NCBI GenBank assembly: GCA_965249135.1
Contig: OZ252220.1
Coordinates: forward strand, 32,001-96,000
Origin: Alphaproteobacteria bacterium
GTDB taxonomy: Bacteria > Pseudomonadota > Alphaproteobacteria > GCA-2746255
DNA: 64,000 nucleotides
Direction of reading: 5' to 3'
In this document: one piece after another, positions 1 through 64,000 of the stretch
How positions within the stretch are numbered: position 1 is the first letter of the stretch
Layout of the letters: the number at the start of each line of letters is the position of its first letter
Notes under the pieces: generated by a model
Database searches by the model: none
The model's input: the letters and a program-made list of their open reading frames with translations, nothing else
Told to the model about the DNA's origin: nothing
Made by a program: the position numbers and the translations under genes

Positions 1-542
1 CGCTCGGCTTCTGCCTGCTTCGCGATGGCGCGCACCATGCTTTCGTCGATGTCCACGTGCTTGATCTCGACATTCGCAACCTTGATGCCCCAACTGTCGG
101 TTTGAACGTCCAGGATTTCCTGAATATCCCGGTTCAGCTTGTCCCGCTCCGACAGCATCTCATCCAGATCGTGTTTGCCAAGCACCGAGCGCAACGTCGT
201 TTGGGCAAGCTGGCTGGTTGCGATCATGAAGCTTTCGACCTGGATCACGGCACGTTCCGGATCGACGACTCGAAAATAAAGGACCGCGTTTACCTTCACG
301 GAAACATTGTCCCGCGAGATCACGTCCTGGGTCGGCACGTCGAGGACGATCGTCCGCGTATCGACGCGTACGGTTTGCTGGATGAACGGGATGACGATGA
401 TCAGCCCAGGCCCCTTCACGCTGGTAAAACGCCCCAGCGTAAAGATGACGCCGCGCTCGTATTCCCGGTAAATCTTGATCGCCGAAGCGAGAAAGATGAC
501 AACAAAAAATAGAAGAACTGCGTAGATGATCATGTTCATCAT
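1..542 (-). CDS. SPFH/band 7 (slipin/stomatin-like) protein, runs off the left edge
   Basis: Manual translation from ATG 542 (GGAGGAG RBS upstream): [84 protein letters not shown]..; lies directly downstream of nfeD, its usual partner. Confidence 0.93.
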
Positions 543-558
543 TTAACTCCTCCCCGGA

Positions 559-1965
559 TTACGTCGAGGCAACGATTAAGGTAAGGCCCCGCCTTTCAAT
601 GACTTTCACGCTATCACCCGGCACGAAGCCGCGATCGGCCTCCGCCTGCCAGCTTTCCCCATGGACGAGGACCCGGCCGGTCCTGCCGGTCCAGTCGATC
701 ACCTCGCCCTCGATTCCAATCATCTCCTCCTTGCCGGTGACGACCGGGCGGCGATGGGCACGGACCGCCATGGCGAGCACGATGGCCAAAAGGCCGGCGC
801 TCACCGCCGTCGTGCCGATGATCACCGGCCAGGAAAGACCAAGGCCGGGCACATCCGTGTCGAACAGAAGCGTCGCCCCGATCAGGAAGGATGCCGTGCC
901 GCCCAGACCCAGAATGCCGAAGGATGGCACGAAGGCTTCGGCGACCATCAGGGCGATGCCAAGGAGAATGAGGGCTACCCCCGCATAGTCAACCGGAAGC
1001 ACGTGCATCGCATAGAGCCCGATGATGAGGCTGATAGCGCCGATCGTGCCCGGATAGATGGATCCGGGATTGATGAATTCGAAGATGATTCCGTACATGC
1101 CGATCAGCATCAGGATAAAGGCGACGTTCGGATTCGTAATCACGGCGAGAAGATTCGTCCGCCAGTCCGGCTCCAGGGTTTCCGTCGCGAGGCCGGCGCT
1201 GGCAAGCGTTCTTTCCCCGCCAGGCACGCTGACCGTCCGCCCATCCGCCTTGGCAAGCAGATCGCTTAAGTCCGTTGCCACGAAGTCGATGACCTTTGCC
1301 GCTTCCGCCTCGCTGGCAGCCAGGCTTACCGCCTCGCGCACCGCCTTTTCCGCCCATTCCACATTGCGGCCACGCAGTTCGGCGAGGCTTCGGATATAGG
1401 CGGCGGCGTCATTCAGGATCTTTGCCTCCATCGCATCCCGGCTTTCCTCCGCGGCTGCGGCGCGCGTCGTCTCCAGGGTGCTTTCCTTAAGTGGGACGAT
1501 GTTGGGCGGCGGCTTCTTCTCTTCTTCCCCTTCTTTTTCCTTCGGGAATGGCAGCGGCTGTCGGCCGCCGCCGATCCTGACCGGCGTCGCCGCGCCCAGA
1601 TTCGTACCCGGCGCCATGGCGGCGATGTGGCTGGCATAAAGAATGTAGGTGCCGGCACTTGCCGCGCGTGCACCGCCCGGGGCGACGAAGGTGGCAACCG
1701 GAACTACCGAGGTGAGGATCGCCTGAATGATCTCCCGCATGCTGGTGTCGAGACCGCCCGGCGTGTCCATCCGAAGGATGACAAGCGATGCGCCACGAAC
1801 CCGCGCGACGTCGAGGCTGCGGGTCACGTAATCGCTGATCGCAGGTCCGATCGGTCCCTTGATATCGAGGAGAAGGGCGATGCCCTGAGGCTCAGGCTTC
1901 GTCTCGGCCGGGAGCTGCGATGGGAGAAGAAGCGCAAGACCAAGGAGGCACCCGTAGAAGGTGAA
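559..1965 (-). pseudogene. nfeD: NfeD-family membrane serine protease (long form); main body separated from its start codon by an IS
   Basis: MDTPGG, ARAASAG, TM bundle and C-terminal OB fold (VLVHGESWQA). The frame stays open upstream of 1827 to the IS target site (FTFYGCLLGLALLL.. signal/TM segment); the first ~10 codons lie at 4483-4514. Confidence 0.85.
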
Positions 1966-1993
1966 TCGAAAGGGAATTATATACTTGACTCCC

Positions 1994-2560
1994 TTAAGCC
2001 AGAATTGGCTTGCCGTTCTTGATGATGATACCAGGCATTGAGTAGGCCGCGCACCCCTTCAAAATTGTCGCCGGTTTTTTGACCCCGAAGGTATGTGTTC
2101 GACCCCCTTGGCCCTCCTTGGCTTTGCTCCCTTCATATTTCCAATTATCGGAAACAAGGAACGGCACATCTACCCGCCACACAACGACCGAGAAGCCCGG
2201 TTTCATCGTTTGAGTAGGGTCAACGAGATAACGCCAAATTACATACCATCCGGCATGATTGTAGTGCGACTGCAAAGCCCACGGGCGCGTCGTACCCTTG
2301 GATTCCAAAGCGTGTTCCGGCGGCGGATTGAGTTTCCCATTTAGCGAAAGGTCGGGGAACCGCTGGGCGGCTATATCGGGATGTTTGTGCTTCTTATACG
2401 GACTGACGGCATGCAGCCCCTTGGTCCCCATAATACCGACGACCGCACTAAAGACATTCGCCTGCTCGAAATATATGTCGATGAGTTCGGCCGTCTCTTT
2501 CTCGACGTAATCAACGGCTTTCTCGATGTGATTTAGCTTGAGTCCGCTGGGTAATGGCAT
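1994..2560 (-). CDS. Putative PD-(D/E)xK nuclease / candidate Type II restriction endonuclease (IS passenger)
   Basis: Likely start MPLPSG at 2560; motif FPDL..(x15)..LESK; overlaps the MTase 3' end; stop codon abuts the TIR. Confidence 0.55.
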   Translation of the reverse strand: MPLPSGLKLNHIEKAVDYVEKETAELIDIYFEQANVFSAVVGIMGTKGLHAVSPYKKHKHPDIAAQRFPDLSLNGKLNPPPEHALESKGTTRPWALQSHYNHAGWYVIWRYLVDPTQTMKPGFSVVVWRVDVPFLVSDNWKYEGSKAKEGQGGRTHTFGVKKPATILKGCAAYSMPGIIIKNGKPILA

Positions 2561-3503
2561 CAGGCGGCGTGTATTTTGCGAGTGAAGGGATGGCCTTTTT
2601 GGCCATGGCAAAATATGCCGAATCCTTCTCGATTCCAATGCTGTAATAGCCAACGGCTGTCGCCGCTGCGATGGTAGCCCCCGATCCCATGAACGGGTCT
2701 AGGATCACGCCCTTTCCCAAGGGCAGCATTGCCCGGACAATTTGGCGCATAAAGGCTTGCGGCTTAAGGGAGGGATGCCGCGCTATTTCACGCTCGCCGT
2801 TGCGGGTTGGGGAAGACCGGATCACGTCTCCAAACGGCTCGTCGCTGGAAATGCGCCTTAGTCCGCCCGCGCCCCATTTTCTCAAGTTGTCCTGCACGCG
2901 TCCTTCTATGGGCTTTCTGAACAGTCCCCACGGCTCCCATGCGGAACGCGGCATTACCGATACATCGGAAAATTCGTTATGGGCGTTCTTTGGCCGGTCG
3001 CCGCCACGCAGCGTTTGGACCATGCGAATAATCTCGCCGCGCTTCTCGAAACCGGCTGCCAGCATCGGAGCATAGACAAATTGCGAAAGCAGAGGATGCG
3101 TTGCAATCACAACATGGCCGCCCGGCACCACGATTCGCATGGACCGCTTGGCAAAATTCTCAAAGAACGCACCGAGTGCCTCTTTGTCCGCATCGCCCAA
3201 CACTGTGAATCTTGGAAGCGGGCTGCGCTTGTACCCGTCCAAGGCTGGCGGATGCCGCCATACGCCGCCGCGACCGTTATGCAGTTTTTCCTTTTCCGCC
3301 GCCGAGTATTCCTTGAGCCCGTATGGAGGGTCGGTAACTATCGCATGGACGGATTTGCTTTTGCGTTTCGCCATCCAGGCAAACGCATCATCGTGAAAAA
3401 TCGTGTACCTACCTTGCTGCAAGGCAGTGGCGCGGTTTTTCGTGGGGCTGTAGGAAAGAATCGTGTCCGCGAAAGCATCAAGCTCGGTATGCCGCGATGT
3501 CAT
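2511..3503 (-). CDS. Site-specific DNA methyltransferase, N6-adenine/N4-cytosine, beta class (IS passenger)
   Basis: TDPPY catalytic motif N-terminal, HPSLKP, DPFMGSG SAM-binding motif C-terminal; ATGA overlap with the transposase. Confidence 0.92.
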   Translation of the reverse strand: MTSRHTELDAFADTILSYSPTKNRATALQQGRYTIFHDDAFAWMAKRKSKSVHAIVTDPPYGLKEYSAAEKEKLHNGRGGVWRHPPALDGYKRSPLPRFTVLGDADKEALGAFFENFAKRSMRIVVPGGHVVIATHPLLSQFVYAPMLAAGFEKRGEIIRMVQTLRGGDRPKNAHNEFSDVSVMPRSAWEPWGLFRKPIEGRVQDNLRKWGAGGLRRISSDEPFGDVIRSSPTRNGEREIARHPSLKPQAFMRQIVRAMLPLGKGVILDPFMGSGATIAAATAVGYYSIGIEKDSAYFAMAKKAIPSLAKYTPPDAITQRTQAKSHRESR

Positions 3504-4414
3504 GCGGTCAATTCCTTGTATGTGATTCTGGGACCGAAGGACGCAGATACCAACCTCGCGAGTCGTTCCAAAGTGTGATGCTTCACATTGCCGTCGTTAA
3601 GGCGGAATGTAAATTCATCCACATAGCGGTGCAGATGTTTTTCACTGGCGTGATGGTAAACACCGTTCAATCCGCGCTTCATTACCACCCACACGCTTTC
3701 TATGTCGTTGGTGTGAACGTTCCCTCGAACATATTCCCCGGCACTATGGCGGACTGTTTCGTGGTTGTAGAATTGACCAATGCCCCTGTAGCCGCCGTGA
3801 TCGTCAGTATGAAGCGTCGCGCCAACCGCCACGTGCTCATGAATAGTAGATTGAAGCGTGTCCGCATCCGTATCCTTGACCGGCTTGGCCTTGGTTCGCC
3901 CGCCGCGCTCGCGCATTCCAATAACCGGCATTTTCCCGACTGGGCCGCGTCCGGCACGGAGTTTCTTCTTGGAGTGCTTGTTGCGTTCCTTGCCGCCCAC
4001 GTAGGTTTCATCCACAGCCACGATTCCGCTTAGAACCGATGGATCATTGCCACATGCTTCGCGCAAGCGGCCAAGGATAAACCACGCTGTTTTTTGCGTG
4101 ACGCCGATCTCCTTGCCCAGTTGAAGGCTGGAGACGCCCTTGCGGGCCGTCATAAGGAGGCACATCGCCAAAAGCCACTTATCGAGCCCCACATGCGACC
4201 TCTCGAAAATCGTGCCTGTGCGGACTGTAAAATCCTTCTTGCAGGCATTGCAGCGATAGAAGCCCTTCGGTCGGGGCGTGAGGCGCTTTGCTTCTTCACA
4301 GTGAGGGCAGATCACGCCATCCGGCCAGCGGCGCGATTCAAAGTAGGTTTTTGCAGCGTCGGCGTTGGGGTACAATTTGGAAAGCTGATAAAGGCTGATG
4401 GTCGAACGAGACAT
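3500..4414 (-). CDS. IS1595-family transposase
   Basis: Zn ribbon CPHC..CNAC, FTVRTGTIFE, HTH (QKTAW), catalytic VDETY / TDD / TNDIES..KR, YVDEFTFR. Confidence 0.96.
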   Translation of the reverse strand: MSRSTISLYQLSKLYPNADAAKTYFESRRWPDGVICPHCEEAKRLTPRPKGFYRCNACKKDFTVRTGTIFERSHVGLDKWLLAMCLLMTARKGVSSLQLGKEIGVTQKTAWFILGRLREACGNDPSVLSGIVAVDETYVGGKERNKHSKKKLRAGRGPVGKMPVIGMRERGGRTKAKPVKDTDADTLQSTIHEHVAVGATLHTDDHGGYRGIGQFYNHETVRHSAGEYVRGNVHTNDIESVWVVMKRGLNGVYHHASEKHLHRYVDEFTFRLNDGNVKHHTLERLARLVSASFGPRITYKELTA

Positions 4415-4482
4415 GGAACAACTCCCTAAGTGATAGTAGATAACTACCCTTTTTTTGTGAGGGAGTCAAGTATATAGTTCCC

Positions 4483-4514
4483 AATCGAAACCACCGAAGA
4501 CCACAGAGATGCAT
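4483..4514 (-). pseudogene. nfeD: 5' fragment of nfeD (MHLCGLRWFR) left on the far side of the IS
   Basis: GGAGG RBS then ATG at 4514; removing the IS and one TSD gives in-frame MHLCGLRWFRFTFYGCLLG.. Confidence 0.75.
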
Positions 4515-4797
4515 GCCGGGAGAACCTCCATCCCCATCCTAGCAAATCGCCCCAAGGGCGGCTCGATGACCTCGCGCGCGTTGGGTCCGCGGCCACCGAG
4601 GCCGGTTGGTTCACCGGCGGCCTTCGATCCCTGGGAAGGGCTCGAATCGCCTGATTTTAAAGACTTTTCGGCAGAAGGACATGGCTTTCGAGGCCGCTTG
4701 CGTATGGTAAAGACCCGCCTCGCCGGTTGTTTCAAATCTGATAGAAATTATTGCGGATTTCAGGTAGGTTTTTGAACAGCTTAGGGAATTATCCCCC

Positions 4798-4839
4798 TCC
4801 TTCCACGGCAACCACGGGTCCTTCCACGGCAACCACGGG
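4798..4839. repeat. Exact 21-bp tandem duplication inside a GC stem-loop
   Basis: TCCTTCCACGGCAACCACGGG x2, flanked by CCCCTCC / GGAGGGG inverted arms. Confidence 0.9.
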
Positions 4840-4899
4840 AGGGGAGGTTCTTGTGCAGGGATGAATCCAGTTGGGCGGATGCCCAAAAGGGAGAACGTC

Positions 4900-5190
4900 A
4901 TGAAGACAATCCACGTCATGAAGACACTGAACATGAAGACACTGAACAAGGCGCTTTTCGCCTTTCTCCTCGTCGTGCCGTTCGTGCTGGCCGATGCCGC
5001 GCGGGCACAGGCAGTCGATCCGACGCTCGCGACAGGCGTCCCGGGATTGGTAGGTGGTGACATCCCGCAAATGCTAGGTGAAGGCACCATCGTAAAGGTA
5101 CCTTTTGGTCCCAGCTACGTTCAGATGCCGGACGGCAGCACGCTGCCGCTTCCGTATGCCGATGCGTTGGATCGAATAGAGCGGACGTAA
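4900..5190 (+). CDS. Small hypothetical exported protein, possibly truncated
   Basis: GGGAG RBS; repeated MKT starts (MKTIHVMKTLNMKTLNK); signal-peptide-like ALFAFLLVVPFVLADAARA. Confidence 0.5.
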   Translation: MKTIHVMKTLNMKTLNKALFAFLLVVPFVLADAARAQAVDPTLATGVPGLVGGDIPQMLGEGTIVKVPFGPSYVQMPDGSTLPLPYADALDRIERT

Positions 5191-5482
5191 TCGAATAGAG
5201 CGGACGTAGGAGAGACTCGAAACCGTATAGGCCAAGAAAGTAGAAGGTGGTCACTGCCATCGCGGACTGGATGATCATGGCCGTGAGATAAAGCTGGGCC
5301 TTGCCCTCCGTATTCCAGCCGAGATAGGCGAGATAGATGAACAAGCCGGTCAGAAAAACGGCAAGCCCATCCCCAATGGCAAATAGCCCCGCCGCAATAC
5401 GCGGCGAAAACGCCTTACTGCGCGGAAGTGCGAACGCGTTCATCGCTATGTCCGATCGGGAAAGATCGAGATTTTCCGCCAT
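5150..5482 (-). pseudogene. N-terminal membrane fragment resembling an undecaprenyl-phosphate sugar phosphotransferase (WcaJ/GumD-like)
   Basis: Two TM helices in the pattern AIGDGLAVFLTG..FYFLGLY; no catalytic domain follows; frame disturbed by a 19-bp duplication. Confidence 0.4.
5171..5208. repeat. Exact 19-bp tandem duplication
   Basis: ATCGAATAGAGCGGACGTA x2. Confidence 0.9.
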
Positions 5483-5689
5483 GAAGACCTCTGTGTCTGC
5501 CGCCGCTGGAGAAAGCCATTTTTCTTTATCCAACAAGGTCCTAGCTTACAGGAAAAGGCCGTCGCACGGTGGCGAAAAATGGGCCCGGGCCCGTCTTTAC
5601 CTTCACTCCCCCGAGGAGGGTTTGTGCTTCTGCCAATTTTCCACGCTAAGATTAACTATGTTGATGAAAGCTGCAACGAAGAAAAGCTC

Positions 5690-8371
5690 ATGCAAGCGGA
5701 ATGGAGTCTGTCACGTTTGCTAATGGGGATGACGGAAAGGAACGACCATCCGGCCATCCTCGTCCTGCGTGGCGACAGCATTGAAAGTCATTCCTATAGA
5801 GACATCGCCGTCGCCTCGCGGCGATTGGGTCGCGGCCTGGCGAAGACCGGCATTCGCCCGGACGATGCGGTCGGTATTTGGGCGCCCAACCTTCCGGAGT
5901 GGATCATCCTTCGCTTTGGGATCGGCCTGGCGCGCGGCCTCGCCGTCGCAATCGATGATCTGGCAACGGAAGCCGAAGCCCGGACAATCCTTTCCGACAG
6001 CGATTGCCGGTTGCTGTTCACGACGGAGGAACACCTTCCGGCGGTCCGCAGCTTTTTTGCGGAAGGCGAGGGGCCCGACGTCTTTCTCCTCTCGGATGAC
6101 AAGAGCTATGGGAAAGACTTTCTCCTCTCGGATGACAAGAGCTATGGGAAAGACTGGAGGGAGTTGCTTGCGGAAACAGATGTCGAATTACCGCCGACGG
6201 ATATCCATTCGCCTGCGATGCTGGTCTATACCTCCGGTACTACCGGAAATCCGAAGTCCTTTGCACTCACGGAGAAACACCTCGCCGTCAATGTAGAGGC
6301 ACTGACGGCCGAGGGTCTGGTTACGACTTCCGACCGGGCAGTGTTGCCACTGCCTTTGCACCACGTCTATCCCTTCGTCATTGGAATCCTGACGCCGTTC
6401 TCCTGTGGCGCGACGGTCATCTTCCCGGAAACGGTTTCCGGCCCCGACCTCGTTCGGGCCATTCGCTTAGGTCGCGCCAGCATCCTCGTCGGCGTGCCGC
6501 GCCTTTACGCCGCGATCGTTTCCGCACTGGAAAGCCGTGTCGCGGATCGGGGCCGGCTTGCGGCGGTGCTTTTCCACCTGCTCCTTCGTCTCTCGATCTG
6601 GGGACGCCGCCGGCTCGGCCTTCGGTTAGGCCGACTGTTTTTCCGGGGCGTGCACGCCCGCCTTGGCTCGAACCTGCACCTCCTGGCTTCCGGTGGCGCG
6701 CGGTTCGAGGCGAGCCTCGTTTGGAAGCTGGAAGGTCTTGGCTGGGAGGTCTTGAGTGGCTATGGCCTTGCCGAGACCGGCTCGATCTTTACGGCCAACC
6801 TCCGGGGCCGCCAGCGGCTGGGCAGCGAGGGGTTGCCGCTGCCGGGTGGCGAACTTCGCATCGTGGACCCGGATGAAGACGGTGTCGGCGAAATTCAGCT
6901 AAAAGGCCCGAGCGTCTTTGCCGGCTATCGAAACAACCCCGAGGCCAACCAGACCGCCTTTACCGAGGATAAGTGGTTCCGAACCGGCGATCTCGGTTAC
7001 CGGGACGAGGATGGCTATCTCTATGTGACCGGTCGTGCCAAGGAGATGATCGTGCTTGGCGGGGCCAGGAATGTCTTTCCGGAGGGGGTCGAGCAGGTCT
7101 ATGGACAAAGCCCTTATATTGCCGAAATCGCCGTGCTGGAGCGAGCCGGCAAGCTGGTGGCGCTTGTCCGACCGGATTTCGATGCGATCCAGAAAAGCAT
7201 CAGCGCACGCGTCGAAGACGTGCTGCGTATAACCCTTTCCGAACTTTCCCAACGGCTTCCCTCCTTTCAACGCATCGCCGGCTACGCCATCGTTCGCGAG
7301 ACGTTGCCGTGCACCCGTCTTGGCAAATACAAGCGCTATCAGCTGCCGGAGATTTACGAGAACGCGCTTGCCGGCCGCAGGGCCGTAGGGCCGGCAAGGC
7401 TCACGGACGAGGACGAGGCGCTCTTGGCGAATTCGCCCGTTAGGGAAGTCTGGGAATGGCTCCACCAGCGCTTCCCGGGAAAAGAGATCGCGCTTGAGAC
7501 CAGTCCCCAACTCGACCTGGAAATCGATTCCCTCGACTGGGTGAATCTCTCCCTTGAACTTGAGAGCAGGTTTGCCATCAAGCTCGCCGAGGCGGACTTG
7601 GCGGGGGTCCAGTCGATCCGGGAATTTCTCGAACTCACGAGAAGTGCGGAACCGGCACCCGCCCACCCGCCGGGGGAAGCCTTGGCAGCCGAACTCACCC
7701 CCGACCAAGCGGCCTGGCTTGCCCCCACCGGCATGGCGGCGACCTTTCTCGGGATTTGTCTCTACGGCCTTAACCGGCTTCTCGTGCGCCTTTTCTTCCG
7801 CCTTAAGGTCGAAGGCCTCGAGAACCTGCCAAGGGAAGGGGCCTATGTCGTCGCCGCGAATCACGCAAGCGACCTCGATCCGCTCGTGATTGCGGCGGCC
7901 TTTCCGTTACGGGCCATGCGACGCATTTACTGGGGAGGCGAGGTGAGCCGGCTCTTTACCTCCGGGCTCAAGGCGCGGCTTGCGCGGGCGATCCACATCT
8001 TTCCGGTGGATGAACGGGCCCCAGGGACGGTGCTCGCCATGGCCTCAAACGTGCTGGCTGCGGGCAACGCGCTTGTCTGGTTCCCCGAATCCTGGCGCTC
8101 GCCGACCGGCGAGCTGCAGCGTTTTCTTCCCGGCATAGGCAGGCTGCTCGAGCAATCCGCCGTGCCCGTATTGCCGGCCTATATTCAGGGTACGTTCAAA
8201 GCCATGTCCCGCGACCGACGGCTGCCTCGGCCGTACCCCGTGCGCGTCATCCTGGGCAAGCCGTTGGATCCCGCCGGCCTCTTGGAAGCGGGCAAGGGGG
8301 ATACGGCCTACGCTCGGATCGCAAGCGCGTTGAAGGAAAAGGTGGCCGAGCTGCGTCCGGAGACCGGCTAG
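5690..8371 (+). CDS. AMP-dependent long-chain acyl ligase + ACP + PlsC-type acyltransferase fusion
   Basis: YTSGTTGNPK, GYGLAET, FRTGDLG; DSL phosphopantetheine site; NHASDLD (HX4D) and FPE motifs. Confidence 0.9.
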   Translation: MQAEWSLSRLLMGMTERNDHPAILVLRGDSIESHSYRDIAVASRRLGRGLAKTGIRPDDAVGIWAPNLPEWIILRFGIGLARGLAVAIDDLATEAEARTILSDSDCRLLFTTEEHLPAVRSFFAEGEGPDVFLLSDDKSYGKDFLLSDDKSYGKDWRELLAETDVELPPTDIHSPAMLVYTSGTTGNPKSFALTEKHLAVNVEALTAEGLVTTSDRAVLPLPLHHVYPFVIGILTPFSCGATVIFPETVSGPDLVRAIRLGRASILVGVPRLYAAIVSALESRVADRGRLAAVLFHLLLRLSIWGRRRLGLRLGRLFFRGVHARLGSNLHLLASGGARFEASLVWKLEGLGWEVLSGYGLAETGSIFTANLRGRQRLGSEGLPLPGGELRIVDPDEDGVGEIQLKGPSVFAGYRNNPEANQTAFTEDKWFRTGDLGYRDEDGYLYVTGRAKEMIVLGGARNVFPEGVEQVYGQSPYIAEIAVLERAGKLVALVRPDFDAIQKSISARVEDVLRITLSELSQRLPSFQRIAGYAIVRETLPCTRLGKYKRYQLPEIYENALAGRRAVGPARLTDEDEALLANSPVREVWEWLHQRFPGKEIALETSPQLDLEIDSLDWVNLSLELESRFAIKLAEADLAGVQSIREFLELTRSAEPAPAHPPGEALAAELTPDQAAWLAPTGMAATFLGICLYGLNRLLVRLFFRLKVEGLENLPREGAYVVAANHASDLDPLVIAAAFPLRAMRRIYWGGEVSRLFTSGLKARLARAIHIFPVDERAPGTVLAMASNVLAAGNALVWFPESWRSPTGELQRFLPGIGRLLEQSAVPVLPAYIQGTFKAMSRDRRLPRPYPVRVILGKPLDPAGLLEAGKGDTAYARIASALKEKVAELRPETG
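6082..6153 (+). repeat. Exact in-frame 36-bp tandem duplication (FLLSDDKSYGKD x2)
   Basis: CTTTCTCCTCTCGGATGACAAGAGCTATGGGAAAGA x2. Confidence 0.92.
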
Positions 8372-8397
8372 GCTTCCGGCCCTTCAGGCCAAGCGGC

Positions 8398-9672
8398 CTA
8401 TGCAGCGTCCGGTTCCCGAACCAGGAGCATCAGCAGAAGGCCGATCACGAAGAAGGGCACAATCGTCGCCATGCCGGCGCGCTGACTTTCCGTAATCACG
8501 ACGACGAAACTAAACAGTGCCGGCCCGATGAAGGCGGTCGCCTTCCCGGTGAGCGAGTAAAGGCCGAACATCTGCGAATGCATACCTTCCGGTGCCAGTC
8601 GGGCCATCAGGGACCGGCTTGCCGATTGGACCGGGCCGAAGAATATGCCTAACACGAGCCCAAGTCCCCAGAACCAGGTTTTTGATTCCGTAAAGAGAAT
8701 AGCGACGGATGTGAATATCAACGCGACCAATGCAATGGCAATCACTCGGCGCGCCCCGATCCAATCGTCGAGCCAGGCGAAGGCGGCTGCCCCGATACCG
8801 GCCGTTACGTTCAGTGCGATCCCGAATTCCAGCACTTCGATGATGTCCATCTGAAAAGTCCCGGCCGCATAAATCCCACCGAACAGGAAGAGGGTATTGA
8901 TTCCGTCGATGTAGATCATATGGGCAAGCAGATACCAGGCGACCGACGGATAGCGCCGCACGGTGCGCAGCGTGCCCAGCACCTCGGCAAAGCCTTCACG
9001 CAGAACCTTGGCCTTCGACAGGCCGGTTCTCGGCTCGTCCGGCGTAAAGAAAAAGAGAGGCAGCGCAAAGACGGCAAACCAGATCGCCGCAAGCGGCGCG
9101 ACGGCCCGGACGTGTTCGGCGGCCTCCTTGTCGAGGCCGAAAGGCGGGGTTTCCGGCTGAACGATCCAGACGAGCGCGATCGCAAGGCAAACCAGACCGC
9201 CCGCGTAGCCGGCTCCCCAGCCCCAGCCGGAAACGCGTCCGAACAGATGGCGCGGTACGAACGCCGGCAGCATCGAATTGTAGAAAACGATCGCAAGCTC
9301 GAAACCGAGATTGGTGACGGCAAGCAGAACGAGGGCAAAGAGAACGTCATCGACGGATGGGCGCACGAACCACATGCACGCGACCGCCAGGATCGCAATC
9401 AGGCTGAACATGCCAAGCCATGGCTTTCGCTGGCCGGCCTTGTCGGAGAAGGCCCCGAGGATCGGGCTCAGCACCGCGATCAGAAGGGCGGAAATGGTGA
9501 GCGTCAGCCCCCATTGGGCGGTCCCCGTTACCGGATCGGCAGCGACGGCCTGGGTGAAATAAGGCGCGAAGACGAAGGTAAGAATGATCGCCGGGATGGC
9601 TGAGTTGGCCCAGTCATAGAAGCACCACGCCGTCACCGACGCCCGAAGCTTGCTGGATTCAGGCCCTCCCAA
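8398..9672 (-). CDS. MFS transporter (UMF1/Atg22-like)
   Basis: WCFYDWANS, ~12 TM segments, GPVQSASRS. Confidence 0.88.
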   Translation of the reverse strand: MGGPESSKLRASVTAWCFYDWANSAIPAIILTFVFAPYFTQAVAADPVTGTAQWGLTLTISALLIAVLSPILGAFSDKAGQRKPWLGMFSLIAILAVACMWFVRPSVDDVLFALVLLAVTNLGFELAIVFYNSMLPAFVPRHLFGRVSGWGWGAGYAGGLVCLAIALVWIVQPETPPFGLDKEAAEHVRAVAPLAAIWFAVFALPLFFFTPDEPRTGLSKAKVLREGFAEVLGTLRTVRRYPSVAWYLLAHMIYIDGINTLFLFGGIYAAGTFQMDIIEVLEFGIALNVTAGIGAAAFAWLDDWIGARRVIAIALVALIFTSVAILFTESKTWFWGLGLVLGIFFGPVQSASRSLMARLAPEGMHSQMFGLYSLTGKATAFIGPALFSFVVVITESQRAGMATIVPFFVIGLLLMLLVREPDAA

Positions 9673-9701
9673 TCGGTTTTCCTTTCCTTGGCTTTCTTGG
9701 C

Positions 9702-11081
9702 TTATCCGGCAAGTGACTCACCAAGGTCTGCGGCGCGCTCACACGCCTCGAGGGCCTCAATCCGCTGCAGGATGGCTTCGCTTCGCTCGGCATCCGCGAC
9801 AAAAGCCGCGTTCTCCCGGAACTTCGCGCGAATCTCCTCCATCGTGAGAGGGCGGTCCGCGCAACCCCGGTTCTGGTGCTCGCGGTGGGAAAGCTCACGC
9901 CCGTCTTTCATCGTGACGACAAGTTCACCGGAAAAGTATTTCGGGAAGCCGGCGTTCGGATCCGCCTCGTAGTCCACCTTTTGAGCCAAGGCCAGGATCG
10001 CCGGGTCCGAAAGCACCTCTTGCTCGAGTTCCGGCAAACCGAAGCGTCCACGTAGGAAGGCGGTGGCGACGAGATAGGGAACGCTGAACTGGGCATCGTA
10101 GCCATTCGCCGGCTTTTGCTTGTTTTTGACCGGCTCGCAGACGGTCGTGATGACCTCCTTCGGCACCAGGGCCCGAACATGGGCGATGTCTTCGACCCGT
10201 AATTGTTGTTCGTTCCTTAAGGCAAGGGCGGCGTCGATGCAGGCGTGTGCGAAATGGCAGGCAGGGTAGGGCTTCGTTGCGACGTTTTGAAGCTCCCAGA
10301 CGCTTCCCAAGGCCGCTGTTGCGAGGCCGTAGTCGCAATTCGCCTCCTCCGGCCCAAGGTGGGATTTGTAGAGTCCGAAGCGGCCCTCATAGGCTCGTCT
10401 CGGGCCGATGAAGCCGTGTTTTGCAAGCATGGCCGCCGTCAGACCGGCCGCCGCCGCCCAGCCCGGGTGCAGCCGCTTTGTCCAGGCCCCATCCTCCAAG
10501 AACTCCATGCTGCCAGACGCGAGGCTAAGGGCCACCCCTTGCGCCATGGCATGGGCATTTGCGTCGAGCCCGAAAAGCCTGCCTGCGATCAGCGTGCATC
10601 CGAAGATGCCGGCAAGGCTCGTCGGGTGAAATCCCACCTGATGGAACCCTCCTTTCGCCACCGCCCCGATCCGTGCGCTCACTTCGATACCAAGCACGAA
10701 GGCGGTGAGCATGGCCTTTCCGGAGGCCTCGGCCAGGGTGGCGGCAGCAAGTGCCGTGGGAAAGGCGCTGGCCGTCGGATGGACGATGCCGGCGACGTGG
10801 GTGTCGTCATAGTCGAGGCCGTGAATCAGGAAGCCGTTCATCACCGCCGCATCGCGCAAAGGTAGCCGTTCCTTGCGGCCGATGACAGGCGCACCGCCAT
10901 GGGAGGAAAGGGCGCTCAAGCCCCGGAAGGTCTTTTCCGCGAAGTCGAAATGGTTGGAGGCAAAGGCGATACCGACCGCATCCAGGATGAGGGCCTTCGC
11001 GCGGGTCCGCACCTCGAGAGGCACGTCTTCGTCCCGAAGGCCGGCGGCAAATTCGCCAAGGGTTTCCGAAATGCTCGCCAT
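9702..11081 (-). CDS. MmgE/PrpD family protein
   Basis: HGLDYDDTH, HPT, KPYPACH motifs. Confidence 0.9.
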   Translation of the reverse strand: MASISETLGEFAAGLRDEDVPLEVRTRAKALILDAVGIAFASNHFDFAEKTFRGLSALSSHGGAPVIGRKERLPLRDAAVMNGFLIHGLDYDDTHVAGIVHPTASAFPTALAAATLAEASGKAMLTAFVLGIEVSARIGAVAKGGFHQVGFHPTSLAGIFGCTLIAGRLFGLDANAHAMAQGVALSLASGSMEFLEDGAWTKRLHPGWAAAAGLTAAMLAKHGFIGPRRAYEGRFGLYKSHLGPEEANCDYGLATAALGSVWELQNVATKPYPACHFAHACIDAALALRNEQQLRVEDIAHVRALVPKEVITTVCEPVKNKQKPANGYDAQFSVPYLVATAFLRGRFGLPELEQEVLSDPAILALAQKVDYEADPNAGFPKYFSGELVVTMKDGRELSHREHQNRGCADRPLTMEEIRAKFRENAAFVADAERSEAILQRIEALEACERAADLGESLAG

Positions 11082-11144
11082 GGGGGGCCCTTAAGGTGCG
11101 GGTTGAAGGGGCTGCCTGAACGCTCTCCTATACCGCCCTGGAGC

Positions 11145-11687
11145 CTAGCTTGAAAGCAGTGGCGTGGGATCGATGACCGGATAGGTCTTGTAGAGATCCA
11201 CCAGCCTGCCGGACGGGTCCCGGACCCGGTGGTTCCGGCGCGCCGGGTCCTCCGCCTGGCGCATCTCGAGATGGAGGTGATTCGTGATCCCGGGGTATCG
11301 CCGTGTCGGGTCCTGGACCGTGCCAAGTCGGGTCTTTCCAGCCTCCACGGCCTCGTTCGCCTCGACGAAGGGGAAGACGTAGAAATGCCGAACCACCTGG
11401 CCCGCTGCCGTCGTGACCTCTACGTAGCGGTAATGGGGGTCCCCCGAATAGGCCCAGCCGAGACGGCTGACGGTCCCGCTGACGGAGCTCATGACAGGGG
11501 TGCCATGGGCGGCGATCAGGTCGACCCCCAGATGTTTTCGCCTGCCGCCGTCACGGGCCACACCGAAGTGGCCTTCCCCTTTTGTATCCCTTCCACGGAT
11601 TGTCGGGCTGGGGATCGGGTTGGCCAGTCGGGGCAGGGCCGGGGGGATCGCCGCGGGCAGAGGCTTTGGTAGGACCGGTATGGCCAT
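11145..11687 (-). CDS. M23-family Zn peptidase-like protein (LECT2-like)
   Basis: HLGVD (HxxxD) and HLH (HxH) Zn motifs, C-terminal DPTPLL. Confidence 0.8.
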   Translation of the reverse strand: MAIPVLPKPLPAAIPPALPRLANPIPSPTIRGRDTKGEGHFGVARDGGRRKHLGVDLIAAHGTPVMSSVSGTVSRLGWAYSGDPHYRYVEVTTAAGQVVRHFYVFPFVEANEAVEAGKTRLGTVQDPTRRYPGITNHLHLEMRQAEDPARRNHRVRDPSGRLVDLYKTYPVIDPTPLLSS

Positions 11688-11828
11688 AGGAACTACTTTG
11701 TTATGGGATATGCCATCCGCCCGCTTGTCATTTTACGGAATTAGGAATAGTATCCTAGTTCGCGGGGACCGTCAAGAAGCAGGGCTTACGTATTGCCTTT
11801 CCTTGTCTGGCAAGCCAAGGTCGCGCCC

Positions 11829-12878
11829 ATGATGAAGACAGAGCCGGCTCGGTTGGACCGCCGCATCTCCGTCGCCCCCATGATGGATCGGACGGACCGC
11901 CATGATCGTTACTTCCTGCGGCAAATCTCAAGGCGGGCCCTTCTCTATACGGAGATGGTGGCGACCGGGGAGGTCCTCCATGGGGACCCGGAACGCTGCT
12001 TGGCCTTCCACCCGGACGAACATCCGCTGGCCCTGCAGCTCGGCGGCTCGGAGCCTGTCGAGCTTGCCGCCGCGGCCCGGCTTGGGGAAGCGTTCGGCTA
12101 TGACGAGATCAACCTCAATGTCGGCTGCCCAAGCGATCGGGTCCAACGGGGCCGCTTCGGCGCCTGCCTGATGACCGAGCCCGAGCGCGTCGGAGAGGGC
12201 CTACGGGCGATGGGAGAGGCCGTTGTGGTCCCGGTCACGGTCAAGACCCGGATCGGGGTCGACGAGAACGACGGCTACGATTTTCTGGTTCGCTTCATCG
12301 AGGCGGTAGCGGCAGCGGGCTGTAGGACCGTCATCGTCCATGCCCGCAAGGCCTACCTGAAGGGCCTGAGCCCGAAGGAGAACCGCTCGGTGCCGCCGCT
12401 TCGCTATGAGGTCGTTTATCGGCTGAAGGCGGATTTCCCCGATCTCGAGATCGTCCTCAATGGCGGCGTCGAGACCCTGGATGCGGTGGAGGCCCATCTT
12501 GCCCATGTCGATGGCGCGATGATCGGGCGGGCCGCCTATCAGAACCCCTACCTGCTAGCCGAGGTCGATCGGCGCTTCTTCGGCGAGACCGAACCGCCCC
12601 CCTCCCGGCAGGCGGTCCTGGAGGCCATGCTTCCCTACCTGGCGGCCGAGGTCGAAAAAGGGGTTCCCCTTGCCCGGATGACCCGCCATCTCTTTGGTCT
12701 GTTTACCGGGGTCCCGGGGGCAAGGGCTTGGCGGCAACACCTAAGCGAGCTTGCCATCCTGCCCTGCGCCAATGAAGACGTCGTTCACGAAGCCCTTCGC
12801 GCGGTCGTCATGGCAGAGGCCCCAACGCCAAGCCTTGGCGTCGAGCCGGTCGTGTCAGCCGTCGGGGATGTGTCCTAG
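11829..12878 (+). CDS. dusA: tRNA dihydrouridine(20/20a) synthase
   Basis: SVAPMMD, NLNVGCPSDRVQ, VHARKA..GLSPKENR. Confidence 0.95.
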   Translation: MMKTEPARLDRRISVAPMMDRTDRHDRYFLRQISRRALLYTEMVATGEVLHGDPERCLAFHPDEHPLALQLGGSEPVELAAAARLGEAFGYDEINLNVGCPSDRVQRGRFGACLMTEPERVGEGLRAMGEAVVVPVTVKTRIGVDENDGYDFLVRFIEAVAAAGCRTVIVHARKAYLKGLSPKENRSVPPLRYEVVYRLKADFPDLEIVLNGGVETLDAVEAHLAHVDGAMIGRAAYQNPYLLAEVDRRFFGETEPPPSRQAVLEAMLPYLAAEVEKGVPLARMTRHLFGLFTGVPGARAWRQHLSELAILPCANEDVVHEALRAVVMAEAPTPSLGVEPVVSAVGDVS

Positions 12879-13216
12879 ACGCTGAAGGATTCCCCGCAGC
12901 CGCAGGTTCCCTTCACGTTCGGGTTCTTGAAGACGAAGCCGGATTGGAACGTGTCTTCGACGTAGTCGATCTCGCTGCCGATCAGAAACATCAGAGCCGC
13001 CGGATCGATGAAAAGCGTAATCCCCTTGACCTCGATAACCTCGTCGCCCGCCGGCGCGTCATCGACATATTCCATCTTGTAGGAATGGCCGGAACAACCG
13101 CTATTCGTCACGGCAAGCCGGAGGCCAAGGGCAGACTTTTCCTGCCGGCGCGCGAGCAGCGCCTTGACCCGCTCGGCGGCGGCGTCCGTCATCGTCACTG
13201 GGGCGTTTTCCGGCAT
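12875..13216 (-). CDS. sufA: A-type Fe-S carrier (SufA/IscA)
   Basis: GCSG..Y and CGCGESF. Confidence 0.9.
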   Translation of the reverse strand: MPENAPVTMTDAAAERVKALLARRQEKSALGLRLAVTNSGCSGHSYKMEYVDDAPAGDEVIEVKGITLFIDPAALMFLIGSEIDYVEDTFQSGFVFKNPNVKGTCGCGESFSV

Positions 13217-13228
13217 ACGCTTCCTTTC

Positions 13229-13780
13229 CTACAAGATACCCACTTCAAGCCGCGCCGCTTCCGACATCATGCTCTGGTCCCAGGGCGGATCGAAAACGAC
13301 CTCCACATGCGCCTCCTTCACGTTCGGCACGCTGAGCAGTTTCTGACGGACGTCCTCGGCAATGATATCCCCCATGCCGCAGCCCGGCGCGGTAAGCGTC
13401 ATCGTGACCTCGACCCCGCTTCCACCCGTCTCAAGCGCTGAGATCTTGCAGTCGTAGATGAGGCCCAGCTCGACGATGTTGATCGGGATTTCCGGATCGT
13501 AGCAGGTCCGAAGCCGCTCCCAGATTTCCGCCTCATCCGCTTCCGCGCCTTTCCCCGCTTTCTTTGATGGCGCTGCCTTGTCCCCGGTTTCCAAGCCAAG
13601 GGCGTCCGCGTCCTTGCCATCGATGCGGGCGAGGTTGCCGTGTACGGCGACCGTAAAGGACCCTCCGAGCGCCTGGGTGAGCGTCACCGGGGTGCCGGCC
13701 TGAAGCTCGATCCGCGTACCGGCGGGGATCAGGGTCGCGTCGCAATCCCGTCCCAATGTGAGGATGCCTTCTTCGGTCAT
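13229..13780 (-). CDS. sufT: Fe-S assembly protein SufT (DUF59)
   Basis: TQALGGSFTV, CYDPEIPINIVELGL, MTLTAPGCGMG, PPW. Confidence 0.9.
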   Translation of the reverse strand: MTEEGILTLGRDCDATLIPAGTRIELQAGTPVTLTQALGGSFTVAVHGNLARIDGKDADALGLETGDKAAPSKKAGKGAEADEAEIWERLRTCYDPEIPINIVELGLIYDCKISALETGGSGVEVTMTLTAPGCGMGDIIAEDVRQKLLSVPNVKEAHVEVVFDPPWDQSMMSEAARLEVGIL

Positions 13781-13796
13781 TCCTTACTTGCTCCGT

Positions 13797-14252
13797 CTAC
13801 TCCGTTTTTACGGCCTCGTGCCGCTCGTCCAGCGCGGCGGCGAGCGTGTGCCAGGCGAGCGTTGCGCACTTCACGCGTGCTGGGAACGCCCGCACACCCG
13901 TCAACGCAGCCAGCTTTTCCATTGCCACAAGCTCATCCGCTGTAGGCGGCTCCTTCCGCGTGACCAACCCCTGAAATTGGCGGAAGAGGGCCCGCGCCTC
14001 CGTTTCCGTCTTGCCCACGACCATGTCCGTCATCATCGAGGCCGATGCGGTTGAAATCGCGCAACCGACGCCCTCGAAGGCGACGGCCTTCACACGGCCA
14101 TCTTCGACGATCAATGCAACCACGAGCCGATCGCCGCAGAGCGGATTGAAGCCTTCCGCTTCGCGATTCGAGCCCGCAAGCCTTCCGAAATGCCGGGGCC
14201 GCCGGCTGTGGTCGATGATGACTTCCTGATAAAGATCCTTGAGGTCGAACAT
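13797..14252 (-). CDS. sufU: SufU/NifU-type Fe-S scaffold/sulfur-transfer protein
   Basis: Start MFDLKDLYQEVIIDH overlaps the sufS stop; NPLCGD, GCAISTASAS, RVKCATL. Confidence 0.92.
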   Translation of the reverse strand: MFDLKDLYQEVIIDHSRRPRHFGRLAGSNREAEGFNPLCGDRLVVALIVEDGRVKAVAFEGVGCAISTASASMMTDMVVGKTETEARALFRQFQGLVTRKEPPTADELVAMEKLAALTGVRAFPARVKCATLAWHTLAAALDERHEAVKTE

Positions 14253-15508
14253 CAGCCAAAGATCTCCAGCACCTTTTCGAGGCCGGCCGCTAAGGCGTCC
14301 GCATCCTCGGTGGTGTTGTAAAGTCCAAACGAAGCCCGCGCCGTTGCCGGCACACCAAAGCGTTCCATAAGCGGCTGGGCGCAGTGATGACCGGTCCGGA
14401 TCGCCACCCCTTCGCCATCGAGAACCGTCCCCACATCGTGGGGATGGACACCCTCGAGGGTGAAGGAAAGGATGCTTGCCTTCACCCTTGCCGTGCCGAT
14501 CAGCCGAAGCCCCTTGATGCGAGAGAGGCATTCCGTTGTGTGATCGAGGAGCGTCTGCTCATGGGCCATGATTGCAGGGATCTCGAGCCCCTCAAGGTAG
14601 TCGATCGCGGCACCCAACCCGATGGCGCCCGCGATGTGCGGCGTTCCCGCCTCGAACTTGTGGGGCATGACGTTGTAATCCGTCTTCTCGAAGGTAACCG
14701 AGCGAATCATGTCGCCGCCGCCCTGATAAGGCGGCATGGCTTCAAGGTGTTTGGCCTTTCCGTAAAGCACCCCGATGCCGGAGGGGCCATAAAGCTTGTG
14801 GCCGGAAAAGACATAGAAATCGCAATCGAGGTCCTGAACATCCACCTTCCGATGCGGAACGGCCTGGCAACCATCGACGAGCACCGGCACGCCCCTTTCA
14901 TGGGCAAGCCGAATGATGTCGTGAATGGGTGTGACCGTCCCGATCGCATTCGAAACCTGCGTCATTGCCACGAGACGCGTACGCGCATTCAAAAGCTCTG
15001 AATACGCGTCCATCCGAAGTTCTCCGGCATCGTTTACAGGCACAATCCGAAGTACGATGCCGGTCATGTCCCTTAAGATCTGCCATGGCACGATGTTCGA
15101 ATGGTGTTCGAGGACGGAGAGAACGATCTCGTCGCCTTCCTTCAGGAACGCCCGGCCAAAGCTTTGCGCGACGAGGTTGATTCCTTCCGTTGCCCCACGG
15201 ACGAAGATGATCTCGCGTCCCTCGGGCGCATTCAGGAAGGCGCGGACCTTCTCGCGGGCGCCTTCAAAAGCAGCCGTCGTCTTTTCAGACAACTCGTAAA
15301 CGCCGCGATGGATGTTCGCGTATTCCGCCTCGTAGACATGGCTGACCGTCTCGATGACCGGACGCGGTTTCTGTGCACTCGCGGCGCTGTCCAGATAGAC
15401 GAGCGGCCTTCCATGAGCCTGCGTCTTCAGGATCGGAAAGTCTTCCCGGGCGCGCCAGGCGTCGAAACCGGGTGGCGCCGGCCGCAGGGTGGGGGCGAGT
15501 TTCGTCAT
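14252..15508 (-). CDS. sufS: Cysteine desulfurase
   Basis: YLDSAAS, FSGHKLYGP, RTGHHCA. Confidence 0.96.
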   Translation of the reverse strand: MTKLAPTLRPAPPGFDAWRAREDFPILKTQAHGRPLVYLDSAASAQKPRPVIETVSHVYEAEYANIHRGVYELSEKTTAAFEGAREKVRAFLNAPEGREIIFVRGATEGINLVAQSFGRAFLKEGDEIVLSVLEHHSNIVPWQILRDMTGIVLRIVPVNDAGELRMDAYSELLNARTRLVAMTQVSNAIGTVTPIHDIIRLAHERGVPVLVDGCQAVPHRKVDVQDLDCDFYVFSGHKLYGPSGIGVLYGKAKHLEAMPPYQGGGDMIRSVTFEKTDYNVMPHKFEAGTPHIAGAIGLGAAIDYLEGLEIPAIMAHEQTLLDHTTECLSRIKGLRLIGTARVKASILSFTLEGVHPHDVGTVLDGEGVAIRTGHHCAQPLMERFGVPATARASFGLYNTTEDADALAAGLEKVLEIFG

Positions 15509-16836
15509 GCCGGCCCTCCCATCCTGGACATTCCGGAAAGCCAGCCCGCCATCGAATGGCGCATCGCCTCGCGAACCGGAACAATCTCGATTTCGTCGAT
15601 CATCTCGGCGACGAAGGCCTCCGTCAGTAGACCGCGTGCGGCATCCTCCGCGATCCCCCGCGAGCGAAGGTAGAAAAGTGCCTGTTCGTCAAGCTCGCTT
15701 ACGGTGGCCCCATGGCTGCACTGAACATCGTCCGCGTGGATTCGAAGCTCCGGTTTCGTATTGGCCTGTGCCTCATCCGAAAGCAGGAGATTGCGGTTTA
15801 GCTGATGCGCCGACGTTTTTTGGGAATCCTGGCGGACGATGATCTTTCCCTGGAAAACGGTCTTTGCATGGCCGTCGACGACACCCTTATAGGTTTCGTT
15901 GCAATTGCTTCCGGGCTTTGCGTGATCGATGACGGTCGTCGTATCCAGGTGCTGGCGGTTGCGCGCAAGATTGACCCCGTTCAGCCGACAATCGATCCCG
16001 CTGCCGTCCAGCAGGGCCTGAATCTCGTTTCTGGAAAGGATGCCACCAAGCGACATCGCAAAACTGTCGTAAGTTGCACGATCCCCGATTTTTGCAACGG
16101 TCATGGCGATGTGGTAGGCGGCTTCCCCCTCGTTCTGTAATTTGTAGTGGCGGAGATGAGCGTCTTCATCGACGACGACTTCGGTCACGACGTTCGTCCA
16201 ATATTCGGTTTTTCCCGTTCCGAGGTAGCTTTCAAAGATGGTGGCGGTACTTCCCTTTCCGGCCACGATAAGGTTTCGAAGATGCATGGCCGATTGAGCC
16301 GCCTCGTCTGTCGTCAGAAAAAACAGATGCACCGGTGTTTCCAGCTCAACCCCGGGCTCAAGCATCAAAACGGCACCTTCCGTCATGAGCGCGGTGTTCA
16401 TTTCGAAAAGGGCGCGCTCTTCCGGCTTGCCGCTCGCCGCCAGGTGGGTTGCGATCAGGGCCGGCTCCTTTTCTAACGCCTCGCCGAGGGTTATGAGCCG
16501 AACGCCTTTGGGCAATGCGTTGAGCGCGGAGCCATCGGCTTCCAATCGTCCGTTCACGAAGACGATCCGATGGGCGGTCATCTCGTTCGGGGCGTGGGCA
16601 GGCGCGGCCGCCAGGCCCTTCCCGGCAACGCTCGCTTTCGGTGCGAAGACGCCCCTCGCAAGCGGCGCAAGGTTTGTGTACTTCCAGGCCTCCGTCCTTC
16701 GTGTCGGGAAGCCGCGTTCGGCGAAGTGCTCGAAAGCATCCGCACGCATCTCCGTGAGCCACGCGAGATCCTTTCCCGGAAGGCTCTCCCGCCATTCTGG
16801 ATAGCGTTCGATGTATTCGCTGCCGATCTGCGTCAT
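15505..16836 (-). CDS. sufD: Fe-S assembly protein SufD
   Basis: EAWKYT, PELRIHADDVQCSHGAT, FYLRSRGI. Confidence 0.95.
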   Translation of the reverse strand: MTQIGSEYIERYPEWRESLPGKDLAWLTEMRADAFEHFAERGFPTRRTEAWKYTNLAPLARGVFAPKASVAGKGLAAAPAHAPNEMTAHRIVFVNGRLEADGSALNALPKGVRLITLGEALEKEPALIATHLAASGKPEERALFEMNTALMTEGAVLMLEPGVELETPVHLFFLTTDEAAQSAMHLRNLIVAGKGSTATIFESYLGTGKTEYWTNVVTEVVVDEDAHLRHYKLQNEGEAAYHIAMTVAKIGDRATYDSFAMSLGGILSRNEIQALLDGSGIDCRLNGVNLARNRQHLDTTTVIDHAKPGSNCNETYKGVVDGHAKTVFQGKIIVRQDSQKTSAHQLNRNLLLSDEAQANTKPELRIHADDVQCSHGATVSELDEQALFYLRSRGIAEDAARGLLTEAFVAEMIDEIEIVPVREAMRHSMAGWLSGMSRMGGPA

Positions 16837-16847
16837 TCGTTACGACC

Positions 16848-17642
16848 TCATGCGCCTTGTGTGGGTGCACTCGCCGTCATCGCCGGCGTCTCCTTCCCCT
16901 CGAAAGTAGCGTAGCCCTTCTTCTCAAGTTCGAACGCCAGCTCCTTCCCGCCGGTCTCGACGATCCGGCCATCCGATAACACGTGGACCTTGTCCGGCAC
17001 GACGTATTCGAGAAGCCGCTGGTAATGGGTGATCAGGAGAACGGCATGTTCCGGCGAGCGAAGCGCATTGATGCCATTCGCAACGATCTTCAACGCGTCG
17101 ATGTCGAGACCGGAATCCGTCTCGTCGAGAACGGCGAGGGCAGGATCCAGCAAAGCCATCTGAAAGATTTCATTGCGCTTCTTCTCACCGCCCGAGAAGC
17201 CAACGTTCACCCCGCGCTGCAGAAGATTCTCGCCGATCTCCAGAAACTCGGCCTTTTCGCGGGCAACTTTCAGGAATTCGACGGCATCGAGTTCCGGCTC
17301 ACCTCGGTGTGCGCGAAGCGCGTTCAGTGCCGCCTTCAGGAAATACATGTTTGAAACCCCCGGAATCTCGACCGGGTACTGCAATCCGAGAAAAACCCCT
17401 TCGTAGGCCCGCGCTTCCGGCGCCATCTCGAGGAGATTCTTGCCCCGAAACCGGACCTTGCCTTTCGTCACCTCATAGCCGGGCCGGCCGGCGAGCACAT
17501 GTGCCAGCGTGCTTTTCCCCGAGCCGTTCGGCCCCATCACGGCATGCACCTCGCCAGCCTCTATGGAAAGCGTAACGCCGCGAAGGATTTCCTGGCCTTC
17601 GACCGTCGCGTGCAGGTCTTTTATTTCCAATAAACTCGGCAT
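16848..17642 (-). CDS. sufC: Fe-S assembly ATPase SufC
   Basis: GPNGSGKST, FSGGEKKRNE, DETDSGLDID. Confidence 0.97.
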   Translation of the reverse strand: MPSLLEIKDLHATVEGQEILRGVTLSIEAGEVHAVMGPNGSGKSTLAHVLAGRPGYEVTKGKVRFRGKNLLEMAPEARAYEGVFLGLQYPVEIPGVSNMYFLKAALNALRAHRGEPELDAVEFLKVAREKAEFLEIGENLLQRGVNVGFSGGEKKRNEIFQMALLDPALAVLDETDSGLDIDALKIVANGINALRSPEHAVLLITHYQRLLEYVVPDKVHVLSDGRIVETGGKELAFELEKKGYATFEGKETPAMTASAPTQGA

Positions 17643-17661
17643 CTCAAACGTTCCTTATGCC

Positions 17662-19122
17662 TCAGCCAACCGCGCCTTCGAGAGTCACGCCCATCAACTT
17701 CGTGGCCTCGACGGCGAACTCCATCGGCAGTTTCTTGAAGACTTCCTTGCAGAAGCCGTTGACGATCATCGAGACGGCGTCCTCTTGCGAAAGACCGCGC
17801 TGGTTACAGTAGAAAAGCTGATCCTCACTGATCTTCGAGGTCGTGGCCTCATGCTCGACACGGGCCGTGCGATTCCGTGATTCGATATAGGGCACCGTAT
17901 GTGCCCCACACCGATCGCCCAGAAGCAGGGAATCACACTGGGTATAGTTCCGGGCGTTCGCGGCACCGCCGAGTATCTTCACAAGGCCTCGGTAGGTGTT
18001 CTGGCTTCGCCCTGCCGAAATGCCTTTCGAGATGATCGTGCTGCGCGTGTTCTTGCCGATATGAATCATCTTCGTACCGGTATCGGCCTGCTGAAGGTTG
18101 TTCGTCGTGGCAACGGAATAGAATTCACCGACCGAGTTATCGCCTTGAAGGATGCAACTCGGATACTTCCAAGTGATGGCGGAACCGGTCTCGACCTGTG
18201 TCCAGGAAATCTTCGAATTCCGGCCGCGGCAGGCGCCCCGTTTCGTGACAAAATTATAGATGCCGCCTTTTCCTTCCTTGTCGCCCGGGTACCAGTTCTG
18301 AACGGTCGAATACTTGATTTCGGCATCCTCCATCGCGACCAACTCGACGACCGCTGCGTGCAGCTGGTTTTCGTCGCGCATCGGCGCCGTGCAGCCTTCG
18401 AGGTAGCTCACGTAGCTGCCCTTCTCCGCGATGATGAGGGTGCGCTCAAACTGACCCGTTTTTGCAGCATTGATCCGAAAGTAGGTGGAAAGCTCCATCG
18501 GGCAACGAACTCCCTTCGGCACGTAAACGAAGGAGCCGTCGCTAAAAACAGCCGAATTCAGGGTTGCGAAGAAGTTATCGGAGTAGGGAACGACACTCCC
18601 TAAATATTTCCGGACCAATTCCGGATGCTTCTCGACGGCCTCCGACATCGGGCAAAAAATAACGCCAACCTCCGCCAGCTTTTCCTTATAGGTCGTGGCG
18701 ACGGAAATACTGTCGAACACGGCATCGACGGCGACCCCGGCCAGAGCTTCTTGCTCCCTCAGGGGAATGCCCAGTTTTTCATAGGTGGCAAGCAATTCCG
18801 GATCGACTTCATCGAGACTTTTCGGCCCGTCCTTGTCGGATTTTGGCGCCGAATAGTAGTAGGCCCCCTGATAGTCGATCGGCGGGTAATGGATGTTCGC
18901 CCAGCTCGGCTCTTCCTTTTCCATGGCAAGCCAGGTCCGGAAGGCCCTCAACCGCCATTCGAGAAGCCACGCCGGTTCGTTCTTTTTGGCAGAGATAAAG
19001 CGAACAATGTATTCGTTTAGGCCGGGCGGTGACTGCTCGACTTCGATGTCGGTGACGAAGCCGTATTTGTACTCCTCGGTGGCGGAGCGAACCGCCTCAA
19101 CGGTATCGGTGTTTGTTGTCAT
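17662..19122 (-). CDS. sufB: Fe-S assembly protein SufB
   Basis: [23 protein letters not shown]. Confidence 0.97.
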
Positions 19123-19149
19123 TTCTTTTACGCTATTCGTTTCGTGGTT

Positions 19150-19611
19150 CTAAACGGCGCCGATGTCTTTTCCGTCTTTGGGCAAAGGCGGCTCAAAGAA
19201 GGAGGGCAGTGGTGCCGTCAAATCGGAAAGCCGGATATCGGAAAGAGCGCTTCGCACCGTGCGGTTGATGATTTGCCAGTTGCCCCGTTGCGGGCAGAGC
19301 GATTCGATTCCGCAAGTGCCGTCGGAGTCTTCAATGCAATCGGTAAGCGCAATTGGCCCGTCGATGGTCGAGATGATATCCGCAACCGTAATCGCTTCCG
19401 CGTCCCGGGCGAGGCGGTAACCGCCCTTCGCTCCACGGTAGGACGTGAGCAGGCCACGGTGGGCAAGCCCCTTCAGCACCTTGCTAACCACCGGCACCGG
19501 AAGGCCAAGCTCGCTCGCCAGATCCGGGGCGCTGAACCGGCGGTCCGAATGCGCCGCAATGTGGCTCATCAGTACGATGCCGTAATCGACCAGCCTGTTC
19601 AGGCGAAACAT
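19150..19611 (-). CDS. Rrf2-family SUF regulator (IscR-like)
   Basis: wHTH, RGAKGGY, three Cys (CIEDSDGTCGIESLC); first gene of the suf operon. Confidence 0.9.
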   Translation of the reverse strand: MFRLNRLVDYGIVLMSHIAAHSDRRFSAPDLASELGLPVPVVSKVLKGLAHRGLLTSYRGAKGGYRLARDAEAITVADIISTIDGPIALTDCIEDSDGTCGIESLCPQRGNWQIINRTVRSALSDIRLSDLTAPLPSFFEPPLPKDGKDIGAV

Positions 19612-19631
19612 GACACTCCTCTGCGAAGCCT

Positions 19632-19685
19632 AATCAGTACTAAAACAGTCCACTTTAAAATTGGCAAATTCCGGCCGTCTGTCAA
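19632..19685 (-). promoter_or_regulatory. suf promoter: TTGACA -35 plus an IscR-type operator
   Basis: TTGACA on the minus strand at 19680-19685; AAAGTGGACTGTTTTAGTACTGATT (19632-19656) matches the GACTRWWWYAGT core of IscR type-1 sites. Confidence 0.5.
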
Positions 19686-19916
19686 GGCCTGAAGGCCATG
19701 ATTTTCCATAAAAATTATGGGGTTATCGGGCTCGAATGGGCCGTGACGGGTGGCCTGGGGCCTTCGAACGTCTAAATTCGCTCAAATTTCGCTCAAATAT
19801 AGGCATTTTTAACCAGTCTTAACTAAACAGGGCCCCTGAGAGTGTCCGGGCATGTCCGGGAGTTATCCCGGCAGCTTAGGACGATTGGGGGTACTAAGCT
19901 TAAGGACTTTCGAAGG

Positions 19917-20972
19917 ATGGCCTATCACGAAAGCTTGGAGCAGGCGGTAGCATTCGCTAAAGCAGCGTTTGCCAAAATGGCGACGCTCAAAATTGCGGCG
20001 CAGCCGAAGAATTTCGAGCTCTGGTATTGCTACTATTCTGGCACGAACCCAGAACTGAAGCAGACCCTTGAGGTCATCCTTAGGAAAAAAGAAGCATTCA
20101 CGGATGACCTGAACGTCGAACTCCACGACCGTTTCTTCGGCCATTCCCACGAAGTGGCGGAAATTCAAAAGGCAAGCGATCGGATCCAATCGGCCGTGAC
20201 GCGGGTGCTGGAGTATCTCGGGGATACGAATACCGAAGTTGCCGACTATGGCGAGGCATTGGAAACGATGTCTGGGCGAATCGCGAACGAGACGGATATC
20301 GAAGCGATCCGCTCGACGGTGGCCGGCATCCTGTCGGAAACAAAGCGAATGACTAAGAAAAATAACCAGCTCGAAAGCCAGCTAAAAACCGCCAGCGACG
20401 AAATCGTCGAGCTTCATGAACATATCCAATACATCCGTCAGGAAGCGACGACGGACGCACTGACCGGCCTGCCGAATCGCAAGCATTTTGACGAGCAACT
20501 TCGTCTATGCATTCGTCAAAGCGAGGAGGCGAATGAGGCCCTTTGTCTGGTCATGGCGGATATCGATCATTTCAAAAAATTCAATGACAATTACGGCCAT
20601 CTCTTGGGAGACCAGGTATTATGGCTCGTCGCGAACACACTCATCGAATGCGTGAAGGGGCGCGATATACCAACGCGTTTCGGTGGTGAAGAGTTCGCGA
20701 TCATTCTTCCGCGTACGAATATCCATGGGGCGAAGAAGGTCGGACAGGACATTCGTGCGCGTGTTGCTTCGAAGAAAGTTGTCCGAAAAGCAACGGGCGA
20801 AGCTCTGGGCGCCATCACCCTTTCTCTCGGTGTCGCGCAATACCGTCCCGGAGAACCCTCCGAGAGCTTCATTCAGCGGGCGGACAATGCCCTTTACCGT
20901 GCAAAGAATCAGGGGCGAAACCAGGTTGTGACAGAAGCCGCCCCCGATTCAGACGTTACCATGCACGGTTGA
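19917..20972 (+). CDS. Diguanylate cyclase (cytoplasmic, coiled-coil + GGEEF)
   Basis: DALTGLPNR, DIDHFK, RFGGEEF; GAAGG RBS before ATG 19917. Confidence 0.92.
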   Translation: MAYHESLEQAVAFAKAAFAKMATLKIAAQPKNFELWYCYYSGTNPELKQTLEVILRKKEAFTDDLNVELHDRFFGHSHEVAEIQKASDRIQSAVTRVLEYLGDTNTEVADYGEALETMSGRIANETDIEAIRSTVAGILSETKRMTKKNNQLESQLKTASDEIVELHEHIQYIRQEATTDALTGLPNRKHFDEQLRLCIRQSEEANEALCLVMADIDHFKKFNDNYGHLLGDQVLWLVANTLIECVKGRDIPTRFGGEEFAIILPRTNIHGAKKVGQDIRARVASKKVVRKATGEALGAITLSLGVAQYRPGEPSESFIQRADNALYRAKNQGRNQVVTEAAPDSDVTMHG

Positions 20973-21017
20973 TTGGAACCTTGCCGTCTAGGCAGGCAAT
21001 CTTGAGAAGGCGAGCGC

Positions 21018-22001
21018 TTAATCGGAAGCATGGTCGAGCAGGCTTGCGAGTCCGAGGAAGGCCGGCTCCGGGTGACGAATGACGAAAGTCGGAATTTCCG
21101 CAAGGTAATCGGAGAAACGTCCCCTTTCCCCGAAGCGCTGGCGAAACCCAGAGGCTTCAAAGAAACCCGTAAACTGCGGAATAATGCCGCCGGCCACATA
21201 GACGCCTCCCTGCGCGCCAAGGTTAAGCGCCAGATCTCCGGCAACCGTTCCCAGCATCTCGCAGAACATACGAAGCACGGCAAGACAATCTGGATCGCCT
21301 CCATCGAGGGCGCGGTGCGTAAGCTCGTCCGGTGAAGCAGGCGCGGGGCCTTTTCCGGACGTACCGCCGATCGCCTCGTATAGGTTGAGAAGGCCCGGGC
21401 CCGAAACGACACGCTCGGCGGAGACATGGCCAAAACGCTTGCGCAGGTTTTGCAAGGTGTCCGCCTCTGCGTCTGTAGTCGCTGCCATCGTCACGTGGCC
21501 TCCCTCGGTCGAAAGGGCCATCCATTCGCCATCGGCCATCGGCATAAGGCCGGAAACGCCAAGTCCCGTGCCGGGCCCGATCACCGCAATCGGCGTGTCT
21601 GCCACCGCCTGGCCACCGCCAATTTTGGAAAGATCCCCTGCCTCAAACTCCGGGACGGAAAGCGCGATCGCGGTAAAGTCGTTGATCACATCAAGGCGTT
21701 CGAAGCCAAAACTTTTTCGGGTTTCTTCGATGGAAAAGGTCCAGGGGTGATTCGTAAGTTCAACCTTATCGCCATCGACCGCAGAAGCGACAGCGAAGGC
21801 GGCGTGTTTTGGCGCGGGTTTCATCGGAATGCGATTGAGGTAGTCGGCAATGGCACTTGCCAGATCCGCGTAGTCTGCCGAGCAAAACGATTCGCAATGA
21901 CTCACCGCCCCCCCCTTTTCGTGAAGGGCGAAGCGAACGTTCGTTCCGCCAATATCCGCAAGGAAACGGCCGGTTTGTTCTTCCCGTTGCCCGTCGGTCA
22001 T
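21018..22001 (-). CDS. glk: Glucokinase
   Basis: DIGGTN, INDF, GPGTGLG, EGGH, SAERVVSGPG. Confidence 0.95.
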   Translation of the reverse strand: MTDGQREEQTGRFLADIGGTNVRFALHEKGGAVSHCESFCSADYADLASAIADYLNRIPMKPAPKHAAFAVASAVDGDKVELTNHPWTFSIEETRKSFGFERLDVINDFTAIALSVPEFEAGDLSKIGGGQAVADTPIAVIGPGTGLGVSGLMPMADGEWMALSTEGGHVTMAATTDAEADTLQNLRKRFGHVSAERVVSGPGLLNLYEAIGGTSGKGPAPASPDELTHRALDGGDPDCLAVLRMFCEMLGTVAGDLALNLGAQGGVYVAGGIIPQFTGFFEASGFRQRFGERGRFSDYLAEIPTFVIRHPEPAFLGLASLLDHASD

Positions 22002-22005
22002 GGGA

Positions 22006-23397
22006 TCAATAGACGGAGTACGGTGCTTCCTGAAGCGCCGCTACAAACTTTTCACGCCATATCGTGATGTCGTTTCGACGCAGCGTCTTCATCATCTCTT
22101 TCCAACGCGCCTTGCGCTCGTCGAGTGGCATGACGAGCGCCTGTTTCAGGGCATCCGCCACTTCCTCGGTGTTGTACGGATTGACGACGATCGAGTTGTT
22201 GTCCAGCTCATGTACCGCGCCGGCGAAACGGGAAAGGACCAGAACGCCGGGGTCTTCTGGATCCTGAGCGGCAACGTACTCCTTGGCGACGAGGTTCATG
22301 CCATCCCGCAAAGGCGTCACGAAACCGACATTGCTGGCTCGGAAGAACCCCATCAATGTCCGGCGCTTGAAGCTATGATTGATATAGCGAATCGGCACCC
22401 AGTTGAATTCGGAGAAGCGTCCATTGATCCGGCCGGCGGCGGTGCTGATTTCCTCTCGCATTTCTTTGTATTCCTGCACATGTGACCGGGAAAGCGGGGC
22501 GATCTGAATCAGTGTGACGCATTGCTTCTGGAATTCCGGAGAATCCTTGAGCAGACTTTCGAAGGCAAGGAACCGCTCAATGATCCCCTTGCTGTAATCC
22601 AGTCGATCGACCCCGATGATCATCGGGCGATCGTGAAGGCTCTCCTGCATCTTTATGGCAGAGGTCGAGTTTTTCGAATCCCTGGCAAGTGAAGTGACGT
22701 TTTTCATGTCGATGCCGATCGGAAAAACACCGGCCAGGAAAGTGCGGCCGTTCACCTTCACAATCCCGTTCGACATCACCTGTCCCTGAACTTCACGGTT
22801 GATATAGTTATGAAAGGCGTAAAGGTCCATTTCCGTCTGAAATCCGACGACATCATAAGCGCAAAGGCCTTCCACCAGCTCTTGATGGCCGGGAAGCGAC
22901 GTCAGGACTTCGGGCACCGGGAAGGGGGTATGTAGGAAAAAACCAATTGGATGGTTTATTCCCTTTTGGCGAAGTTCGTGTGCAAGCGGGATTAGGTGAT
23001 AGTCGTGGACCCAGATGAGGTCGCCGCCTTCCAACAACGGAACAAGTTTCTTCGCGAAATTGGCATTGACCCTCTGGTAGCCTTTGTAGTCGTCTCGGTG
23101 GAAGGCCATCAAATCCGGACGGTAGTGAAAAGCTGGCCAGATGGCACGATTCGCATATCCAGAGTAATACTCTTCGTAATCCTTCGTCGAAAGATCGAGC
23201 GTGGCATAGGTCAACCCATTCGTCGAAAAAACTTTCGGCCGAACAGAAACCTTCGCTGCGTACTTACCGCTCCATCCGAACCAAATACCGCCATAGGCCT
23301 CCAGCGCCGTCTGGATGGAGATGGCAAGGCCGCCTACGCTGGTTTGACTCTTTCCAACCACTTCCACGCGATTGGAAACGACGACGAGACGGGTCAA
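22006..23397 (-). CDS. otsA: Trehalose-6-phosphate synthase
   Basis: TTG start overlapping the upstream stop; VVSNR, WVHDYHL, VDRLDYSKG, DGMNLVAKE. Confidence 0.95.
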   Translation of the reverse strand: MTRLVVVSNRVEVVGKSQTSVGGLAISIQTALEAYGGIWFGWSGKYAAKVSVRPKVFSTNGLTYATLDLSTKDYEEYYSGYANRAIWPAFHYRPDLMAFHRDDYKGYQRVNANFAKKLVPLLEGGDLIWVHDYHLIPLAHELRQKGINHPIGFFLHTPFPVPEVLTSLPGHQELVEGLCAYDVVGFQTEMDLYAFHNYINREVQGQVMSNGIVKVNGRTFLAGVFPIGIDMKNVTSLARDSKNSTSAIKMQESLHDRPMIIGVDRLDYSKGIIERFLAFESLLKDSPEFQKQCVTLIQIAPLSRSHVQEYKEMREEISTAAGRINGRFSEFNWVPIRYINHSFKRRTLMGFFRASNVGFVTPLRDGMNLVAKEYVAAQDPEDPGVLVLSRFAGAVHELDNNSIVVNPYNTEEVADALKQALVMPLDERKARWKEMMKTLRRNDITIWREKFVAALQEAPYSVY

Positions 23398-25181
23398 AAC
23401 GCCTCCTCCCAGGACTTGCTTAGTCGCATGGCGGAGTTGATTAGCCCCACCATTGAATAGGTTTGGGGAAAGTTTCCCCAAAGCTCGCCCGTTTTTGGGT
23501 CTATGTCCTCAGAGAGCAATCCTACATGATTTCGGCGGGCAAGCATATTTTCGAAGAGCTCACGCGCCTCCTCCTTGCGGCCAATGGCGCCTAACGCGTT
23601 TATGTACCAGAATGTACAGACGCTGAAGGAGGTCTCCGGTCGGCCAATATCGTCCGGGGCCGCGTAGCGAAACAAGAAATCGCCCTGTCGCAGTTCCTTT
23701 TCGACTGCGTGAACGGTCTGTTCGAAGCGTGGGTCTGTTGGAGGAAGGAAGCCCAGCTCGTGTAAGAGCAGAAGAGAGGCATCCAGATCCGAGCCCCCAA
23801 AACTTTCGACAAAACTTTTTTTCTTCTCGTTCCACGCCTGCTTGCAAATTACGGCATGGATGTCATCTGCCTTTTTTCGCCAGGTCTTTGCCTTCGACGT
23901 CAGGCCAAGCTGCGTCGCAATCTTTGCCAGCCGGTCGCAAGCTGCCCAACACATGACACTGGAATAGGTGTGGACCCGCTCGCGTGTTCTGAATTCCCAC
24001 GGGCCGGCATCGGGTTGATTGTAAAGCTTGGCGGCCAGATGACCGGCGCGCTCCAGTTCCTCAAAAAGGCGAATATCTCCCTGTCGGGAAAGCCGTGTAT
24101 CGAAGAAGGCCTGGGTGGAGGCAAGCACGACGCTTCCGTAAACGTCGTTCTGAGGCTGGCGGAAGGCTGCGTTGCCGGTGCGGACCGGTCCCATCCGGCG
24201 GTAACCGGCAAGGGTCTCGATTTCTTGCTCATGAAGCTGCGATTCAAGCGTAATGCCATAGACCGGCTGCAGTTCGCCATTTTCGGCACCGGCAACGATA
24301 TTGATGATGTAGCGCAGGTAATTCTCCATCGTCAGCGTCGCCCCCAACTGGTTGAGGGCATGCACGACGAAATAGGAGTCCCGCAACCAGCAGTAGCGAT
24401 AATCCCAGTTACGGCGGCTGTTCGCGGCCTCCGGGATCGAGGTCGTCATCGCGGCGATGAGGGCGCCCGTTTCTTCGAAGCTACAGAGCTTGAGCGTAAT
24501 TGCCGCACGGACGACCGCTTCCTGCCATTCAAAGGGCAGGGATAAGTAGCGCACCCAATCATGCCAATATTCGACGGTCTTTTTGTAGAAGTCCTTACTC
24601 GTGTCGTCGATCGGACTGGCCAGGCTTTCGTCCGGGCCCAGCATCATCGTGTGTGGAAGCTCAAGAACGAACGATTTTTCTTCAAGCAAGAACGCAACCG
24701 GTAAATCCGTCGAAACGCGCAGCGTCACCGCAGCCGTAACGTAACGAATATGATTGCTGCCATGGGTGGTCGACGGCTTTTCGGCTCCGTAGTTCGAGTT
24801 GGGGCGTACACGGACCCGAATTCTGGGCGTTCCGTTTACCGGCCGCACGTGCCGGACCATCATAATCGGGCGAAAGATGCGCCCGTACTGTCGGAAACGG
24901 GGCGCAAAATCCGTCAATTCGATGGATGCACCCTTCGTATCATAAAGTTTCGTAATGAGAACGGCCGTGTGCGGAACGTAATACTGTTCGGAGTGGGAGA
25001 AATGCTCGATCTCGATATCGAAGAACCCGGTTTCTTTGTCCTCTCCGTCGCCGTTCAGCAATCTGCAGAAAATCGGATCGCTATCGAACCTTGGAAGGCA
25101 CGCCCAAACGACTCGTCCCCGCTGGTCGATCAGGGCCCCATAGGAACCATTCCCGATAATGCCCAGGTTAAGATCCGTCAT
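23394..25181 (-). CDS. Glycoside hydrolase family 15 (trehalase-like)
   Basis: TTSIPE..RNWDYRYCWLRD, WEFR, LLSED..GNFPQ. Confidence 0.92.
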   Translation of the reverse strand: MTDLNLGIIGNGSYGALIDQRGRVVWACLPRFDSDPIFCRLLNGDGEDKETGFFDIEIEHFSHSEQYYVPHTAVLITKLYDTKGASIELTDFAPRFRQYGRIFRPIMMVRHVRPVNGTPRIRVRVRPNSNYGAEKPSTTHGSNHIRYVTAAVTLRVSTDLPVAFLLEEKSFVLELPHTMMLGPDESLASPIDDTSKDFYKKTVEYWHDWVRYLSLPFEWQEAVVRAAITLKLCSFEETGALIAAMTTSIPEAANSRRNWDYRYCWLRDSYFVVHALNQLGATLTMENYLRYIINIVAGAENGELQPVYGITLESQLHEQEIETLAGYRRMGPVRTGNAAFRQPQNDVYGSVVLASTQAFFDTRLSRQGDIRLFEELERAGHLAAKLYNQPDAGPWEFRTRERVHTYSSVMCWAACDRLAKIATQLGLTSKAKTWRKKADDIHAVICKQAWNEKKKSFVESFGGSDLDASLLLLHELGFLPPTDPRFEQTVHAVEKELRQGDFLFRYAAPDDIGRPETSFSVCTFWYINALGAIGRKEEARELFENMLARRNHVGLLSEDIDPKTGELWGNFPQTYSMVGLINSAMRLSKSWEEAF

Positions 25182-25183
25182 GC

Positions 25184-25969
25184 CTATCCACTCTCCTGCA
25201 GTTTGGCCGTGGTTAGAATGGCATCGGGCAGGGAGGCAAGCCAACCAAGAAGCGCAGACACGGATTCGATTCGCCTAGTGGCGGCAGTCGCACCTTCCAT
25301 GCCGACCCGGATGGAATGCCCGCCAAGCCGATTGACCGTGGCAAACCCGTCTTCGTCCGTGATGTCGTCCCCGATATAGACGGGAAGACGCCCGGCAAAG
25401 GGCGGCGCGCTTAGCAAATGTTCGACTGCCTGGCCCTTGTGTACGTTGGCCGGCTTTACCTCCAGCACCATTTTTCCCTTGAGAAAGTGGTAGTTGCCGT
25501 CTTGTTTGCCAAGAAGGTCCGATACGAGCGTCTTTGCGGCCTCTGCCTGCTCAGGCGCCTGCCGGTAGTGAAGCGCCAGCGTTGCGCCTTTATTCTCAAG
25601 AAGGATACCAGGGGACTCATCGGCGTACCGCTTCAGCGTCTCCCGGATTTCTTCCAACCGATTGCTCTCGCTCGCCACCCGGTGGATGTCCCCCTTCGCG
25701 TTACGTACCTCCAACCCGTGAAGGCCGGCAACGGGAAGGCAAAGGGGTTCGAACAGCCGATCGATGGTTTCGATCGAGCGCCCGCTTACAAGGGCTACGG
25801 CATTCTCGAAAGTGCCCGTAAGGCGGCGAAGAATCGTCAGCACGTCCGGCTCGATATGAACCGCAGCCGGCGTCTCCGCAATCTCGACCAGCGTTCCGTC
25901 CACATCTAGGAAAAGAGCCCAGTTTCGGTTGGGCATGGGAAGATCTGGAAGCGGCATTCCGTCGTCCAT
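25184..25969 (-). CDS. otsB: Trehalose-6-phosphate phosphatase
   Basis: FLDVDGTL, SGR, GDDITDEDGF. Confidence 0.95.
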   Translation of the reverse strand: MDDGMPLPDLPMPNRNWALFLDVDGTLVEIAETPAAVHIEPDVLTILRRLTGTFENAVALVSGRSIETIDRLFEPLCLPVAGLHGLEVRNAKGDIHRVASESNRLEEIRETLKRYADESPGILLENKGATLALHYRQAPEQAEAAKTLVSDLLGKQDGNYHFLKGKMVLEVKPANVHKGQAVEHLLSAPPFAGRLPVYIGDDITDEDGFATVNRLGGHSIRVGMEGATAATRRIESVSALLGWLASLPDAILTTAKLQESG

Positions 25970-26103
25970 GTCGATGAAGGCAATGGGCGCATGCCAAGGA
26001 TGCTACGGACATCTGTCCGTAAGGTTAATAAAGGCTCCCCCTTGCATGGGCAAGGGCCGGTGGTGCTGACTTGGAACGCGTATGGATTTCAGGGATTAGA
26101 GGA

Positions 26104-26880
26104 TTAAGCCCGTCCTCTCGCGACAAAAGCCGGATTCTCGAAATTCGGCTTCCCGTAGCGCAATTCCTCACCATCCAGCGTCGTGATGTTTCCGCCCGCT
26201 GCAAGCAGGATGGTGTGCCCGGCCGCCGTGTCCCATTCCATCGTTCGCCCGAAGCGCGGGTAGAGGTCGGCCTCACCTGCCGCGATGACACAAAATTTCA
26301 TCGCACTGCCGAAGATCCTACGTTCCCGCACCTTCAGCGTCGTGAGGTATTCTTCCGTCTGGGGCCCGGCATGGGAGCGGCTGGAGACGACGACGAAGCC
26401 TTCCGCAGACGCCTTGACGGCGGTGATGGGCCTAGGTTCGTCTTCTCCGACGGCAAGGGTGGCAGTGCCGGGCCCGGCCGCCGCGTAAATGGTTTCCTTT
26501 AAGGGGACGCCGATAAGGCCAAGAACCGGGCGATTGTCTATCACGAGGGCGACATTGATCGTGAATTCACCGGTTTCCCCGATGAACTCCTTCGTGCCGT
26601 CGAGGGGGTCCACCAGCCAAAACTTTCCCCCGGCGATGGATGGAATGTCGCCCCCCTCGGCACGCTCCTCCGAAACGACGGGAATTTCTGGCGTAATCTC
26701 ACGAAGCGCGTCTAAGATGATTCGCTCCGAAATTTCATCAGCCTCCGTAACGGGAGATAGGTCCTTCTTCTTCCGAACGGTGTACTCTTTTTTCTCATAG
26801 ATTCGAACGGTCTCCCTTCCGGCCTTCCGGACGATAGGGCGAAGCGCCTCGATGAGTTCGAGATAGTCCATTTCTTTCAA
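26104..26880 (-). CDS. cysQ: 3'(2'),5'-bisphosphate nucleotidase
   Basis: SPVTEAD, DPLDGTKEF, MEWDTAAG. Confidence 0.93.
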   Translation of the reverse strand: MKEMDYLELIEALRPIVRKAGRETVRIYEKKEYTVRKKKDLSPVTEADEISERIILDALREITPEIPVVSEERAEGGDIPSIAGGKFWLVDPLDGTKEFIGETGEFTINVALVIDNRPVLGLIGVPLKETIYAAAGPGTATLAVGEDEPRPITAVKASAEGFVVVSSRSHAGPQTEEYLTTLKVRERRIFGSAMKFCVIAAGEADLYPRFGRTMEWDTAAGHTILLAAGGNITTLDGEELRYGKPNFENPAFVARGRA

Positions 26881-26895
26881 GCCGGACTTTCCAAT

Positions 26896-27588
26896 TCAGC
26901 GGCGTTCGTATTGTTGGCTGCCGAACATGACGTTCCAGGCATCCTTGTCTTCCGACCAGTCGGTTTCCATCTTTCTTGGCACCTTCATCCCTCGCTTCAC
27001 GCCAGGCCGCTCGTCGATGGCGTTGTACCAACGCTCGACATTTGGAAAATCCTCCAGTTTCTGTCCGTGCATGTCATGCCATCGGGTCCAGGGGAAGGTC
27101 GCGATATCGGCGATCGAATAGTCACCAGCCAAATACTCGCTTTCCCCGAGCCGTCGGTCGAGGACGCAGTAAAGTCGCGCAGCTTCCTTCGTATAGCGCT
27201 CGATCACATAAGGGATTTTTTCCGGTGCGTATTTTCGAAAGTGATGGGCCTGGCCGAGCATAGGGCCGACCCCGCCCATCTGGAACATCAGCCACTGGAG
27301 CGTCACGTATCGCGTTCGTGCATCCGTCGACAGGAATTTGCCGAGTTTCTCACCCAGATAAATCAGGATGGCGCCGGATTCGAAAAGCGCGATCGGTTCA
27401 CCGCCCGGCCCCTCTGGATCGACGATCGCCGGAATCTTGTTATTGGGGCCTATTTTCAAGAACTCCGGCTTGAACTGGTCGCCCTTCGTGATATCGATGT
27501 GGATGGGGCAATAGGAAACGCCGGCTTCCTCAAGAAAGATCGAAACCTTGTGTCCGTTCGGCGTTCCGTCCGTATAGAGTTCAAGCAT
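26896..27588 (-). CDS. Glutathione S-transferase (YfcG-like disulfide oxidoreductase)
   Basis: TPNG, NNKIPAI, ESGAIL, GPMLGQAHHF. Confidence 0.92.
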   Translation of the reverse strand: MLELYTDGTPNGHKVSIFLEEAGVSYCPIHIDITKGDQFKPEFLKIGPNNKIPAIVDPEGPGGEPIALFESGAILIYLGEKLGKFLSTDARTRYVTLQWLMFQMGGVGPMLGQAHHFRKYAPEKIPYVIERYTKEAARLYCVLDRRLGESEYLAGDYSIADIATFPWTRWHDMHGQKLEDFPNVERWYNAIDERPGVKRGMKVPRKMETDWSEDKDAWNVMFGSQQYERR

Positions 27589-27737
27589 TGAGTTCTCCCA
27601 AGGGCACATGGCCCGATCCCGTCTATAACATTCCTTATCTCGCGAAACGACTCTGGGTAAGGGCTTTCTCCATCTATATAAGGCGTTTTGGTATTTATGC
27701 TAACCTGTCATAGGAAAGAACGTTGGGACGTCGAGGC

Positions 27738-28583
27738 ATGACGGCGATTAGTTCCGTCGAAACCCCATCCGGCAAGGGTACTGGGCACGAAAACTTCCCG
27801 GTTGGGTCCTGGTTGTTGCCGGCGAAGCTGCGGCCACATGTCGCCATTTTTTACGCGTATGCACGGGCGATCGACGACATCGCGGACGACCCGGAGCTTG
27901 CCCCGGAAGACAAGATCGCGCGGCTGGAAGGTTTCGCGCGAGCCATCTCAGGCGCCGAAACGAAGGACCCAGCCTATGGGAAGGCGCATCGTATGCGGGA
28001 GAGTCTCGGCGAGACGCAGATTTCAACCGCCCATTGCATGAATCTGATCGCCGCCTTCAAGCAGGACGCAACAAAACTCCGCTACCGGGACTGGCAAGAG
28101 CTTATGCATTACTGCGACCGCTCCGCTTCTCCGGTGGGACGCTATCTGCTGGACCTCCATGGAGAATCGAGGACCGGTTATGCAGAATCGGATGCGCTTT
28201 GCAACGCACTTCAGGTTTTGAATCATCTCCAGGACTGCAAAGCGGATTACCTTCGCCTCAACCGGGTCTATCTTCCTGAAACGTGGCTGAAAGAGGCGGG
28301 CAGTTCCGTCGAAGAGCTGGCCGACCCTGCCGCGAGTCCCGGTCTTCGCCAGGCGATCGACCATTGCCTCGACGGCGTCGAGGAGCTCCTCGTCTCGGCA
28401 CGCAGGCTGCCGGCCGTGCTTGGGAACCGTTTTCTTGCGATGGAATCCGCGGTCATTGTGGCGATCGCCCAACAACTGACCCACCAGCTGCGCCGCCGGG
28501 ACCCGCTTGCCGAACGCGTCGTTCTGTCAAAGCCGGCGTACGCATCCTGCTTCCTGAAGGGGGTTGCCCGCGTTCTCTTGTGA
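27738..28583 (+). CDS. hpnC: Hydroxysqualene synthase
   Basis: ENFPVGS, DDIAD, NHLQD. Confidence 0.93.
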   Translation: MTAISSVETPSGKGTGHENFPVGSWLLPAKLRPHVAIFYAYARAIDDIADDPELAPEDKIARLEGFARAISGAETKDPAYGKAHRMRESLGETQISTAHCMNLIAAFKQDATKLRYRDWQELMHYCDRSASPVGRYLLDLHGESRTGYAESDALCNALQVLNHLQDCKADYLRLNRVYLPETWLKEAGSSVEELADPAASPGLRQAIDHCLDGVEELLVSARRLPAVLGNRFLAMESAVIVAIAQQLTHQLRRRDPLAERVVLSKPAYASCFLKGVARVLL

Positions 28584-28687
28584 GGCTTCCCTCTTGCCAC
28601 AGCAGCTCTAGCTTCTGTTTCTTTTCGCGTTCTTCGTTTCGGGCTATGCTCGCGCGTTTTTTGAATGGTCCGAACGGATGATCTAGC

Positions 28688-29575
28688 GTGCAAATGCCAT
28701 TCGCTACCTCCGAGGCTTCCCGAGATCCAGAAGCGTTCGCATCGGTCCAGCGGGTCGTAGGCGGCTCCGGCACGTCTTTTTTCTGGGCGATGCGGCTGCT
28801 TTCCCGACGTCGCCGGGAGGGGATATTTGCGATCTATGCGTTCTGTCGCGAAGTCGACGATATTGCCGATGAGCCGGCCCCGAAAGAAAAGAAATTAGCA
28901 GCCCTCGACAAATGGCAAGCGCAGATCGAAAGGCTCTATGGCGGCATCTACGGGAAGGACGAACCCCTTTATCCGACGGCTTGCGCCTTGACGGAGGCGA
29001 TTGCCGAATTCGATCTTCGGAAGGAAGATTTCCTGGCCATCATCGAAGGCATGCAGCTGGATGCAAACGGGCCCATCCTGGCGCCCTCGATGCAGGAACT
29101 GGAACGTTACTGTGACCGCGTGGCGTGTGCCGTCGGGCGACTCTCCGTGCATGCGTTTGGAGTTCCGGGAGGGAAGGGATATGCCGTCGCGGACAAACTT
29201 GGCCAGGCGCTGCAGTTGACGAATATCCTGCGCGACTTGCACGAAGACGAAAGAGAAGGCCGCCTCTATCTGCCGGTGGAGCTTTTGGAGAAGCATGGCA
29301 TTGCCGATCGGACGCCGGAAAAGGTGTTGGGCCATCCGGCGTTGCCGGCGGTCTGCGAGGACCTTGCCCGGATCGCCCGCCGCCGCTTCGAAGAGGCGGA
29401 AATAGCCCTCGCGCCGTGTTCACGTCGCAAGATGCGGCCTGCCGTCGTCATGATGCGGGTCTATTGGAAAATTCTTGAAGCATTGCAGGCGAGGGGATGG
29501 GGGGATCTCGATCGCGCGGTCGGGCTCTCGAAGGCGGGCAAGATGTGGATCGCGCTCCGCTACGGAATACTTTAG
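28688..29575 (+). CDS. hpnD: Presqualene diphosphate synthase
   Basis: SFFWAMR, DDIADE, QLTNILRD. Confidence 0.93.
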   Translation: MQMPFATSEASRDPEAFASVQRVVGGSGTSFFWAMRLLSRRRREGIFAIYAFCREVDDIADEPAPKEKKLAALDKWQAQIERLYGGIYGKDEPLYPTACALTEAIAEFDLRKEDFLAIIEGMQLDANGPILAPSMQELERYCDRVACAVGRLSVHAFGVPGGKGYAVADKLGQALQLTNILRDLHEDEREGRLYLPVELLEKHGIADRTPEKVLGHPALPAVCEDLARIARRRFEEAEIALAPCSRRKMRPAVVMMRVYWKILEALQARGWGDLDRAVGLSKAGKMWIALRYGIL

Positions 29576-29578
29576 GGC

Positions 29579-30829
29579 ATGGGCGTCGTTCACATCGTAG
29601 GCGCTGGTCTGGCGGGGCTTGCCGCGGCCGTTCGCCTTGCAGAGGCGGGGAGACGGGTTGCCCTTTACGAAGCCTCCGATCACGCAGGTGGGCGTTGCCG
29701 TTCCTACGTCGACGCGACGCTTGGGAAGCGGGTCGATAATGGAAACCACTTATTCTTCCGGGGCAATCGGGCGGCGCTTCATTACCTGAGGACGATCGGC
29801 GCGGTCGATCGCTTCATCTGTCCAAGCGAGCCGGCCTTTCCCTTCATCGATCTCACCACGGGCAACCGCTGGGTCGTTCGTCCCTCCGGCCCCGTTCCAT
29901 GGTGGGTCTTCGTACCCTCGCGCCGCATTCCGGGGACGAAACCAAGCGACTATTTGGCGGCGCTTCGGCTTTTCACGGCAAAGCATGACGCCACCGTTGC
30001 CGGAACCTTCCCGGAAGGCGGTCCGCTCTACCGTTATTTTTGGGAGCCGCTCGCCGTCGCCTCGCTAAATACGCCGGCCGAAAAAGGGGCAATACGGCTT
30101 CTTCTTCCGGTCATCCTGCGCATTTTCGGAAAAGGGCGTGAGGCAGCGCGTCCGATGATCGCTAGGGACGGGCTTTCGGAAAGCTTTGTGGATCCGGCGC
30201 TTGACTATATTCAAAAAAACAACGGAGAACTTCATTTCACCCATCGCCTTCGTGCCATCGCGTTTGACGCTGCGCGCGTCTTGGAACTGGATTTCGGCGA
30301 GCGCCGGGTGACCTTTGAGGAAAACGACCAACTGATCCTTGCCTTGCCGCCGGCAAACGCAGGCGATCTCCTTCCCGACCTTTCCGTGCCAAAGGAAACC
30401 GAGCCCATCCTCAACGCCCATTTTGACTTGCCCGAGGCCCCGTCCTGGCTTCATGAAACCCCGTTCATCGGCGTCATTGGCGGACTTGCCCAATGGATCT
30501 TTCTACGCGGCCGAATGGCCTCCGTCACCGTGAGTGCCGCCGAAGGCCATATCGACAAAACACCGGAGGATCTCATTCCAAGGCTATGGGCAGACGTTGC
30601 GCAAGCGCTTCAGATTTCCGAATCATCGCCGCCCCCTTGCCGCATCATTAAGGAGCGCCGGGCGACCTTTCGCCAAACACCTTCCGCGCTTTCACTTCGC
30701 CCCAAAACCCGGACGAAATACGCGAATTTGTTTCTGGCCGGCGATTGGACCGACACTGGCTTGCCTGCTACGATCGAAGGGGCAATATTCTCCGGCAATA
30801 AGGCCGCTCAGGCCGCCATGAAGCGATAG
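29579..30829 (+). CDS. hpnE: Hydroxysqualene dehydroxylase
   Basis: GAGLAG FAD motif, GGRCRS, DNGNHL, GLPATIEGA. Confidence 0.93.
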   Translation: MGVVHIVGAGLAGLAAAVRLAEAGRRVALYEASDHAGGRCRSYVDATLGKRVDNGNHLFFRGNRAALHYLRTIGAVDRFICPSEPAFPFIDLTTGNRWVVRPSGPVPWWVFVPSRRIPGTKPSDYLAALRLFTAKHDATVAGTFPEGGPLYRYFWEPLAVASLNTPAEKGAIRLLLPVILRIFGKGREAARPMIARDGLSESFVDPALDYIQKNNGELHFTHRLRAIAFDAARVLELDFGERRVTFEENDQLILALPPANAGDLLPDLSVPKETEPILNAHFDLPEAPSWLHETPFIGVIGGLAQWIFLRGRMASVTVSAAEGHIDKTPEDLIPRLWADVAQALQISESSPPPCRIIKERRATFRQTPSALSLRPKTRTKYANLFLAGDWTDTGLPATIEGAIFSGNKAAQAAMKR

Positions 30830-30855
30830 CGAACAAAGAACCAGGCGGGAACAGC

Positions 30856-32814
30856 ATGGCAATCTCCCCAGATTTCGCCCCTGCGAGCGCTGAGCCGGCA
30901 GAGATCGATGCGCTTCTCGATGCGCTCATTGACGAAAGCCGAAGCGACTGCTTTCGTCGGCAAGCCGACGACGGCCATTGGGTTTTCGAGCTTGAAGCCG
31001 ACACGACGATCCCGTCGGAGTATATCCTGTTCGAGCATTTCTTCGACGAGATCGACGACGATCTTGAAAAGAAAATTGCAGTCTACCTTCGACGCCGTCA
31101 ATCGGACCGGCACGATGGCTGGCCGCTTTTCCATGATGGCGATTTTGATATGAGTGCAAGCGTCAAGGCGTATTTCGCACTCAAGATCGTGGGCGATGAC
31201 GTAAACGCACCGCATATGAAGCGCGCCCGCGAGGCAATTCTATCCCGCGGCGGCGCTGCAAAATCGAATGTCTTTACGCGCATCGCGCTGGCGATCTTTG
31301 AACAGGTGCCATGGCGGGCGGTGCCGGTCATGCCAGTCGAGATCAGCTTGCTGCCAAAATGGTTTCCATTTCACCTGGACAAGGTTTCCTATTGGTCGCG
31401 AACGGTGATCGCGCCCCTTCTTATTGTGATGGCAAACCGGCCGAAGGCGAAGAATCCGCGGCGGGTCGATATTCGTGAGCTCTTTGTCACGCCCCCTGAG
31501 GAAGAGAAAAACTACCACGTCAATCCGATGGGATCCTTGCTCGGATCCGTCCTCCTGCGGGTCGATAGCCTGCTGCGCGTTCTTGAGCCCTACTTCCCGA
31601 AGGGGGTCCGCAAGCGTGCAACGGAAAGGGTGCTCGCCTTTACGAAAGAACGGCTCAATGGCGAGGATGGCGTCGGTGGCATTTTTCCGGCAATCGTGAA
31701 CTCGGTCATAGCCTTCGACTGTCTTGGCTACCCGAAGGACCATCCGGACGTGGTGGTTGCAAAGAAAGCAATACGCCGTTTGCTCGTGATCAAAGAGGGA
31801 GAAGCCTATTGCCAGCCATGCTTCTCGCCAGTCTGGGATACGGGACTCATGTCGCTCGCCCTTCAGGAAGAGCCGCAGAGTACGGAACACGATGCCCACC
31901 AGAAGTCGCTCGACTGGTTGGCGAATCGCCAAATTCTCGACGTCGTTGGTGACTGGGCCGCCCAACGGCCCAAGCTGCGGCCCGGTGGCTGGGCCTTTCA
32001 ATATTGGAATGACCATTACCCGGACGTGGACGATACGGCCGTCGTCGCGATGGCAATGCATCGTTTCGACAAGGAACGCTACGGCGAGGCGATCGCCCGC
32101 GCCGCAGAATGGATCGTCGGCATGCAAAGCGCGAATGGTGGATGGGGGGCGTTCGATGCCGAGAACGCGCATTATGGTCTCAATCACATTCCCTTTGCCG
32201 ATCATGGTGCACTCTTGGACCCGCCAACCGCTGACGTGAGCGCGCGATGCCTGGGGTTTCTAGCCCAGATCGGCTATCCGAAGGATCACCCCGTCGTCGC
32301 TCGCGGCTTAACGTTCCTGAAGCGGGAGCAAGAGGAGGACGGTTCGTGGTTCGGCCGCTGGGGCACGAATTACATCTATGGAACCTGGTCGGCCCTTTGT
32401 GCCTTTCAGGCACTGGGCGAAGATCCGGCGGCACCCCACATCCGCAAGGCGGTGGAGGGGCTGAAGGCCCGCCAGCGGGAAGACGGCGGCTGGGGCGAGG
32501 ACGAGGCGACCTACTGGAAAGAGCGCCGCCATAAGGTCAAGGCAAGCACGGCCTCGCAGACGGCTTGGGCGGTGCTGGGCCTGCTGGCGGCCGGCGAGGT
32601 CAGGAGCGAGGCGGTGAGGCGGGGCATCGCCTACCTGCTGGATGCGCCTCGGACCTGCGCGAAATGGCAGGAAGAATGGTACACGGCCGTCGGATTCCCA
32701 CGCGTCTTCTACCTCCGCTATCACGGTTACAGCGCCTATTTTCCGGTTTGGGCGCTGACGCGCTATCGGAATCTCCTCCGCGGCAACGCACCGACCACGC
32801 GGTACGGAATGTGA
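30856..32814 (+). CDS. shc: Squalene-hopene cyclase
   Basis: DVDDTA catalytic motif, QW repeats, GFPRVFYLRY. Confidence 0.97.
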   Translation: MAISPDFAPASAEPAEIDALLDALIDESRSDCFRRQADDGHWVFELEADTTIPSEYILFEHFFDEIDDDLEKKIAVYLRRRQSDRHDGWPLFHDGDFDMSASVKAYFALKIVGDDVNAPHMKRAREAILSRGGAAKSNVFTRIALAIFEQVPWRAVPVMPVEISLLPKWFPFHLDKVSYWSRTVIAPLLIVMANRPKAKNPRRVDIRELFVTPPEEEKNYHVNPMGSLLGSVLLRVDSLLRVLEPYFPKGVRKRATERVLAFTKERLNGEDGVGGIFPAIVNSVIAFDCLGYPKDHPDVVVAKKAIRRLLVIKEGEAYCQPCFSPVWDTGLMSLALQEEPQSTEHDAHQKSLDWLANRQILDVVGDWAAQRPKLRPGGWAFQYWNDHYPDVDDTAVVAMAMHRFDKERYGEAIARAAEWIVGMQSANGGWGAFDAENAHYGLNHIPFADHGALLDPPTADVSARCLGFLAQIGYPKDHPVVARGLTFLKREQEEDGSWFGRWGTNYIYGTWSALCAFQALGEDPAAPHIRKAVEGLKARQREDGGWGEDEATYWKERRHKVKASTASQTAWAVLGLLAAGEVRSEAVRRGIAYLLDAPRTCAKWQEEWYTAVGFPRVFYLRYHGYSAYFPVWALTRYRNLLRGNAPTTRYGM

Positions 32815-33509
32815 CGCGGCTTGGATTCGTCACCGGCCTTCGCGGGGAAGCAGCCATCATCGAGGCGGCCTCCAGGAGCCTGCCGGAGGCGATACGGCCG
32901 CTCCTTTACTGCGGGGGTGCACATACGGACCGGGCCCAGACCGGTGCCCTGCGTCTGGTGGAAGCGGGCGCCGGCGCATTGGTAAGTTTTGGCATTGCAG
33001 GTGGCTTGGCTCCGGGCCTTGTTTCGGGAAGCCTGATCCTTGCCTCCACCATTCAGGTTGCGGGCGAGCCATCGCTCGGTGTCGATCTCGAGTGGCGGGA
33101 CCGGCTTTGTGAGCGCATAGGCGCCGCCATCGAACCGCAACTCAGCGAAATGGTGGGAAGCCATGTGGTGGTTCAAACCACCGATGACAAAGCCCGCCTT
33201 TTTGGCGAAACCCCGGGCCTTGCCGTCGATATGGAAAGCCATACCGTGGCCAGGGTAGCGCGCGAACGCGCCTTGCCCTTTTTGGTAGTTCGCGCCATCG
33301 CGGACACGGCCGCCATGCCGATCCCGAACGCCGCGCTTGCAGGCGTCGGGCCAGGCGGCGAAACACGCGCCTTTGCCGTGCTTAAGCAGGCCGCCTTCGC
33401 GCCATGGGAGTGGCCGGCGCTCTTGCGTCTTGGGGGCGCGCACCAAAAGGCATTGGGCGTGCTCCGGCGCACCGTGCGCCTCGCCGGGGCCAACCTTGCC
33501 TACGAATAG
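32811..33509 (+). CDS. hpnG: Hopanoid-associated nucleosidase/phosphorylase
   Basis: GTG start overlapping the shc stop; SFGIAGGL, VDMES, VRAIAD. Confidence 0.85.
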   Translation: MTRLGFVTGLRGEAAIIEAASRSLPEAIRPLLYCGGAHTDRAQTGALRLVEAGAGALVSFGIAGGLAPGLVSGSLILASTIQVAGEPSLGVDLEWRDRLCERIGAAIEPQLSEMVGSHVVVQTTDDKARLFGETPGLAVDMESHTVARVARERALPFLVVRAIADTAAMPIPNAALAGVGPGGETRAFAVLKQAAFAPWEWPALLRLGGAHQKALGVLRRTVRLAGANLAYE

Positions 33510-33531
33510 AAGGATTTAAAACGTCGCTTGG

Positions 33532-34656
33532 TTAAGCAGCGTCGCTCGTGTGGTCTTCTTCGAGAAACTTCTCCACGTGCTTCTCGAAGACGTATTCTGC
33601 CTTGCGTTGATTCGAAAGGGCGATCTCCGGGGCCATCGGACCGTCCGTGCGGACACCGGAAAGCGCAACTTTTAGCGCCCTCAACGGGTGCGAGACCGTA
33701 TCGTTCACGGCCGTCGGCTCGTAACCGCAATGCACCATGCAGTTTGCGCATTTTTCATAATTGCCGGTGCCGTATTTCTCCCATGCCGTTTCTTCCATGA
33801 GTTCCTTCCAGGTTCGTGCGTACCCCTCGCCCAGAAGGTAACAGGGGCGTTGCCAGCCAAAGATGTTGCGCGTCGGATTTCCCCAGGGGGTGCAATGGTA
33901 GGATTGATTGCCGGCGAGGAAATCAAGGTACAGGCTGGATTGCGAAAAACGCCATTTCTTTCCTTTTCCATGCCGAAAAATGTCACGGAAAAGCTGGCGC
34001 GTTTTCTGGCGGCTTAAGAAATGTTCCTGATCTGGTGCCCGTTCGTAGGCATAACCAGGCGAAATCGTGATTCCATCGACACCTAGATTTTCCATTACGT
34101 AAGAAAAGAAATCTGCCATCTCCTTTGCATTCGTGCCGTCAAACAGGGTGCAATTTACATTTACCCGGAAGCCCTTTTCGGCTGCTAAGCGAATTGCCCG
34201 CAGGGCCCGGTCGAAGACGCCCTCCTGGCAAACGGCCTTGTCGTGGGTTTTGCGGTCACCGTCCAGGTGAACGGAGAAAGTGAGGTACAGGCTCGGCTTG
34301 AAAAGGTGCAGCTTCTTTTCCAGCAGAAGCGCGTTCGTGCACAGATAAACGAACTTCTTTCGGGCCACGATCCCCTCGACGATTTCTTTGATTTCCTTGT
34401 GCAGAAGGGGTTCGCCACCCGGAATGGAGACCACTGGCGCGCCGCATTCATCGACGGCGTCGAGGCATTCCTCGACGCTCAAGCGCTTGTTCAGGATTTC
34501 GTCTGGGTAATCGATCTTCCCGCAGCCGGCGCAAGCCAGATTGCAGCGGAACAATGGCTCCAGCATGAGGACGAGCGGATAACGTTTTGCGCCCCCTAAG
34601 CGTTGCTTCAGAACGTAAGCACCGACGCGAACTTGTTGAATAAGCGGTACCGCCAT
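33532..34656 (-). CDS. hpnH: Adenosylhopane synthase (radical SAM)
   Basis: [30 protein letters not shown]. Confidence 0.96.
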
Positions 34657-34677
34657 CTGGCTTTCGTCCTTCGCCCC

Positions 34678-35646
34678 TTAGGCGGTCATCGGCTGCTGGG
34701 TGTCCAACAACTCCGGCGGAAGCTTGAATTGAACGTGTTCCTCTATTCCTATTAGCGCCTTGACTTCCAACTCGCCGAAATCGCCAAGTCGCTGAATCAC
34801 TTCCTGCACAAGTTGTTCCGGTGCCGAGGCGCCAGCCGTAATGCCAATCGTGCCGATCCCGTGCAGCCATTCCGGCTCCAGGCCACGCGAATCCTCGATC
34901 AAATAACTCGGCAGTCCCATCTCGAGACCGATCTCGCGCAGCCGGTTCGAATTCGAACTGTTCGGAGCGCCGACGACGAGCAGCAGATCGACCTCCTTCG
35001 CGAGGTGACGCACGGATTCCTGGCGATTTTGGGTCGCGTAACAAATGTCCTTCACGTCAGGACCCTGGATGTTGGGGAAGCGCTTCATCAACGCCTCAAT
35101 CACATCCCGGGTATCGTCAACGCTCAGGGTCGTCTGAGTAATGTAGGCAAGCTTGTTTGAATCCCGTACCCGAAGTCGATCAACGTCGGCGGGCTCCGAG
35201 ATGAGAAGAACGCCTCCGGGGATTTGCCCGCGCGTCCCTTCGACTTCCGGATGGCCTTCGTGGCCGATCAGGATGATTTCATAGCCTCGCTCGGCGTAGC
35301 GTTGCCCTTCCTTGTGCACCTTTGAGACGAGCGGACACGTTGCATCGATTACCGGCAAACCGCGATCTTGCGCATCTGCAAGCACTTTTCTGGAAACGCC
35401 ATGGGCGCTGAAGACGGTGACCGCACCGTCCGGCACCTCATCGAGCTCATGGACGAATCGTGCCCCCTTCGCGCGCAGGGCTTCCACCACATGTTTGTTA
35501 TGGACAATTTCATGGCGCACATAAACGGGTGGACCATATTTCTCAAGCGCGCGGTTGACGATTTCGATGGCCCGCTCGACGCCGGCACAAAAACCGCGCG
35601 GTTGAGCAAGGAGGACCCGAATTTTACGTTGGCTTGTCGAGGTCAT
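34678..35646 (-). CDS. ispH: 4-hydroxy-3-methylbut-2-enyl diphosphate reductase
   Basis: [31 protein letters not shown]. Confidence 0.96.
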
Positions 35647-35907
35647 AAGGAATCCACGTCTCTTTATTCGGCCTGTCTGCCTTTTTCGGGCAAGGGCGAG
35701 GAATAGATAAGGCAGCCAAGGCGTCGGTTGCAATGATAATAATTTGCTTAAAACCTAAAAAAAGCAAAGATTTAAGGACGGCAGAAATCGATCTATCTCA
35801 GGGTGGCGCTTTCGGCCGTTCATCGTGTAGCTCGGGCGTGGCAGAATGTCCCTAAGTTTTTTGTCCTTTTTCCATTCCTCCATGGGGATTTGGCATGGGG
35901 ATTTTGG

Positions 35908-36912
35908 ATGACGACCCTGCTCACCGGTGCATCCGGTTTTGTCGGCTCGGCGGTTCTTCGGGCACTGCTTGCTTCGGGTCATGAGGTGCGGGTGTTGCTG
36001 CGCGAGACGAGCGATCGACGAAATCTCGAGGGGCTCGATGTCGAGATCGTCACGGGTGATCTATGCGACCGGGCATCACTTGATCCGGCGCTTCGCGGGT
36101 GCGAGGCCCTTTTTCATGTTGCCGCCGATTACCGTATCTGGACACGAAATCCGGCAACCATCTACAAAAACAATGTGACGGGCACCCGTCAGATTCTTGA
36201 AGCAGCCGGAGAGGTGGGCGTCACACGCATCGTGCATACGAGCAGCGTTGCGGCCTTGGGATTGCCGAAGAATGGGGGCGCGGGAGATGAGGAAACGCCA
36301 GTCACCCTTGCCGACATGATCGGGCACTACAAACGCTCGAAATTTCTTGCCGAAGAGGAAGTCCGGCGCCTCGTTGCCCAAGGCCTTCCGGTTACCACCG
36401 TCAATCCTTCTGCGCCGGTCGGTCCCCGCGACATCAAGCCCACACCCACCGGCCAGATGATCATCGAGGCCGCTTCCGGGCGTATGCCGGTCTACGTCGA
36501 CACCGGCTTAAGCGTCGTTCACGTTGAAGACGTGGCGAAAGGTCATCTCCTTGCCTTTGAGAAAGGCGAGATCGGCAGACGCTACGTGCTCGGAGGCGAA
36601 AATCTAACCCTTCGCCAGATCCTAGAGAAGATCGCCGACATTACCGGCCGTTCGGGGCCAAAGTTTTGCGTGCCTCATAACTTTATTCTCCCCATCGCGG
36701 CCATTGCGGAGACGTGGACAAGGCTAAGCAGCGGTGACCAACCCTTCGTTTCGATTGACAGTGTCCGAATGTCGAAGAAGCGGATGTTCTATTCCAGCGA
36801 ACGGGCACAAAAAGAACTTGGCTACAGCCCACGACCTGCCGACGCAGCGCTTCGAGACGCCATCGAATGGTTTGCAAAGCACCAATATTGCCCGACGCCG
36901 AGCAAGTCCTAA
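35908..36912 (+). CDS. hpnA: Hopanoid-associated NAD-dependent epimerase/dehydratase
   Basis: TGASGFVG, AADYR, YKRSK, GPRDIKPTPTG. Confidence 0.92.
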   Translation: MTTLLTGASGFVGSAVLRALLASGHEVRVLLRETSDRRNLEGLDVEIVTGDLCDRASLDPALRGCEALFHVAADYRIWTRNPATIYKNNVTGTRQILEAAGEVGVTRIVHTSSVAALGLPKNGGAGDEETPVTLADMIGHYKRSKFLAEEEVRRLVAQGLPVTTVNPSAPVGPRDIKPTPTGQMIIEAASGRMPVYVDTGLSVVHVEDVAKGHLLAFEKGEIGRRYVLGGENLTLRQILEKIADITGRSGPKFCVPHNFILPIAAIAETWTRLSSGDQPFVSIDSVRMSKKRMFYSSERAQKELGYSPRPADAALRDAIEWFAKHQYCPTPSKS

Positions 36913-39518
36913 CTTCCCTTTCGTCGAATCGTCATTAGCGCTGGAATAAGGGTCAGCGTACAGATCATCACCAGAACCAGAGCAACGGTCAACAGCATGC
37001 CCATGCTGGCGGTACCAACATGCGTCGAGAGAGTAAGGCTTGCAAAAGAACCGACCGTCGTCAGCGCGCTGAACACGACGGCACGTGGTGTGCTGGTACG
37101 AAGGACATCGTCGCTCATGCTGTTTCGCTCCCGAAGAACGAAATGAATGCCATTCGCCACGCCAAGTCCTAGAATCAGGGGAAGGACGATGACATTTGCA
37201 AAGTTGAAGGGAATGTTGAAAAGCACTCCAAGCAGGTTCGTCAAAACGGCGGCAAGGCCAAGCGGAGCAAGTACGAGAAAAATGTCGGAGACTCGCTGCA
37301 GCACGATGGCGAGCAGCAGCGTGATGAGAACGAGCGCAAGGACCGTCGCTTGCCAAAAGGCGTCGATGACGGCTTTGACGGCGCCGACCATCACGATCGG
37401 ATCGCCAGTAGCGTTCGGAGCAATGGCCTGAACGGCGGTGGTGAAACGGAGAAGACTCTCCGGATCCTTCGGATTCTCGGCCGGTCGAACCTCAACCCGT
37501 GCTCGGCCATCGTCGGTCACGAAACGTGCGAGAAGCGATTCCGGTAGCATCGCAAAGCTCACGCGTTCCGCAGTAAGCGCGATACGAAGGTGGGCCAATT
37601 GCTTGAAGAGGGTGCCCAGAACTCGCTTCTCGAGCGCATCGAGCGGCGGGCTCTCGGGGAAGGCCGCATCCAGGCGTCGCAAGGCCTCGGCAAGTCGCAC
37701 CGCCGCCTGCACGTGATCGGCAGATGGATTTTCCGTGGCCAAGCGTTTGATGTTTTCATGGAAATCGGAAAACGATTTTTGACGGTCCGCCTCCGCGGGC
37801 CGGGGCGTCTTTCCCTCCATCATCAGAACAGGCAGCAGAATCACGGAGAGGTCTTCAAGCAGCAGCAGTTTTTCATCTTGATCTGCGGGTACGAAATCCT
37901 GGGGTATGAGGACACCGTTCACTTCCGGCAGCGCTGAAAGCTTTTCCTTTAGCGTTGTCGCTTCCTCGAGATTGTCGGCAAGGATCGTAATCGCATAAGG
38001 ATCGATCTCTCCCTCCTTCAGGAGATCCTGTAAGGTGCGCATGGCTTCGCTGTTTGGGTTCTGAAGGTTCAGCGGATCGAAGTCGAACCGAGCAAAAGGC
38101 AGGGCGGCAAGGCCGGTAACGGCCAGCAAGCCGCTTATCACGACGATCGCCCAGGCGTAGCGGCGAACGATTCCAGGGAAATCAAAAGGCAGAATCGGCG
38201 GCGGGGTTGCCCTGCGTGGCGGCATCCAGGCGAGAAACGCGGGCAGGATCGAGAGATTCGCAAAAAGCGCGATGAACATGCTCGTTCCGGCAATCAATCC
38301 AAGTTCGGCGAGCCCACGGTAGTCCGTTGGCAGGAATGCATAGAAACCGATGGCTGCCGCGACAGCGCAGAAGGTAAGGGCACCGCCGGCCCCTTCTGCC
38401 GTGCACTCAAGGGCGGATGCGACGTTCATGTCCTTCTCGAGTGCTTCCCGGAAGCGGAGCGAAAAGTGAATCCCGAAATCGACGCTTAATCCGACGAAGA
38501 GAACGACGAAAGCGACGGAAATCAAGTTGAGGTGGCCAACGGCGAAGGCAGCAAAGGCAAGACTCCAGACGAGGCCCATGATCAATGTCAGCAAGGCGGC
38601 CAACACCAACCGTGCCGAGCGAAGGCCGATCAGGAGAAAACCCGTTACCAGCGTCACAGAAACCGTGCCTACGAGGCCCATCCCTTCCTGGATGCTCTGA
38701 AGTTCCGCCTGGTCGAGGGCGGCGAAGCCGGTCAGACGAAGGCGAACGTCGTTTCGGGGGTCAAGCGAGGCGGCGACCTCTCGGATCGTTTCCATGGCGG
38801 TCTTCGCTGGCGTGAGGGTCGAGTAATCCAGGACCGGCTGTACGGCGATCAATTGCCGTCCTACGGAAGAAATCGCTTCCCCTTTCATCATCTTTTTCCA
38901 CGACATGTCGTGCAGTCGGTGTTCCGCCATTGCCTCGACGACTTCAGTGAGCCCGTTGAAAACCCGACTCAACCCTTTTGCATCTTCGGGTTTTTTCTCA
39001 AGAACGTCGTCAATCGCTAGCCCCAGCATTTCGAACAGGCCATTAAGGGTGAGGTTCTTCGCAAGGGTTCCGAGAAAAGGCTGATTCTCGGAAAGACGTA
39101 GCGCAAGATCGTCGAGTTCCTCGGTGTCGAGATAAAGAAAGCCGTGTTTCTCGAAATAGGGGTCGGCGGGTGGGTAAAAAATGTTCCGGAACAGATCCGT
39201 TCGCTCGCGTAGGCGTTTGGTAAGGTCTTCGGCCAGGATGTCCACGTAATCCGGATTGTCGCCTTCGAGAACGACAAGGATGACGTCCGAATATTGTGGG
39301 AAGGCTGCCTTTATCGTTTTGGCGTGTTTCCGGAACGGGAGCTCGGGCGAAAGCAGATCCGTCGTCCGCGTATTGATGCCGAGCGTGTCGACAGTATAGG
39401 CGGCAAGGCCCAAGGTCGCAGCGACGGCAACGAAAATAACCGTCCGCGCCCGGTGGTGGACAATGGCTATCCACCGGATGAGTATTTGGCGATACCAGTT
39501 GGTTATTCTGCTAATCAC
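36909..39518 (-). CDS. hpnN: Hopanoid RND/MMPL transporter
   Basis: Two TM repeats with GLSVDFGIH and NFANVIVLPL, FDFDPLNL. Confidence 0.9.
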   Translation of the reverse strand: MISRITNWYRQILIRWIAIVHHRARTVIFVAVAATLGLAAYTVDTLGINTRTTDLLSPELPFRKHAKTIKAAFPQYSDVILVVLEGDNPDYVDILAEDLTKRLRERTDLFRNIFYPPADPYFEKHGFLYLDTEELDDLALRLSENQPFLGTLAKNLTLNGLFEMLGLAIDDVLEKKPEDAKGLSRVFNGLTEVVEAMAEHRLHDMSWKKMMKGEAISSVGRQLIAVQPVLDYSTLTPAKTAMETIREVAASLDPRNDVRLRLTGFAALDQAELQSIQEGMGLVGTVSVTLVTGFLLIGLRSARLVLAALLTLIMGLVWSLAFAAFAVGHLNLISVAFVVLFVGLSVDFGIHFSLRFREALEKDMNVASALECTAEGAGGALTFCAVAAAIGFYAFLPTDYRGLAELGLIAGTSMFIALFANLSILPAFLAWMPPRRATPPPILPFDFPGIVRRYAWAIVVISGLLAVTGLAALPFARFDFDPLNLQNPNSEAMRTLQDLLKEGEIDPYAITILADNLEEATTLKEKLSALPEVNGVLIPQDFVPADQDEKLLLLEDLSVILLPVLMMEGKTPRPAEADRQKSFSDFHENIKRLATENPSADHVQAAVRLAEALRRLDAAFPESPPLDALEKRVLGTLFKQLAHLRIALTAERVSFAMLPESLLARFVTDDGRARVEVRPAENPKDPESLLRFTTAVQAIAPNATGDPIVMVGAVKAVIDAFWQATVLALVLITLLLAIVLQRVSDIFLVLAPLGLAAVLTNLLGVLFNIPFNFANVIVLPLILGLGVANGIHFVLRERNSMSDDVLRTSTPRAVVFSALTTVGSFASLTLSTHVGTASMGMLLTVALVLVMICTLTLIPALMTIRRKGS

Positions 39519-39692
39519 GGGAACGTCGTTTTCCTTGAAAAAGCGCCGCCTAGTTCTGGCTAGGCCGGCGGCAAGAAGGGGTCAAAGGCCTGCGGAAGGA
39601 TAGGGTGGTGTTTTCTCATCCGGAAATGCTTAAATATTATGGTCTCACCAGGGGCGCAAGAAGGGACGGGAGAGTCCCGAAAGGAAGGGTAC

Positions 39693-40307
39693 ATGCCACT
39701 CCGTCGGCTAAGGCAGATCCTGTACATCGCCATCGCCGCCATCTTTTTGGCGCTGCCGATACGCGCCGAGCCGTCTGGGCCGGCCGAGGTCGTCGAGAAA
39801 CTCCATGATAAGCTGATTTCGACCATGCAGCAGGCAAAGGAGCTTGGCTATGCGGGCAGGCGGGACGTGCTAACCCCCATCCTTCTAGCCACCTATGATC
39901 TCCGCCGCATGGCACGCGTGACGGTGGGGCGCCATTGGAAGGCCATGGCCGATGATCAGAAAGACTCGCTTGTCGAGTCATTTACGGCAATGACGCTCTC
40001 GAATTACGCTTTGCGTTTCGATGGTTTCTCGGGGGAGTATTTCGAAACGCTTGGTACCGTTGAAACGCCGCACGGGTATACCATCGTTCAAACACAAATC
40101 GTAACCTCCGACGAAAAGATCCGTATCGACTATCTTCTTCGAAAGTCGGACGATGGATGGGGGATTATTGATGTCTTTCTTAAGGGGACGATAAGCGAGC
40201 TTGCTGCGCGACGTTCCGAATACATGAGCGTCATCCGTGACCGTGGGGTGGACGCGTTGATTGACGCTGTGCGTGAAAAGGCCGCTAGCCTGGCCGAAGC
40301 ACGCTGA
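39693..40307 (+). CDS. hpnM: HpnM / MlaC-like periplasmic lipid-binding protein
   Basis: Signal peptide; W.IIDV..GTISELAARRSEY; divergent from hpnN. Confidence 0.85.
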   Translation: MPLRRLRQILYIAIAAIFLALPIRAEPSGPAEVVEKLHDKLISTMQQAKELGYAGRRDVLTPILLATYDLRRMARVTVGRHWKAMADDQKDSLVESFTAMTLSNYALRFDGFSGEYFETLGTVETPHGYTIVQTQIVTSDEKIRIDYLLRKSDDGWGIIDVFLKGTISELAARRSEYMSVIRDRGVDALIDAVREKAASLAEAR

Positions 40308-40336
40308 CGGCTGATTCCTTTGCCACGGTTGGTGGT

Positions 40337-40774
40337 ATGCGACGCATTTTCCTTCTTTTGCTGTTTGGACCATGCTTGCCGGTGTTCGTTTTTGCTTCGG
40401 CTGCAGCCGCAGACCTCCGTGTTCAAATAAACGAACCTCAAAACCGCAACGGTGTGATGCGGTTTGCGCTCTATGATCGCGCACCTGGATTCCCCACCCA
40501 TGAGGGCCGATTCGCCCATCTTGACATACCGGTTCCGAAAAAGGGGGAGGTCGAAGCCGTCTTTACGAACCTCCCTCCAGGAACCTATGCAGTTGCCGCC
40601 TATCATGACGAGAATGCAAACGGTGAATTCGATCAGGGGTTCTTAGGCTTTCCGTTGGAAGGCTATGGATTCAGTAACGACGCCCGTGGCTTTTTAAGCG
40701 CCCCCAGCTTTTCTTCTGCAGCGGTCATTCTGGGAAAGGACGGGGAAACAATCCGGCTTCGGCTGTCGTATTAA
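40337..40774 (+). CDS. DUF2141 family exported protein
   Basis: GTYAVAAYHDENANG..PLEGYGFSN. Confidence 0.88.
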   Translation: MRRIFLLLLFGPCLPVFVFASAAAADLRVQINEPQNRNGVMRFALYDRAPGFPTHEGRFAHLDIPVPKKGEVEAVFTNLPPGTYAVAAYHDENANGEFDQGFLGFPLEGYGFSNDARGFLSAPSFSSAAVILGKDGETIRLRLSY

Positions 40775-40785
40775 GCTGAGGAACC

Positions 40786-40820
40786 AAAAACAAAAAACGG
40801 CGCCCGGATGGAGCACCGTT
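40786..40820 (-). terminator. Intrinsic terminator for the mlaA-like gene
   Basis: Minus strand AACGGTGCTC-catcc-GGGCGCCGTT (with GU pairs) followed by a T-tract. Confidence 0.7.
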
Positions 40821-40843
40821 CGAACTAGCAAGCCAAGGTTTGG

Positions 40844-41644
40844 CTAGTCGCCGTTCTCAAAATCCATATAGGTATATCCGAAAGGACTGCCCTCGCCATC
40901 GAGGGGGAGTTTCCCATCATGGATCTTATCAAGCCGATCCTGCCGGTAGAGGCTCCGGATCGTGGCATATAGATCGATGGCAGTCCGCTGAAGGTCGTCA
41001 AACCGTTCGATGTTCTGTTCGCGCCGATCAATCGCAATGAGGCCGGCCCGAGCAAAGGTAATCCAATCCTTGTCTTCATGATTGGCCGCGAATCGGAAGG
41101 GGTCGGCGAAACTGTCGACCAAGGCGCCGACAAGATCCCGCGGGTTCGAGGGTCCCAAGAGCGGCAGCATCAAATACGGCCCTTCCGGAACGCCCCAAAC
41201 AGCCATGGTTTGCCCGAAATCCTCGACATGGGATTCCAAGCCCCAGCCCGAAGCAATGTCGAAGAGACCGACGACACCAACCGTCGAGTTAATGGTGAAT
41301 CGCCCTACCGTCGTCGCTCCGCGTTCGAATTTCCCCTGAAGGAGGTCGTTCGCGAGAATGGTCGGCGCCAAGAGGTTTCGAAGGGCATTGCGGATGCTTT
41401 TCCGGACCATCTCGGGAAAGACGAAGCGATATCCCTGGGCCAGTGGCTTGAAGGCCATCCGATCGAGGAACAGGTTGGCGTCGAGAATGCCCCTATTCAC
41501 ATATTCCATAGGATCGTTCACGTCCCCTTCCTGGGCTTGGGCCTTCGACGGAGAAAGCCCCAGCGCGCCAAGAACAACGAAAACCGCAATGATTCGGAGG
41601 AGTCGCATCCGAAGCAGTTTAGAAAGGGACCGGCCTGCACCCAT
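40844..41644 (-). CDS. mlaA: VacJ/MlaA family protein
   Basis: DPMEYVNR, RFTINSTVG, EDFGQT, GPYLMLPLLGPS; the start may be at 41608. Confidence 0.9.
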   Translation of the reverse strand: MGAGRSLSKLLRMRLLRIIAVFVVLGALGLSPSKAQAQEGDVNDPMEYVNRGILDANLFLDRMAFKPLAQGYRFVFPEMVRKSIRNALRNLLAPTILANDLLQGKFERGATTVGRFTINSTVGVVGLFDIASGWGLESHVEDFGQTMAVWGVPEGPYLMLPLLGPSNPRDLVGALVDSFADPFRFAANHEDKDWITFARAGLIAIDRREQNIERFDDLQRTAIDLYATIRSLYRQDRLDKIHDGKLPLDGEGSPFGYTYMDFENGD

Positions 41645-41919
41645 CTACCCACTCCTTGACTATGGTCAATTTACTAGACTTTTCAGAAAGATACCATCGT
41701 TTTAACCATGTGGCAAACGCCCAGTTCCCACGAGGGGCGGGGAGCATCTAAACGGAATTTTCTTACCATTTCCTTGCCGGCCCCCAGATCCTTTGGATGG
41801 CTTCGTTCTGTCGAAAATCGGCCAGAGGCTTGCTCGCACTTTGCACGACCGCCTAACATAGCGTCATGGGGCAGGGGCCTTTGGTGTAGGCGAAAGAGGT
41901 GAGCTCTAGAGGACCGAAA

Positions 41920-42690
41920 ATGTCTAATCCCATTCTTTCCGTAACCGACAAGGACGCCTTTCGGCGGGATGGATTCGTCATCGTCCGGCAGCTTTTCGAT
42001 GTGGATGAGATGCGCCAGGTCGAAGTATGGACGAACGAAGTTGTCGCCATGCCGGAGGTTCCTGGAAAGCAGATGGTCTATTACGAGGATAGCCTCAAGG
42101 AGCCTGGCAAGCGTGTGCTCCAGCGGATCGAGAATTTCGCACCCTATCATGAGGGGCTTTGGGAGCTTTTCAATGGGTCGAAGATGCGAGGCCCCGTCTC
42201 GGAACTCTTTGGCGAACCGGCAGTTCTGTTCAAGGAGAAGATCAACTTCAAATTGCCGGGCGGGGGCGGGTTCAAGCTGCATCAGGATCAGCAGGCCGGC
42301 TGGGGGGTCTATGCCGATTTGTTCATTACGATGCTTGTCAGCATCGATGATGCAATGATAGAGAACGGCTGTCTCGAACTTGCGGCCGGCCATCATGCCA
42401 AAGGTCTCATAGGAAAGGTGTGGGAACCCTTAAACGAGGAGGATGCGAGCCGAGAAAGGTTGGATCTCGTTTCCTTCGCGAGCCAAGCTGGGGATGCGGC
42501 GATATTTAATTCCTTCGTGCCGCACCAATCGAAGCCGAATCGCACGAACGAACCGCGGCGGGTGCTATATGTGACCTACAACAAGGCATCGGCCGGCGAC
42601 CACCGGGTCCAGTACTACGCCGACAAACGGCAAAACTATCCGCCGGATATCGAACGGGAAGCGGGCAAAGACTACGTGTTTCGCGTTTGA
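41920..42690 (+). CDS. Fe(II)/2-oxoglutarate dioxygenase (PhyH family), PhnY-like aminoethylphosphonate hydroxylase
   Basis: HQD..H triad; LFKEKINFK.PGG.GF..HQD and TYN..DKR..PP..ER..GKDY recall 2-AEP dioxygenase PhnY. Confidence 0.75.
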   Translation: MSNPILSVTDKDAFRRDGFVIVRQLFDVDEMRQVEVWTNEVVAMPEVPGKQMVYYEDSLKEPGKRVLQRIENFAPYHEGLWELFNGSKMRGPVSELFGEPAVLFKEKINFKLPGGGGFKLHQDQQAGWGVYADLFITMLVSIDDAMIENGCLELAAGHHAKGLIGKVWEPLNEEDASRERLDLVSFASQAGDAAIFNSFVPHQSKPNRTNEPRRVLYVTYNKASAGDHRVQYYADKRQNYPPDIEREAGKDYVFRV

Positions 42691-42716
42691 GTCAACTATC
42701 GAAAAGGTGAGCCCAC

Positions 42717-42977
42717 GTGAATAACGTGTCGAGCTGGGATCAACGCATGGGCCGATTGCTTGCTCGGGGACTGGCCCGTACTCCGATAACTCCAAATCAC
42801 GTCTCGCTCTTTTCACTCTTCATCGCAGTGACGGGCGCGGCCCTCTTTGCGGCCGGCAAGGAAACGTGGGCGTATTGGGGAGCCAGCTTTTTCGTTCTCG
42901 GACGCGTGGTCGACCACGTTGATGGCGCGCTTGCCCGGCTCACCGGAAAAACGCTTGGTACCGTGAAGGGGACCTGA
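42717..42977 (+). pseudogene. Truncated CDP-alcohol phosphatidyltransferase
   Basis: TPN..S and DHVDGALAR, but the ORF ends before the G-x3-D-x3-D half of the motif. Confidence 0.75.
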
Positions 42978-42980
42978 AGT

Positions 42981-43580
42981 CTAGTCACGCGTCCCGTGTA
43001 AGCGAAGGCGCAAATAAGCAAAGACAGTAAAAGCCAGTGCGCCGATTGCGGCGGCAACAAGGAGGGGCTCTCCCCAACCAAACCACATGGCGAACGGCAC
43101 GGCAAGAATTGCATCGTCGGGGTCGAAGCCGCCGGTTCCTTCGAAAGCGGGCTTGCTCTTGCCCTCGCGGATTTCCATCTGGACGACGAGGCCAAGGACC
43201 GCCGCCACCGACAGACCAGCCAATAAGCCCAACGGCATTGACCAGAGGCCAAGCGCACTGGCGCGCAGCCCGATGCCAATTCCGATGAACAGGGCGGCAT
43301 TTACGACCGCGTCGCAGACAAGGTCGAAACGATGCCCCCATTCGGTCGTAACGCCGGTGATGCGCGCAAGCTCGCCGTCCGCGCGGTCCAACGCCACGGA
43401 AAGAAGAAAAAAGATTCCGCCAAGAAACGTCCACAGAGGCTCCCCAATCGCGTAAGCCGTCGCAGCCCCCAGACCCGCGAGCAGACGAAGCGTCGTCAAT
43501 TGGTTCGGCGTAACCGACGTGCGGGCAAGGACTCGGGTCGGTGGCCGGACGAGGCGGTGGATCCAAGTATTGTGGCTCAT
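42981..43580 (-). CDS. CDP-alcohol phosphatidyltransferase family protein
   Basis: TPNQLT, DRADGELAR..GHRFDLVCD. Confidence 0.92.
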   Translation of the reverse strand: MSHNTWIHRLVRPPTRVLARTSVTPNQLTTLRLLAGLGAATAYAIGEPLWTFLGGIFFLLSVALDRADGELARITGVTTEWGHRFDLVCDAVVNAALFIGIGIGLRASALGLWSMPLGLLAGLSVAAVLGLVVQMEIREGKSKPAFEGTGGFDPDDAILAVPFAMWFGWGEPLLVAAAIGALAFTVFAYLRLRLHGTRD

Positions 43581-43730
43581 GAGTGGCGTTGCCTTAGCTT
43601 GCCTGGGAAGACGGGGCGTTTCTTATAGTCAGGCGGGATCGTAGTCGCACCGGTCGGCAAGACAAAGATTTTTCCCTGCGGCTTTCATTGACAGGGCTCG
43701 GCCGGCGCGGTTTCCTGATCCGATAAGAGA

Positions 43731-44855
43731 GTGCAGAAAATGTCAGACACGCCGGAAGAACCTCTGCTGCTTACGCCAGGGCCGATCACGACCTCCCGAG
43801 CCACGAAGGAGAAGATGCTTCGTGACTGGGGCTCGCGGGATCGTGATTTCATCGCGCTTACGCGGCACGTTCTGGATCGGCTTCTTCGTCTCGCTTGCGG
43901 CGAAAAAAGCTATGCCTGCGTGCCAATCCAGGGAAGTGGCACGTTCGGCCTCGAAGCCATGCTTGGCACGCTCGTGCCACGGGAAGGGAAAGTGCTCGTT
44001 CTCGTGAACGGCGCCTATGGTGCGCGGATCGCCGAGATTGCGAACCGTATGGCCCGCAACCACCTCGCGATTTCACTTGCCGAGACGCGCCCACTCGACC
44101 CAGCGGCACTCGATAAAGCGCTGGTCGCAGATCCAACGATTACCCATGTGGCGGCCGTTCATTGCGAGACCGGATCCGGGCTTCTGAATCCCATCGAAAA
44201 GATTGCGGCGGTTACGGCAAAGCACGGACGTCGGCTGCTTCTTGATGCAATTAGCACGTTTGGCGCCTTGCCCCTCGACGTGGCTTCCCTTCCTTGCGAT
44301 GCGGTCACCGTCTCAGCCAACAAATGCTTGGAAGGCGTACCCGGGGTCACGTTTGCAATTGCGCGTGAGGACTCCCTCACCACTTCCCAAGGGAACGCCT
44401 CCTCCTTGAGCCTTGATCTTTTCGAGCAATGGCGGCTGCTCGAAGAGACCGGCCAGTGGCGATTTACACCGCCTACCCAGGTGCTCGCAGCTCTAGCCCA
44501 TGCGCTTGAGGAACACGCGGCCGAAGGCAGGATCAAGGGCCGTGGAGACCGCTACCGTAACAACTGCCAGGTTCTCATCGAAGGCATGCGGGAACTTGGG
44601 TTTCAAACTTTCCTTCCAGATGAATTTCAAGCGCCGATCATTGTCGCTTTTCATTCCCCGTCGGACCCAAATTTCACCTTTCCGGCGTTTTACGATTTCC
44701 TGCGTGATAAAGGCTATGCAATCTATCCGGGGAAAGTGACGGCGGCAGACACTTTCCGGATCGGTTGCATCGGAAAGGTCTATGAAAAAGACATCCTGGG
44801 CGTGCTGGCGGCGGTCCGTGAGGCGATGACGAAATTTGAGTTCACGCCCACCTAG
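43731..44855 (+). CDS. phnW: 2-aminoethylphosphonate aminotransferase (PhnW/AepZ)
   Basis: LLTPGP, DWGSRD, HCET, SANKCLEGVPG, QWRFTPPT. Confidence 0.93.
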   Translation: MQKMSDTPEEPLLLTPGPITTSRATKEKMLRDWGSRDRDFIALTRHVLDRLLRLACGEKSYACVPIQGSGTFGLEAMLGTLVPREGKVLVLVNGAYGARIAEIANRMARNHLAISLAETRPLDPAALDKALVADPTITHVAAVHCETGSGLLNPIEKIAAVTAKHGRRLLLDAISTFGALPLDVASLPCDAVTVSANKCLEGVPGVTFAIAREDSLTTSQGNASSLSLDLFEQWRLLEETGQWRFTPPTQVLAALAHALEEHAAEGRIKGRGDRYRNNCQVLIEGMRELGFQTFLPDEFQAPIIVAFHSPSDPNFTFPAFYDFLRDKGYAIYPGKVTAADTFRIGCIGKVYEKDILGVLAAVREAMTKFEFTPT

Positions 44856-44878
44856 CACGTCCGATCGGAAGGTGGGGT

Positions 44879-46018
44879 TTAATTCTTCCCAACAAAGGTG
44901 CGGAAACGGCGCGCGACGTCCGCCGGCTTTACCGTCGGTCGCCCAAGTTTGCTGAGCGAGCCTGGGCGAATGCGAAGATGCAGGAAGGTTGGGCCGGCAA
45001 GCGATGCCGCCTCCTGAAAGGCCGCCTGAAAGCCCTTAAGCGTATCCGCGGCAAAGGCGTGCGGGTAGCCGCAGGCCAAGGCAATGGCTGCGAAATCGAC
45101 GCTTTCCGAAACCGTCGCTTGGCCCCCGGTCGAATCATGGGTGCCGTTGTCGAGCAGCACATGGAGCAGGTTTCTTGGCGCATAGGCTCCGATCGTTGCA
45201 AGCGTTCCCATTTTCATCAAAGCCGCCCCATCTCCGTCGAGCACGATGACCGGGCGCTTAACATTCAATGCCACGCCAAGGGCAAGGCCGCTTGCACAGC
45301 CCATCGAACCGACCTGATAGAGATGCTGTTCGCGGTCAGCGAGGGTGAAAAGTTCGCGCCCGCATTTCCCCGTCGTGGCGATCACGGCGGCATCCTCGGT
45401 AACGAGCTCTAAAAAGGCGGTCAGCACTTCCGAGCGGATTGGTCGTCTGCCACCTTCGCCAAGGTCGTGCCGGGTGCCGGGCAGAGGCAGCGTGCGCCGA
45501 GGCTGGTCCAGACCATCGTTACGGACCGAATCCTTTTCCATGATGAAGGCAAAAGACCGCTCGGATGCCGTCATTTCTCGATCCGCTTCCTCCAGCGCCT
45601 TCGGGATGGCGGCAGCCTCCTTCGGAAACGGTCGGTGCGGGATTTCCATGTCGTCCAGCAATCGGTCCGTGATCCGTCCCATCAACTCGTGCTGCGGCTC
45701 ATCGGCGTGTCCCGGCTGTCCCCGCCAGGTCGTGATGAGGAGGATCGGAATGCGAAAGGGATAGGCGAGCGAGGTAAGGGGATTGACCGTGTTCCCAAGT
45801 CCCGAATTCTGACACATGGTGACGCCGCGCTTGCCTGCGAGCCATGCACCCGCGGCGATGGCGACGGCTTCTCCCTCGCTAGCCGCCCCCACGTAATGAA
45901 GCTTTGGATGCCCGATCGCACGGTTGATGAAGGGGGTCAGAAACGAGCAGGGCACTCCAGAATAGAAATCGAACCCGCGCTCGCGCGCCGGCTCCAAGAA
46001 TGCATCTGCTTCGATCAT
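44879..46018 (-). CDS. aepY: Phosphonopyruvate decarboxylase (AepY/Ppd)
   Basis: GVPCS, QNSGLGN, DEPQH, GDGAALM..N TPP motif, DSTGGQ. Confidence 0.95.
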
Positions 46019-47670
46019 AGAAAGTTGCGTGCTTTCGCGAGATCGAAAGGATCGTCGATATCGAGCCAGTGACCAGTAATGTACTGCACTTGGATCTTAT
46101 GACCTGACTCGACCAGCCGGTTAAAGAGATCCGGCATGTCCGCCGTCTGCAGGCTGCCATCCGTGGACATCACTTCAATCTCATCCCGGACAATCTTTGC
46201 ACCATTCGGGCTGAGTAGGACAAGTCCCACCCATTCACCATGAATTTCATCGGTTGGGATTTCCGTTCCGACACGAAGCAATCGCGCCGTGTCGCCCTCA
46301 AGGTAATCGGGGTGGAAGGGGTTGTCGCATTGAACGAAATCGCGTGTACGCTTCTGCGTTTGACGTTCCCGCCAAAGTGCGTCGGCGGCGACAGTAATAT
46401 CGGCATCCGACCCCTGCAGCTGTTCAAGAATGTAGCTTCGGTAAAGGATATCGCCGTAGGTAATGAGACAAGGCCCATCCTTTAACTGATCGATTGCGCA
46501 AGCAAGCGAGGCGACCTCGCCGGTCTCGGCAAAGTTGGCGTTCGTACGCATATCGATCGCCGGTATGTCGATGGCTTCCTTCCGATAGCCGCCGACGACA
46601 GTAACGTTGCGAATGCCACTCTCGCGTATCGTTGCAATCATCGTACGCAGCAGAGGTTTGCCGCGCACATCGATCATGCATTTCGGGCGGTCTTCGGTAA
46701 GCGGGCCAAGAGAATCGCCCCGCGTTGCCGCAAGGATGATCGCACGTGCCTTTTCACCTCTTTGCGGCAGATAACGCCGTTCCGCCTCTGCCAGCTCGGT
46801 TTGTCCTGCAAGTTCGAAGACGTCCTTCACCGACGCAACGGTATCTTCAACGTTGACTAGACTTTGACTCTCATAGATCCGTTTGCATACGTCCCGCATT
46901 CCGGCAATGGCGGCACGCAGATTGTGATTTGCCCAAATGACCGTTGATATCCCGGCATTCTCAAACTGCCCCGTCGGCGTCGCATAGTACATCGTCGGCA
47001 CAATGATAACCGAACATGTGTTTCCCCATTCCTTCATGAAGGCGAAGATTTCATCCGCGGTTTTCTCTTTGGAGTGTACGAGAAGTGCATCGGCGCCGGC
47101 TTGATGATAAGCCTCGGCGCGCCGCAGCGCTTCATCCAATCCCCAACCTGCGATGAAAGCCTCGATCCGCGCGATGACGCAGAAGTCAGAGTTGAGTTGA
47201 CTGTCTTTGCCTGCCTTGATCTTGCCACAGAACTCATCAATGTCTGCCAGGGGCTGGCCTTCCCCGAGGAAGGAATTCGTTTTCGGAAACTGCTTGTCTT
47301 CGATGCAGACACCGGCAACGTTTCGCTGGCAAAGCTTCGTCACCAGCCGGCGAACGTTGTTGAAATTCCCATAGCCCGTATCCCCATCCACCAGGATCGG
47401 GATCGATGTCGCATCCGACATGAATTCGAGGATTTCGAGGACCTGGGTCCAGGAGGCCTCGTTGTTGTCGCGTACGCCAAGGGCCGCTGAGATGGAGAGA
47501 CCGGACGCCCAAATGCCACGAAAACCGGCTTCCTCGACAATCTTCGCAGAAAGCCCGTTATGGGCTTCCATCAGAAAGGAGAGTTTCGGCGAAAGCAACT
47601 CCCCACGAAGGAGCGCTGCCTTCGTAGGCTCTGAGGATGCTTCCGGCGCGCGTTTCGGAAGAACGGTCAT
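46015..47670 (-). CDS. pepM: Phosphoenolpyruvate mutase fused to a C-terminal nucleotidyltransferase (AepX/PepM)
   Basis: Diagnostic [10 protein letters not shown] (EDK-X5-NS); C-terminal [15 protein letters not shown]-transferase domain. Confidence 0.96.
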
Positions 47671-47834
47671 CGGCCCAGAATTTTCATGGATGGGACCCGT
47701 AACATTTACGTCATATCTCTTGGATTTTCAAATGCCTGTGTTGACTTGCCACGAAGCTCAATGACGGTCGAGCTTGCACGCCTGCCCTACCGGTGCGATA
47801 TCCGGTCGGAAAACGTAGGACGAGGGTATCCCCT

Positions 47835-48572
47835 ATGAAAGTCGTCATGCTTGCCGCCGGGGTAGGCTCAAGGCTCGGCGAAGAGGGCAGGCTCCCAAAG
47901 GTGCTCCTGGAATTCGGGGGTCAAACGCTGCTCGAGCGTCATATCAAGATCTTAAGCGCGGCGGGCCTCGAATCCCTTATCCTTGGGGTAGGCTTCGAGG
48001 CGGAGCGAATCGCGGCAGCGGTCGAAAAGCTGCATGCCGAGGACTTCGTCCGTCTCATCGGGAATCCGGACTACCGAAAGGGAAGCATCACGACCCTTTG
48101 GGCGCTTAAGGATGCGATCCCTGCCAACGAGCCGATCCTGCTGATGGACGCGGACGTCCTTTACGACCCGCGGCTGATCGGGCGGCTACTGGCAACCTCG
48201 CATGCCAACTGCTTTCTTCTCGACCGCGATGTCGAGGAGGGAGAGGAACCCGTCAAACTTGGCGTACGAGGTGCAGAGCTTGTCGATTTCAATCGGCGCA
48301 TCACATTGCCCCATGACTTCTATGGCGAATCCGTCGGTTTTTTCCGTTTCTCGCCTGAGATTACGGAGAAGGTGATGGCGCATGCGGAACGCCGTTTGCA
48401 GGCAGGAGAGACGGAGCTTTGGTATGAAGAAGCGATTCGCGATGTGCTTCTTTCCGAACCTATCGGCACCTTTGGCTTTGAAGACGTGACCGGCCTTCCC
48501 TGGATCGAGATTGATTTTCCGGAAGATATTCGACGCGCGGACGAAGAGATTTTGCCAAGGCTATTGGTCTGA
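47835..48572 (+). CDS. Phosphocholine/phosphonate cytidylyltransferase (LicC/PntC-like)
   Basis: LAAGVGSRL..PK, MDAD, WIEIDFPED. Confidence 0.88.
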   Translation: MKVVMLAAGVGSRLGEEGRLPKVLLEFGGQTLLERHIKILSAAGLESLILGVGFEAERIAAAVEKLHAEDFVRLIGNPDYRKGSITTLWALKDAIPANEPILLMDADVLYDPRLIGRLLATSHANCFLLDRDVEEGEEPVKLGVRGAELVDFNRRITLPHDFYGESVGFFRFSPEITEKVMAHAERRLQAGETELWYEEAIRDVLLSEPIGTFGFEDVTGLPWIEIDFPEDIRRADEEILPRLLV

Positions 48573-49340
48573 ATTTCCGTTCCGGAAGAGATAGTTTTCT
48601 GGCCCCTGATAGCCATCAATACACATAGACGTGCCGGACTGAAAATTCATTTGATAGGTTTCGTACCCAACAGCGTGCAGAAAATCGAAGACATCTTTCA
48701 CGTGATGGCCCATGCGTGCCAGGTAGTCTTCGACGACCTCTAGATAAAGCGTGGGACGGAAACGACGGATGGTCTCGGCGCCCCCTTGCAGAACCAGGAA
48801 TTCGGCACCCTCGACATCGCATTTCACGAAATCGAGACGAGAAAACCCATTTTCAGTTGCGTAGCTGTCAAGGGTCGCCGTTTGTACGCGCTCCGTGACG
48901 TAATCACGCGCTTGCTCTGCTCCAAAATGTCCCAGCCCGATACCCAGATGGCCGGACTCCTTTACCGGCAAATAAAAATCGATTTCTCCGGTCTTATCGG
49001 AAAGGGCGAATTCGTTGATGCGCACGTTGTTAAGCTTACCCACGACCTCTTTCAGGATCGAGAGGTTATAGGGGGAAGGCTCGAAACAGTGCACGGAGAC
49101 ATTCCCGTGATGGAGCCGGGCAAACTCCTTCGCATAGCCCCCTATATGCGCACCAATGTCGAGGATAACCCCCTGTTCGGGGATGAGCGTGCCCAGGCAT
49201 TTGACGACGTGACGGTCGCGCGCCTTGTATTTTGCCTTGAGCTTATGGAGGAAGCGCTCAAAGCGTTGCGCAGGCGCATTGTAGACCTCAGTTGGGTCGA
49301 GTTTCTGACCTTTCCGTTCCAAAATGGCGCGTCCATCCAA
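48561..49340 (-). CDS. FkbM-family methyltransferase
   Basis: LDIGAHIG, FEP, KCDVEGAE; start uncertain because the ORF-track N-terminus reads through the tRNA fragment. Confidence 0.85.
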   Translation of the reverse strand: MDGRAILERKGQKLDPTEVYNAPAQRFERFLHKLKAKYKARDRHVVKCLGTLIPEQGVILDIGAHIGGYAKEFARLHHGNVSVHCFEPSPYNLSILKEVVGKLNNVRINEFALSDKTGEIDFYLPVKESGHLGIGLGHFGAEQARDYVTERVQTATLDSYATENGFSRLDFVKCDVEGAEFLVLQGGAETIRRFRPTLYLEVVEDYLARMGHHVKDVFDFLHAVGYETYQMNFQSGTSMCIDGYQGPENYLFRNGNSDQ

Positions 49341-49356
49341 TCCAGGTGGCACGAAG

Positions 49357-49401
49357 TGGTGGGCGCTGCTGGGTTTGAACCAGCGACCCCTGCCGTGTGA
49401 A
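49357..49401 (-). repeat. Duplicated 3' part of tRNA-Val (att site)
   Basis: 45 bp identical to 53792-53836. Confidence 0.96.
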
Positions 49402-49657
49402 AAAAGCCTAACCCGCAAAAAATAGCATCGTTCAAGGTTTTTTGAGAAACGTCTTTCGTCGTTTAGACATGTCTAAAACAAGAACACCGATCAAAAATGG
49501 TTCAAATGAACCACCGCACGGTGCTTTTTTCAGCATCCCAATGCTCTCGACTTTGACCAATAGACTCTAATTACTTGTGCGGTTTGTACGTGAACTGATG
49601 TCTATTTAGCGAGGCGCGAGATTCGGCCGTTCCGGAAAGCCAAACGCTTACCGCCGT

Positions 49658-50785
49658 TTATCGACCGGAGTCTTCAGGCGGTGACGGCCGCACATTCGAC
49701 GTTCCCCATTCGTAACCGAGGGTCAGAAGATAGGCCGTATCGGTACCGGTCTTGCCTCGGACCGGAGAATTGTCCCAATCGAAATTCGCCTGCAGGGTGG
49801 CAAGAAAACCGTGGACGAGACGGAAGCGAAGGCCGGTACGGGTCCGGATGATGAGGTCGCTTGTATTCTCCAATCCCAAAAGCCCCTCCTGGGAGTGGAA
49901 GGCCTCGGCGCGATTGCGAAACAAGGCTTCCTGGTAGTTGATCGACCAGCGTGCAGCCGGATAATCTTTATCCTTCTGTGTACTAAAACCTTCCGTCACA
50001 TAACTGAATCCGAATTCGGCGGAAAGATCGCGTTCCTCGGTGTCGAAAAACTGATAGCCGGCGCCCCCGCCTGTCGCCGTGCGACGATTGAGGTCCTCAA
50101 ACTTATCGCGCTCGAAGCTCGCATTAAGGAAAGCAAACCACTGCTTCGTAAGGAAGTAATCGTACTTGGCAGAGACGAACGTATTATCATCGGTTTCTCT
50201 GCCGTCGTTCTTTTCCAGGTTGTATTCGAAGACAAGCTTCGCCCGGTGACGTTGCTTGCGCGCATTCACTTCCCCATCCACGTGATAGTTGTCTTCGTCA
50301 TTATTGCCTCTCTCGGCATCGAAGCCGAGATTGAGGCGGCCCCGCAATTCGAGTTTCCCTGCTTCCGAAACCGCAGGCTGAGCCGCCGCCTTGGGGGGCG
50401 CGGCCCGGGTCGCGATCTGCCGGGTAGCGGTCTGAATATCCGTGAAGCGAAATTCCCAGGCGCGCGTGAAGTCGGGGGTGACGAGCTGAAGCATGCTCCC
50501 ATAGCGGGGCGCGATCGTGCCCACGAGCCGCGTGCCGCTCGGAAACGTCACGTGCAAGGGCCAGTCCGCCTGGATGGCGGCAACCTCCTGGCGGCGAATG
50601 CGAATCCTGCCCGCGTAAGTCGTTTGCAGGGCGACTTCCTTCGGGTCGATCCCTTCGATCGTCCCTCTAAGGCGGTCGCCGGATTTCAGGAAAACCTCAT
50701 CTGCGGCGGCGGCGCCGGCGAAAACGAGGAAAAGAGCCAGGAGAACCAGACAGATCGGCCCTCGGAGATTGCCTCCCCTCAGCAC
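49658..50785 (-). CDS. DUF481-like outer-membrane beta-barrel protein
   Basis: Signal peptide, ADEVFLKSGDRLRG N-domain, amphipathic beta strands (GGGAGYQFF, LTLGYEW). Confidence 0.8.
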   Translation of the reverse strand: MLRGGNLRGPICLVLLALFLVFAGAAAADEVFLKSGDRLRGTIEGIDPKEVALQTTYAGRIRIRRQEVAAIQADWPLHVTFPSGTRLVGTIAPRYGSMLQLVTPDFTRAWEFRFTDIQTATRQIATRAAPPKAAAQPAVSEAGKLELRGRLNLGFDAERGNNDEDNYHVDGEVNARKQRHRAKLVFEYNLEKNDGRETDDNTFVSAKYDYFLTKQWFAFLNASFERDKFEDLNRRTATGGGAGYQFFDTEERDLSAEFGFSYVTEGFSTQKDKDYPAARWSINYQEALFRNRAEAFHSQEGLLGLENTSDLIIRTRTGLRFRLVHGFLATLQANFDWDNSPVRGKTGTDTAYLLTLGYEWGTSNVRPSPPEDSGR

Positions 50786-51294
50786 GCGATCCGCCCTAGA
50801 GGTCGCACACCCCGCAAAGCAAGCGATTCCGCAACGGGTTTTCGTCTCACTGCCCCTCTCGCCCTTGCCATCCGCGCAATTGGCAAGCCCAACGTCAGCG
50901 GGCGCCAGTCCATGGCGTAAAGCATATCTCTGTTAGGCAACACCGTTCCGACGAATTCCACGAACGAAAAAGCATGCCCGGACAGGTGACGAACACCGCA
51001 CGAGACCCTATACTGTGGCGCGACGGACTTGGTGACAAGCCCTTCATTCAGCCACTGCCCGTTTTTTCCAGGCAGCTACGACTAGACGATCGGCGGACGG
51101 AACGAACCAAACCGGTCCCGTTCCGTTAGGTGCGGTTGCACTTCTAGGTGCGATCGCACTTCGCTCGCCCCGTGTGTCTCAGCCGGTTTGAGTTCTAGTG
51201 TGCTTGCCAAGAGAGGAAGGCGAATCTGTGGTGCCTGCTCGAAGAGCCTGAGCCGCGGAAGTTTTTTTGTCGGGATTGAATTGCTTATGGAACA

Positions 51295-52134
51295 GTGGAG
51301 AAGAATAGGTCGATGATCGCTCATGATCGCGCAACCACGGCGCTCCTGCTCGCTGCGGGTACAGGAAGTCGTTTGCGCCCATTGACCAAGAACGCCCCGA
51401 AGTGTCTCACTGAAGTCGGTGGCATCCCAATCCTCGAACGGCTGGTCAACAACCTGCGTGAACACGGAATCAAGAGGCTGGTGGTGGTTATTGGACACCT
51501 GGGCGACCATATCCGCGATTTCCTGAACGATAAGGCGGGCGATATGCAGGTCGACTGCATCCTCAGCCCCAAGTACCAGACAACCAACAACATCTATTCC
51601 CTCTGGCTGGCCCGGGAACGAATCCGGGAACCGTTCCTGCTGGTGGAAAGCGACCTGATCTTCGATGCCTTGATGTTGGAGAACATGCTCCATCCGGACA
51701 AGATCGCGATTTCCCGCATCCGGCCCTGGATGAACGGGACAACGGTGACAGTTGGCCCCGGGAGGCGGGTCAGGGCCTTCAATGTCGGCGGCGGTGCGGA
51801 GGATGACGTACCGCGTTACAAGACGGTGAATGTCTACAGCCTTTCCGCGCCGACCTGGAACAAGACCGTGACAAGACTGAACCGCTACATCTCGAATGGT
51901 AGGGTCGGTGAGTATTACGAAGCCGTTTTCGCTGAAATGGTTGCCGACGGCACGCTTTCCTTCGAAGTGGCCTTCTTCGATCCAGACCGCTGGTATGAAA
52001 TCGACACCATGGCGGACCTCAACGAAGCGGAAAGGAGGTTCGGTGGGATGTCCCACCCCTACGTCGGGCCAGATGTCTGCCGTCTTCAAACCGCCGGGAG
52101 AGGCTCGTTGACATCGGTTGCCGCGAATGACTGA
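51295..52134 (+). CDS. Phosphocholine cytidylyltransferase-like NTP transferase
   Basis: LLAAGTGSRLRPLT..PKCL, TNNIYSL, ESD, WYEIDT. Confidence 0.9.
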   Translation: MEKNRSMIAHDRATTALLLAAGTGSRLRPLTKNAPKCLTEVGGIPILERLVNNLREHGIKRLVVVIGHLGDHIRDFLNDKAGDMQVDCILSPKYQTTNNIYSLWLARERIREPFLLVESDLIFDALMLENMLHPDKIAISRIRPWMNGTTVTVGPGRRVRAFNVGGGAEDDVPRYKTVNVYSLSAPTWNKTVTRLNRYISNGRVGEYYEAVFAEMVADGTLSFEVAFFDPDRWYEIDTMADLNEAERRFGGMSHPYVGPDVCRLQTAGRGSLTSVAAND

Positions 52135-52939
52135 GATCAACTACGCAACGGCCAACCGGTATTGGGAAGGGGCCACGCCTTCGATCCTCGGGCCGTACAT
52201 GATGGACGGGTTCGGCTTTCCCGTGAGCGCGGGAGGGTTCCGTTTCCGGGCGGAATCGCGGATCGTCCGGCGACTGGTCCACAGCGTGAAACGGGACGGC
52301 ACGGTCCTCGATCTCGGAAGCGGCGTCGGGTTCTGGGCCGGGGACTTCGCTGCTCGCTTCTCCCAGGTAGTCGCGGTCGAGGGTAGCGGGACGCTGTACC
52401 AGGCTTTGGAGAGAAGGTGCGCTCCACACCCTAACGTCCGTCCCGTCCACGACAACGTCATGTCGTTCGAGCCTGACGGTCGCTATGACCTGATCTTTCT
52501 CGGCGGCCTGCTCATGTACCTCAACGAAAAGGACGTGATTGCCCTGCTGCGGAGACTGGTTCCGTTCCTCGAACCGGGCGGAATGATCCTGTGCCGCGAG
52601 TCCACCGTCCGCGGCGAGACCGTAGCACGTCGGGGCGACTACCAGGTCGTCTATCGTTCCGTGCTGGACTACGGACGTATCTTCGGGCAATGCGGATTGA
52701 GCGTCCGGCACATCGAGAGAAACGAGCCCTATGTTCTCATGCAGATGGGGTGCGAACTGGTCAAGATATGGAAGGAAACGGTGTCTGAGCGATTTCAGGT
52801 CCTTCGGGGCGTTGGCCATTTGACGTATTTCATGTTGCGCCTGGGAAACCCCTGGATCACGCGCGTTCCCAAGGTGCTGGGTATTCCGTTTCCGAAGCTG
52901 GAAAACCACTTCTTCGTGCTCGAAGCGGAGCGTCCTTAA
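52127..52939 (+). CDS. Class I SAM-dependent methyltransferase (phospho-base N-methyltransferase-like)
   Basis: VLDLGSGVG motif I; YDLIF..LLMYL and GGMILCRES. Confidence 0.82.
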   Translation: MTEINYATANRYWEGATPSILGPYMMDGFGFPVSAGGFRFRAESRIVRRLVHSVKRDGTVLDLGSGVGFWAGDFAARFSQVVAVEGSGTLYQALERRCAPHPNVRPVHDNVMSFEPDGRYDLIFLGGLLMYLNEKDVIALLRRLVPFLEPGGMILCRESTVRGETVARRGDYQVVYRSVLDYGRIFGQCGLSVRHIERNEPYVLMQMGCELVKIWKETVSERFQVLRGVGHLTYFMLRLGNPWITRVPKVLGIPFPKLENHFFVLEAERP

Positions 52940-53008
52940 TATTTATGGGGCGCAGTCGTTTCCATCGGCTCAGGCCCGCTCCAACTCACGCTCATCTCGG
53001 GGGCAACG

Positions 53009-53695
53009 ATGGAAAATCCACCGGGAAATTTCGTTTACCGGAATTTGGCCAACGTGACGTCGATTCTCGGCGCGCTGCCTCTCGTAATTCTCTTCCTGGA
53101 TGACGGCTACCGATACCTGATCCCGCTGATCCTGTTTAACAACGTCATGGACGATCTAGACGGCATTCTGGCTGCTAAACTGAACATCAGAAGTCGGTTC
53201 GGCGGCGACCTCGACAACATATGCGACGCGGTCGCTCACGTCATTTTAGCCATGGCAGTCGGCGCGCATTTCGGCGGCATCCTCATCGCCGCGAGTGTGA
53301 TCGCAGCCGGCTCGATCATTCTTCGCGTTACCTCCCGGCTCGATCCCGATACAGCCACGAGGACGGGCTCTCCGACGAACGAACTCATGCGCCACATGCT
53401 GTTCGTCCTCCTGCTGGCCGGGCAGTTCGACTTCGAGCCCGCATATATCCTGATCCCGGTATTCCTTCTGCATTCGGTGTCGATGCTCATGCCGTTAAGG
53501 ATGCCCACCCTCATCCGGAGCCGAGCCAAGTCGGCGGCCACGGTCGGTATGGTGAATGCGGCGCTGGTGGTGGCTTGGCTCATGCCTCCCGCCACGCCGG
53601 TCGTCGCGGCCGCCTTCATCGGCACCTACCTGTATGCCTTCGGCGTGGGGGCCGTTCGTTGGTCGAAGGAACGGGGCGGCGAGACACGTCCATAA
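53009..53695 (+). CDS. CDP-alcohol phosphatidyltransferase family protein (Pcs/PssA-like)
   Basis: ANVTS, DDLDGILAAK..GGDLDNICD, multiple TM segments. Confidence 0.88.
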   Translation: MENPPGNFVYRNLANVTSILGALPLVILFLDDGYRYLIPLILFNNVMDDLDGILAAKLNIRSRFGGDLDNICDAVAHVILAMAVGAHFGGILIAASVIAAGSIILRVTSRLDPDTATRTGSPTNELMRHMLFVLLLAGQFDFEPAYILIPVFLLHSVSMLMPLRMPTLIRSRAKSAATVGMVNAALVVAWLMPPATPVVAAAFIGTYLYAFGVGAVRWSKERGGETRP

Positions 53696-53791
53696 CAAAC
53701 CCCGGGGGCGTCCGCGCTTGCCGCCTCCGGCCTCTGGTTCAAATGAACCAACCAATCGCTGTTTCTTTTCAACTTAACTCTTTGAAAACAT

Positions 53792-53866
53792 TGGTGGGCG
53801 CTGCTGGGTTTGAACCAGCGACCCCTGCCGTGTGAAGGCAGTGCTCTCCCGCTGAGCTAAGCGCCC
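53792..53866 (-). tRNA. tRNA-Val (CAC)
   Basis: GGGCGCTTAGCTCAGCGGGAGAGCACTGCCTTCACACGGCAGGGGTCGCTGGTTCAAACCCAGCAGCGCCCACCA; cloverleaf with CCA end. Confidence 0.97.
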
Positions 53867-53909
53867 TTAAGCCTTAAGAGCGCGATATAAGGGGGCCGGT
53901 TTTCACCTG

Positions 53910-54581
53910 TCAAGGAAGGCTGCGGATCGCTTCCGGTAGGTCCTTGAAATCCTCGATGAGCGCGTCCGCACCCAGCGTCTTTGGATCGGAAGGCGCGTAG
54001 CCATACGTCACCATAATCGCAGGCGTGCCGACGCGCTTGCTGACGACGACGTCCATGTCGTGATCGCCGACCATGACCGCCTCATCCGGGGCTAGGCCCA
54101 TCTGCTCGAGGGTTTCGAGAAGATGGGCAGGATCCGGTTTGTGTTTTGTGACCCGGTCGATCGAGAGGATGTCCGGAAAATAGGATAGGAGCTCCATCTC
54201 CTCGAGAATCCTGACCGCCGCCGCATAGGGGCGGTTCGTCACGATGCCAAGCTTGATGCCTGCCTGGCTTAACGCTTCCAGCGTCTCGGGAACCCCGGGA
54301 TAGGGCTCGACATATTTCCTGCAATTTTCCTCATCCAAATAGAAGGCCATGTAGCGCTCGAGAACCTCTGGATAGGCCTCATCGGATAGAGATTTCTTAC
54401 AAACCCTGAAGGCCTCGCGGATCATGAATTCGATGTTGTCCTGAAAGAGGCTCCTGACGGTGGGGGTGTCGAGCGGGCCCAGGCCATTCGTCTCAAGGAC
54501 GTGGTTGACGGTCGCCACATAGAGCGGAAGGCTGTGCACCAAGGTTCCGTCGATGTCAAAAAGGGCGGCTCGGCAGGCCAT
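53910..54581 (-). CDS. gph: HAD-family phosphatase (phosphoglycolate phosphatase-like)
   Basis: FDIDGTL, VTN, KPDP, VGD; divergent from glmU as is usual in Alphaproteobacteria. Confidence 0.8.
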   Translation of the reverse strand: MACRAALFDIDGTLVHSLPLYVATVNHVLETNGLGPLDTPTVRSLFQDNIEFMIREAFRVCKKSLSDEAYPEVLERYMAFYLDEENCRKYVEPYPGVPETLEALSQAGIKLGIVTNRPYAAAVRILEEMELLSYFPDILSIDRVTKHKPDPAHLLETLEQMGLAPDEAVMVGDHDMDVVVSKRVGTPAIMVTYGYAPSDPKTLGADALIEDFKDLPEAIRSLP

Positions 54582-54695
54582 CGTTCAGGCGGCTCCTCGG
54601 GGCTCTCGTAAATCTTGTTTTGGACGCGGCGAAGGCTTTATGACAATCTCTCTGGGCCGGCCGCAAGGGGAAAATATCAAATCGCTCGCGATTCT

Positions 54696-56084
54696 ATGGC
54701 CAAGCGAAAAACTGCAATTCTCATCCTAGCCGCAGGAAAAGGCGCGCGGATGAAGTCGGGCCTGCCGAAGGTCCTGCATCCGCTCGGCGGCCAGCCGCTC
54801 ATACGTTATGCGCTGGCCACGGCACGCTCGCTGCGCCCCGAGCGCGCCGCCGTCGTCATCGGCCCAGGCATGGAGGCGGTCACGGAAGTCGTCAAGCCCT
54901 GGCCGACCCTTCTTCAGAAGACCCAGGCCGGAACCGGAGATGCCGTGCATGTCGCGCAGAAGGCGCTTGCCGGATTCACTGGCGACGTCCTCGTCATTTT
55001 CGGGGATACGCCGTTCTTAGGCGCGCAAACTTTGAAGAAGCTTCTTGCGCGCAAACGGGCGAAACCGGAGCCCGTCGCCGTTGTTCTTGGCATGTGCCCC
55101 ACGGATTCGGCCGAATATGGCCGTCTCGTCACGGATGCGGATGGCACGCTTGAGGCCATCGTCGAATTCCGCGAGGCGAACGAACGCATTCGGCAAATCC
55201 CGCTTTGCAATTCCGGCGTCATGGTGGTCGATGGGAAGCACTTGTTCCGTCTTTTGGGCCGCATCAAAAAAAGCCGCGTGAAGGGCGAGTACTATTTGAC
55301 GGATCTGGTCGCCATCGCGCGCAAGGAGGGCCTCGTTTGTGCCTATGTGGAAGGAGACGCATGGGAGTTGCTGGGCGTGAACGACCGTGCGGATCTGGCC
55401 GAGGCGGAGGGGCTCTTTCAACTCGAGTGTCGGGCGGAGGCGCTGGCAGGTGGTGCGACGCTTCTTGATCCGACGACCGTCTGGTTCAGCTTCGATACGA
55501 AGCTTGGCAAGGACGTGACCATCGGTCCGAACGTCTTCTTCGGTCCCGGTGTCACGGTGGCCGACGGGGCAACGATCCGTGCTTTTTCGCATATCGAGGG
55601 GGCGAAGATTGGCAAACGTGCCGTCATCGGCCCGTTCGCACGCCTTCGTCCGGGGGCCGACATCGGGGAAGGGGCCCATATCGGAAACTTTGTCGAGATA
55701 AAGAAGGCGAAGATTGAGGCCGGCGCGAAGGTGAACCATTTGACCTATGTTGGAGACGCCTTGATCGGTCGGGACGCAAACATTGGCGCCGGTACGATCA
55801 CATGCAATTACGATGGTTTCACGAAATCGCGTACCATCATCGGCAAGCGTGCCTTTATCGGTTCGAACACGGCACTCGTGGCTCCCGTCACCATCGGCGA
55901 TGGTGCCGTCATCGGGGCCGGCAGCGTGGTGACGAAGAACGTCTCTGCTAATTCGTTGGCGCTGACCCGCGCGGAACAGCAGGAAGTCAAAGGCTGGGCG
56001 CGGAAGCAACGGACAAAAAGCGGCAGCGCTTCCGCCAAGCGAAAAACGAAAACGGCCGGTCGCAAGAAGAAAAAGAAGGGCTAG
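54696..56084 (+). CDS. glmU: Bifunctional UDP-GlcNAc pyrophosphorylase / GlcN-1-P acetyltransferase
   Basis: LAAGKGARMKS..PKVLH, EYYLTD, hexapeptide repeats, CNYDG. Confidence 0.96.
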   Translation: MAKRKTAILILAAGKGARMKSGLPKVLHPLGGQPLIRYALATARSLRPERAAVVIGPGMEAVTEVVKPWPTLLQKTQAGTGDAVHVAQKALAGFTGDVLVIFGDTPFLGAQTLKKLLARKRAKPEPVAVVLGMCPTDSAEYGRLVTDADGTLEAIVEFREANERIRQIPLCNSGVMVVDGKHLFRLLGRIKKSRVKGEYYLTDLVAIARKEGLVCAYVEGDAWELLGVNDRADLAEAEGLFQLECRAEALAGGATLLDPTTVWFSFDTKLGKDVTIGPNVFFGPGVTVADGATIRAFSHIEGAKIGKRAVIGPFARLRPGADIGEGAHIGNFVEIKKAKIEAGAKVNHLTYVGDALIGRDANIGAGTITCNYDGFTKSRTIIGKRAFIGSNTALVAPVTIGDGAVIGAGSVVTKNVSANSLALTRAEQQEVKGWARKQRTKSGSASAKRKTKTAGRKKKKKG

Positions 56085-56095
56085 ACCTCCTAAGC

Positions 56096-57919
56096 ATGTG
56101 TGGAATCATCGGCATTATCGGCAAGGCAGAGGTCGCGCCTCTCCTGCTCGAGGGACTGAAGCGACTCGAATACCGAGGCTACGATTCGGCCGGCATTGCC
56201 ACCCTTGTGGATTCACGTATCGAACGTCGCCGTGCCGAAGGGCGTATCATCAATTTGGAAAATCGCATCGAAAAAGAACCGATCACCGGCAAGACTGGGA
56301 TCGGACATACGCGATGGGCGACCCATGGCATTCCGAACGAGGTCAATGCGCATCCGCACGCCAGCTTGCGAGTCGCCGTCGTTCATAATGGGATCATCGA
56401 AAACTTTCAGGCGCTTCGGGAAGAACTGCAGGGCTTCGGGGTTCAATTCGAGACGGACACGGACACGGAAGTCATCGTCCACCTGATCACCCACTATCTG
56501 GAAGAGGGCATGGCGCCTGAGGCGGCAACGGCGAAGACCCTGCATCGGCTGGAAGGTGCCTTCGCACTCGGCGTCATCTTTGCCAACGAGCCCACGCTGA
56601 TGATCGGCGCACGCCGGGGAAGCCCACTTGCGATCGGCTATGGCGATGGAGAAATGTATCTTGGTTCGGATGCACTGGCCCTTGCCCCGCTTACCTCGAA
56701 GATTACCTATCTCGAAGAAGGCGATTGGGCGGCCCTGACCCCAAAGGGCGTCACGATCCACGATGAAACCGGGGCCGTTGTCGAACGCAAGATCGAGAAA
56801 AGTGCGGCTTCCGGCGCGCTGGAGGGCAAGGGGAATTACCCCCACTTCATGCTGAAGGAAATTTTCGAGCAGCCCGCGGTCATCGGTGACACGCTTCACG
56901 CGCTCTTCAATCCGGTCACGCGATCCATCTTTCTTCCCGACCTGCCATTCGATCTGGCGAAGATATCAAGGGCGACGATTGTCGCCTGTGGGACCTCCTT
57001 TTATGCGGCGCTGGTTGCAAAATATTGGCTTGAGGGCATCGCCGGTCTTTCCGTCGAGGTCGATATCGCTTCCGAGTTCCGCTATCGCAGTGCGGCCATG
57101 CCAAAAGGCGGGCTGGCAATCTTCATTTCCCAGTCCGGCGAGACGGCCGACACCCTGGCCGCGCTTCGTTATGCACAAAAGCAGGATCAGCACACGCTTG
57201 CCCTCGTCAACGTTCCGGAAAGCACGCTTGCCCGCGAGGCGGAAGCGACCTTGCTTACTTACGCAGGTCCCGAGGTCGGCGTTGCCTCGACGAAGGCCTT
57301 TACCACGCAGTTGACGGTGCTTGCCTGTCTTACGATTGCGATGGCGCGTGCGCGTGGTGCCATCGATCACGAAGATGAAGCCAGGTTATCGGCGGCGCTC
57401 ACCGGGGTGCCGTCGCGCGCCGTCGAGGTGTTGAATCATGACGAGCGGTTGCAGGCGCTGGCCGGCGAAATCGCCGACGTTCAGGACGTCCTCTACCTCG
57501 GACGTGGGACAAGCTACCCGATCGCGCTGGAAGGCGCGCTGAAACTGAAGGAAATTTCCTACATCCATGCCGAAGGCTACGCCGCGGGGGAAATGAAACA
57601 CGGTCCGATCGCGCTGATCGATGCGGGCATGCCAATCATCGTCATCGCGCCCAGCGACCTTCTTTTCGAAAAAACTGCCTCGAACATGCAGGAAGTCATA
57701 GCACGTGGCGGGCGTGTCATTTTCTTAAGCGACCAGGCAGGCACGGAACGTCTGGGCCAAGCTGCGGCCGTGACTATCGAGCTTCCCGAGGTCGATCCCT
57801 TCGTTACACCGATCCTTTATGCAATCCCCGTGCAATTGCTTGCCTATCATATCGCCGTTCTGAAAGGGACGAACGTCGACCAACCACGAAACCTGGCGAA
57901 AAGTGTCACGGTTGAATAA
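56096..57919 (+). CDS. glmS: Glutamine-fructose-6-phosphate aminotransferase
   Basis: MCGIIG, HTRWATHG, PRNLAKSVTVE. Confidence 0.98.
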   Translation: MCGIIGIIGKAEVAPLLLEGLKRLEYRGYDSAGIATLVDSRIERRRAEGRIINLENRIEKEPITGKTGIGHTRWATHGIPNEVNAHPHASLRVAVVHNGIIENFQALREELQGFGVQFETDTDTEVIVHLITHYLEEGMAPEAATAKTLHRLEGAFALGVIFANEPTLMIGARRGSPLAIGYGDGEMYLGSDALALAPLTSKITYLEEGDWAALTPKGVTIHDETGAVVERKIEKSAASGALEGKGNYPHFMLKEIFEQPAVIGDTLHALFNPVTRSIFLPDLPFDLAKISRATIVACGTSFYAALVAKYWLEGIAGLSVEVDIASEFRYRSAAMPKGGLAIFISQSGETADTLAALRYAQKQDQHTLALVNVPESTLAREAEATLLTYAGPEVGVASTKAFTTQLTVLACLTIAMARARGAIDHEDEARLSAALTGVPSRAVEVLNHDERLQALAGEIADVQDVLYLGRGTSYPIALEGALKLKEISYIHAEGYAAGEMKHGPIALIDAGMPIIVIAPSDLLFEKTASNMQEVIARGGRVIFLSDQAGTERLGQAAAVTIELPEVDPFVTPILYAIPVQLLAYHIAVLKGTNVDQPRNLAKSVTVE

Positions 57920-57978
57920 GCATTGAAGTATGGGTTCCGACGTAGCTGGATGCTTAAGGGAGAGGGGCCACTTTAAAT

Positions 57979-58389
57979 ATGACTATTGAAAGAACATTCA
58001 AGAATCTGATTCTTCTAGACTTTTCTATTATCATTCTCTACGCAATTAGTGTGTTTTTTGAACCCGAAGAAATTACAAATATACACGATAATTTGGTTGC
58101 AGGTTTTTTCGAAAATGAAACTGCATCAATTATTTTTTATGTTTTGGTTGGTATTTGGTTTCTCATTTACCTCATAAGCTTGGTTTTACTTTATAGATTT
58201 GTACGTTTTGGAAAGCCTTTATTCGTCATCGTGATTACTATAGGCTTGGTTATGATGTTAATTTCGCCCCCATTCGTTTCGACTCCGGTGCAGGCAACAC
58301 TGGATTGGGTTGACGGCGCAGCAATTGGGGCAATACTCGTCTTTTTATATTTCACACCCATTAAAGATAAATTCAGCAGACAAAATTGA
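57979..58389 (+). CDS. AT-rich hypothetical membrane protein (~4 TM), inserted gene
   Basis: Hydrophobic 136-aa ORF, markedly more AT-rich than its flanks; bracketed by a 12-bp direct repeat (57908-57919, 58399-58410). Confidence 0.8.
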   Translation: MTIERTFKNLILLDFSIIILYAISVFFEPEEITNIHDNLVAGFFENETASIIFYVLVGIWFLIYLISLVLLYRFVRFGKPLFVIVITIGLVMMLISPPFVSTPVQATLDWVDGAAIGAILVFLYFTPIKDKFSRQN

Positions 58390-58419
58390 GATATTTAAAC
58401 GGTTGAATAAAGCCGAAGC

Positions 58420-59805
58420 ATGGCAAAGTTCGATTTCGATCTGCTGACGATCGGCGCCGGTTCCGGCGGCGTTGCCGCCACCAGGCGGGCCGCGGCCTAT
58501 GGTGCGAAGGCTGCCATTTGCGAGGAAGATCGTGTCGGCGGCACCTGCGTCTTGCGCGGCTGTGTGCCAAAGAAGCTCCTCGTCTATGGCGCGCATTTCG
58601 CGGATGACTTCGAAGATGCGGCCGGGTTTGGCTGGCAGGTCGGTTCCAGAGAATTCGATTGGGCGCAATTGATCGCGACGAAGGATCGCGAACTGGACCG
58701 GCTGAATGGAATCTATCTCGAGATGCTCGACAAGGCTGACGTAAAACTTCTGGAGGGGCATGCGCGTCTTGCCGATCCTCATAGCATCGAGATCGCAGGT
58801 AAGACGGTGACGGCGGAAACAATCCTGATTTCAACCGGTTCCTGGCCAAGCCTTCCCGACATTCCCGGCATCGCCCATGCCATCACCTCGAACGAGGCGC
58901 TCAGCCTGCCGAAACTTCCCCGCCGCATTGCGATCGTTGGCGGTGGCTACGTCGCCGTCGAGTTTGCCGGAATCTTCCGGCGATTTGGCGTGGAGGTAAC
59001 GGAGATCATCCGAGGCGATCGTATCTTGCGTGGCTTCGATACGGACATTCGGGCGACGTTGACGCAGGAGATGGAAAACACCGGCATACGGATCGAGGCA
59101 AACACCTCCGTTCAGCGTATCGAAGAAAAGAACGGAAGCTTCGAACTCCATGTCGAGCGCAAAGGAACGACCGGCGAAAAGGTTCTTGAGGTGGATCTCG
59201 TCATGTTTGCGACGGGGCGTGCCCCGAACACAAAGAAGATCGGGCTTGAAGAATTGGGCGTTATCCTTGACCCAAACGGCGCCATTCAGGTGGACGAATG
59301 GTCACGCAGCGCGATTGCGAACCTTTATGCCGTCGGCGATTGCACGGATCGTTTGAATCTGACTCCCATTGCCATCGCGGAAGGCAGGGCCTTTGCGGAT
59401 ATGCTTTATGGCAACCGGCCGCAGGCGATGGATCATTCCGGTGTGCCGACGGCCGTCTTTAGCCAGCCACCGATCGGTACGGTCGGCTGCGACGAGGACG
59501 AAGCACGTGCGCGCTTTGGCGAAATCGATGTCTATCTTTCGAAATTCCTGCCCATGAAACACACGCTTTCTGGCCGGAAGACCCAGGTCATGATGAAGCT
59601 CGTCGTCGCGCGTGAGACCGACCAAGTCCTTGGCTGTCACATGGTAGGCGCAGACGCGCCTGAGATCGTCCAGGTATTTGCCATCGCCTTGAAGGCGGGC
59701 GCCCGGAAGGCGGACTTCGATGCGACCGTCGGCATCCATCCGACGGCGGCCGAGGAGTTCGTGACCATGTATGAACCCAGCTCGGATACCGACGGAGAAA
59801 ATTGA
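58420..59805 (+). CDS. gor: Glutathione-disulfide reductase
   Basis: GAGSGG, GGTCVLRGCVPKK, HPTAAEE. Confidence 0.96.
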   Translation: MAKFDFDLLTIGAGSGGVAATRRAAAYGAKAAICEEDRVGGTCVLRGCVPKKLLVYGAHFADDFEDAAGFGWQVGSREFDWAQLIATKDRELDRLNGIYLEMLDKADVKLLEGHARLADPHSIEIAGKTVTAETILISTGSWPSLPDIPGIAHAITSNEALSLPKLPRRIAIVGGGYVAVEFAGIFRRFGVEVTEIIRGDRILRGFDTDIRATLTQEMENTGIRIEANTSVQRIEEKNGSFELHVERKGTTGEKVLEVDLVMFATGRAPNTKKIGLEELGVILDPNGAIQVDEWSRSAIANLYAVGDCTDRLNLTPIAIAEGRAFADMLYGNRPQAMDHSGVPTAVFSQPPIGTVGCDEDEARARFGEIDVYLSKFLPMKHTLSGRKTQVMMKLVVARETDQVLGCHMVGADAPEIVQVFAIALKAGARKADFDATVGIHPTAAEEFVTMYEPSSDTDGEN

Positions 59806-59904
59806 GGAAATCCGTTCACTTCGCGCCGTTTTCCGATGCTTTTTACTGGAAAAAATGGGGATTCCGGCGTATCACCGGTTTGGCACGGTCTCGAGGTACG
59901 AAAA

Positions 59905-61284
59905 ATGGCGAAGAATTGGTCGCCGGAAAGCTGGCGAAAGAAGCCGGCCCGGCAGATGCCCGGCTATCCGGACAAGGATGGCCTTGCCGCCGTCGAGAAG
60001 ACGCTGCGCGGCTATCCGCCACTTGTCTTCGCCGGCGAGGCGCGCCGTCTTCGCGCCCAGCTTGCCGAGGTAGCAGACGGTCGCGCGTTCCTGCTTCAGG
60101 CCGGGGACTGCGCGGAAAGCTTCGCCGAACTCAACGCCGACAACATCCGCGATACGTTCCGCGTGCTGCTGCAGATGGCGGTCGTGCTGACCTTTGGGGC
60201 CAGCTGTCCCGTCGTGAAAGTCGGCCGCATGGCGGGCCAGTTTGCAAAACCCCGTTCGGCCGAAACGGAGACCCAGAACGACGTAACGTTGCCCTGCTAT
60301 CGCGGCGACATCGTCAATGGCATGCCCTTTACGGAAGCAGCGCGCGTTCCCGATCCGAGCCGCATGCTGCAGGCCTACAGTCAGGCAGCCGCGACACTCA
60401 ATCTGCTGCGTGCCTTTGCGCAAGGCGGCTATGCGGATCTTCATCAGGTGCATCGCTGGAATCTCGGCTTCGTGGGTGAAAACAAGGAAGGCGAGAAATA
60501 CCAGGACCTGGCGGACCGGCTTACCGAGACGCTCGCCTTCATGGCGGCCTGCGGATTGACGTCGGAAACGGCCGCAGAGATTCGCCAGACGGATTTCTAC
60601 ACGTCGCACGAAGCCTTGCTTCTGGGATATGAGGAAGGGCTTACGCGCGTCGATAGTACGACCGGGGATTGGTATGACTGTTCGGCCCATATGCTATGGA
60701 TTGGCGATCGCACGCGTCAGGTGGACGGTGCCCATGTCGAATTCTTAAGGGGTGTCCATAATCCTATCGGCTTGAAAGTCGGGCCGGCGCTCGATGCGGA
60801 CGAACTTCTCCGTCTGATTGACCTCCTTAATCCGAATAACGAAGCAGGGCGCCTCACGCTGATCAGCCGAATGGGAGCGGATTCGATTTGGGAGCGTCTG
60901 CCTGCGCTCATTCGTGTGGTCGAAGGTGAGGGGCGAAAGGTGGTTTGGTCCTGCGACCCGATGCACGCGAATACGGTGAAGGCGTCAAATGGCTACAAGA
61001 CCCGCTCGTTCGACCGGATCCTCAAGGAGATCGATTCATTTTTCGCGATTCATCAGGCGGAAGGAAGCCATGCGGGGGGCATTCATTGCGAGCTTACGGG
61101 TCAGGATGTCACGGAATGTATTGGGGGCGCCCAGGAAATCACCGAGGATCGTTTGGCCGACCGTTACCATACCCATTGCGATCCGCGATTGAACGCTTCG
61201 CAAGGGCTCGAGCTCGCCTTTCTCGTTGCCGAGGCCCTGAAGAAGGAACGGAACGCCGCCTCGCAGGTTTCTGCCGCCTCTTGA
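59905..61284 (+). CDS. Class II DAHP synthase
   Basis: [31 protein letters not shown]. Confidence 0.95.
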
Positions 61285-61359
61285 CGGGGCCCGCCAGGGC
61301 CACGCCCGGTACTCGCCCTCGATCTTGACCTGAAACGATGAAGAAGGCCATCCGATCCG

Positions 61360-63021
61360 ATGACCGATCACCTTACGATTGCCTTAGCCCAGCTTGATCC
61401 GACCGTCGGCGATCTGGCGGGGAATCTCGTGACGATCCACGAGGTTTGCCGTGAGGCTTCCGGGCAGGGAGTCGACCTCGTCGTTGCGAGCGAACTCTTC
61501 GTGACCGGTTATCCGCCGGAGGACCTCGTACTGAAGCCGTCCTTTCAGGATGCGGTTGAGGCGGCCGTGCACGAACTTGCGGCCAATCTTGGCTGTGATG
61601 GGCCCGGTCTTCTCATCGGCACGCCTTGGCGGGAGGGCGATACGCTCTATAACGCGGCACTGCTTTTGGACGAGGGCAGGATCGCAAACACGCGCTTCAA
61701 GCACGACCTTCCGAACTATGGCGTTTTTGATGAGGGTCGGATCTTTTCTTCCGGGCCCACGCCGGGCCCGATGAACTTCCGTGGCGTGCGCCTTGGGGTC
61801 ATGATTTGCGAGGATATGTGGACCTCGGAGGTGACGGAATGCCTGAGCGAGTCGGGCGCCGAAATTCTTGTCGTGCTTAACGGTTCGCCCTTCGATATCG
61901 ACAAGCCGGACCAGCGTTTGAACCTCGCCGTCGCACGCACTGTTGAGTCCGGACTTCCGCTCATTTACGTCAATCAGGTTGGTGGGCAGGACGAGTTGGT
62001 TTTTGATGGCAGTTCCTTCGTTATGGGGCATGACCGCAAGCTCGTCGCGCGCGCGCTGGATTGGCGCGAGGAGGTGATCGTTACCCATTGGCGTCGACAT
62101 GAAGGCGTCTGGCTTTGTGAGTCCGCTCCGATGGCAAAGGAAACGGAGGGAATTGAGGCAATCTACCAGGCGCTTCTGCTCGGGCTTCGCGACTATGTGG
62201 CAAAAAATGGGTTCCCTGGCGTTTTAATCGGCCTTTCCGGTGGGGTCGATTCGGCGCTCACAGCGGCCTTGGCAGTGGATGCGTTGGGGCCGGATCGTGT
62301 GCATGGCGTGCGCATGCCCTCTCCCTATACCTCGGAGGAAAGCCTTGAAGATGCCGAGGTCCTTGCCGGGAATCTTGGTGTTCGTCTTGATACGGTTTCG
62401 ATAGAACCGGCAATGGCGGCCTTTGATTCGATGTTGAAGGATCTGTTCGTCAATCGTCCGGCGGACGAAACCGAGGAAAACGTTCAGGCGCGCGCCCGTG
62501 GCGTGACCCTTATGGCACTCAGCAACAAATTCGGCTATCTCGTACTCAGCACCGGGAACAAGTCGGAAATGTCCGTCGGCTATGCAACGCTTTATGGCGA
62601 CATGGCGGGTGGGTTTGCCGTCCTTAAGGACGTTTATAAGACAACCGTCTACGATTTATGCCGCTGGCGGAATTCGCATTCTCCGGAAGGCCTGCTTGGG
62701 CCGAAGAGAATGGTGATCCCCGAGCGCATTCTCACGAAAGCGCCCTCCGCCGAACTCAAGCCGAACCAGCACGATCAGGACACGCTGCCGCCTTACGACG
62801 TCCTCGACGACGTCCTCACCTGTCTGATCGAAAAGGACATGTCCGTCGAAGAGATCGCCGGCCGTGGCCACGATCGCGATACGGTGAACCGTGTGTGGCG
62901 GATGCTGGATATTGCCGAATACAAACGCCGCCAGGCGCCGCCGGGCGTGAAAATAACTAGTCGTTCCTTCGGCCGCGATCGTCGTTACCCGATCACGAAC
63001 CGCTTCAAGGGGCCGTCATGA
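61360..63021 (+). CDS. nadE: Glutamine-dependent NAD+ synthetase
   Basis: Nitrilase domain (ELF, KHDLPNY, ICED) plus SGGVDS, EYKRRQAPPG. Confidence 0.96.
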   Translation: MTDHLTIALAQLDPTVGDLAGNLVTIHEVCREASGQGVDLVVASELFVTGYPPEDLVLKPSFQDAVEAAVHELAANLGCDGPGLLIGTPWREGDTLYNAALLLDEGRIANTRFKHDLPNYGVFDEGRIFSSGPTPGPMNFRGVRLGVMICEDMWTSEVTECLSESGAEILVVLNGSPFDIDKPDQRLNLAVARTVESGLPLIYVNQVGGQDELVFDGSSFVMGHDRKLVARALDWREEVIVTHWRRHEGVWLCESAPMAKETEGIEAIYQALLLGLRDYVAKNGFPGVLIGLSGGVDSALTAALAVDALGPDRVHGVRMPSPYTSEESLEDAEVLAGNLGVRLDTVSIEPAMAAFDSMLKDLFVNRPADETEENVQARARGVTLMALSNKFGYLVLSTGNKSEMSVGYATLYGDMAGGFAVLKDVYKTTVYDLCRWRNSHSPEGLLGPKRMVIPERILTKAPSAELKPNQHDQDTLPPYDVLDDVLTCLIEKDMSVEEIAGRGHDRDTVNRVWRMLDIAEYKRRQAPPGVKITSRSFGRDRRYPITNRFKGPS

Positions 63022-64000
63022 GTGCGGTGGAGCCTCCCGTCACCGTCCGATTCGCACCGAGTCCAAGCGGCCGATTGCACGTGGGCAACGTTCGTATCGC
63101 CATCCTCAACTGGCTGCTTGCCAAGAAGATAGGTGGTCGCTTCATCCTCAGATTTGATGACACGGACACCGAGCGTGTCCGTGAAAAGTATGTGAGGATG
63201 GCGGAAGAAGACTTGAATTGGCTTAGCCTTGTCTGGGATGAGGAAATTCGCCAGTCGGCGCGGCTTGATCGCTATCGGGCAGCCGCCGAGAAACTAAAGG
63301 CGGCAGAACGACTCTATCCCTGCTACGAAACGCCCGAAGAGCTTGCGCTGAAGCGAAAGGTGCTGCTCTCCCAGGGAAAACCTCCGATTTATGACCGTTC
63401 GGCCTTGCGACTGGACGCGGAGGCCCGCCGTAAGTTCGAAGCGGAAGGCCAAACCCCTCATTGGCGTTTCCTGCTCGAGCCGGGCAAAATTCGCTGGGTG
63501 GATAGCGTTCGCGGTGAAGTGCTTTTCGAGGCGGAGAATTTGAGCGATCCGGTCCTCATTCGTGCCGACGGGACGCCGCTCTTCATTCTTCCCGCCGTCG
63601 TTGATGACATCGAGCTCAAGGTCACGGACGTCCTGCGCGGAGAGGACCACGTGACGAACACGGCGGTGCAGATGCAGATATTCGAAGCGTTGGGAGCAAA
63701 ACCGCCTCGCTTTGCCCATTTGCCGTTACTGACGGATGTTCATGGCAAGGGGCTCTCGAAGCGGAAGGAAAGCCTCGCCATTGTGGGTCTGCGCGAAGAA
63801 GGGTTCGAATCGATGGCCTTAAACAGCTTGCTCGCTTTGATCGGAAGCTCGGACCCCGTCACGCCCTTTGCCTCCCTTGAGGCCTTGCTGCCGAATTTCG
63901 ACTTGCGGAAATTTGCCCGTGCCACCCCGAAGTTCGACCTGGACGAACTCATGAGCGTGAACGCAAAGCTCCTGCACGTATTACCCTTCTCTAAGGTTGC
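63018..64000 (+). CDS. gltX: Glutamate-tRNA ligase, partial (runs off the right edge)
   Basis: Manual translation: MSAVEPPVTVRFAPSPSGRLHVGN..LRFDDTD..RGEDH..GLSKR; ATGA overlap with nadE. Confidence 0.93.
   Translation, partial: MSAVEPPVTVRFAPSPSGRLHVGNVRIAILNWLLAKKIGGRFILRFDDTDTERVREKYVRMAEEDLNWLSLVWDEEIRQSARLDRYRAAAEKLKAAERLYPCYETPEELALKRKVLLSQGKPPIYDRSALRLDAEARRKFEAEGQTPHWRFLLEPGKIRWVDSVRGEVLFEAENLSDPVLIRADGTPLFILPAVVDDIELKVTDVLRGEDHVTNTAVQMQIFEALGAKPPRFAHLPLLTDVHGKGLSKRKESLAIVGLREEGFESMALNSLLALIGSSDPVTPFASLEALLPNFDLRKFARATPKFDLDELMSVNAKLLHVLPFSKV

Follow-up and report, generated by a model that had tools for sequence, protein, structure and literature searches.

Hopanoids are sterol-like lipids of bacteria, and the classical lipid acceptor of CDP-alcohol phosphotransferases is diacylglycerol. 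Linkage of hopanoid and phosphonate genes is mentioned in passing in the available parts of four papers (PMC8776678, PMC8942020, PMC7285500, PMC5987411), and 'phosphonate-terpene' clusters are likewise noted only briefly in papers. The portion of PMC8942020 that describes this cluster type classes it as 'Group 1 phosphonolipid', and the locus examined here shares the domain set given there for the 'Burkholderiales_CDP-OH / Group 1 phosphonolipid' clusters, themselves uncharacterised: PntC occurs both fused to Ppm and in a second copy, alongside a 2-oxoglutarate oxygenase and genes of phospholipid type. Literature searches returned neither a characterised product of such clusters nor a phosphorus-containing hopanoid, in agreement with an earlier note on this DNA that knew of no characterised phosphono-hopanoid; the linkage itself is already in print. 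In the available text of a survey of hopanoids in alphaproteobacteria published in 2025 (PMC12583986), the term 'phosphon' does not occur. Hopanoid and C-P head-group genes are neighbours in this DNA and also in many distantly related bacteria, an adjacency that points either to a hopanoid with a phosphonate group, as yet undescribed, or to a lipid co-exported with hopanoids.

In the window, by which we mean the whole stretch of 64,000 nucleotides analysed, a full 2-aminoethylphosphonate (AEP) pathway adjoins hopanoid genes (region 27723-53695). Families were assigned with Pfam and NCBIfam models, and scores in bits were compared with curated cut-offs; every family that the earlier note had named was found in its place. 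The forward strand carries hpnC for squalene synthase (27723..28583; TIGR03464, 276.5 versus 250.45), hpnD for presqualene diphosphate synthase (28688..29575; TIGR03465, 305.8 versus 278.6), hpnE for hydroxysqualene dehydroxylase (29579..30829; TIGR03467, 388.6 versus 283) and shc for squalene-hopene cyclase (30856..32814; TIGR01507, 786.7 versus 431), the only copy in the source genome by a single tblastn match. The hopanoid-associated phosphorylase gene hpnG follows (32811..33509, +), with a probable GTG start at 32811 that overlaps the shc stop; its score on TIGR03468, taken on an over-long ORF, is slightly below the cut-off (174.4 versus 187.1). On the reverse strand lie hpnH for the radical SAM enzyme adenosylhopane synthase (33532..34656; TIGR03470, 571.8 versus 225) and ispH for isoprenoid precursor supply (34678..35733; NF002188, 489.7 versus 420). 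Membership of these families shows the predicted products of HpnCDE, Shc, HpnH and HpnG to be squalene, hopene and the C35 side chain. Next is hpnA, which encodes a hopanoid-associated SDR/epimerase-family protein of unassigned role (35803..36912, +; TIGR03466, 493.6 versus 367.65).

Genes for lipid transport complete the hopanoid block. The RND hopanoid exporter gene hpnN (36909..39518, -; TIGR03480, 941.2 versus 751.85) is present once in the source genome (a single match), and its product falls below the stricter NF052374 model (709 versus 1100). It is followed by hpnM for an MlaC-like periplasmic lipid carrier (39639..40307, +; TIGR03481, 186.7 versus 160.1), a DUF2141 gene (40337..40774, +; PF09912, 108.6 bits) that also adjoins hpnM in two congeneric loci (L036, L038), and a gene for an MlaA-like lipoprotein (40844..41644, -; PF04333, 231.5 bits), the sole MlaA homologue found by tblastn in the source genome (a single match) and a protein named 'HpnS' elsewhere (PMC12324291). 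The absence of hpnI/J, reported earlier for the window, extends to the whole 2.12-Mb genome (HpnI, 35.6 versus 310 bits; HpnJ, 26.4 versus 577.6), and thus no other composite-hopanoid route was found there.

The AEP block begins with a PhyH-family Fe/2-oxoglutarate dioxygenase (41899..42690, +; PF05721, 75 bits), whose gene recurs beside a cytidylyltransferase gene or pepM in many loci. Its score of 168 against a cut-off of 500 on the nearest NCBIfam model indicates that it is no equivalog of the PhnY*-type methylphosphonate hydroxylase. Beyond the two intact CDP-alcohol phosphotransferases noted before, both confirmed as full-length CDP-OH_P_transf ORFs, we found a truncated third of clade B (42726..42953, +; PF01066, 27.9 bits; 96 bits on the clade model) that ends right after DGALAR; the congener G004 has an intact paralogue in this slot (L036:14965-15834). 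The first intact enzyme, CDPOH1 (42981..43580, -; PF01066, 48 bits; subclade A2), retains the complete motif DRADGELAR...G...D...D and scores 258 bits on the clade model, versus at most 34 for three housekeeping paralogues. CDPOH1 thereby belongs to the hopanoid/AEP-associated transferase clade, and we propose that it may be the AEP transferase.

Production of 2-AEP is assigned, by family membership, to three predicted activities: PEP mutase (PepM), phosphonopyruvate decarboxylase and an AEP-pyruvate transaminase of the PhnW/AEPT type. The transaminase (43731..44855, +; NF010006, 521.4 versus 296; TIGR03301, 466.7 versus 360.8) is followed by ppd (44879..46018, -; TIGR03297, 432.7 versus 312.5), which in ORF coordinates shares 4 nt at its start with the end of pepM. 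PepM (46015..47670, -; TIGR02320, 391.4 versus 319.55) carries a Ppm-specific motif of 10 residues at residue 124 and is fused to a PntC-type cytidylyltransferase domain (NTP_transf_3, PF12804, residues 310-430). Together with two further NTP_transf_3 proteins this makes three cytidylyltransferase domains, the number counted previously. One of the two is NT2, a stand-alone LicC/PntC-like head-group cytidylyltransferase (47793..48572, +; PF12804, 55.4 bits). Downstream are genes for an FkbM-family methyltransferase (48561..49418, -; PF05050, 83.9 bits), which adjoins NT2 in three congeneric loci as well (L037, L038, L039), and for a DUF481 outer-membrane barrel protein (49658..50785, -; PF04338, 174 bits), found in G001 and not seen in the congener G004.

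In considering whether the two gene sets belong together, we counted full-length fused PepM (E <= 1e-150) and matches to the transferase-clade model (E <= 1e-25) in 401 evenly sampled genomes of the source's class, related genomes being non-independent samples in these counts. All 37 genomes with fused PepM, from 21 families, carry shc, as do all 47 with a clade match (46/46 when the unpublished G244 is left out). The background is 123/401 overall and 76/354 among genomes lacking a clade match. In a phylum sample, shc was present in 5/5 tested clade-positive genomes. Among the genomes searched, the clade of CDPOH1 is confined to those that bear shc. Outside the class, shc also occurs in nine of ten genomes whose cytidylyltransferase-pepM loci have no hpn genes nearby.

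The earlier note had named unlinked clusters in relatives as the outcome that would speak against it. Instead, shc and pepM are separated by 14-15 kb in 3/3 assessable congeners and by 6.8-17 kb in another 13 genomes from 11 other families. AEP genes are interleaved among hpn genes in most linked genomes, and ten genomes of eight other families share a contiguous, co-directional hpnN-NT2-CDPOH-hpnA arrangement. The gene junctions are tight; at one locus (L005) the match to hpnN shares 22 nt with that to NT2, and pepM comes after hpnM. A betaproteobacterial MAG holds the full supercluster, a gammaproteobacterial MAG is also linked, and at two cyanobacterial (Nostocales) loci hpnH and hpnA are no more than 10 kb away. 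The hopanoid-AEP adjacency exceeds chance, since it is found again in other families, classes and phyla. That the two clusters are neighbours of unrelated function would fit their arrangement in the source genus as two separate blocks instead of an interleaved operon, and also four genomes in which pepM and shc are far apart on one contig; this conserved linkage, the interleaving, the strict co-occurrence and the gene fusions described below contradict it, and we regard it as very improbable.

The fusions join the transferase to the exporter. One locus (L021) has a single 1097-aa ORF in which a CDPOH 56% identical to CDPOH1 is fused to HpnN, and six 90%-identity clusters in the protein database hold both domains, with the transferase N-terminal in five and C-terminal in one. 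On the clade model the transferase parts of these clusters reach 183-245 bits, and they retain an intact catalytic motif; the HpnN parts reach 806-992 bits, the cut-off being 752. Linkage in relatives, interleaving and these fusions strongly support a functional coupling of the AEP module, as predicted from its genes, to hopanoid biosynthesis or export. Position tells a similar story: a clade member lies 2.9-10.8 kb from shc in 16 of the 19 non-congeneric genomes with both on one contig, and in four of those 16 (G053, G354, G312, G173) pepM is found at a distance of 0.89 Mb or on a different large contig. In G403 and G404 a cytidylyltransferase gene sits within the hpn cluster, accompanied in G404 by two transferase genes, and neither genome has a Ppm motif, only EDQ...KRCG-type paralogues. 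The transferase follows the hpn genes rather than pepM.

These data bear on a Kennedy-type route, in which CMP-AEP and diacylglycerol would yield an AEP- or hydroxyAEP-glycerolipid that is tied to hopanoids by no covalent link, being exported through HpnN, HpnM and the MlaA-like protein or needed beside hopanoids in the outer membrane. The usual acceptor of this enzyme family and the likeness to the Group 1 clusters favour it, as do acyl-lipid genes (LpxL-like acyltransferase, PagL-like proteins, patatin) in some related clusters. So does the transferase tree, a quick search only, in which CDPOH1's subclade A2 tracks pepM and the hpnN-hpnA operon subclades are A1 and B, of which the source genome has B truncated and A1 absent. 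A clade member is far from shc in G021 and G356, and in G021 the AEP module is 2 Mb from shc. Such a route leaves unexplained the restriction of the clade to shc genomes, its position within the hpnN-hpnA operon, its proximity to shc where pepM is distant or not found and, unless HpnN also carries glycerolipids, the fusions to this single-copy exporter in both orientations. We consider it the main rival, rather unlikely on balance.

The locus is best explained as a single candidate unit that would serve both the synthesis and the export of a phosphonate head group linked to hopanoids. Part of the AEP would be converted to 1-hydroxy-AEP by the PhyH dioxygenase, which we infer to hydroxylate C1, and CMP-(hydroxy)AEP would be made by the PepM-fused and stand-alone PntC-type cytidylyltransferases. 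CDPOH1 would then attach the phosphonyl head group to a hydroxyl of a membrane lipid, most likely in the side chain of bacteriohopanetetrol (BHT), giving BHT-AEP or BHT-hydroxyAEP (calculated [M+H]+ 654.486 and 670.481). The product would leave the inner membrane via HpnN and reach the outer membrane via HpnM and the MlaA-like lipoprotein. Transfer to a bacteriohopanepolyol hydroxyl followed by this export is a reading that we hold with middling confidence. Of the two products that the earlier note had offered, a phosphono-hopanoid or a co-exported phosphonolipid, the evidence leans to the covalent phosphono-hopanoid; what all the comparative evidence shows is coupling to hopanoid genes and HpnN, not a covalent bond.

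AEP might instead decorate another envelope acceptor (lipid A, a glycan, ceramide or a small soluble alcohol), the hopanoid neighbours reflecting shared outer-membrane remodelling. No CDP-alcohol phosphotransferase is known to decorate glycans or lipid A, and the HpnN fusions argue for a cargo lipid. NT2 has 579 relatives in genome contigs, partnered by CDP-OH transferases in hpn/pepM loci and by LicD elsewhere, and 14 of the 80 best loci pair its family with a LicD-type glycan transferase, which speaks for such an acceptor; however, none of those 14 holds a hopanoid gene, and the window ORFs that were scanned included no LicD. Further points in favour of such an acceptor are that a few related clusters carry genes resembling those for PagL or lipid A acyltransferases and that 1-hydroxy-AEP is known on a sphingolipid from Bacteriovorax stolpii (cited in the available part of PMC8942020). 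Overall we judge this explanation improbable. Ceramide is an unlikely acceptor since no serine palmitoyltransferase was found in the source genome (models 176-256 versus cut-offs of 500-670), where ALA synthase and BioF are the sole alpha-oxoamine synthases.

The block closes with a species-specific three-gene module on the forward strand. Its opening gene encodes the third cytidylyltransferase, NT3 (51295..52134; PF12804 and PF00483), and overlaps by 17 nt a gene for a phosphoethanolamine N-methyltransferase-like protein (52118..52939). The best PDB matches of this methyltransferase are the plant phosphoethanolamine N-methyltransferases PMT2 (E 1e-23) and PMT1 (5e-22), and it may N-methylate a head group; it was found in 0/5 congeners, and two Hyphomicrobiales MAG loci encode homologues with 73% identity to it. 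The third gene encodes CDPOH2, a divergent CDP-alcohol phosphotransferase (53009..53695; PF01066, 30.4 bits) in which Ala replaces the motif Arg (DDLDGILAAK...). CDPOH2 is not a member of the hopanoid clade, whose model gives it 24 bits, and it groups in the tree only with two other loci (L073, L074). The trio may be an add-on gained by lateral acquisition, and its product would likely be a lipid with an N-methylated head group of the phosphocholine or N-methyl-AEP type. The PMT-like methyltransferase and the Arg to Ala change in CDPOH2 are features added here to the earlier description, as are the PhyH dioxygenase, the FkbM methyltransferase, the DUF481 barrel and the truncated CDP-OH gene.

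The uninterrupted run of hopanoid and 2-aminoethylphosphonate (AEP) lipid genes, about 26 kb long, that the earlier note had described was recovered in full when the open reading frames of the window were listed and scanned with Pfam and NCBIfam models. Its hopanoid block extends from the start of hpnC at 27723 to the end of a gene for an MlaA-like lipoprotein at 41644, and contains hpnC, hpnD, hpnE, shc, hpnG, hpnH, ispH, hpnA, hpnN, hpnM, a DUF2141 gene and the MlaA-like gene. A squalene-hopene cyclase, the HpnCDE route to squalene and the HpnH/HpnG side-chain extension enzymes are all present. Every named Hpn protein passes its NCBIfam cut-off except HpnG (174.4 versus 187.1), whose identity is backed by synteny. 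HpnN exceeds the cut-off of TIGR03480 (941 versus 752) and falls below that of the stricter model NF052374 (709 versus 1100). HpnN is the inner-membrane hopanoid transporter, for which a preprint proposes HpnM and an MlaA-like protein, 'HpnS', as periplasmic partners (PMC12324291); counterparts of both are encoded in the window. The MlaA-like gene (40844-41644) is the sole MlaA homologue found in the genome, which also has another MlaC-like gene, at G000:C1:1208692-1209360; the general Mla system may therefore use the lipoprotein of the cluster as well.

Ordinary genes flank the region. Just upstream of hpnC (23394-27609) are genes for a GH15 glucoamylase/trehalase-like enzyme, a trehalose phosphatase, an inositol-monophosphatase-family protein and a GST, and downstream are genes for a HAD phosphatase, glmU and glmS. 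None of the four upstream genes occurs in the clusters of other families, and the stretch fetched from the congener G004 includes a fragment of the GST gene alone, the other three falling beyond it.

The phosphonate block spans 41899 to 53695 and encodes, in order, a PhyH-family dioxygenase, a truncated CDP-alcohol phosphotransferase remnant, an intact CDP-alcohol phosphotransferase (CDPOH1, 42981-43580, minus strand), an AEP transaminase, phosphonopyruvate decarboxylase (Ppd), a PEP mutase (PepM, or Ppm) fusion and a stand-alone cytidylyltransferase (NT2, 47793-48572, plus strand), followed by an FkbM methyltransferase, a DUF481 barrel, and a trio made up of a third cytidylyltransferase (NT3), a methyltransferase and a second CDP-alcohol phosphotransferase (CDPOH2). 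The PEP mutase scores 391 against a cut-off of 320 for TIGR02320 and carries at residue 124 the Ppm-specific motif, defined as EDKxxxxxNS (PMC6697681). A PF12804 cytidylyltransferase domain of the kind expected for PntC, which is fused to or near Ppm, occupies residues 310-430 of the same protein, and NT2 lies 123 bp from pepM. Both Ppd (TIGR03297, 432.7 versus 312.5) and the transaminase (NF010006, 521 versus 296) adjoin Ppm. A role of these genes in AEP catabolism was rejected: PepM and Ppd act in biosynthesis, and the HAD protein close by reaches only 43 against 220 on the phosphonatase model.

CDPOH1 has the full DxxDGxxAR(x8)G(x3)D(x3)D catalytic motif, and in CDPOH2 the arginine of the motif is replaced by alanine. 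The remnant (42726-42953, plus strand) comprises about 75 codons and ends just past DGxxAR, before the G...D...D portion; in G004 an intact paralogue (L036:14965-15834) fills its slot. The dioxygenase belongs to the PF05721 superfamily. It was not accepted as an equivalent of the PhnY*-type phosphonate alpha-hydroxylase (NF052437, 168 versus 500), and a PDB sequence search with it returned generic PhyH enzymes alone (E >= 2e-5). The DUF481 barrel holds a position comparable to that of PagL-domain outer-membrane proteins, which recur in related hopanoid/AEP clusters (loci L029, L035 and L089), as does an LpxL-like acyltransferase (L013).

The genome assembly is one contig of 2.12 Mb, 98.75% complete, of which the window takes up bases 32001-96000. 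The genome belongs to a GTDB order of one family, one genus and six species, and its named relatives are alphaproteobacterial MAGs. The genome has one copy each of shc, hpnH, hpnN and the MlaA homologue, and three housekeeping CDP-alcohol phosphotransferases outside the window. The lack of hpnI and hpnJ, which the earlier note had reported for the window, extends to the whole genome. Ceramide was set aside as an acceptor because no serine palmitoyltransferase was found in the genome, where the models for this enzyme score 176-256 against 500-670. Of six PF00155 proteins, two are alpha-oxoamine synthases, identified as ALA synthase (671 versus 339) and BioF (433 versus 426).

Unlinked clusters in relatives had been named beforehand as an argument against joining the two pathways; linkage is kept in the congeners and in 11 other families. 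The distance from shc to pepM is 14-15 kb in all three congeneric genomes that have both genes on one contig, the remaining two congener assemblies being fragmented. Of 401 genomes sampled evenly from the class, 51 have a PepM match at E <= 1e-40, and 37 of these, from 21 families, have a full-length match to the fused PepM (E <= 1e-150). All 37 carry shc, which is present in 123 of the 401 genomes overall; the seven PepM-positive genomes that lack shc have divergent or unfused types of PepM. In 17 non-congeneric genomes a single contig carries both pepM and shc; the distance between them is 6.8-17 kb in 13 (11 families) and 0.9-3.7 Mb in the other four. Outside the class, shc is located elsewhere in the genome in nine of ten cases in which a locus with NT2 and pepM has no hpn genes nearby. 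The tenth genome, G411, has no shc, and no clade transferase (see below) was detected at its locus. These data confirm the observation, and the coupling of hopanoid and AEP genes is real and widespread.

To compare operon anatomy, the window proteins were mapped onto 34 stretches of DNA taken from 25 genomes. In other families the genes are typically arranged as hpnCDE-shc-hpnG, hpnH-ispH, often a gene for an HpnL-like protein, a transferase, then hpnA-transferase-NT2-hpnN as one co-directional run, followed by hpnM, pepM-ppd and the transaminase. The run hpnA-transferase-NT2-hpnN is contiguous in 10 genomes of eight families, with gene junctions that abut or overlap, and in other families phosphonate genes are therefore interleaved with hopanoid genes. 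The two-block layout of the window is a rearrangement peculiar to its genus. The HpnL-like gene, whose product has an LPG_synthase_TM domain, is absent from the window; in L005, L010, L022 and L029 it lies beside a clade-B transferase or between NT2 and hpnN.

The transferases of these operons form a distinct group. In a tree of 70 CDP-alcohol phosphotransferases (quick IQ-TREE run, SH-aLRT support), a superclade associated with hopanoid and AEP genes stands apart from the genome's housekeeping enzymes and from CDPOH2. The transferase sequences came from a second-round profile HMM that, owing to a fusion protein of locus L021 in its seed set, also drew HpnN reading frames; a length filter (<330 aa) removed 37 of 104 rows, including this fusion. 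Members of subclade A1 are located in the NT2-hpnA operon; those of subclade B, which contains the intact G004 paralogue of the window's remnant, lie beside hpnA, ispH or hpnL; and those of subclade A2, which contains CDPOH1 as well as cyanobacterial, Nitrospinota, beta- and gammaproteobacterial members, lie beside pepM or the transaminase. A superclade profile built from 45 rows gives 258 bits for CDPOH1, 96-100 for the remnant, at most 34 for the housekeeping enzymes and 24 for CDPOH2.

Matches to this profile occur in 47 of the 401 class genomes, and shc is present in every one (46 of 46 without the unpublished G244), compared with 76 of the 354 genomes that have no match. In the phylum sample there were four strong matches besides the window's genome, and shc was found in all five clade-positive genomes tested. 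A clade gene and shc share a contig in 19 genomes outside the genus, and in 16 of these they are separated by 2.9-10.8 kb. In four of these 16 (G053, G354, G312 and G173) the transferase is near shc although pepM is 0.89 Mb distant or located on a different large contig. The clade gene of G307 lies 1.4 Mb from shc yet adjoins the genome's only hpnN. The PepM search gave no match in nine clade-positive genomes of the class sample. Weaker matches (94-127 bits) were seen in twelve genomes of one small-genome family (f224) in the phylum sample and, in the class sample, at G369:C66, G243:C2 and G073:C8; they are open frames of 340-443 aa in small genomes, possibly encoding a fused relative of the transferase, and the one such genome that was checked has shc.

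Relatives of NT2 were sought in a collection of species-representative genomes with an alignment of 15 homologues. The best 80 of at least 579 loci come from Alpha-, Beta- and Gammaproteobacteria, Nostocales, other cyanobacteria and Nitrospinota. Among these best 80, pepM is present in 39, a clade transferase in at least 30, and one or more hopanoid genes within the stretch in 34; a betaproteobacterial MAG has the full supercluster (L060), and hpnH and hpnA lie within 10 kb in two Nostocales loci, L069 and L080. Another 14 of the 80, namely L046, L047, L057, L058, L110, L111 and eight more, have a LicD-family gene instead (confirmed by Pfam in six) and no hopanoid gene; in such pairs the activating enzyme family serves to decorate glycans. 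As NT2 relatives pair with LicD or with a clade transferase, NT2 is a putative head-group activator of the LicC/PntC type, predicted to serve a LicD-type transferase in some loci and a CDP-alcohol transferase in hopanoid/pepM loci. Activation of a phosphoribosyl-hopane intermediate by NT2 was also considered, and dropped because the family pairs with LicD where hopanoid genes are absent. The substrate of the family may vary, its members also being found beside LicD without pepM or in genomes that are free of pepM.

Two of the pepM-free genomes, G403 (locus L045) and G404 (L049), have NT2 inside a hopanoid cluster, and G404 also has two transferases. Their PepM-superfamily genes encode EDQ...KRCG only in place of the Ppm motif, and neither genome encodes a protein with that motif. 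The clade thus persists in hpn loci where pepM is distant or Ppm is absent, and the pair of transferase and cytidylyltransferase is associated with hopanoid genes more closely than with the synthesis of phosphonates. The L045 cluster also includes a gene for a patatin-like lipase, and genes for a three-domain TPP enzyme and a class-III aminotransferase lie upstream of hpnM in L049.

A physical link between transferase and transporter was found at L021:16516-19809 in genome G267, where a single ORF of 1097 aa joins a CDPOH1-like domain to HpnN. When the N-terminal 215 residues of this ORF were searched against proteins of 603-1920 aa, eight proteins matched, in which six 90%-identity clusters (P0001-P0004, P0006 and P0008) have both PF01066 and PF03176. 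The catalytic motif is intact in all six, with clade profile scores of 183-245 bits, and on TIGR03480, which has a cut-off of 752, the HpnN portions reach 806-992 bits. The transferase domain is at the N-terminal end of the protein in five clusters and at the C-terminal end in the sixth, an arrangement that suggests at least two independent fusion events. In MprF, an enzyme that modifies a lipid is fused to the flippase for that lipid. The CDPOH-HpnN fusions may be analogous, with a head-group transferase joined to the protein that transports the lipid so modified, although the protein families are unrelated. Of the other matches, P0005 (689 aa) combines a clade transferase domain with a class-III aminotransferase, and P0007 (617 aa) combines one with a PAS/histidine kinase.

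Judged by family membership, the window encodes the predicted capacity for synthesis of hopene and the C35 side chain, for AEP synthesis and for head-group cytidylylation, together with a putatively competent CDP-alcohol phosphotransferase and an export set. The donor would be CMP-(hydroxy)AEP and the acceptor the lipid carried by HpnN. A bacteriohopanetetrol (BHT) hydroxyl is the most likely acceptor, a choice in which our confidence is about even; it is favoured because co-occurrence with shc is strict, the genes are embedded in hopanoid operons, the transferase stays beside shc where pepM is missing, fusions to HpnN occur, and no other BHT-tailoring route is found in the genome. The main competitor is a diacylglycerol phosphonolipid that is co-exported with hopanoids. 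Such a product agrees with the reactions classically ascribed to this enzyme family and with the label 'Group 1 phosphonolipid' used in the literature (PMC8942020), but it accounts less well for the hopanoid dependence, and we regard it as rather unlikely. For the window's own genome, the BHT reading is weakened by the A2 type of its one intact clade enzyme, which tracks pepM, and by the broken B paralogue.

The window's domain content matches that of the 'Group 1 phosphonolipid' or 'Burkholderiales_CDP-OH' ppm families (Yu et al., 2013, as cited in Li and Horsman, 2022, PMC8942020). Common to both are a Ppm-PntC fusion, a second PntC, Ppd, AEP transaminase, a 2-oxoglutarate/Fe oxygenase, predicted in Group 1 to yield a 1-hydroxy phosphonate, and CDP-alcohol-type phospholipid genes. 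In its account of this group, PMC8942020 describes the product as uncharacterised even in the reference organisms; the Group 1 papers treat the set as a glycerolipid pathway, with a 'possible phosphonoterpene' raised for Nitrosococcus only. Here and in many relatives, by contrast, the set is embedded in or abuts a hopanoid cluster, and the transferase can be fused to HpnN. Co-location of pepM with shc or squalene synthase genes, as in the window, has been recorded as antiSMASH 'phosphonate-terpene' hybrids in Roseomonas/Belnapia (PMC8776678), Nitrosococcus oceani (PMC7285500) and Pandoraea (PMC5987411), with speculation about a terpene-phosphonate; for Roseomonas, the remark on linked shc and pepM mentions 'an undiscovered terpene-phosphonate' (PMC8776678). 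In the relevant passages these are one-line remarks, made without operon anatomy, a transferase clade, a co-occurrence test, pepM-free variants or fusions. A table in a 2025 preprint likewise places PEP phosphomutase among SHC-correlated domains without comment there (PMC12324291). The present analysis adds four new elements to a linkage that had already been remarked in print: the interleaving of the operon, the restriction of the transferase clade to genomes with shc, the variants free of pepM, and the HpnN fusions.

The proposed chemistry has parallels in two other systems. In HpnI/HpnJ/HpnK tailoring, which yields glucosaminyl-BHT and BHT cyclitol ether, membrane-associated enzymes of the hpn cluster likewise add a C35 head group and HpnN exports the product; here the proposed step is phosphonyl transfer from a CMP-activated donor rather than glycosyl transfer, and HpnI and HpnJ are absent. 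Kennedy-type choline and ethanolamine phosphotransferases and LicC/LicD, considered with the biochemically characterised PntC (PMC6697681), follow the same logic, in which a cytidylyltransferase activates and a transferase delivers. CDPOH1 shares the canonical DxxDGxxAR...G...D...D motif with the Kennedy-type enzymes, but its clade lies well apart from the three housekeeping enzymes of the genome (258 versus <=34 bits), and a triterpenoid polyol would take the place of diacylglycerol or a glycan as acceptor.

Geohopane biomarkers derive from hopanoids, which are major membrane lipids, and phosphonates make up a large and poorly sourced share of marine and soil organic phosphorus. Full-text literature searches found no characterised phosphorus-bearing hopanoid. 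Tentatively, and with somewhat less than even confidence, we propose an unseen lipid class, hopanoid phosphonates, in which bacteriohopanepolyols would be esterified with 2-AEP or 1-hydroxy-AEP by a dedicated CDP-alcohol phosphotransferase clade that is sometimes fused to HpnN; in pepM-free genomes the head group would be a phosphate ester. The pathway would extend across Alpha-, Beta- and Gammaproteobacteria, Nostocales and Nitrospinota, and would link the record of hopanoid biomarkers with the pool of phosphonates in the environment. If this is correct, CDP-alcohol phosphotransferases have a new function, and routine bacteriohopanepolyol analyses may have missed a hopanoid bearing both N and P. 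If the product is instead a co-exported glycerophosphonolipid, HpnN has a second cargo, which would also be new. According to PMC8942020, about half of bacterial pepM clusters are thought to decorate the cell surface, and the commonest lipid-type cluster has no known product. That cluster gains a concrete, testable partner in the hopanoid pathway and its exporter, and the data supply exact masses, cultured carriers and a diagnostic gene, that of the hopanoid-associated CDP-alcohol phosphotransferase clade. The calculated [M+H]+ values are 654.486 for BHT-AEP and 670.481 for BHT-hydroxyAEP, and the cultured carriers include Caldovatus aquaticus (L094), Nostoc linckia NIES-25 (L080), Nostocales HT-58-2 (L069) and the environmental Roseomonas type strains of PMC8776678.

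The tight trio at the downstream end of the phosphonate block (51295-53695) comprises NT3 (51295-52134, plus strand), a phosphoethanolamine-N-methyltransferase-like methyltransferase and the divergent CDPOH2 (53009-53695, plus strand). It is found in none of the five congeners. The best PDB matches of the methyltransferase are plant PMT2 and PMT1 (E 1e-23 and 5e-22), which extend over about 160 residues of one methyltransferase domain. Counterparts that are 67-73% identical occur in two loci of Hyphomicrobiales MAGs (L073 and L074), and the trio is probably a laterally acquired mini Kennedy-type module for a lipid with an N-methylated head group.

Follow-up and report, generated by a model that had tools for sequence, protein, structure and literature searches.

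A tRNA-Val-bounded island in an alphaproteobacterium carries a recurrent three-gene cassette with a candidate choline-independent route to methylated head-group lipids

A cytidylyltransferase (NT1), a methyltransferase (MT) and a CDP-alcohol phosphotransferase are encoded together at positions 51295-53695 of a 64,000-nt stretch of alphaproteobacterial DNA, hereafter the window, which was analyzed as a whole and also contains the surrounding island and a neighboring AEP gene cluster. The original prediction was that this trio is a mobile module in which a phospho-base is N-methylated, activated with CTP and transferred to a lipid, with N-methyl-AEP lipids, phosphonocholine lipids or phosphatidylcholine (PC) as possible products. 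The locus raises the question of what the cassette makes, and whether its phosphonate-producing neighbor takes part. We give somewhat better than even odds to a choline-independent, Kennedy-type route that leads from phosphoethanolamine through N-methylation and CDP-activation to PC or to the lipids MMPE or DMPE.

The trio itself stands as predicted, in that the open reading frames (ORFs) and the Pfam matches agree. The ORF listing shows three co-directional genes, of which the middle one is given with two starts, 52118 (273 aa) and 52127 (270 aa). The features of the operon are as follows:

50949-51294, + strand: conserved non-coding leader, 5' of the operon (DNA match to locus L023)
51295-52134, + strand: NT1, LicC-like phosphobase cytidylyltransferase, 279 aa (Pfam, signature, PDB relatives)
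52127-52939, + strand: MT, PMT/PEAMT MT1-like SAM-dependent N-methyltransferase, 270 aa (PDB searches, alignments, AF2 model)
53009-53695, + strand: divergent CDP-alcohol phosphotransferase, 228 aa, 8 predicted helices (Pfam, motif, AF2 fold)

ATG 52127, which overlaps the NT1 stop by 8 nt, is most likely the start of MT rather than the listed TTG 52118, because the relatives are 270 aa long and begin with M-[TP]-E. L023, the closest of the related loci, gives an 82% DNA match to 50949-53706 of the window that covers only the trio and the leader; since this match begins at 50949, the leader extends about 350 nt 5' of the first gene. No family was matched by the leader in an Rfam scan, and it holds one promoter-like site (50986-51014), from a scan whose count was at chance level (2 found against 1.3 expected). 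In the Pfam scan no kinase domain appears in any of the cassette's three proteins, and in NCBIfam none of them matches a Pmt or Pcs model above cutoff.

MT matches class I SAM methyltransferase domains in Pfam (Methyltransf_25, 8e-13; also Methyltransf_11, 12 and 23). Its resemblance to plant and nematode PEAMT-type enzymes, which the original prediction had based on motifs, was borne out: the translation contains YDLIFLGGLLMYLNEKDV and GGMILCRES, and in a phmmer search of all PDB chains the PMTs rank first, with Arabidopsis PMT2 (5wp5, 1.3e-23) and PMT1 (5wp4, 4.7e-22) followed by nematode PMT1 (6wlf, 4e-10) and the next family at 1e-6. A profile search gave domain E-values of 2e-17 for Arabidopsis PMT2, 1e-15 for Arabidopsis PMT1, 1e-14 for nematode PMT1 6wlf, about 7e-10 to 1e-9 for nematode PMT1 4krg and 2.4e-4 for PfPMT (3uj6), the next family after the PMTs being KsgA (5e-10). 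Judged by these searches, the nearest solved relatives of MT are the MT1 domains of plant and nematode PMTs; the Pmt family is absent among its matches in Pfam, NCBIfam and PDB. The AF2 model (pLDDT 78) has a Rossmann-type strand order, and all its top Foldseek matches are class I methyltransferases. In the structural comparison proposed earlier, PMTs are among the top matches, but Foldseek does not single them out: NTMT1 and pavine NMT score similarly (all at E of about 1e-13 to 1e-12), and this counts against the reading that we favor.

In a MAFFT alignment, MT shares YW...MM(L)D, VLxLGxGxG, LxMYL, P.G...RES and YR with four di-domain PMT-type proteins, and motif I, VLDLGSGVG, is invariant in 16 aligned relatives. 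W16 is invariant and M28/M29 nearly so, with a spacing that matches Trp14, Met26 and Met27 of HcPMT1; here residues were matched through the MAFFT alignment with the four unnamed di-domain proteins, not with the 4krg sequence itself. According to an extract of PMC10269165, the phosphobase site in HcPMT1 is lined by these three residues together with Trp123, the Trp is said to limit MT1 to one methylation, and eukaryotic MT1-type domains perform only the first methylation; PC is therefore less certain as a product than a methylated PE-type lipid. The position of Trp123 is occupied by an invariant Gly (G130) in the MT family. MT is a single domain of 270 aa, not an MT1+MT2 di-domain, and a search of proteins 479-2000 aa long gave no relative at E<=1e-8; this evidence is weak. 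Single-domain PMTs exist, PfPMT being one. We regard MT as a candidate phosphoethanolamine N-methyltransferase of the MT1 type, with this substrate suggested by its relatives.

NT1 matches NTP_transf_3 (6e-11) and NTP_transferase (1e-10) in Pfam, and its signature GTGSRLRPLTKNAPK fits GXG(T/S)RX4-8PK, the consensus quoted in an extract of PMC6697681. The top solved relative is the CTP:phosphocholine cytidylyltransferase LicC of S. pneumoniae (1jyk, 4e-21), matched over its full length (residues 14-246), with the AEP enzyme Tde-PntC (6pd1, 4.5e-15) below it; NT2, the counterpart of NT1 in the AEP cluster, ranks the two in the opposite order (PntC 1.8e-14, LicC 2.5e-6). At the position of Glu104 in Tde-PntC and of the smaller Asp105 in LicC, NT1 carries a conserved E118-S-D120. 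The small Asp residues of LicC (D105/D192) give room for the trimethylammonium group, and PntC has Glu. The Glu-Ser-Asp of NT1 hints at a small amine substrate and counts against the favored route, and the second position is ambiguous (A213/E214). Overall similarity does not predict the residue at the Glu/Asp position, as NT2, PntC-like overall, has Asp-Ala-Asp there.

The third protein matches CDP-OH_P_transf (PF01066) above cutoff (6e-7). Its motif reads D48xxD51G52xxA55-A56-x8-G65xxxD69xxxD73, in which the canonical Arg is replaced, by Ala in the window. D48, D51, G52, A55, G65, D69 and D73 are invariant in a 20-sequence alignment and present in all 46 motif strings; the Arg of the AR dipeptide occurs in one of the 46 family members, the position being otherwise variable (A, I, V, N, G, K, T). 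The closest fold to the AF2 model (pLDDT 83, 8 helices) is phosphatidylserine synthase (PSS) of M. jannaschii (TM 0.66/0.73), the nearest folds in general are the lipid synthases PSS, PgsA and PIPS, and the only PDB sequence matches are to PSS, at 0.04. Likeness to CHPT1/CEPT1 is low (TM only 0.23-0.25 to 8ero, 8gyw and 9uet). The PSS-like fold, that of a CDP-diacylglycerol user, and the missing Arg count against this transferase as a user of a CDP-base.

The trio lies in a 4.4-kb island that is bracketed by repeats and also contains a DUF481 gene:

49357-49401, - strand: partial copy (45 nt) of the tRNA-Val 3' half including CCA; left att-like border (perfect direct repeat)
49498-49513, no strand assigned: near-palindrome TGGTTCAAATGAACCA, 16 nt, just inside the left border, 3' of the DUF481 gene (repeat family)
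49658-50785, - strand: DUF481 gene, 375 aa, in the island, outside the conserved cassette (Pfam DUF481, 5e-51)
53735-53750, no strand assigned: second copy of the 16-nt near-palindrome, then a T-rich run, inside the right border (repeat family)
53792-53866, - strand: intact tRNA-Val, anticodon CAC, whose 3' 45 nt (53792-53836) are the right att-like repeat (ARAGORN, Rfam)

The tRNA gene was found by ARAGORN and scores 67 bits with the Rfam tRNA model. The 45-nt repeat occurs in two copies in the window, 0 of 100 shuffles gave any match, and the left copy overlaps the first codons of an FkbM ORF as called from TTG 49418. The DUF481 product, presumably an outer-membrane protein, is encoded outside the L023 DNA match and has no relatives in the 55 related loci (tblastn, E<=1e-8). 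The second near-palindrome is likely the operon terminator, although a consensus terminator scan did not list 53735-53750; the 16-nt element may act as a terminator or as a recombination arm site. In L023 a phage-type integrase is encoded about 0.7 kb 5' of the first gene of the trio. A tblastn search of the window with this integrase gave no match, the ORFs of at least 80 aa in 49402-53791 include no integrase, the GC content of the island is 0.579 against 0.581 for the window, and no match was found in plasmid and phage collections. The island is likely a remnant or a unit mobilized in trans.

Mobility, as originally proposed, is supported both by the bracketing repeat and by the recurrence of the trio among differing neighbors. 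The order of the three genes is kept at 40 of the 55 related loci, which span seven or more bacterial phyla and include one archaeal metagenome-assembled genome (MAG), and the neighbors differ at every locus, with unrelated flanks. An NT1-type gene lies 5' of MT in 47/55 loci, and a CDP-OH-type gene lies 3' of it in 47/55. Beyond the trio, clustering found no gene family common to more than five of the 55 loci, and no kinase family, glycosyltransferase or polymer-export gene common to them. By the names in their records, most carriers are MAGs of marine or deep-sea origin; they include Nitrospina, Nitrospirales, Scalindua, sulfur-oxidizing Gammaproteobacteria, a tubeworm symbiont, SAR324, Planctomycetota and Acidobacteriota.

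An Aminotran_1_2 gene is added in five loci (L021, L029, L030, L042 and L043). For three of these genes NCBIfam gives CobD threonine-phosphate decarboxylase as the best match, with E-values of 1e-54 to 3e-50 that fall short of the cutoff, and the top solved relative of the L029 protein is 6oux (1e-36), a 'threonine phosphate decarboxylase-like enzyme', the name borne by the norcobamide enzyme SMUL_1544 (PMC7755780). There is no CobD-like gene in the 64-kb window, which counts against the favored reading. We take SMUL_1544 to decarboxylate phosphoserine to phosphoethanolamine, and the CobD-like decarboxylase is a candidate source of phosphoethanolamine in the five loci.

The presence of an AEP-producing cluster next to the island was confirmed: PhnW, Ppd and a fusion of PepM with a nucleotidyltransferase each score above the NCBIfam cutoff, and the PepM carries a ten-residue sequence (letters not shown). 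Judged by its gene content the cluster is self-sufficient: besides the PepM-fused transferase and the PntC-like NT2, it has a PhnY*-like hydroxylase and, at 42981-43580, a canonical CDP-alcohol transferase. Because it lies beyond the 45-nt repeat and has its own transferases, integration at the same tRNA-Val site accounts for the adjacency better than a shared pathway does. The co-occurrence with pepM that had been suggested as a check failed to appear, as PepM, Ppd and PhnW were found in 0/55 related loci within the flanks covered. The one weak match, in L033, was rejected; it carries EDQVQSKRCG and is accordingly methylisocitrate-lyase-like.

Gene identities and order fit the Kennedy-like logic of the original prediction. 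These identities, the operon order, the conservation of the trio across phyla and the island borders are observed; the substrates, how many methyl groups are added, whether methylation comes before activation, and what accepts the head group are inferred. The island inserted in the tRNA-Val 3' end would bring a self-contained head-group operon that makes external choline unnecessary. The PMT(MT1)-like MT would use SAM to methylate phosphoethanolamine one to three times, the LicC-like NT1 would convert the methylated phospho-base and CTP to the CDP derivative, and the divergent transferase would pass the phospho-base to diacylglycerol, yielding PC or one of its precursors, mono- or dimethyl-PE. 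The CobD-like decarboxylase, where a genome adds it, would make phosphoethanolamine from phosphoserine.

The neighborhood suggests a phosphonate version, which we consider unlikely: MT would methylate AEP made next door, NT1 would form CMP-(methyl)AEP and the transferase would produce a lipid with an N-methyl-AEP or 'phosphonocholine' head group. A complete PepM-Ppd-PhnW pathway adjoins the island, AEP and phosphoethanolamine are isosteric, and NT1 carries Glu, as PntC does, at the position that contacts the amine. Two Hyphomicrobiales loci, L002 and L003, combine the same MT with a transferase 49-50% identical to the PntC-like NT2, which also counts against the route from phosphoethanolamine. 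The LicC family includes AEP-specific PntCs (extract of PMC6697681), and N-trimethyl-AEP is a natural intermediate known elsewhere (extract of PMC9296572). All this is outweighed by the absence of the AEP genes from the covered flanks of the related loci, five of which have the CobD-like decarboxylase instead, by the position of the self-sufficient AEP cluster outside the att repeat, and by the greater overall similarity of NT1 to LicC than to PntC. Among the products originally offered, PC by a route unusual for bacteria is thus favored and N-methyl-AEP and phosphonocholine lipids are disfavored; to our knowledge, these phosphonate lipids have no described biosynthetic genes. Cross-talk in this genome, with MT and NT1 also accepting the neighbor's AEP to give such lipids, is likewise improbable.

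A soluble or polymeric product has a similarly small probability. The CDP-activated methylated base would then be joined to a soluble alcohol, to yield a phosphodiester compatible solute in the manner of DIPP synthase, or to a glycan or envelope polymer. Both NT1 (3e-19) and NT2 (2e-17) match the IPCT half of IPCT-DIPPS, an archaeal enzyme of solute synthesis, the carriers are mostly marine, and clustering placed an inositol-1-phosphate synthase, an IPCT-DIPPS fusion and a DUF4202 gene between MT and the transferase in three Nitrospinota loci (L020, L022 and L055; family scans on the L020 copies). These loci belong to one clade, however, and count as one event; this small polytopic membrane transferase is closest in fold to lipid synthases; and no glycosyltransferase or polymer-export gene is shared among the loci. 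Decoration of glycans with phosphocholine via CDP-choline is well known (extract of PMC10434233), but the transfer is normally of LicD type, not by a CDP-alcohol phosphotransferase (extracts of PMC10434233 and PMC6697681). The same genes could also be wired differently, with a PssA/Pcs-type transferase acting on CDP-diacylglycerol and a free amino alcohol, or with NT1 activating phosphoethanolamine before any methylation and MT acting later, on CDP-ethanolamine or the lipid. The PSS-like fold and PSS sequence matches of the transferase, the PntC-like Glu of NT1 and the replacement of the cassette transferase in four loci by a PssA/Pcs-like one (DGx2ARx12Gx3Dx3D) point this way. A CDP-diacylglycerol step would, however, leave the conserved cytidylyltransferase without a role, and MT resembles soluble phospho-base methyltransferases, not bacterial phospholipid N-methyltransferases, so that we hold such wiring to be improbable too. 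Far less credible is a chance grouping of three unrelated housekeeping genes beside a 45-nt repeat that is no integration scar. The missing integrase, the unremarkable GC content and the lack of plasmid or phage matches would suit it; it is contradicted by the repeat, which is perfect, exactly the tRNA 3' half and absent from shuffles, and by the gene order kept in 40/55 loci across phyla among unrelated flanks. The overlap of the MT start with the NT1 stop codon and the L023 match confined to trio and leader, with an integrase nearby, also stand against it.

For the route from phosphoethanolamine, an extract of PMC8590670 (2021) gives the frame with four bacterial routes to PC: Pmt lipid methylation, Pcs, GPC acylation and, in Treponema, a CDP-choline route that depends on choline. 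Phospho-base methylation is described, in the abstracts of PMC2824672 and PMC4805780, as confined to plants, nematodes, protozoa and frogs, and full-text literature searching found no description of such a bacterial pathway. We put at about even the chance that the cassette spreads horizontally and gives bacteria a fifth route to methylated head-group lipids, one independent of choline. If so, it would also include the first prokaryotic PMT. PC-type and methyl-PE-type lipids have been reported from the carrier groups. Given the carrier taxa, such lipids in dark-ocean and low-oxygen waters could trace to this operon, which could serve as a gene marker for them, and the three-gene unit is small enough for a direct test in E. 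coli.

As a mobile element, the island resembles tRNA-targeted genomic islands in its direct repeat of the tRNA 3' half and the intact tRNA at one end; it differs from them in its size of only 4.4 kb, the lack of an integrase or mobility gene and the lack of compositional contrast. As a pathway, the cassette is most like the eukaryotic phosphobase route (plant PEAMT/PMT, nematode PMT1 and PMT2, PfPMT) coupled to the Kennedy pathway, with which it shares a PMT-type methyltransferase, a cytidylyltransferase and a CDP-alcohol phosphotransferase. The bacterial MT differs from eukaryotic PMTs in being a single 270-aa domain with a helical insertion of about 60 residues near the C-terminus, and in having an invariant Gly-Gly where eukaryotic MT1 has Asn-Trp (HcPMT1 Trp123). 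Furthermore, the cassette cytidylyltransferase is LicC-type, whereas eukaryotic ones use a different, CCT-type fold; the transferase is PSS-like, in contrast to CPT/CEPT; and a mobile island carries all three genes as a single operon.

Among bacteria, the CDP-choline route of Treponema denticola likewise has a LicC-family enzyme and a CDP-alcohol phosphotransferase, proposed to make PC from CDP-choline and diacylglycerol, and its LicCA and CPT form the only bacterial Kennedy-type PC route listed in the extract of PMC8590670. Compared by description, that route uses external choline and the LicA kinase; the cassette would be choline-independent, because it has no kinase domain and a PMT-like MT in its place. 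NT1 belongs to the LicC/PntC family of the Lic-1 and Pnt systems (LicC with LicD, PntC with PepM), and the AEP cluster of the window is typical of the latter, with its PepM-nucleotidyltransferase fusion. The cassette differs in lacking a LicD-type transferase, LicA and LicB, in having no association with PepM across the flanks covered at the loci, and in its methyltransferase, none being described as part of these systems in the source extracts. With PmtA and Pcs the cassette would share its likely end product, PC, MMPE or DMPE; whereas PmtA methylates the finished lipid and Pcs joins CDP-diacylglycerol to free choline (extract of PMC8590670), the cassette is predicted to methylate a soluble phospho-base.

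Window positions 51295–53695 are filled by three co-directional ORFs that Pfam identifies as a nucleotidyltransferase, a class I SAM methyltransferase and a CDP-alcohol phosphotransferase, in agreement with the original prediction of a three-gene head-group cassette.

51295–52134, plus strand: NT1, the cassette cytidylyltransferase, 279 aa (nucleotidyltransferase; Pfam NTP_transf_3, 6e-11, and NTP_transferase, 1e-10)
52118–52939 as called, plus strand: methyltransferase (Pfam Methyltransf_25, 8e-13); translation most likely begins at the ATG at 52127, for a length of 270 aa
53009–53695, plus strand: CDP-alcohol phosphotransferase, a membrane protein of 228 aa (PF01066, 6e-7, above the cutoff)

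The identity and order of these genes are directly observed. An 8-nt overlap between the methyltransferase, read from its ATG, and the NT1 stop codon suggests that the two genes are translationally coupled. The operon is preceded by a leader of about 350 nt (50949–51294) that is about 80% identical to positions 1209–1536 of L023, the related locus closest to the window, and contains a hairpin-like ACGGAACG...CGTTCCGT, with a 17-nt insertion in the window copy relative to L023; its role could be that of a regulatory RNA or of a promoter region. A promoter and terminator consensus scan gave a number of sites not above chance, and the sole Rfam match in the island and leader is a tRNA.

The methyltransferase had been likened to phosphoethanolamine N-methyltransferases (PEAMT/PMT) on the strength of two motifs, YDLIFLGGLLMYLNEKDV and GGMILCRES, both of which are found in its translation, and sequence searches bear the likeness out. 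In a phmmer search against all PDB chains, the top three matches are Arabidopsis PMT2 (5wp5, 1.3e-23), PMT1 (5wp4, 4.7e-22) and nematode PMT1 (6wlf, 4e-10), the best-matching region of the PMTs is always the N-terminal MT1 domain, and the next family follows at 1e-6. A profile of 16 bacterial relatives produces the same ranking, adds Haemonchus PMT1 (4krg, 7e-10) and matches Plasmodium PMT far more weakly (2.4e-4). Among 1.84 billion cluster representatives, 1327 proteins matched at E ≤ 1e-3, of which 28 reached E ≤ 1e-30. The matches include four di-domain PMT-type proteins of 473–567 aa, and alignment shows that these four and the bacterial family have in common an N-terminal YW...MM(L)D segment, motif I, LxMYL, P.G...RES and YR. 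A search of 479–2000-aa proteins at E ≤ 1e-8 yielded no fused or extended version of the methyltransferase itself, an observation that carries little weight. Foldseek placed the AF2 model (pLDDT 78) in a class I N-methyltransferase-like fold and did not single out the PMTs, which scored together with NTMT1, pavine NMT and FPP methyltransferases (all E ~1e-13 to 1e-12). Because Foldseek is not discriminating here, the PMT link comes from the sequence searches only.

According to the accessible text of PMC10269165, eukaryotic MT1 domains perform one methylation only, and the phosphobase site of HcPMT1 is enclosed by Trp14, Met26, Met27 and Trp123, favouring only the first methylation. In our alignment, the bacterial family retains W16, M28 and M29, with a spacing that matches Trp14, Met26 and Met27 of HcPMT1, and has an invariant Gly-Gly at the eukaryotic Asn-Trp position, from which we infer a wider pocket that could permit more than one methylation.

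NT1 contains the GXG(T/S)RX4-8PK signature. Among solved proteins it is most similar to the CTP:phosphocholine cytidylyltransferase of pneumococcus, LicC (4e-21, full length), followed by the AEP-specific Tde-PntC (4.5e-15, N-terminal 120 residues). For NT2, the stand-alone nucleotidyltransferase inside the neighbouring AEP cluster, this ranking is reversed (PntC, 1.8e-14; LicC, 2.5e-6). In the cassette transferase, the four Asp and the Gly residues of the CDP-alcohol motif are all present and canonically spaced; another residue stands in for the Arg of 'AR', and among 46 family members a single one has Arg there. The closest fold to its AF2 model (pLDDT 83, eight helices) is that of Methanocaldococcus jannaschii phosphatidylserine synthase (TM 0.66/0.73), eukaryotic choline phosphotransferases being distant (TM 0.23–0.25), and an ESM Atlas query returned generic CDP-OH or 'PssA family' clusters only.

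The methyltransferase family is large and tightly conserved: of 1846 candidates, 968 passed E ≤ 1e-3, and the 120 top matches, mostly 270 aa long, show 66–99% identity. Nearly all either lack a name or bear a generic one; NCBI/UniRef labels one cluster, that of a Tevnia tubeworm endosymbiont, 'phosphoethanolamine N-methyltransferase'. A scan that took a single genome from each species gave 80 loci, comprising the clear orthologues L001–L055 (E ≤ 8e-63) and a remainder of weak partial matches. Judged by record titles, the carriers belong to Alpha- and Gammaproteobacteria, SAR324, Nitrospirota, Nitrospinota, Planctomycetota including Scalindua, Verrucomicrobiota and Acidobacteriota, along with one Bacillota MAG and one archaeal MAG. 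All three genes are present, in order, in 40 of the 55 loci. An NT1-type gene lies 5' of the methyltransferase in 47 loci; it is replaced in two (L002, L003) by a gene 49–50% identical to the window NT2, and six loci are without an upstream transferase, three of them without contig room for one and three (L001, L006, L012) with room. The loci with an NT2-like gene and those that have room fall within the window's own alphaproteobacterial clade, in which the cytidylyltransferase is variable. The cassette-type CDP-alcohol transferase likewise follows the methyltransferase in 47 of the 55 loci; the other eight include four without room, three (L021, L029, L042) with a different, PssA/Pcs-like transferase, and L046, a decayed copy. 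All ORFs lying up to 9 kb from the methyltransferase were clustered for the 51 loci in which that gene passed a filter of E ≤ 1e-30. Beyond the trio, no gene family was common to more than five loci; the trio is thus a self-contained module among unrelated neighbours.

A methyltransferase tree of 55 rows, from which three short copies were omitted, keeps most phyla together: 9 changes of label were counted, where 5 is the smallest number attainable. The clear exceptions are Nitrospirota, found in two places, a verrucomicrobial copy inside Gammaproteobacteria, and Scalindua, grouped with Marithrix; the window protein sits beside L023 in a clade of alphaproteobacterial sequences supported at 97%. 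The full trio of an 'uncultured archaeon' MAG (L044, 7873–10124) is 41–46% identical to that of the window and, if the binning is right, would place a head-group module of bacterial type in an archaeon. One Acidobacteriota MAG has, besides an intact cassette (L037), a decayed second copy (L046, 9304–10636) with NT1 in two pieces, the methyltransferase cut at residue 211 and the transferase absent.

The predicted mobility of the cassette is supported by a repeat of the tRNA-Val 3' end, which brackets an island.

49357–49401: partial tRNA-Val copy, 45 nt including CCA, a perfect repeat of the last 45 nt of the tRNA
~49402–53791: island holding a DUF481 gene and the trio
49658–50785, minus strand: DUF481 gene, inside the island
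53792–53866, minus strand: tRNA-Val (CAC), 3' end towards the cassette

The repeat has two copies only in the window, a match was obtained in 0 of 100 shuffles, and the layout is the geometry of site-specific integration into the 3' half of a tRNA. A 16-nt near-palindrome lies just within each border, and the GC content of the island (0.579) is not distinguishable from that of the window (0.581). There is no integrase inside the island, and, searched against plasmid and phage collections, the methyltransferase had no match at E ≤ 1e-10; the island is therefore probably a remnant or an element mobilized in trans. In L023, the 82% DNA identity to the window is limited to 50949–53706, that is, the trio and its 350-nt leader, and a phage-type integrase with Arm-DNA-binding and SAM-like domains (L023, 1–826) is located about 0.7 kb 5' of the first trio gene; no convincing att-like repeats were seen in L023, the contig of which ends within the integrase. 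The flanks of the remaining alphaproteobacterial loci are all different. A tRNA lies within about 1.2 kb of the cassette in 4 of 55 loci (L014, L032, L033, L039), a suggestive pattern at most. Downstream of the L023 trio (4553–7853) are genes for a glyoxalase, a TauD-family dioxygenase and a GMC oxidoreductase, whose family also contains choline dehydrogenase. L012, too, has a TauD gene close to its cassette.

As originally described, the cassette adjoins an AEP-producing cluster, which starts directly outside the left repeat and includes a PepM fusion, Ppd and PhnW.

33532–34656: HpnH, hopanoid gene
34678–35733: IspH/LytB, hopanoid gene
35803–36912: epimerase, among the hopanoid genes
36909–39518: HpnN, hopanoid gene
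41899–42690: PhnY*-like PhyH dioxygenase, AEP cluster (NCBIfam methylphosphonate hydroxylase, 2e-49, below the cutoff)
42981–43580: canonical CDP-alcohol transferase, AEP cluster, motif DRADGELAR-x8-G-x3-D-x3-D
in the same cluster: PepM-nucleotidyltransferase fusion with a 10-residue motif; Ppd; PhnW
47793–48572: NT2, stand-alone PntC-like transferase, AEP cluster
48561–49418: FkbM-type methyltransferase, AEP cluster

The hopanoid genes, together with MlaC, MlaA and DUF2141, are directly left of the AEP cluster (33532–41644), and the entire 20-kb stretch is, by its predicted gene content, concerned with envelope lipids. If the FkbM ORF is called from the TTG at 49418, the partial tRNA forms its codons 6–20; either translation begins deeper within the ORF or the island insertion supplied a new 5' end.

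The AEP cluster (41899–49418) extends beyond the pepM, ppd and phnW genes originally named, and its gene content suggests that it makes a hydroxylated and/or methylated AEP lipid. The cassette enzymes might also accept AEP, a reading of low probability. One feature of NT1 departs from its LicC-like ranking. In PntC, Glu104 and Glu196 contact the AEP amine, the LicC counterparts being the smaller Asp105 and Asp192 (Rice et al.); at this position NT1 has a conserved Glu-Ser-Asp, with the PntC-like Glu, and NT2 has the LicC-like Asp-Ala-Asp, though it is otherwise PntC-like. We judged this position unreliable as a test of NT1 specificity, both proteins contradicting their overall similarity, and give it little weight because in NT2 it does not track with that similarity. 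Against a phosphonate route for the cassette, the AEP cluster lies outside the left repeat and, with NT2, the PepM-fused transferase and a CDP-alcohol transferase, is already equipped for activation and transfer. In the proposed check on co-occurrence with pepM, the flanking sequence available showed no PepM, Ppd or PhnW at any of the 55 loci. The one weak PepM-domain match, in L033, was rejected as methylisocitrate-lyase-like, since it has EDQVQSKRCG in place of EDKxxxxxNS. A tRNA-Val hot spot, not a common pathway, is the simplest explanation for finding the two head-group modules next to each other.

An argument for the phosphate series comes from five loci (L021, L029, L030, L042, L043) in which two genes, for a PLP enzyme and a PssA/Pcs-like CDP-alcohol transferase (motif DGx2ARx12Gx3Dx3D), are inserted beside the methyltransferase. 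In the three of these loci scanned with NCBIfam, the PLP enzyme matches CobD threonine-phosphate decarboxylase best (1e-54 to 3e-50, below the cutoff) and HisC second. The SMUL_1544 enzyme reportedly decarboxylates phosphoserine to phosphoethanolamine. The best solved relative of the L029 protein, 6oux (1e-36), is a 'threonine phosphate decarboxylase-like enzyme', the name also given to SMUL_1544 in the accessible text of PMC7755780, and a title cited in PMC6461909 states that the SMUL_1544 gene 'governs norcobamide biosynthesis'. The CobD-like enzyme is a plausible source of phosphoethanolamine; the window contains no such gene. The cassette-type transferase is missing from four of the five loci, which looks like a replacement.

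We propose that the PMT-like enzyme would N-methylate phosphoethanolamine, NT1 would CDP-activate the methylated phospho-base, and the membrane transferase would move the activated base to diacylglycerol, yielding PC or methyl-PE lipids with no need for external choline. We favour this route as a whole with modest confidence, all of its substrates being predicted. For the last step, the phosphatidylserine synthase-like fold of the transferase model leaves room for a CDP-diacylglycerol-dependent variant. There is also room for a soluble product in place of a lipid, given three Nitrospinota loci with inositol-phosphate synthase and IPCT-DIPPS-like genes inside the cassette. In these loci (L020, 11164–14260; L022; L055), three genes separate the methyltransferase from the CDP-alcohol transferase, grouped by clustering as myo-inositol-1-phosphate synthase, an IPCT-DIPPS-type fusion (1e-86, below the cutoff) and DUF4202, family scans having covered the L020 copies only; they may represent a further route, to a solute or to another CDP-alcohol head group, embedded in the cassette.

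The accessible text of a 2021 paper (PMC8590670) names four bacterial PC routes, phospho-base methylation not among them; PMTs are described as confined to certain eukaryotes in the abstracts of PMC2824672 and PMC4805780; and in the accessible portion of a 2026 study of bacterial Pmts, PMT comes up only as a Plasmodium example. Full-text searches, largely of papers outside subscription journals, gave no description of a bacterial cassette of this kind. Its logic is like that of the phosphobase-methylation branch of the Kennedy pathway in plants, nematodes and Plasmodium, and it resembles the LicCA-CPT route of Treponema denticola. It lies outside both, having no kinase, no di-domain architecture and no CPT-type transferase, and its CDP-alcohol motif is atypical.
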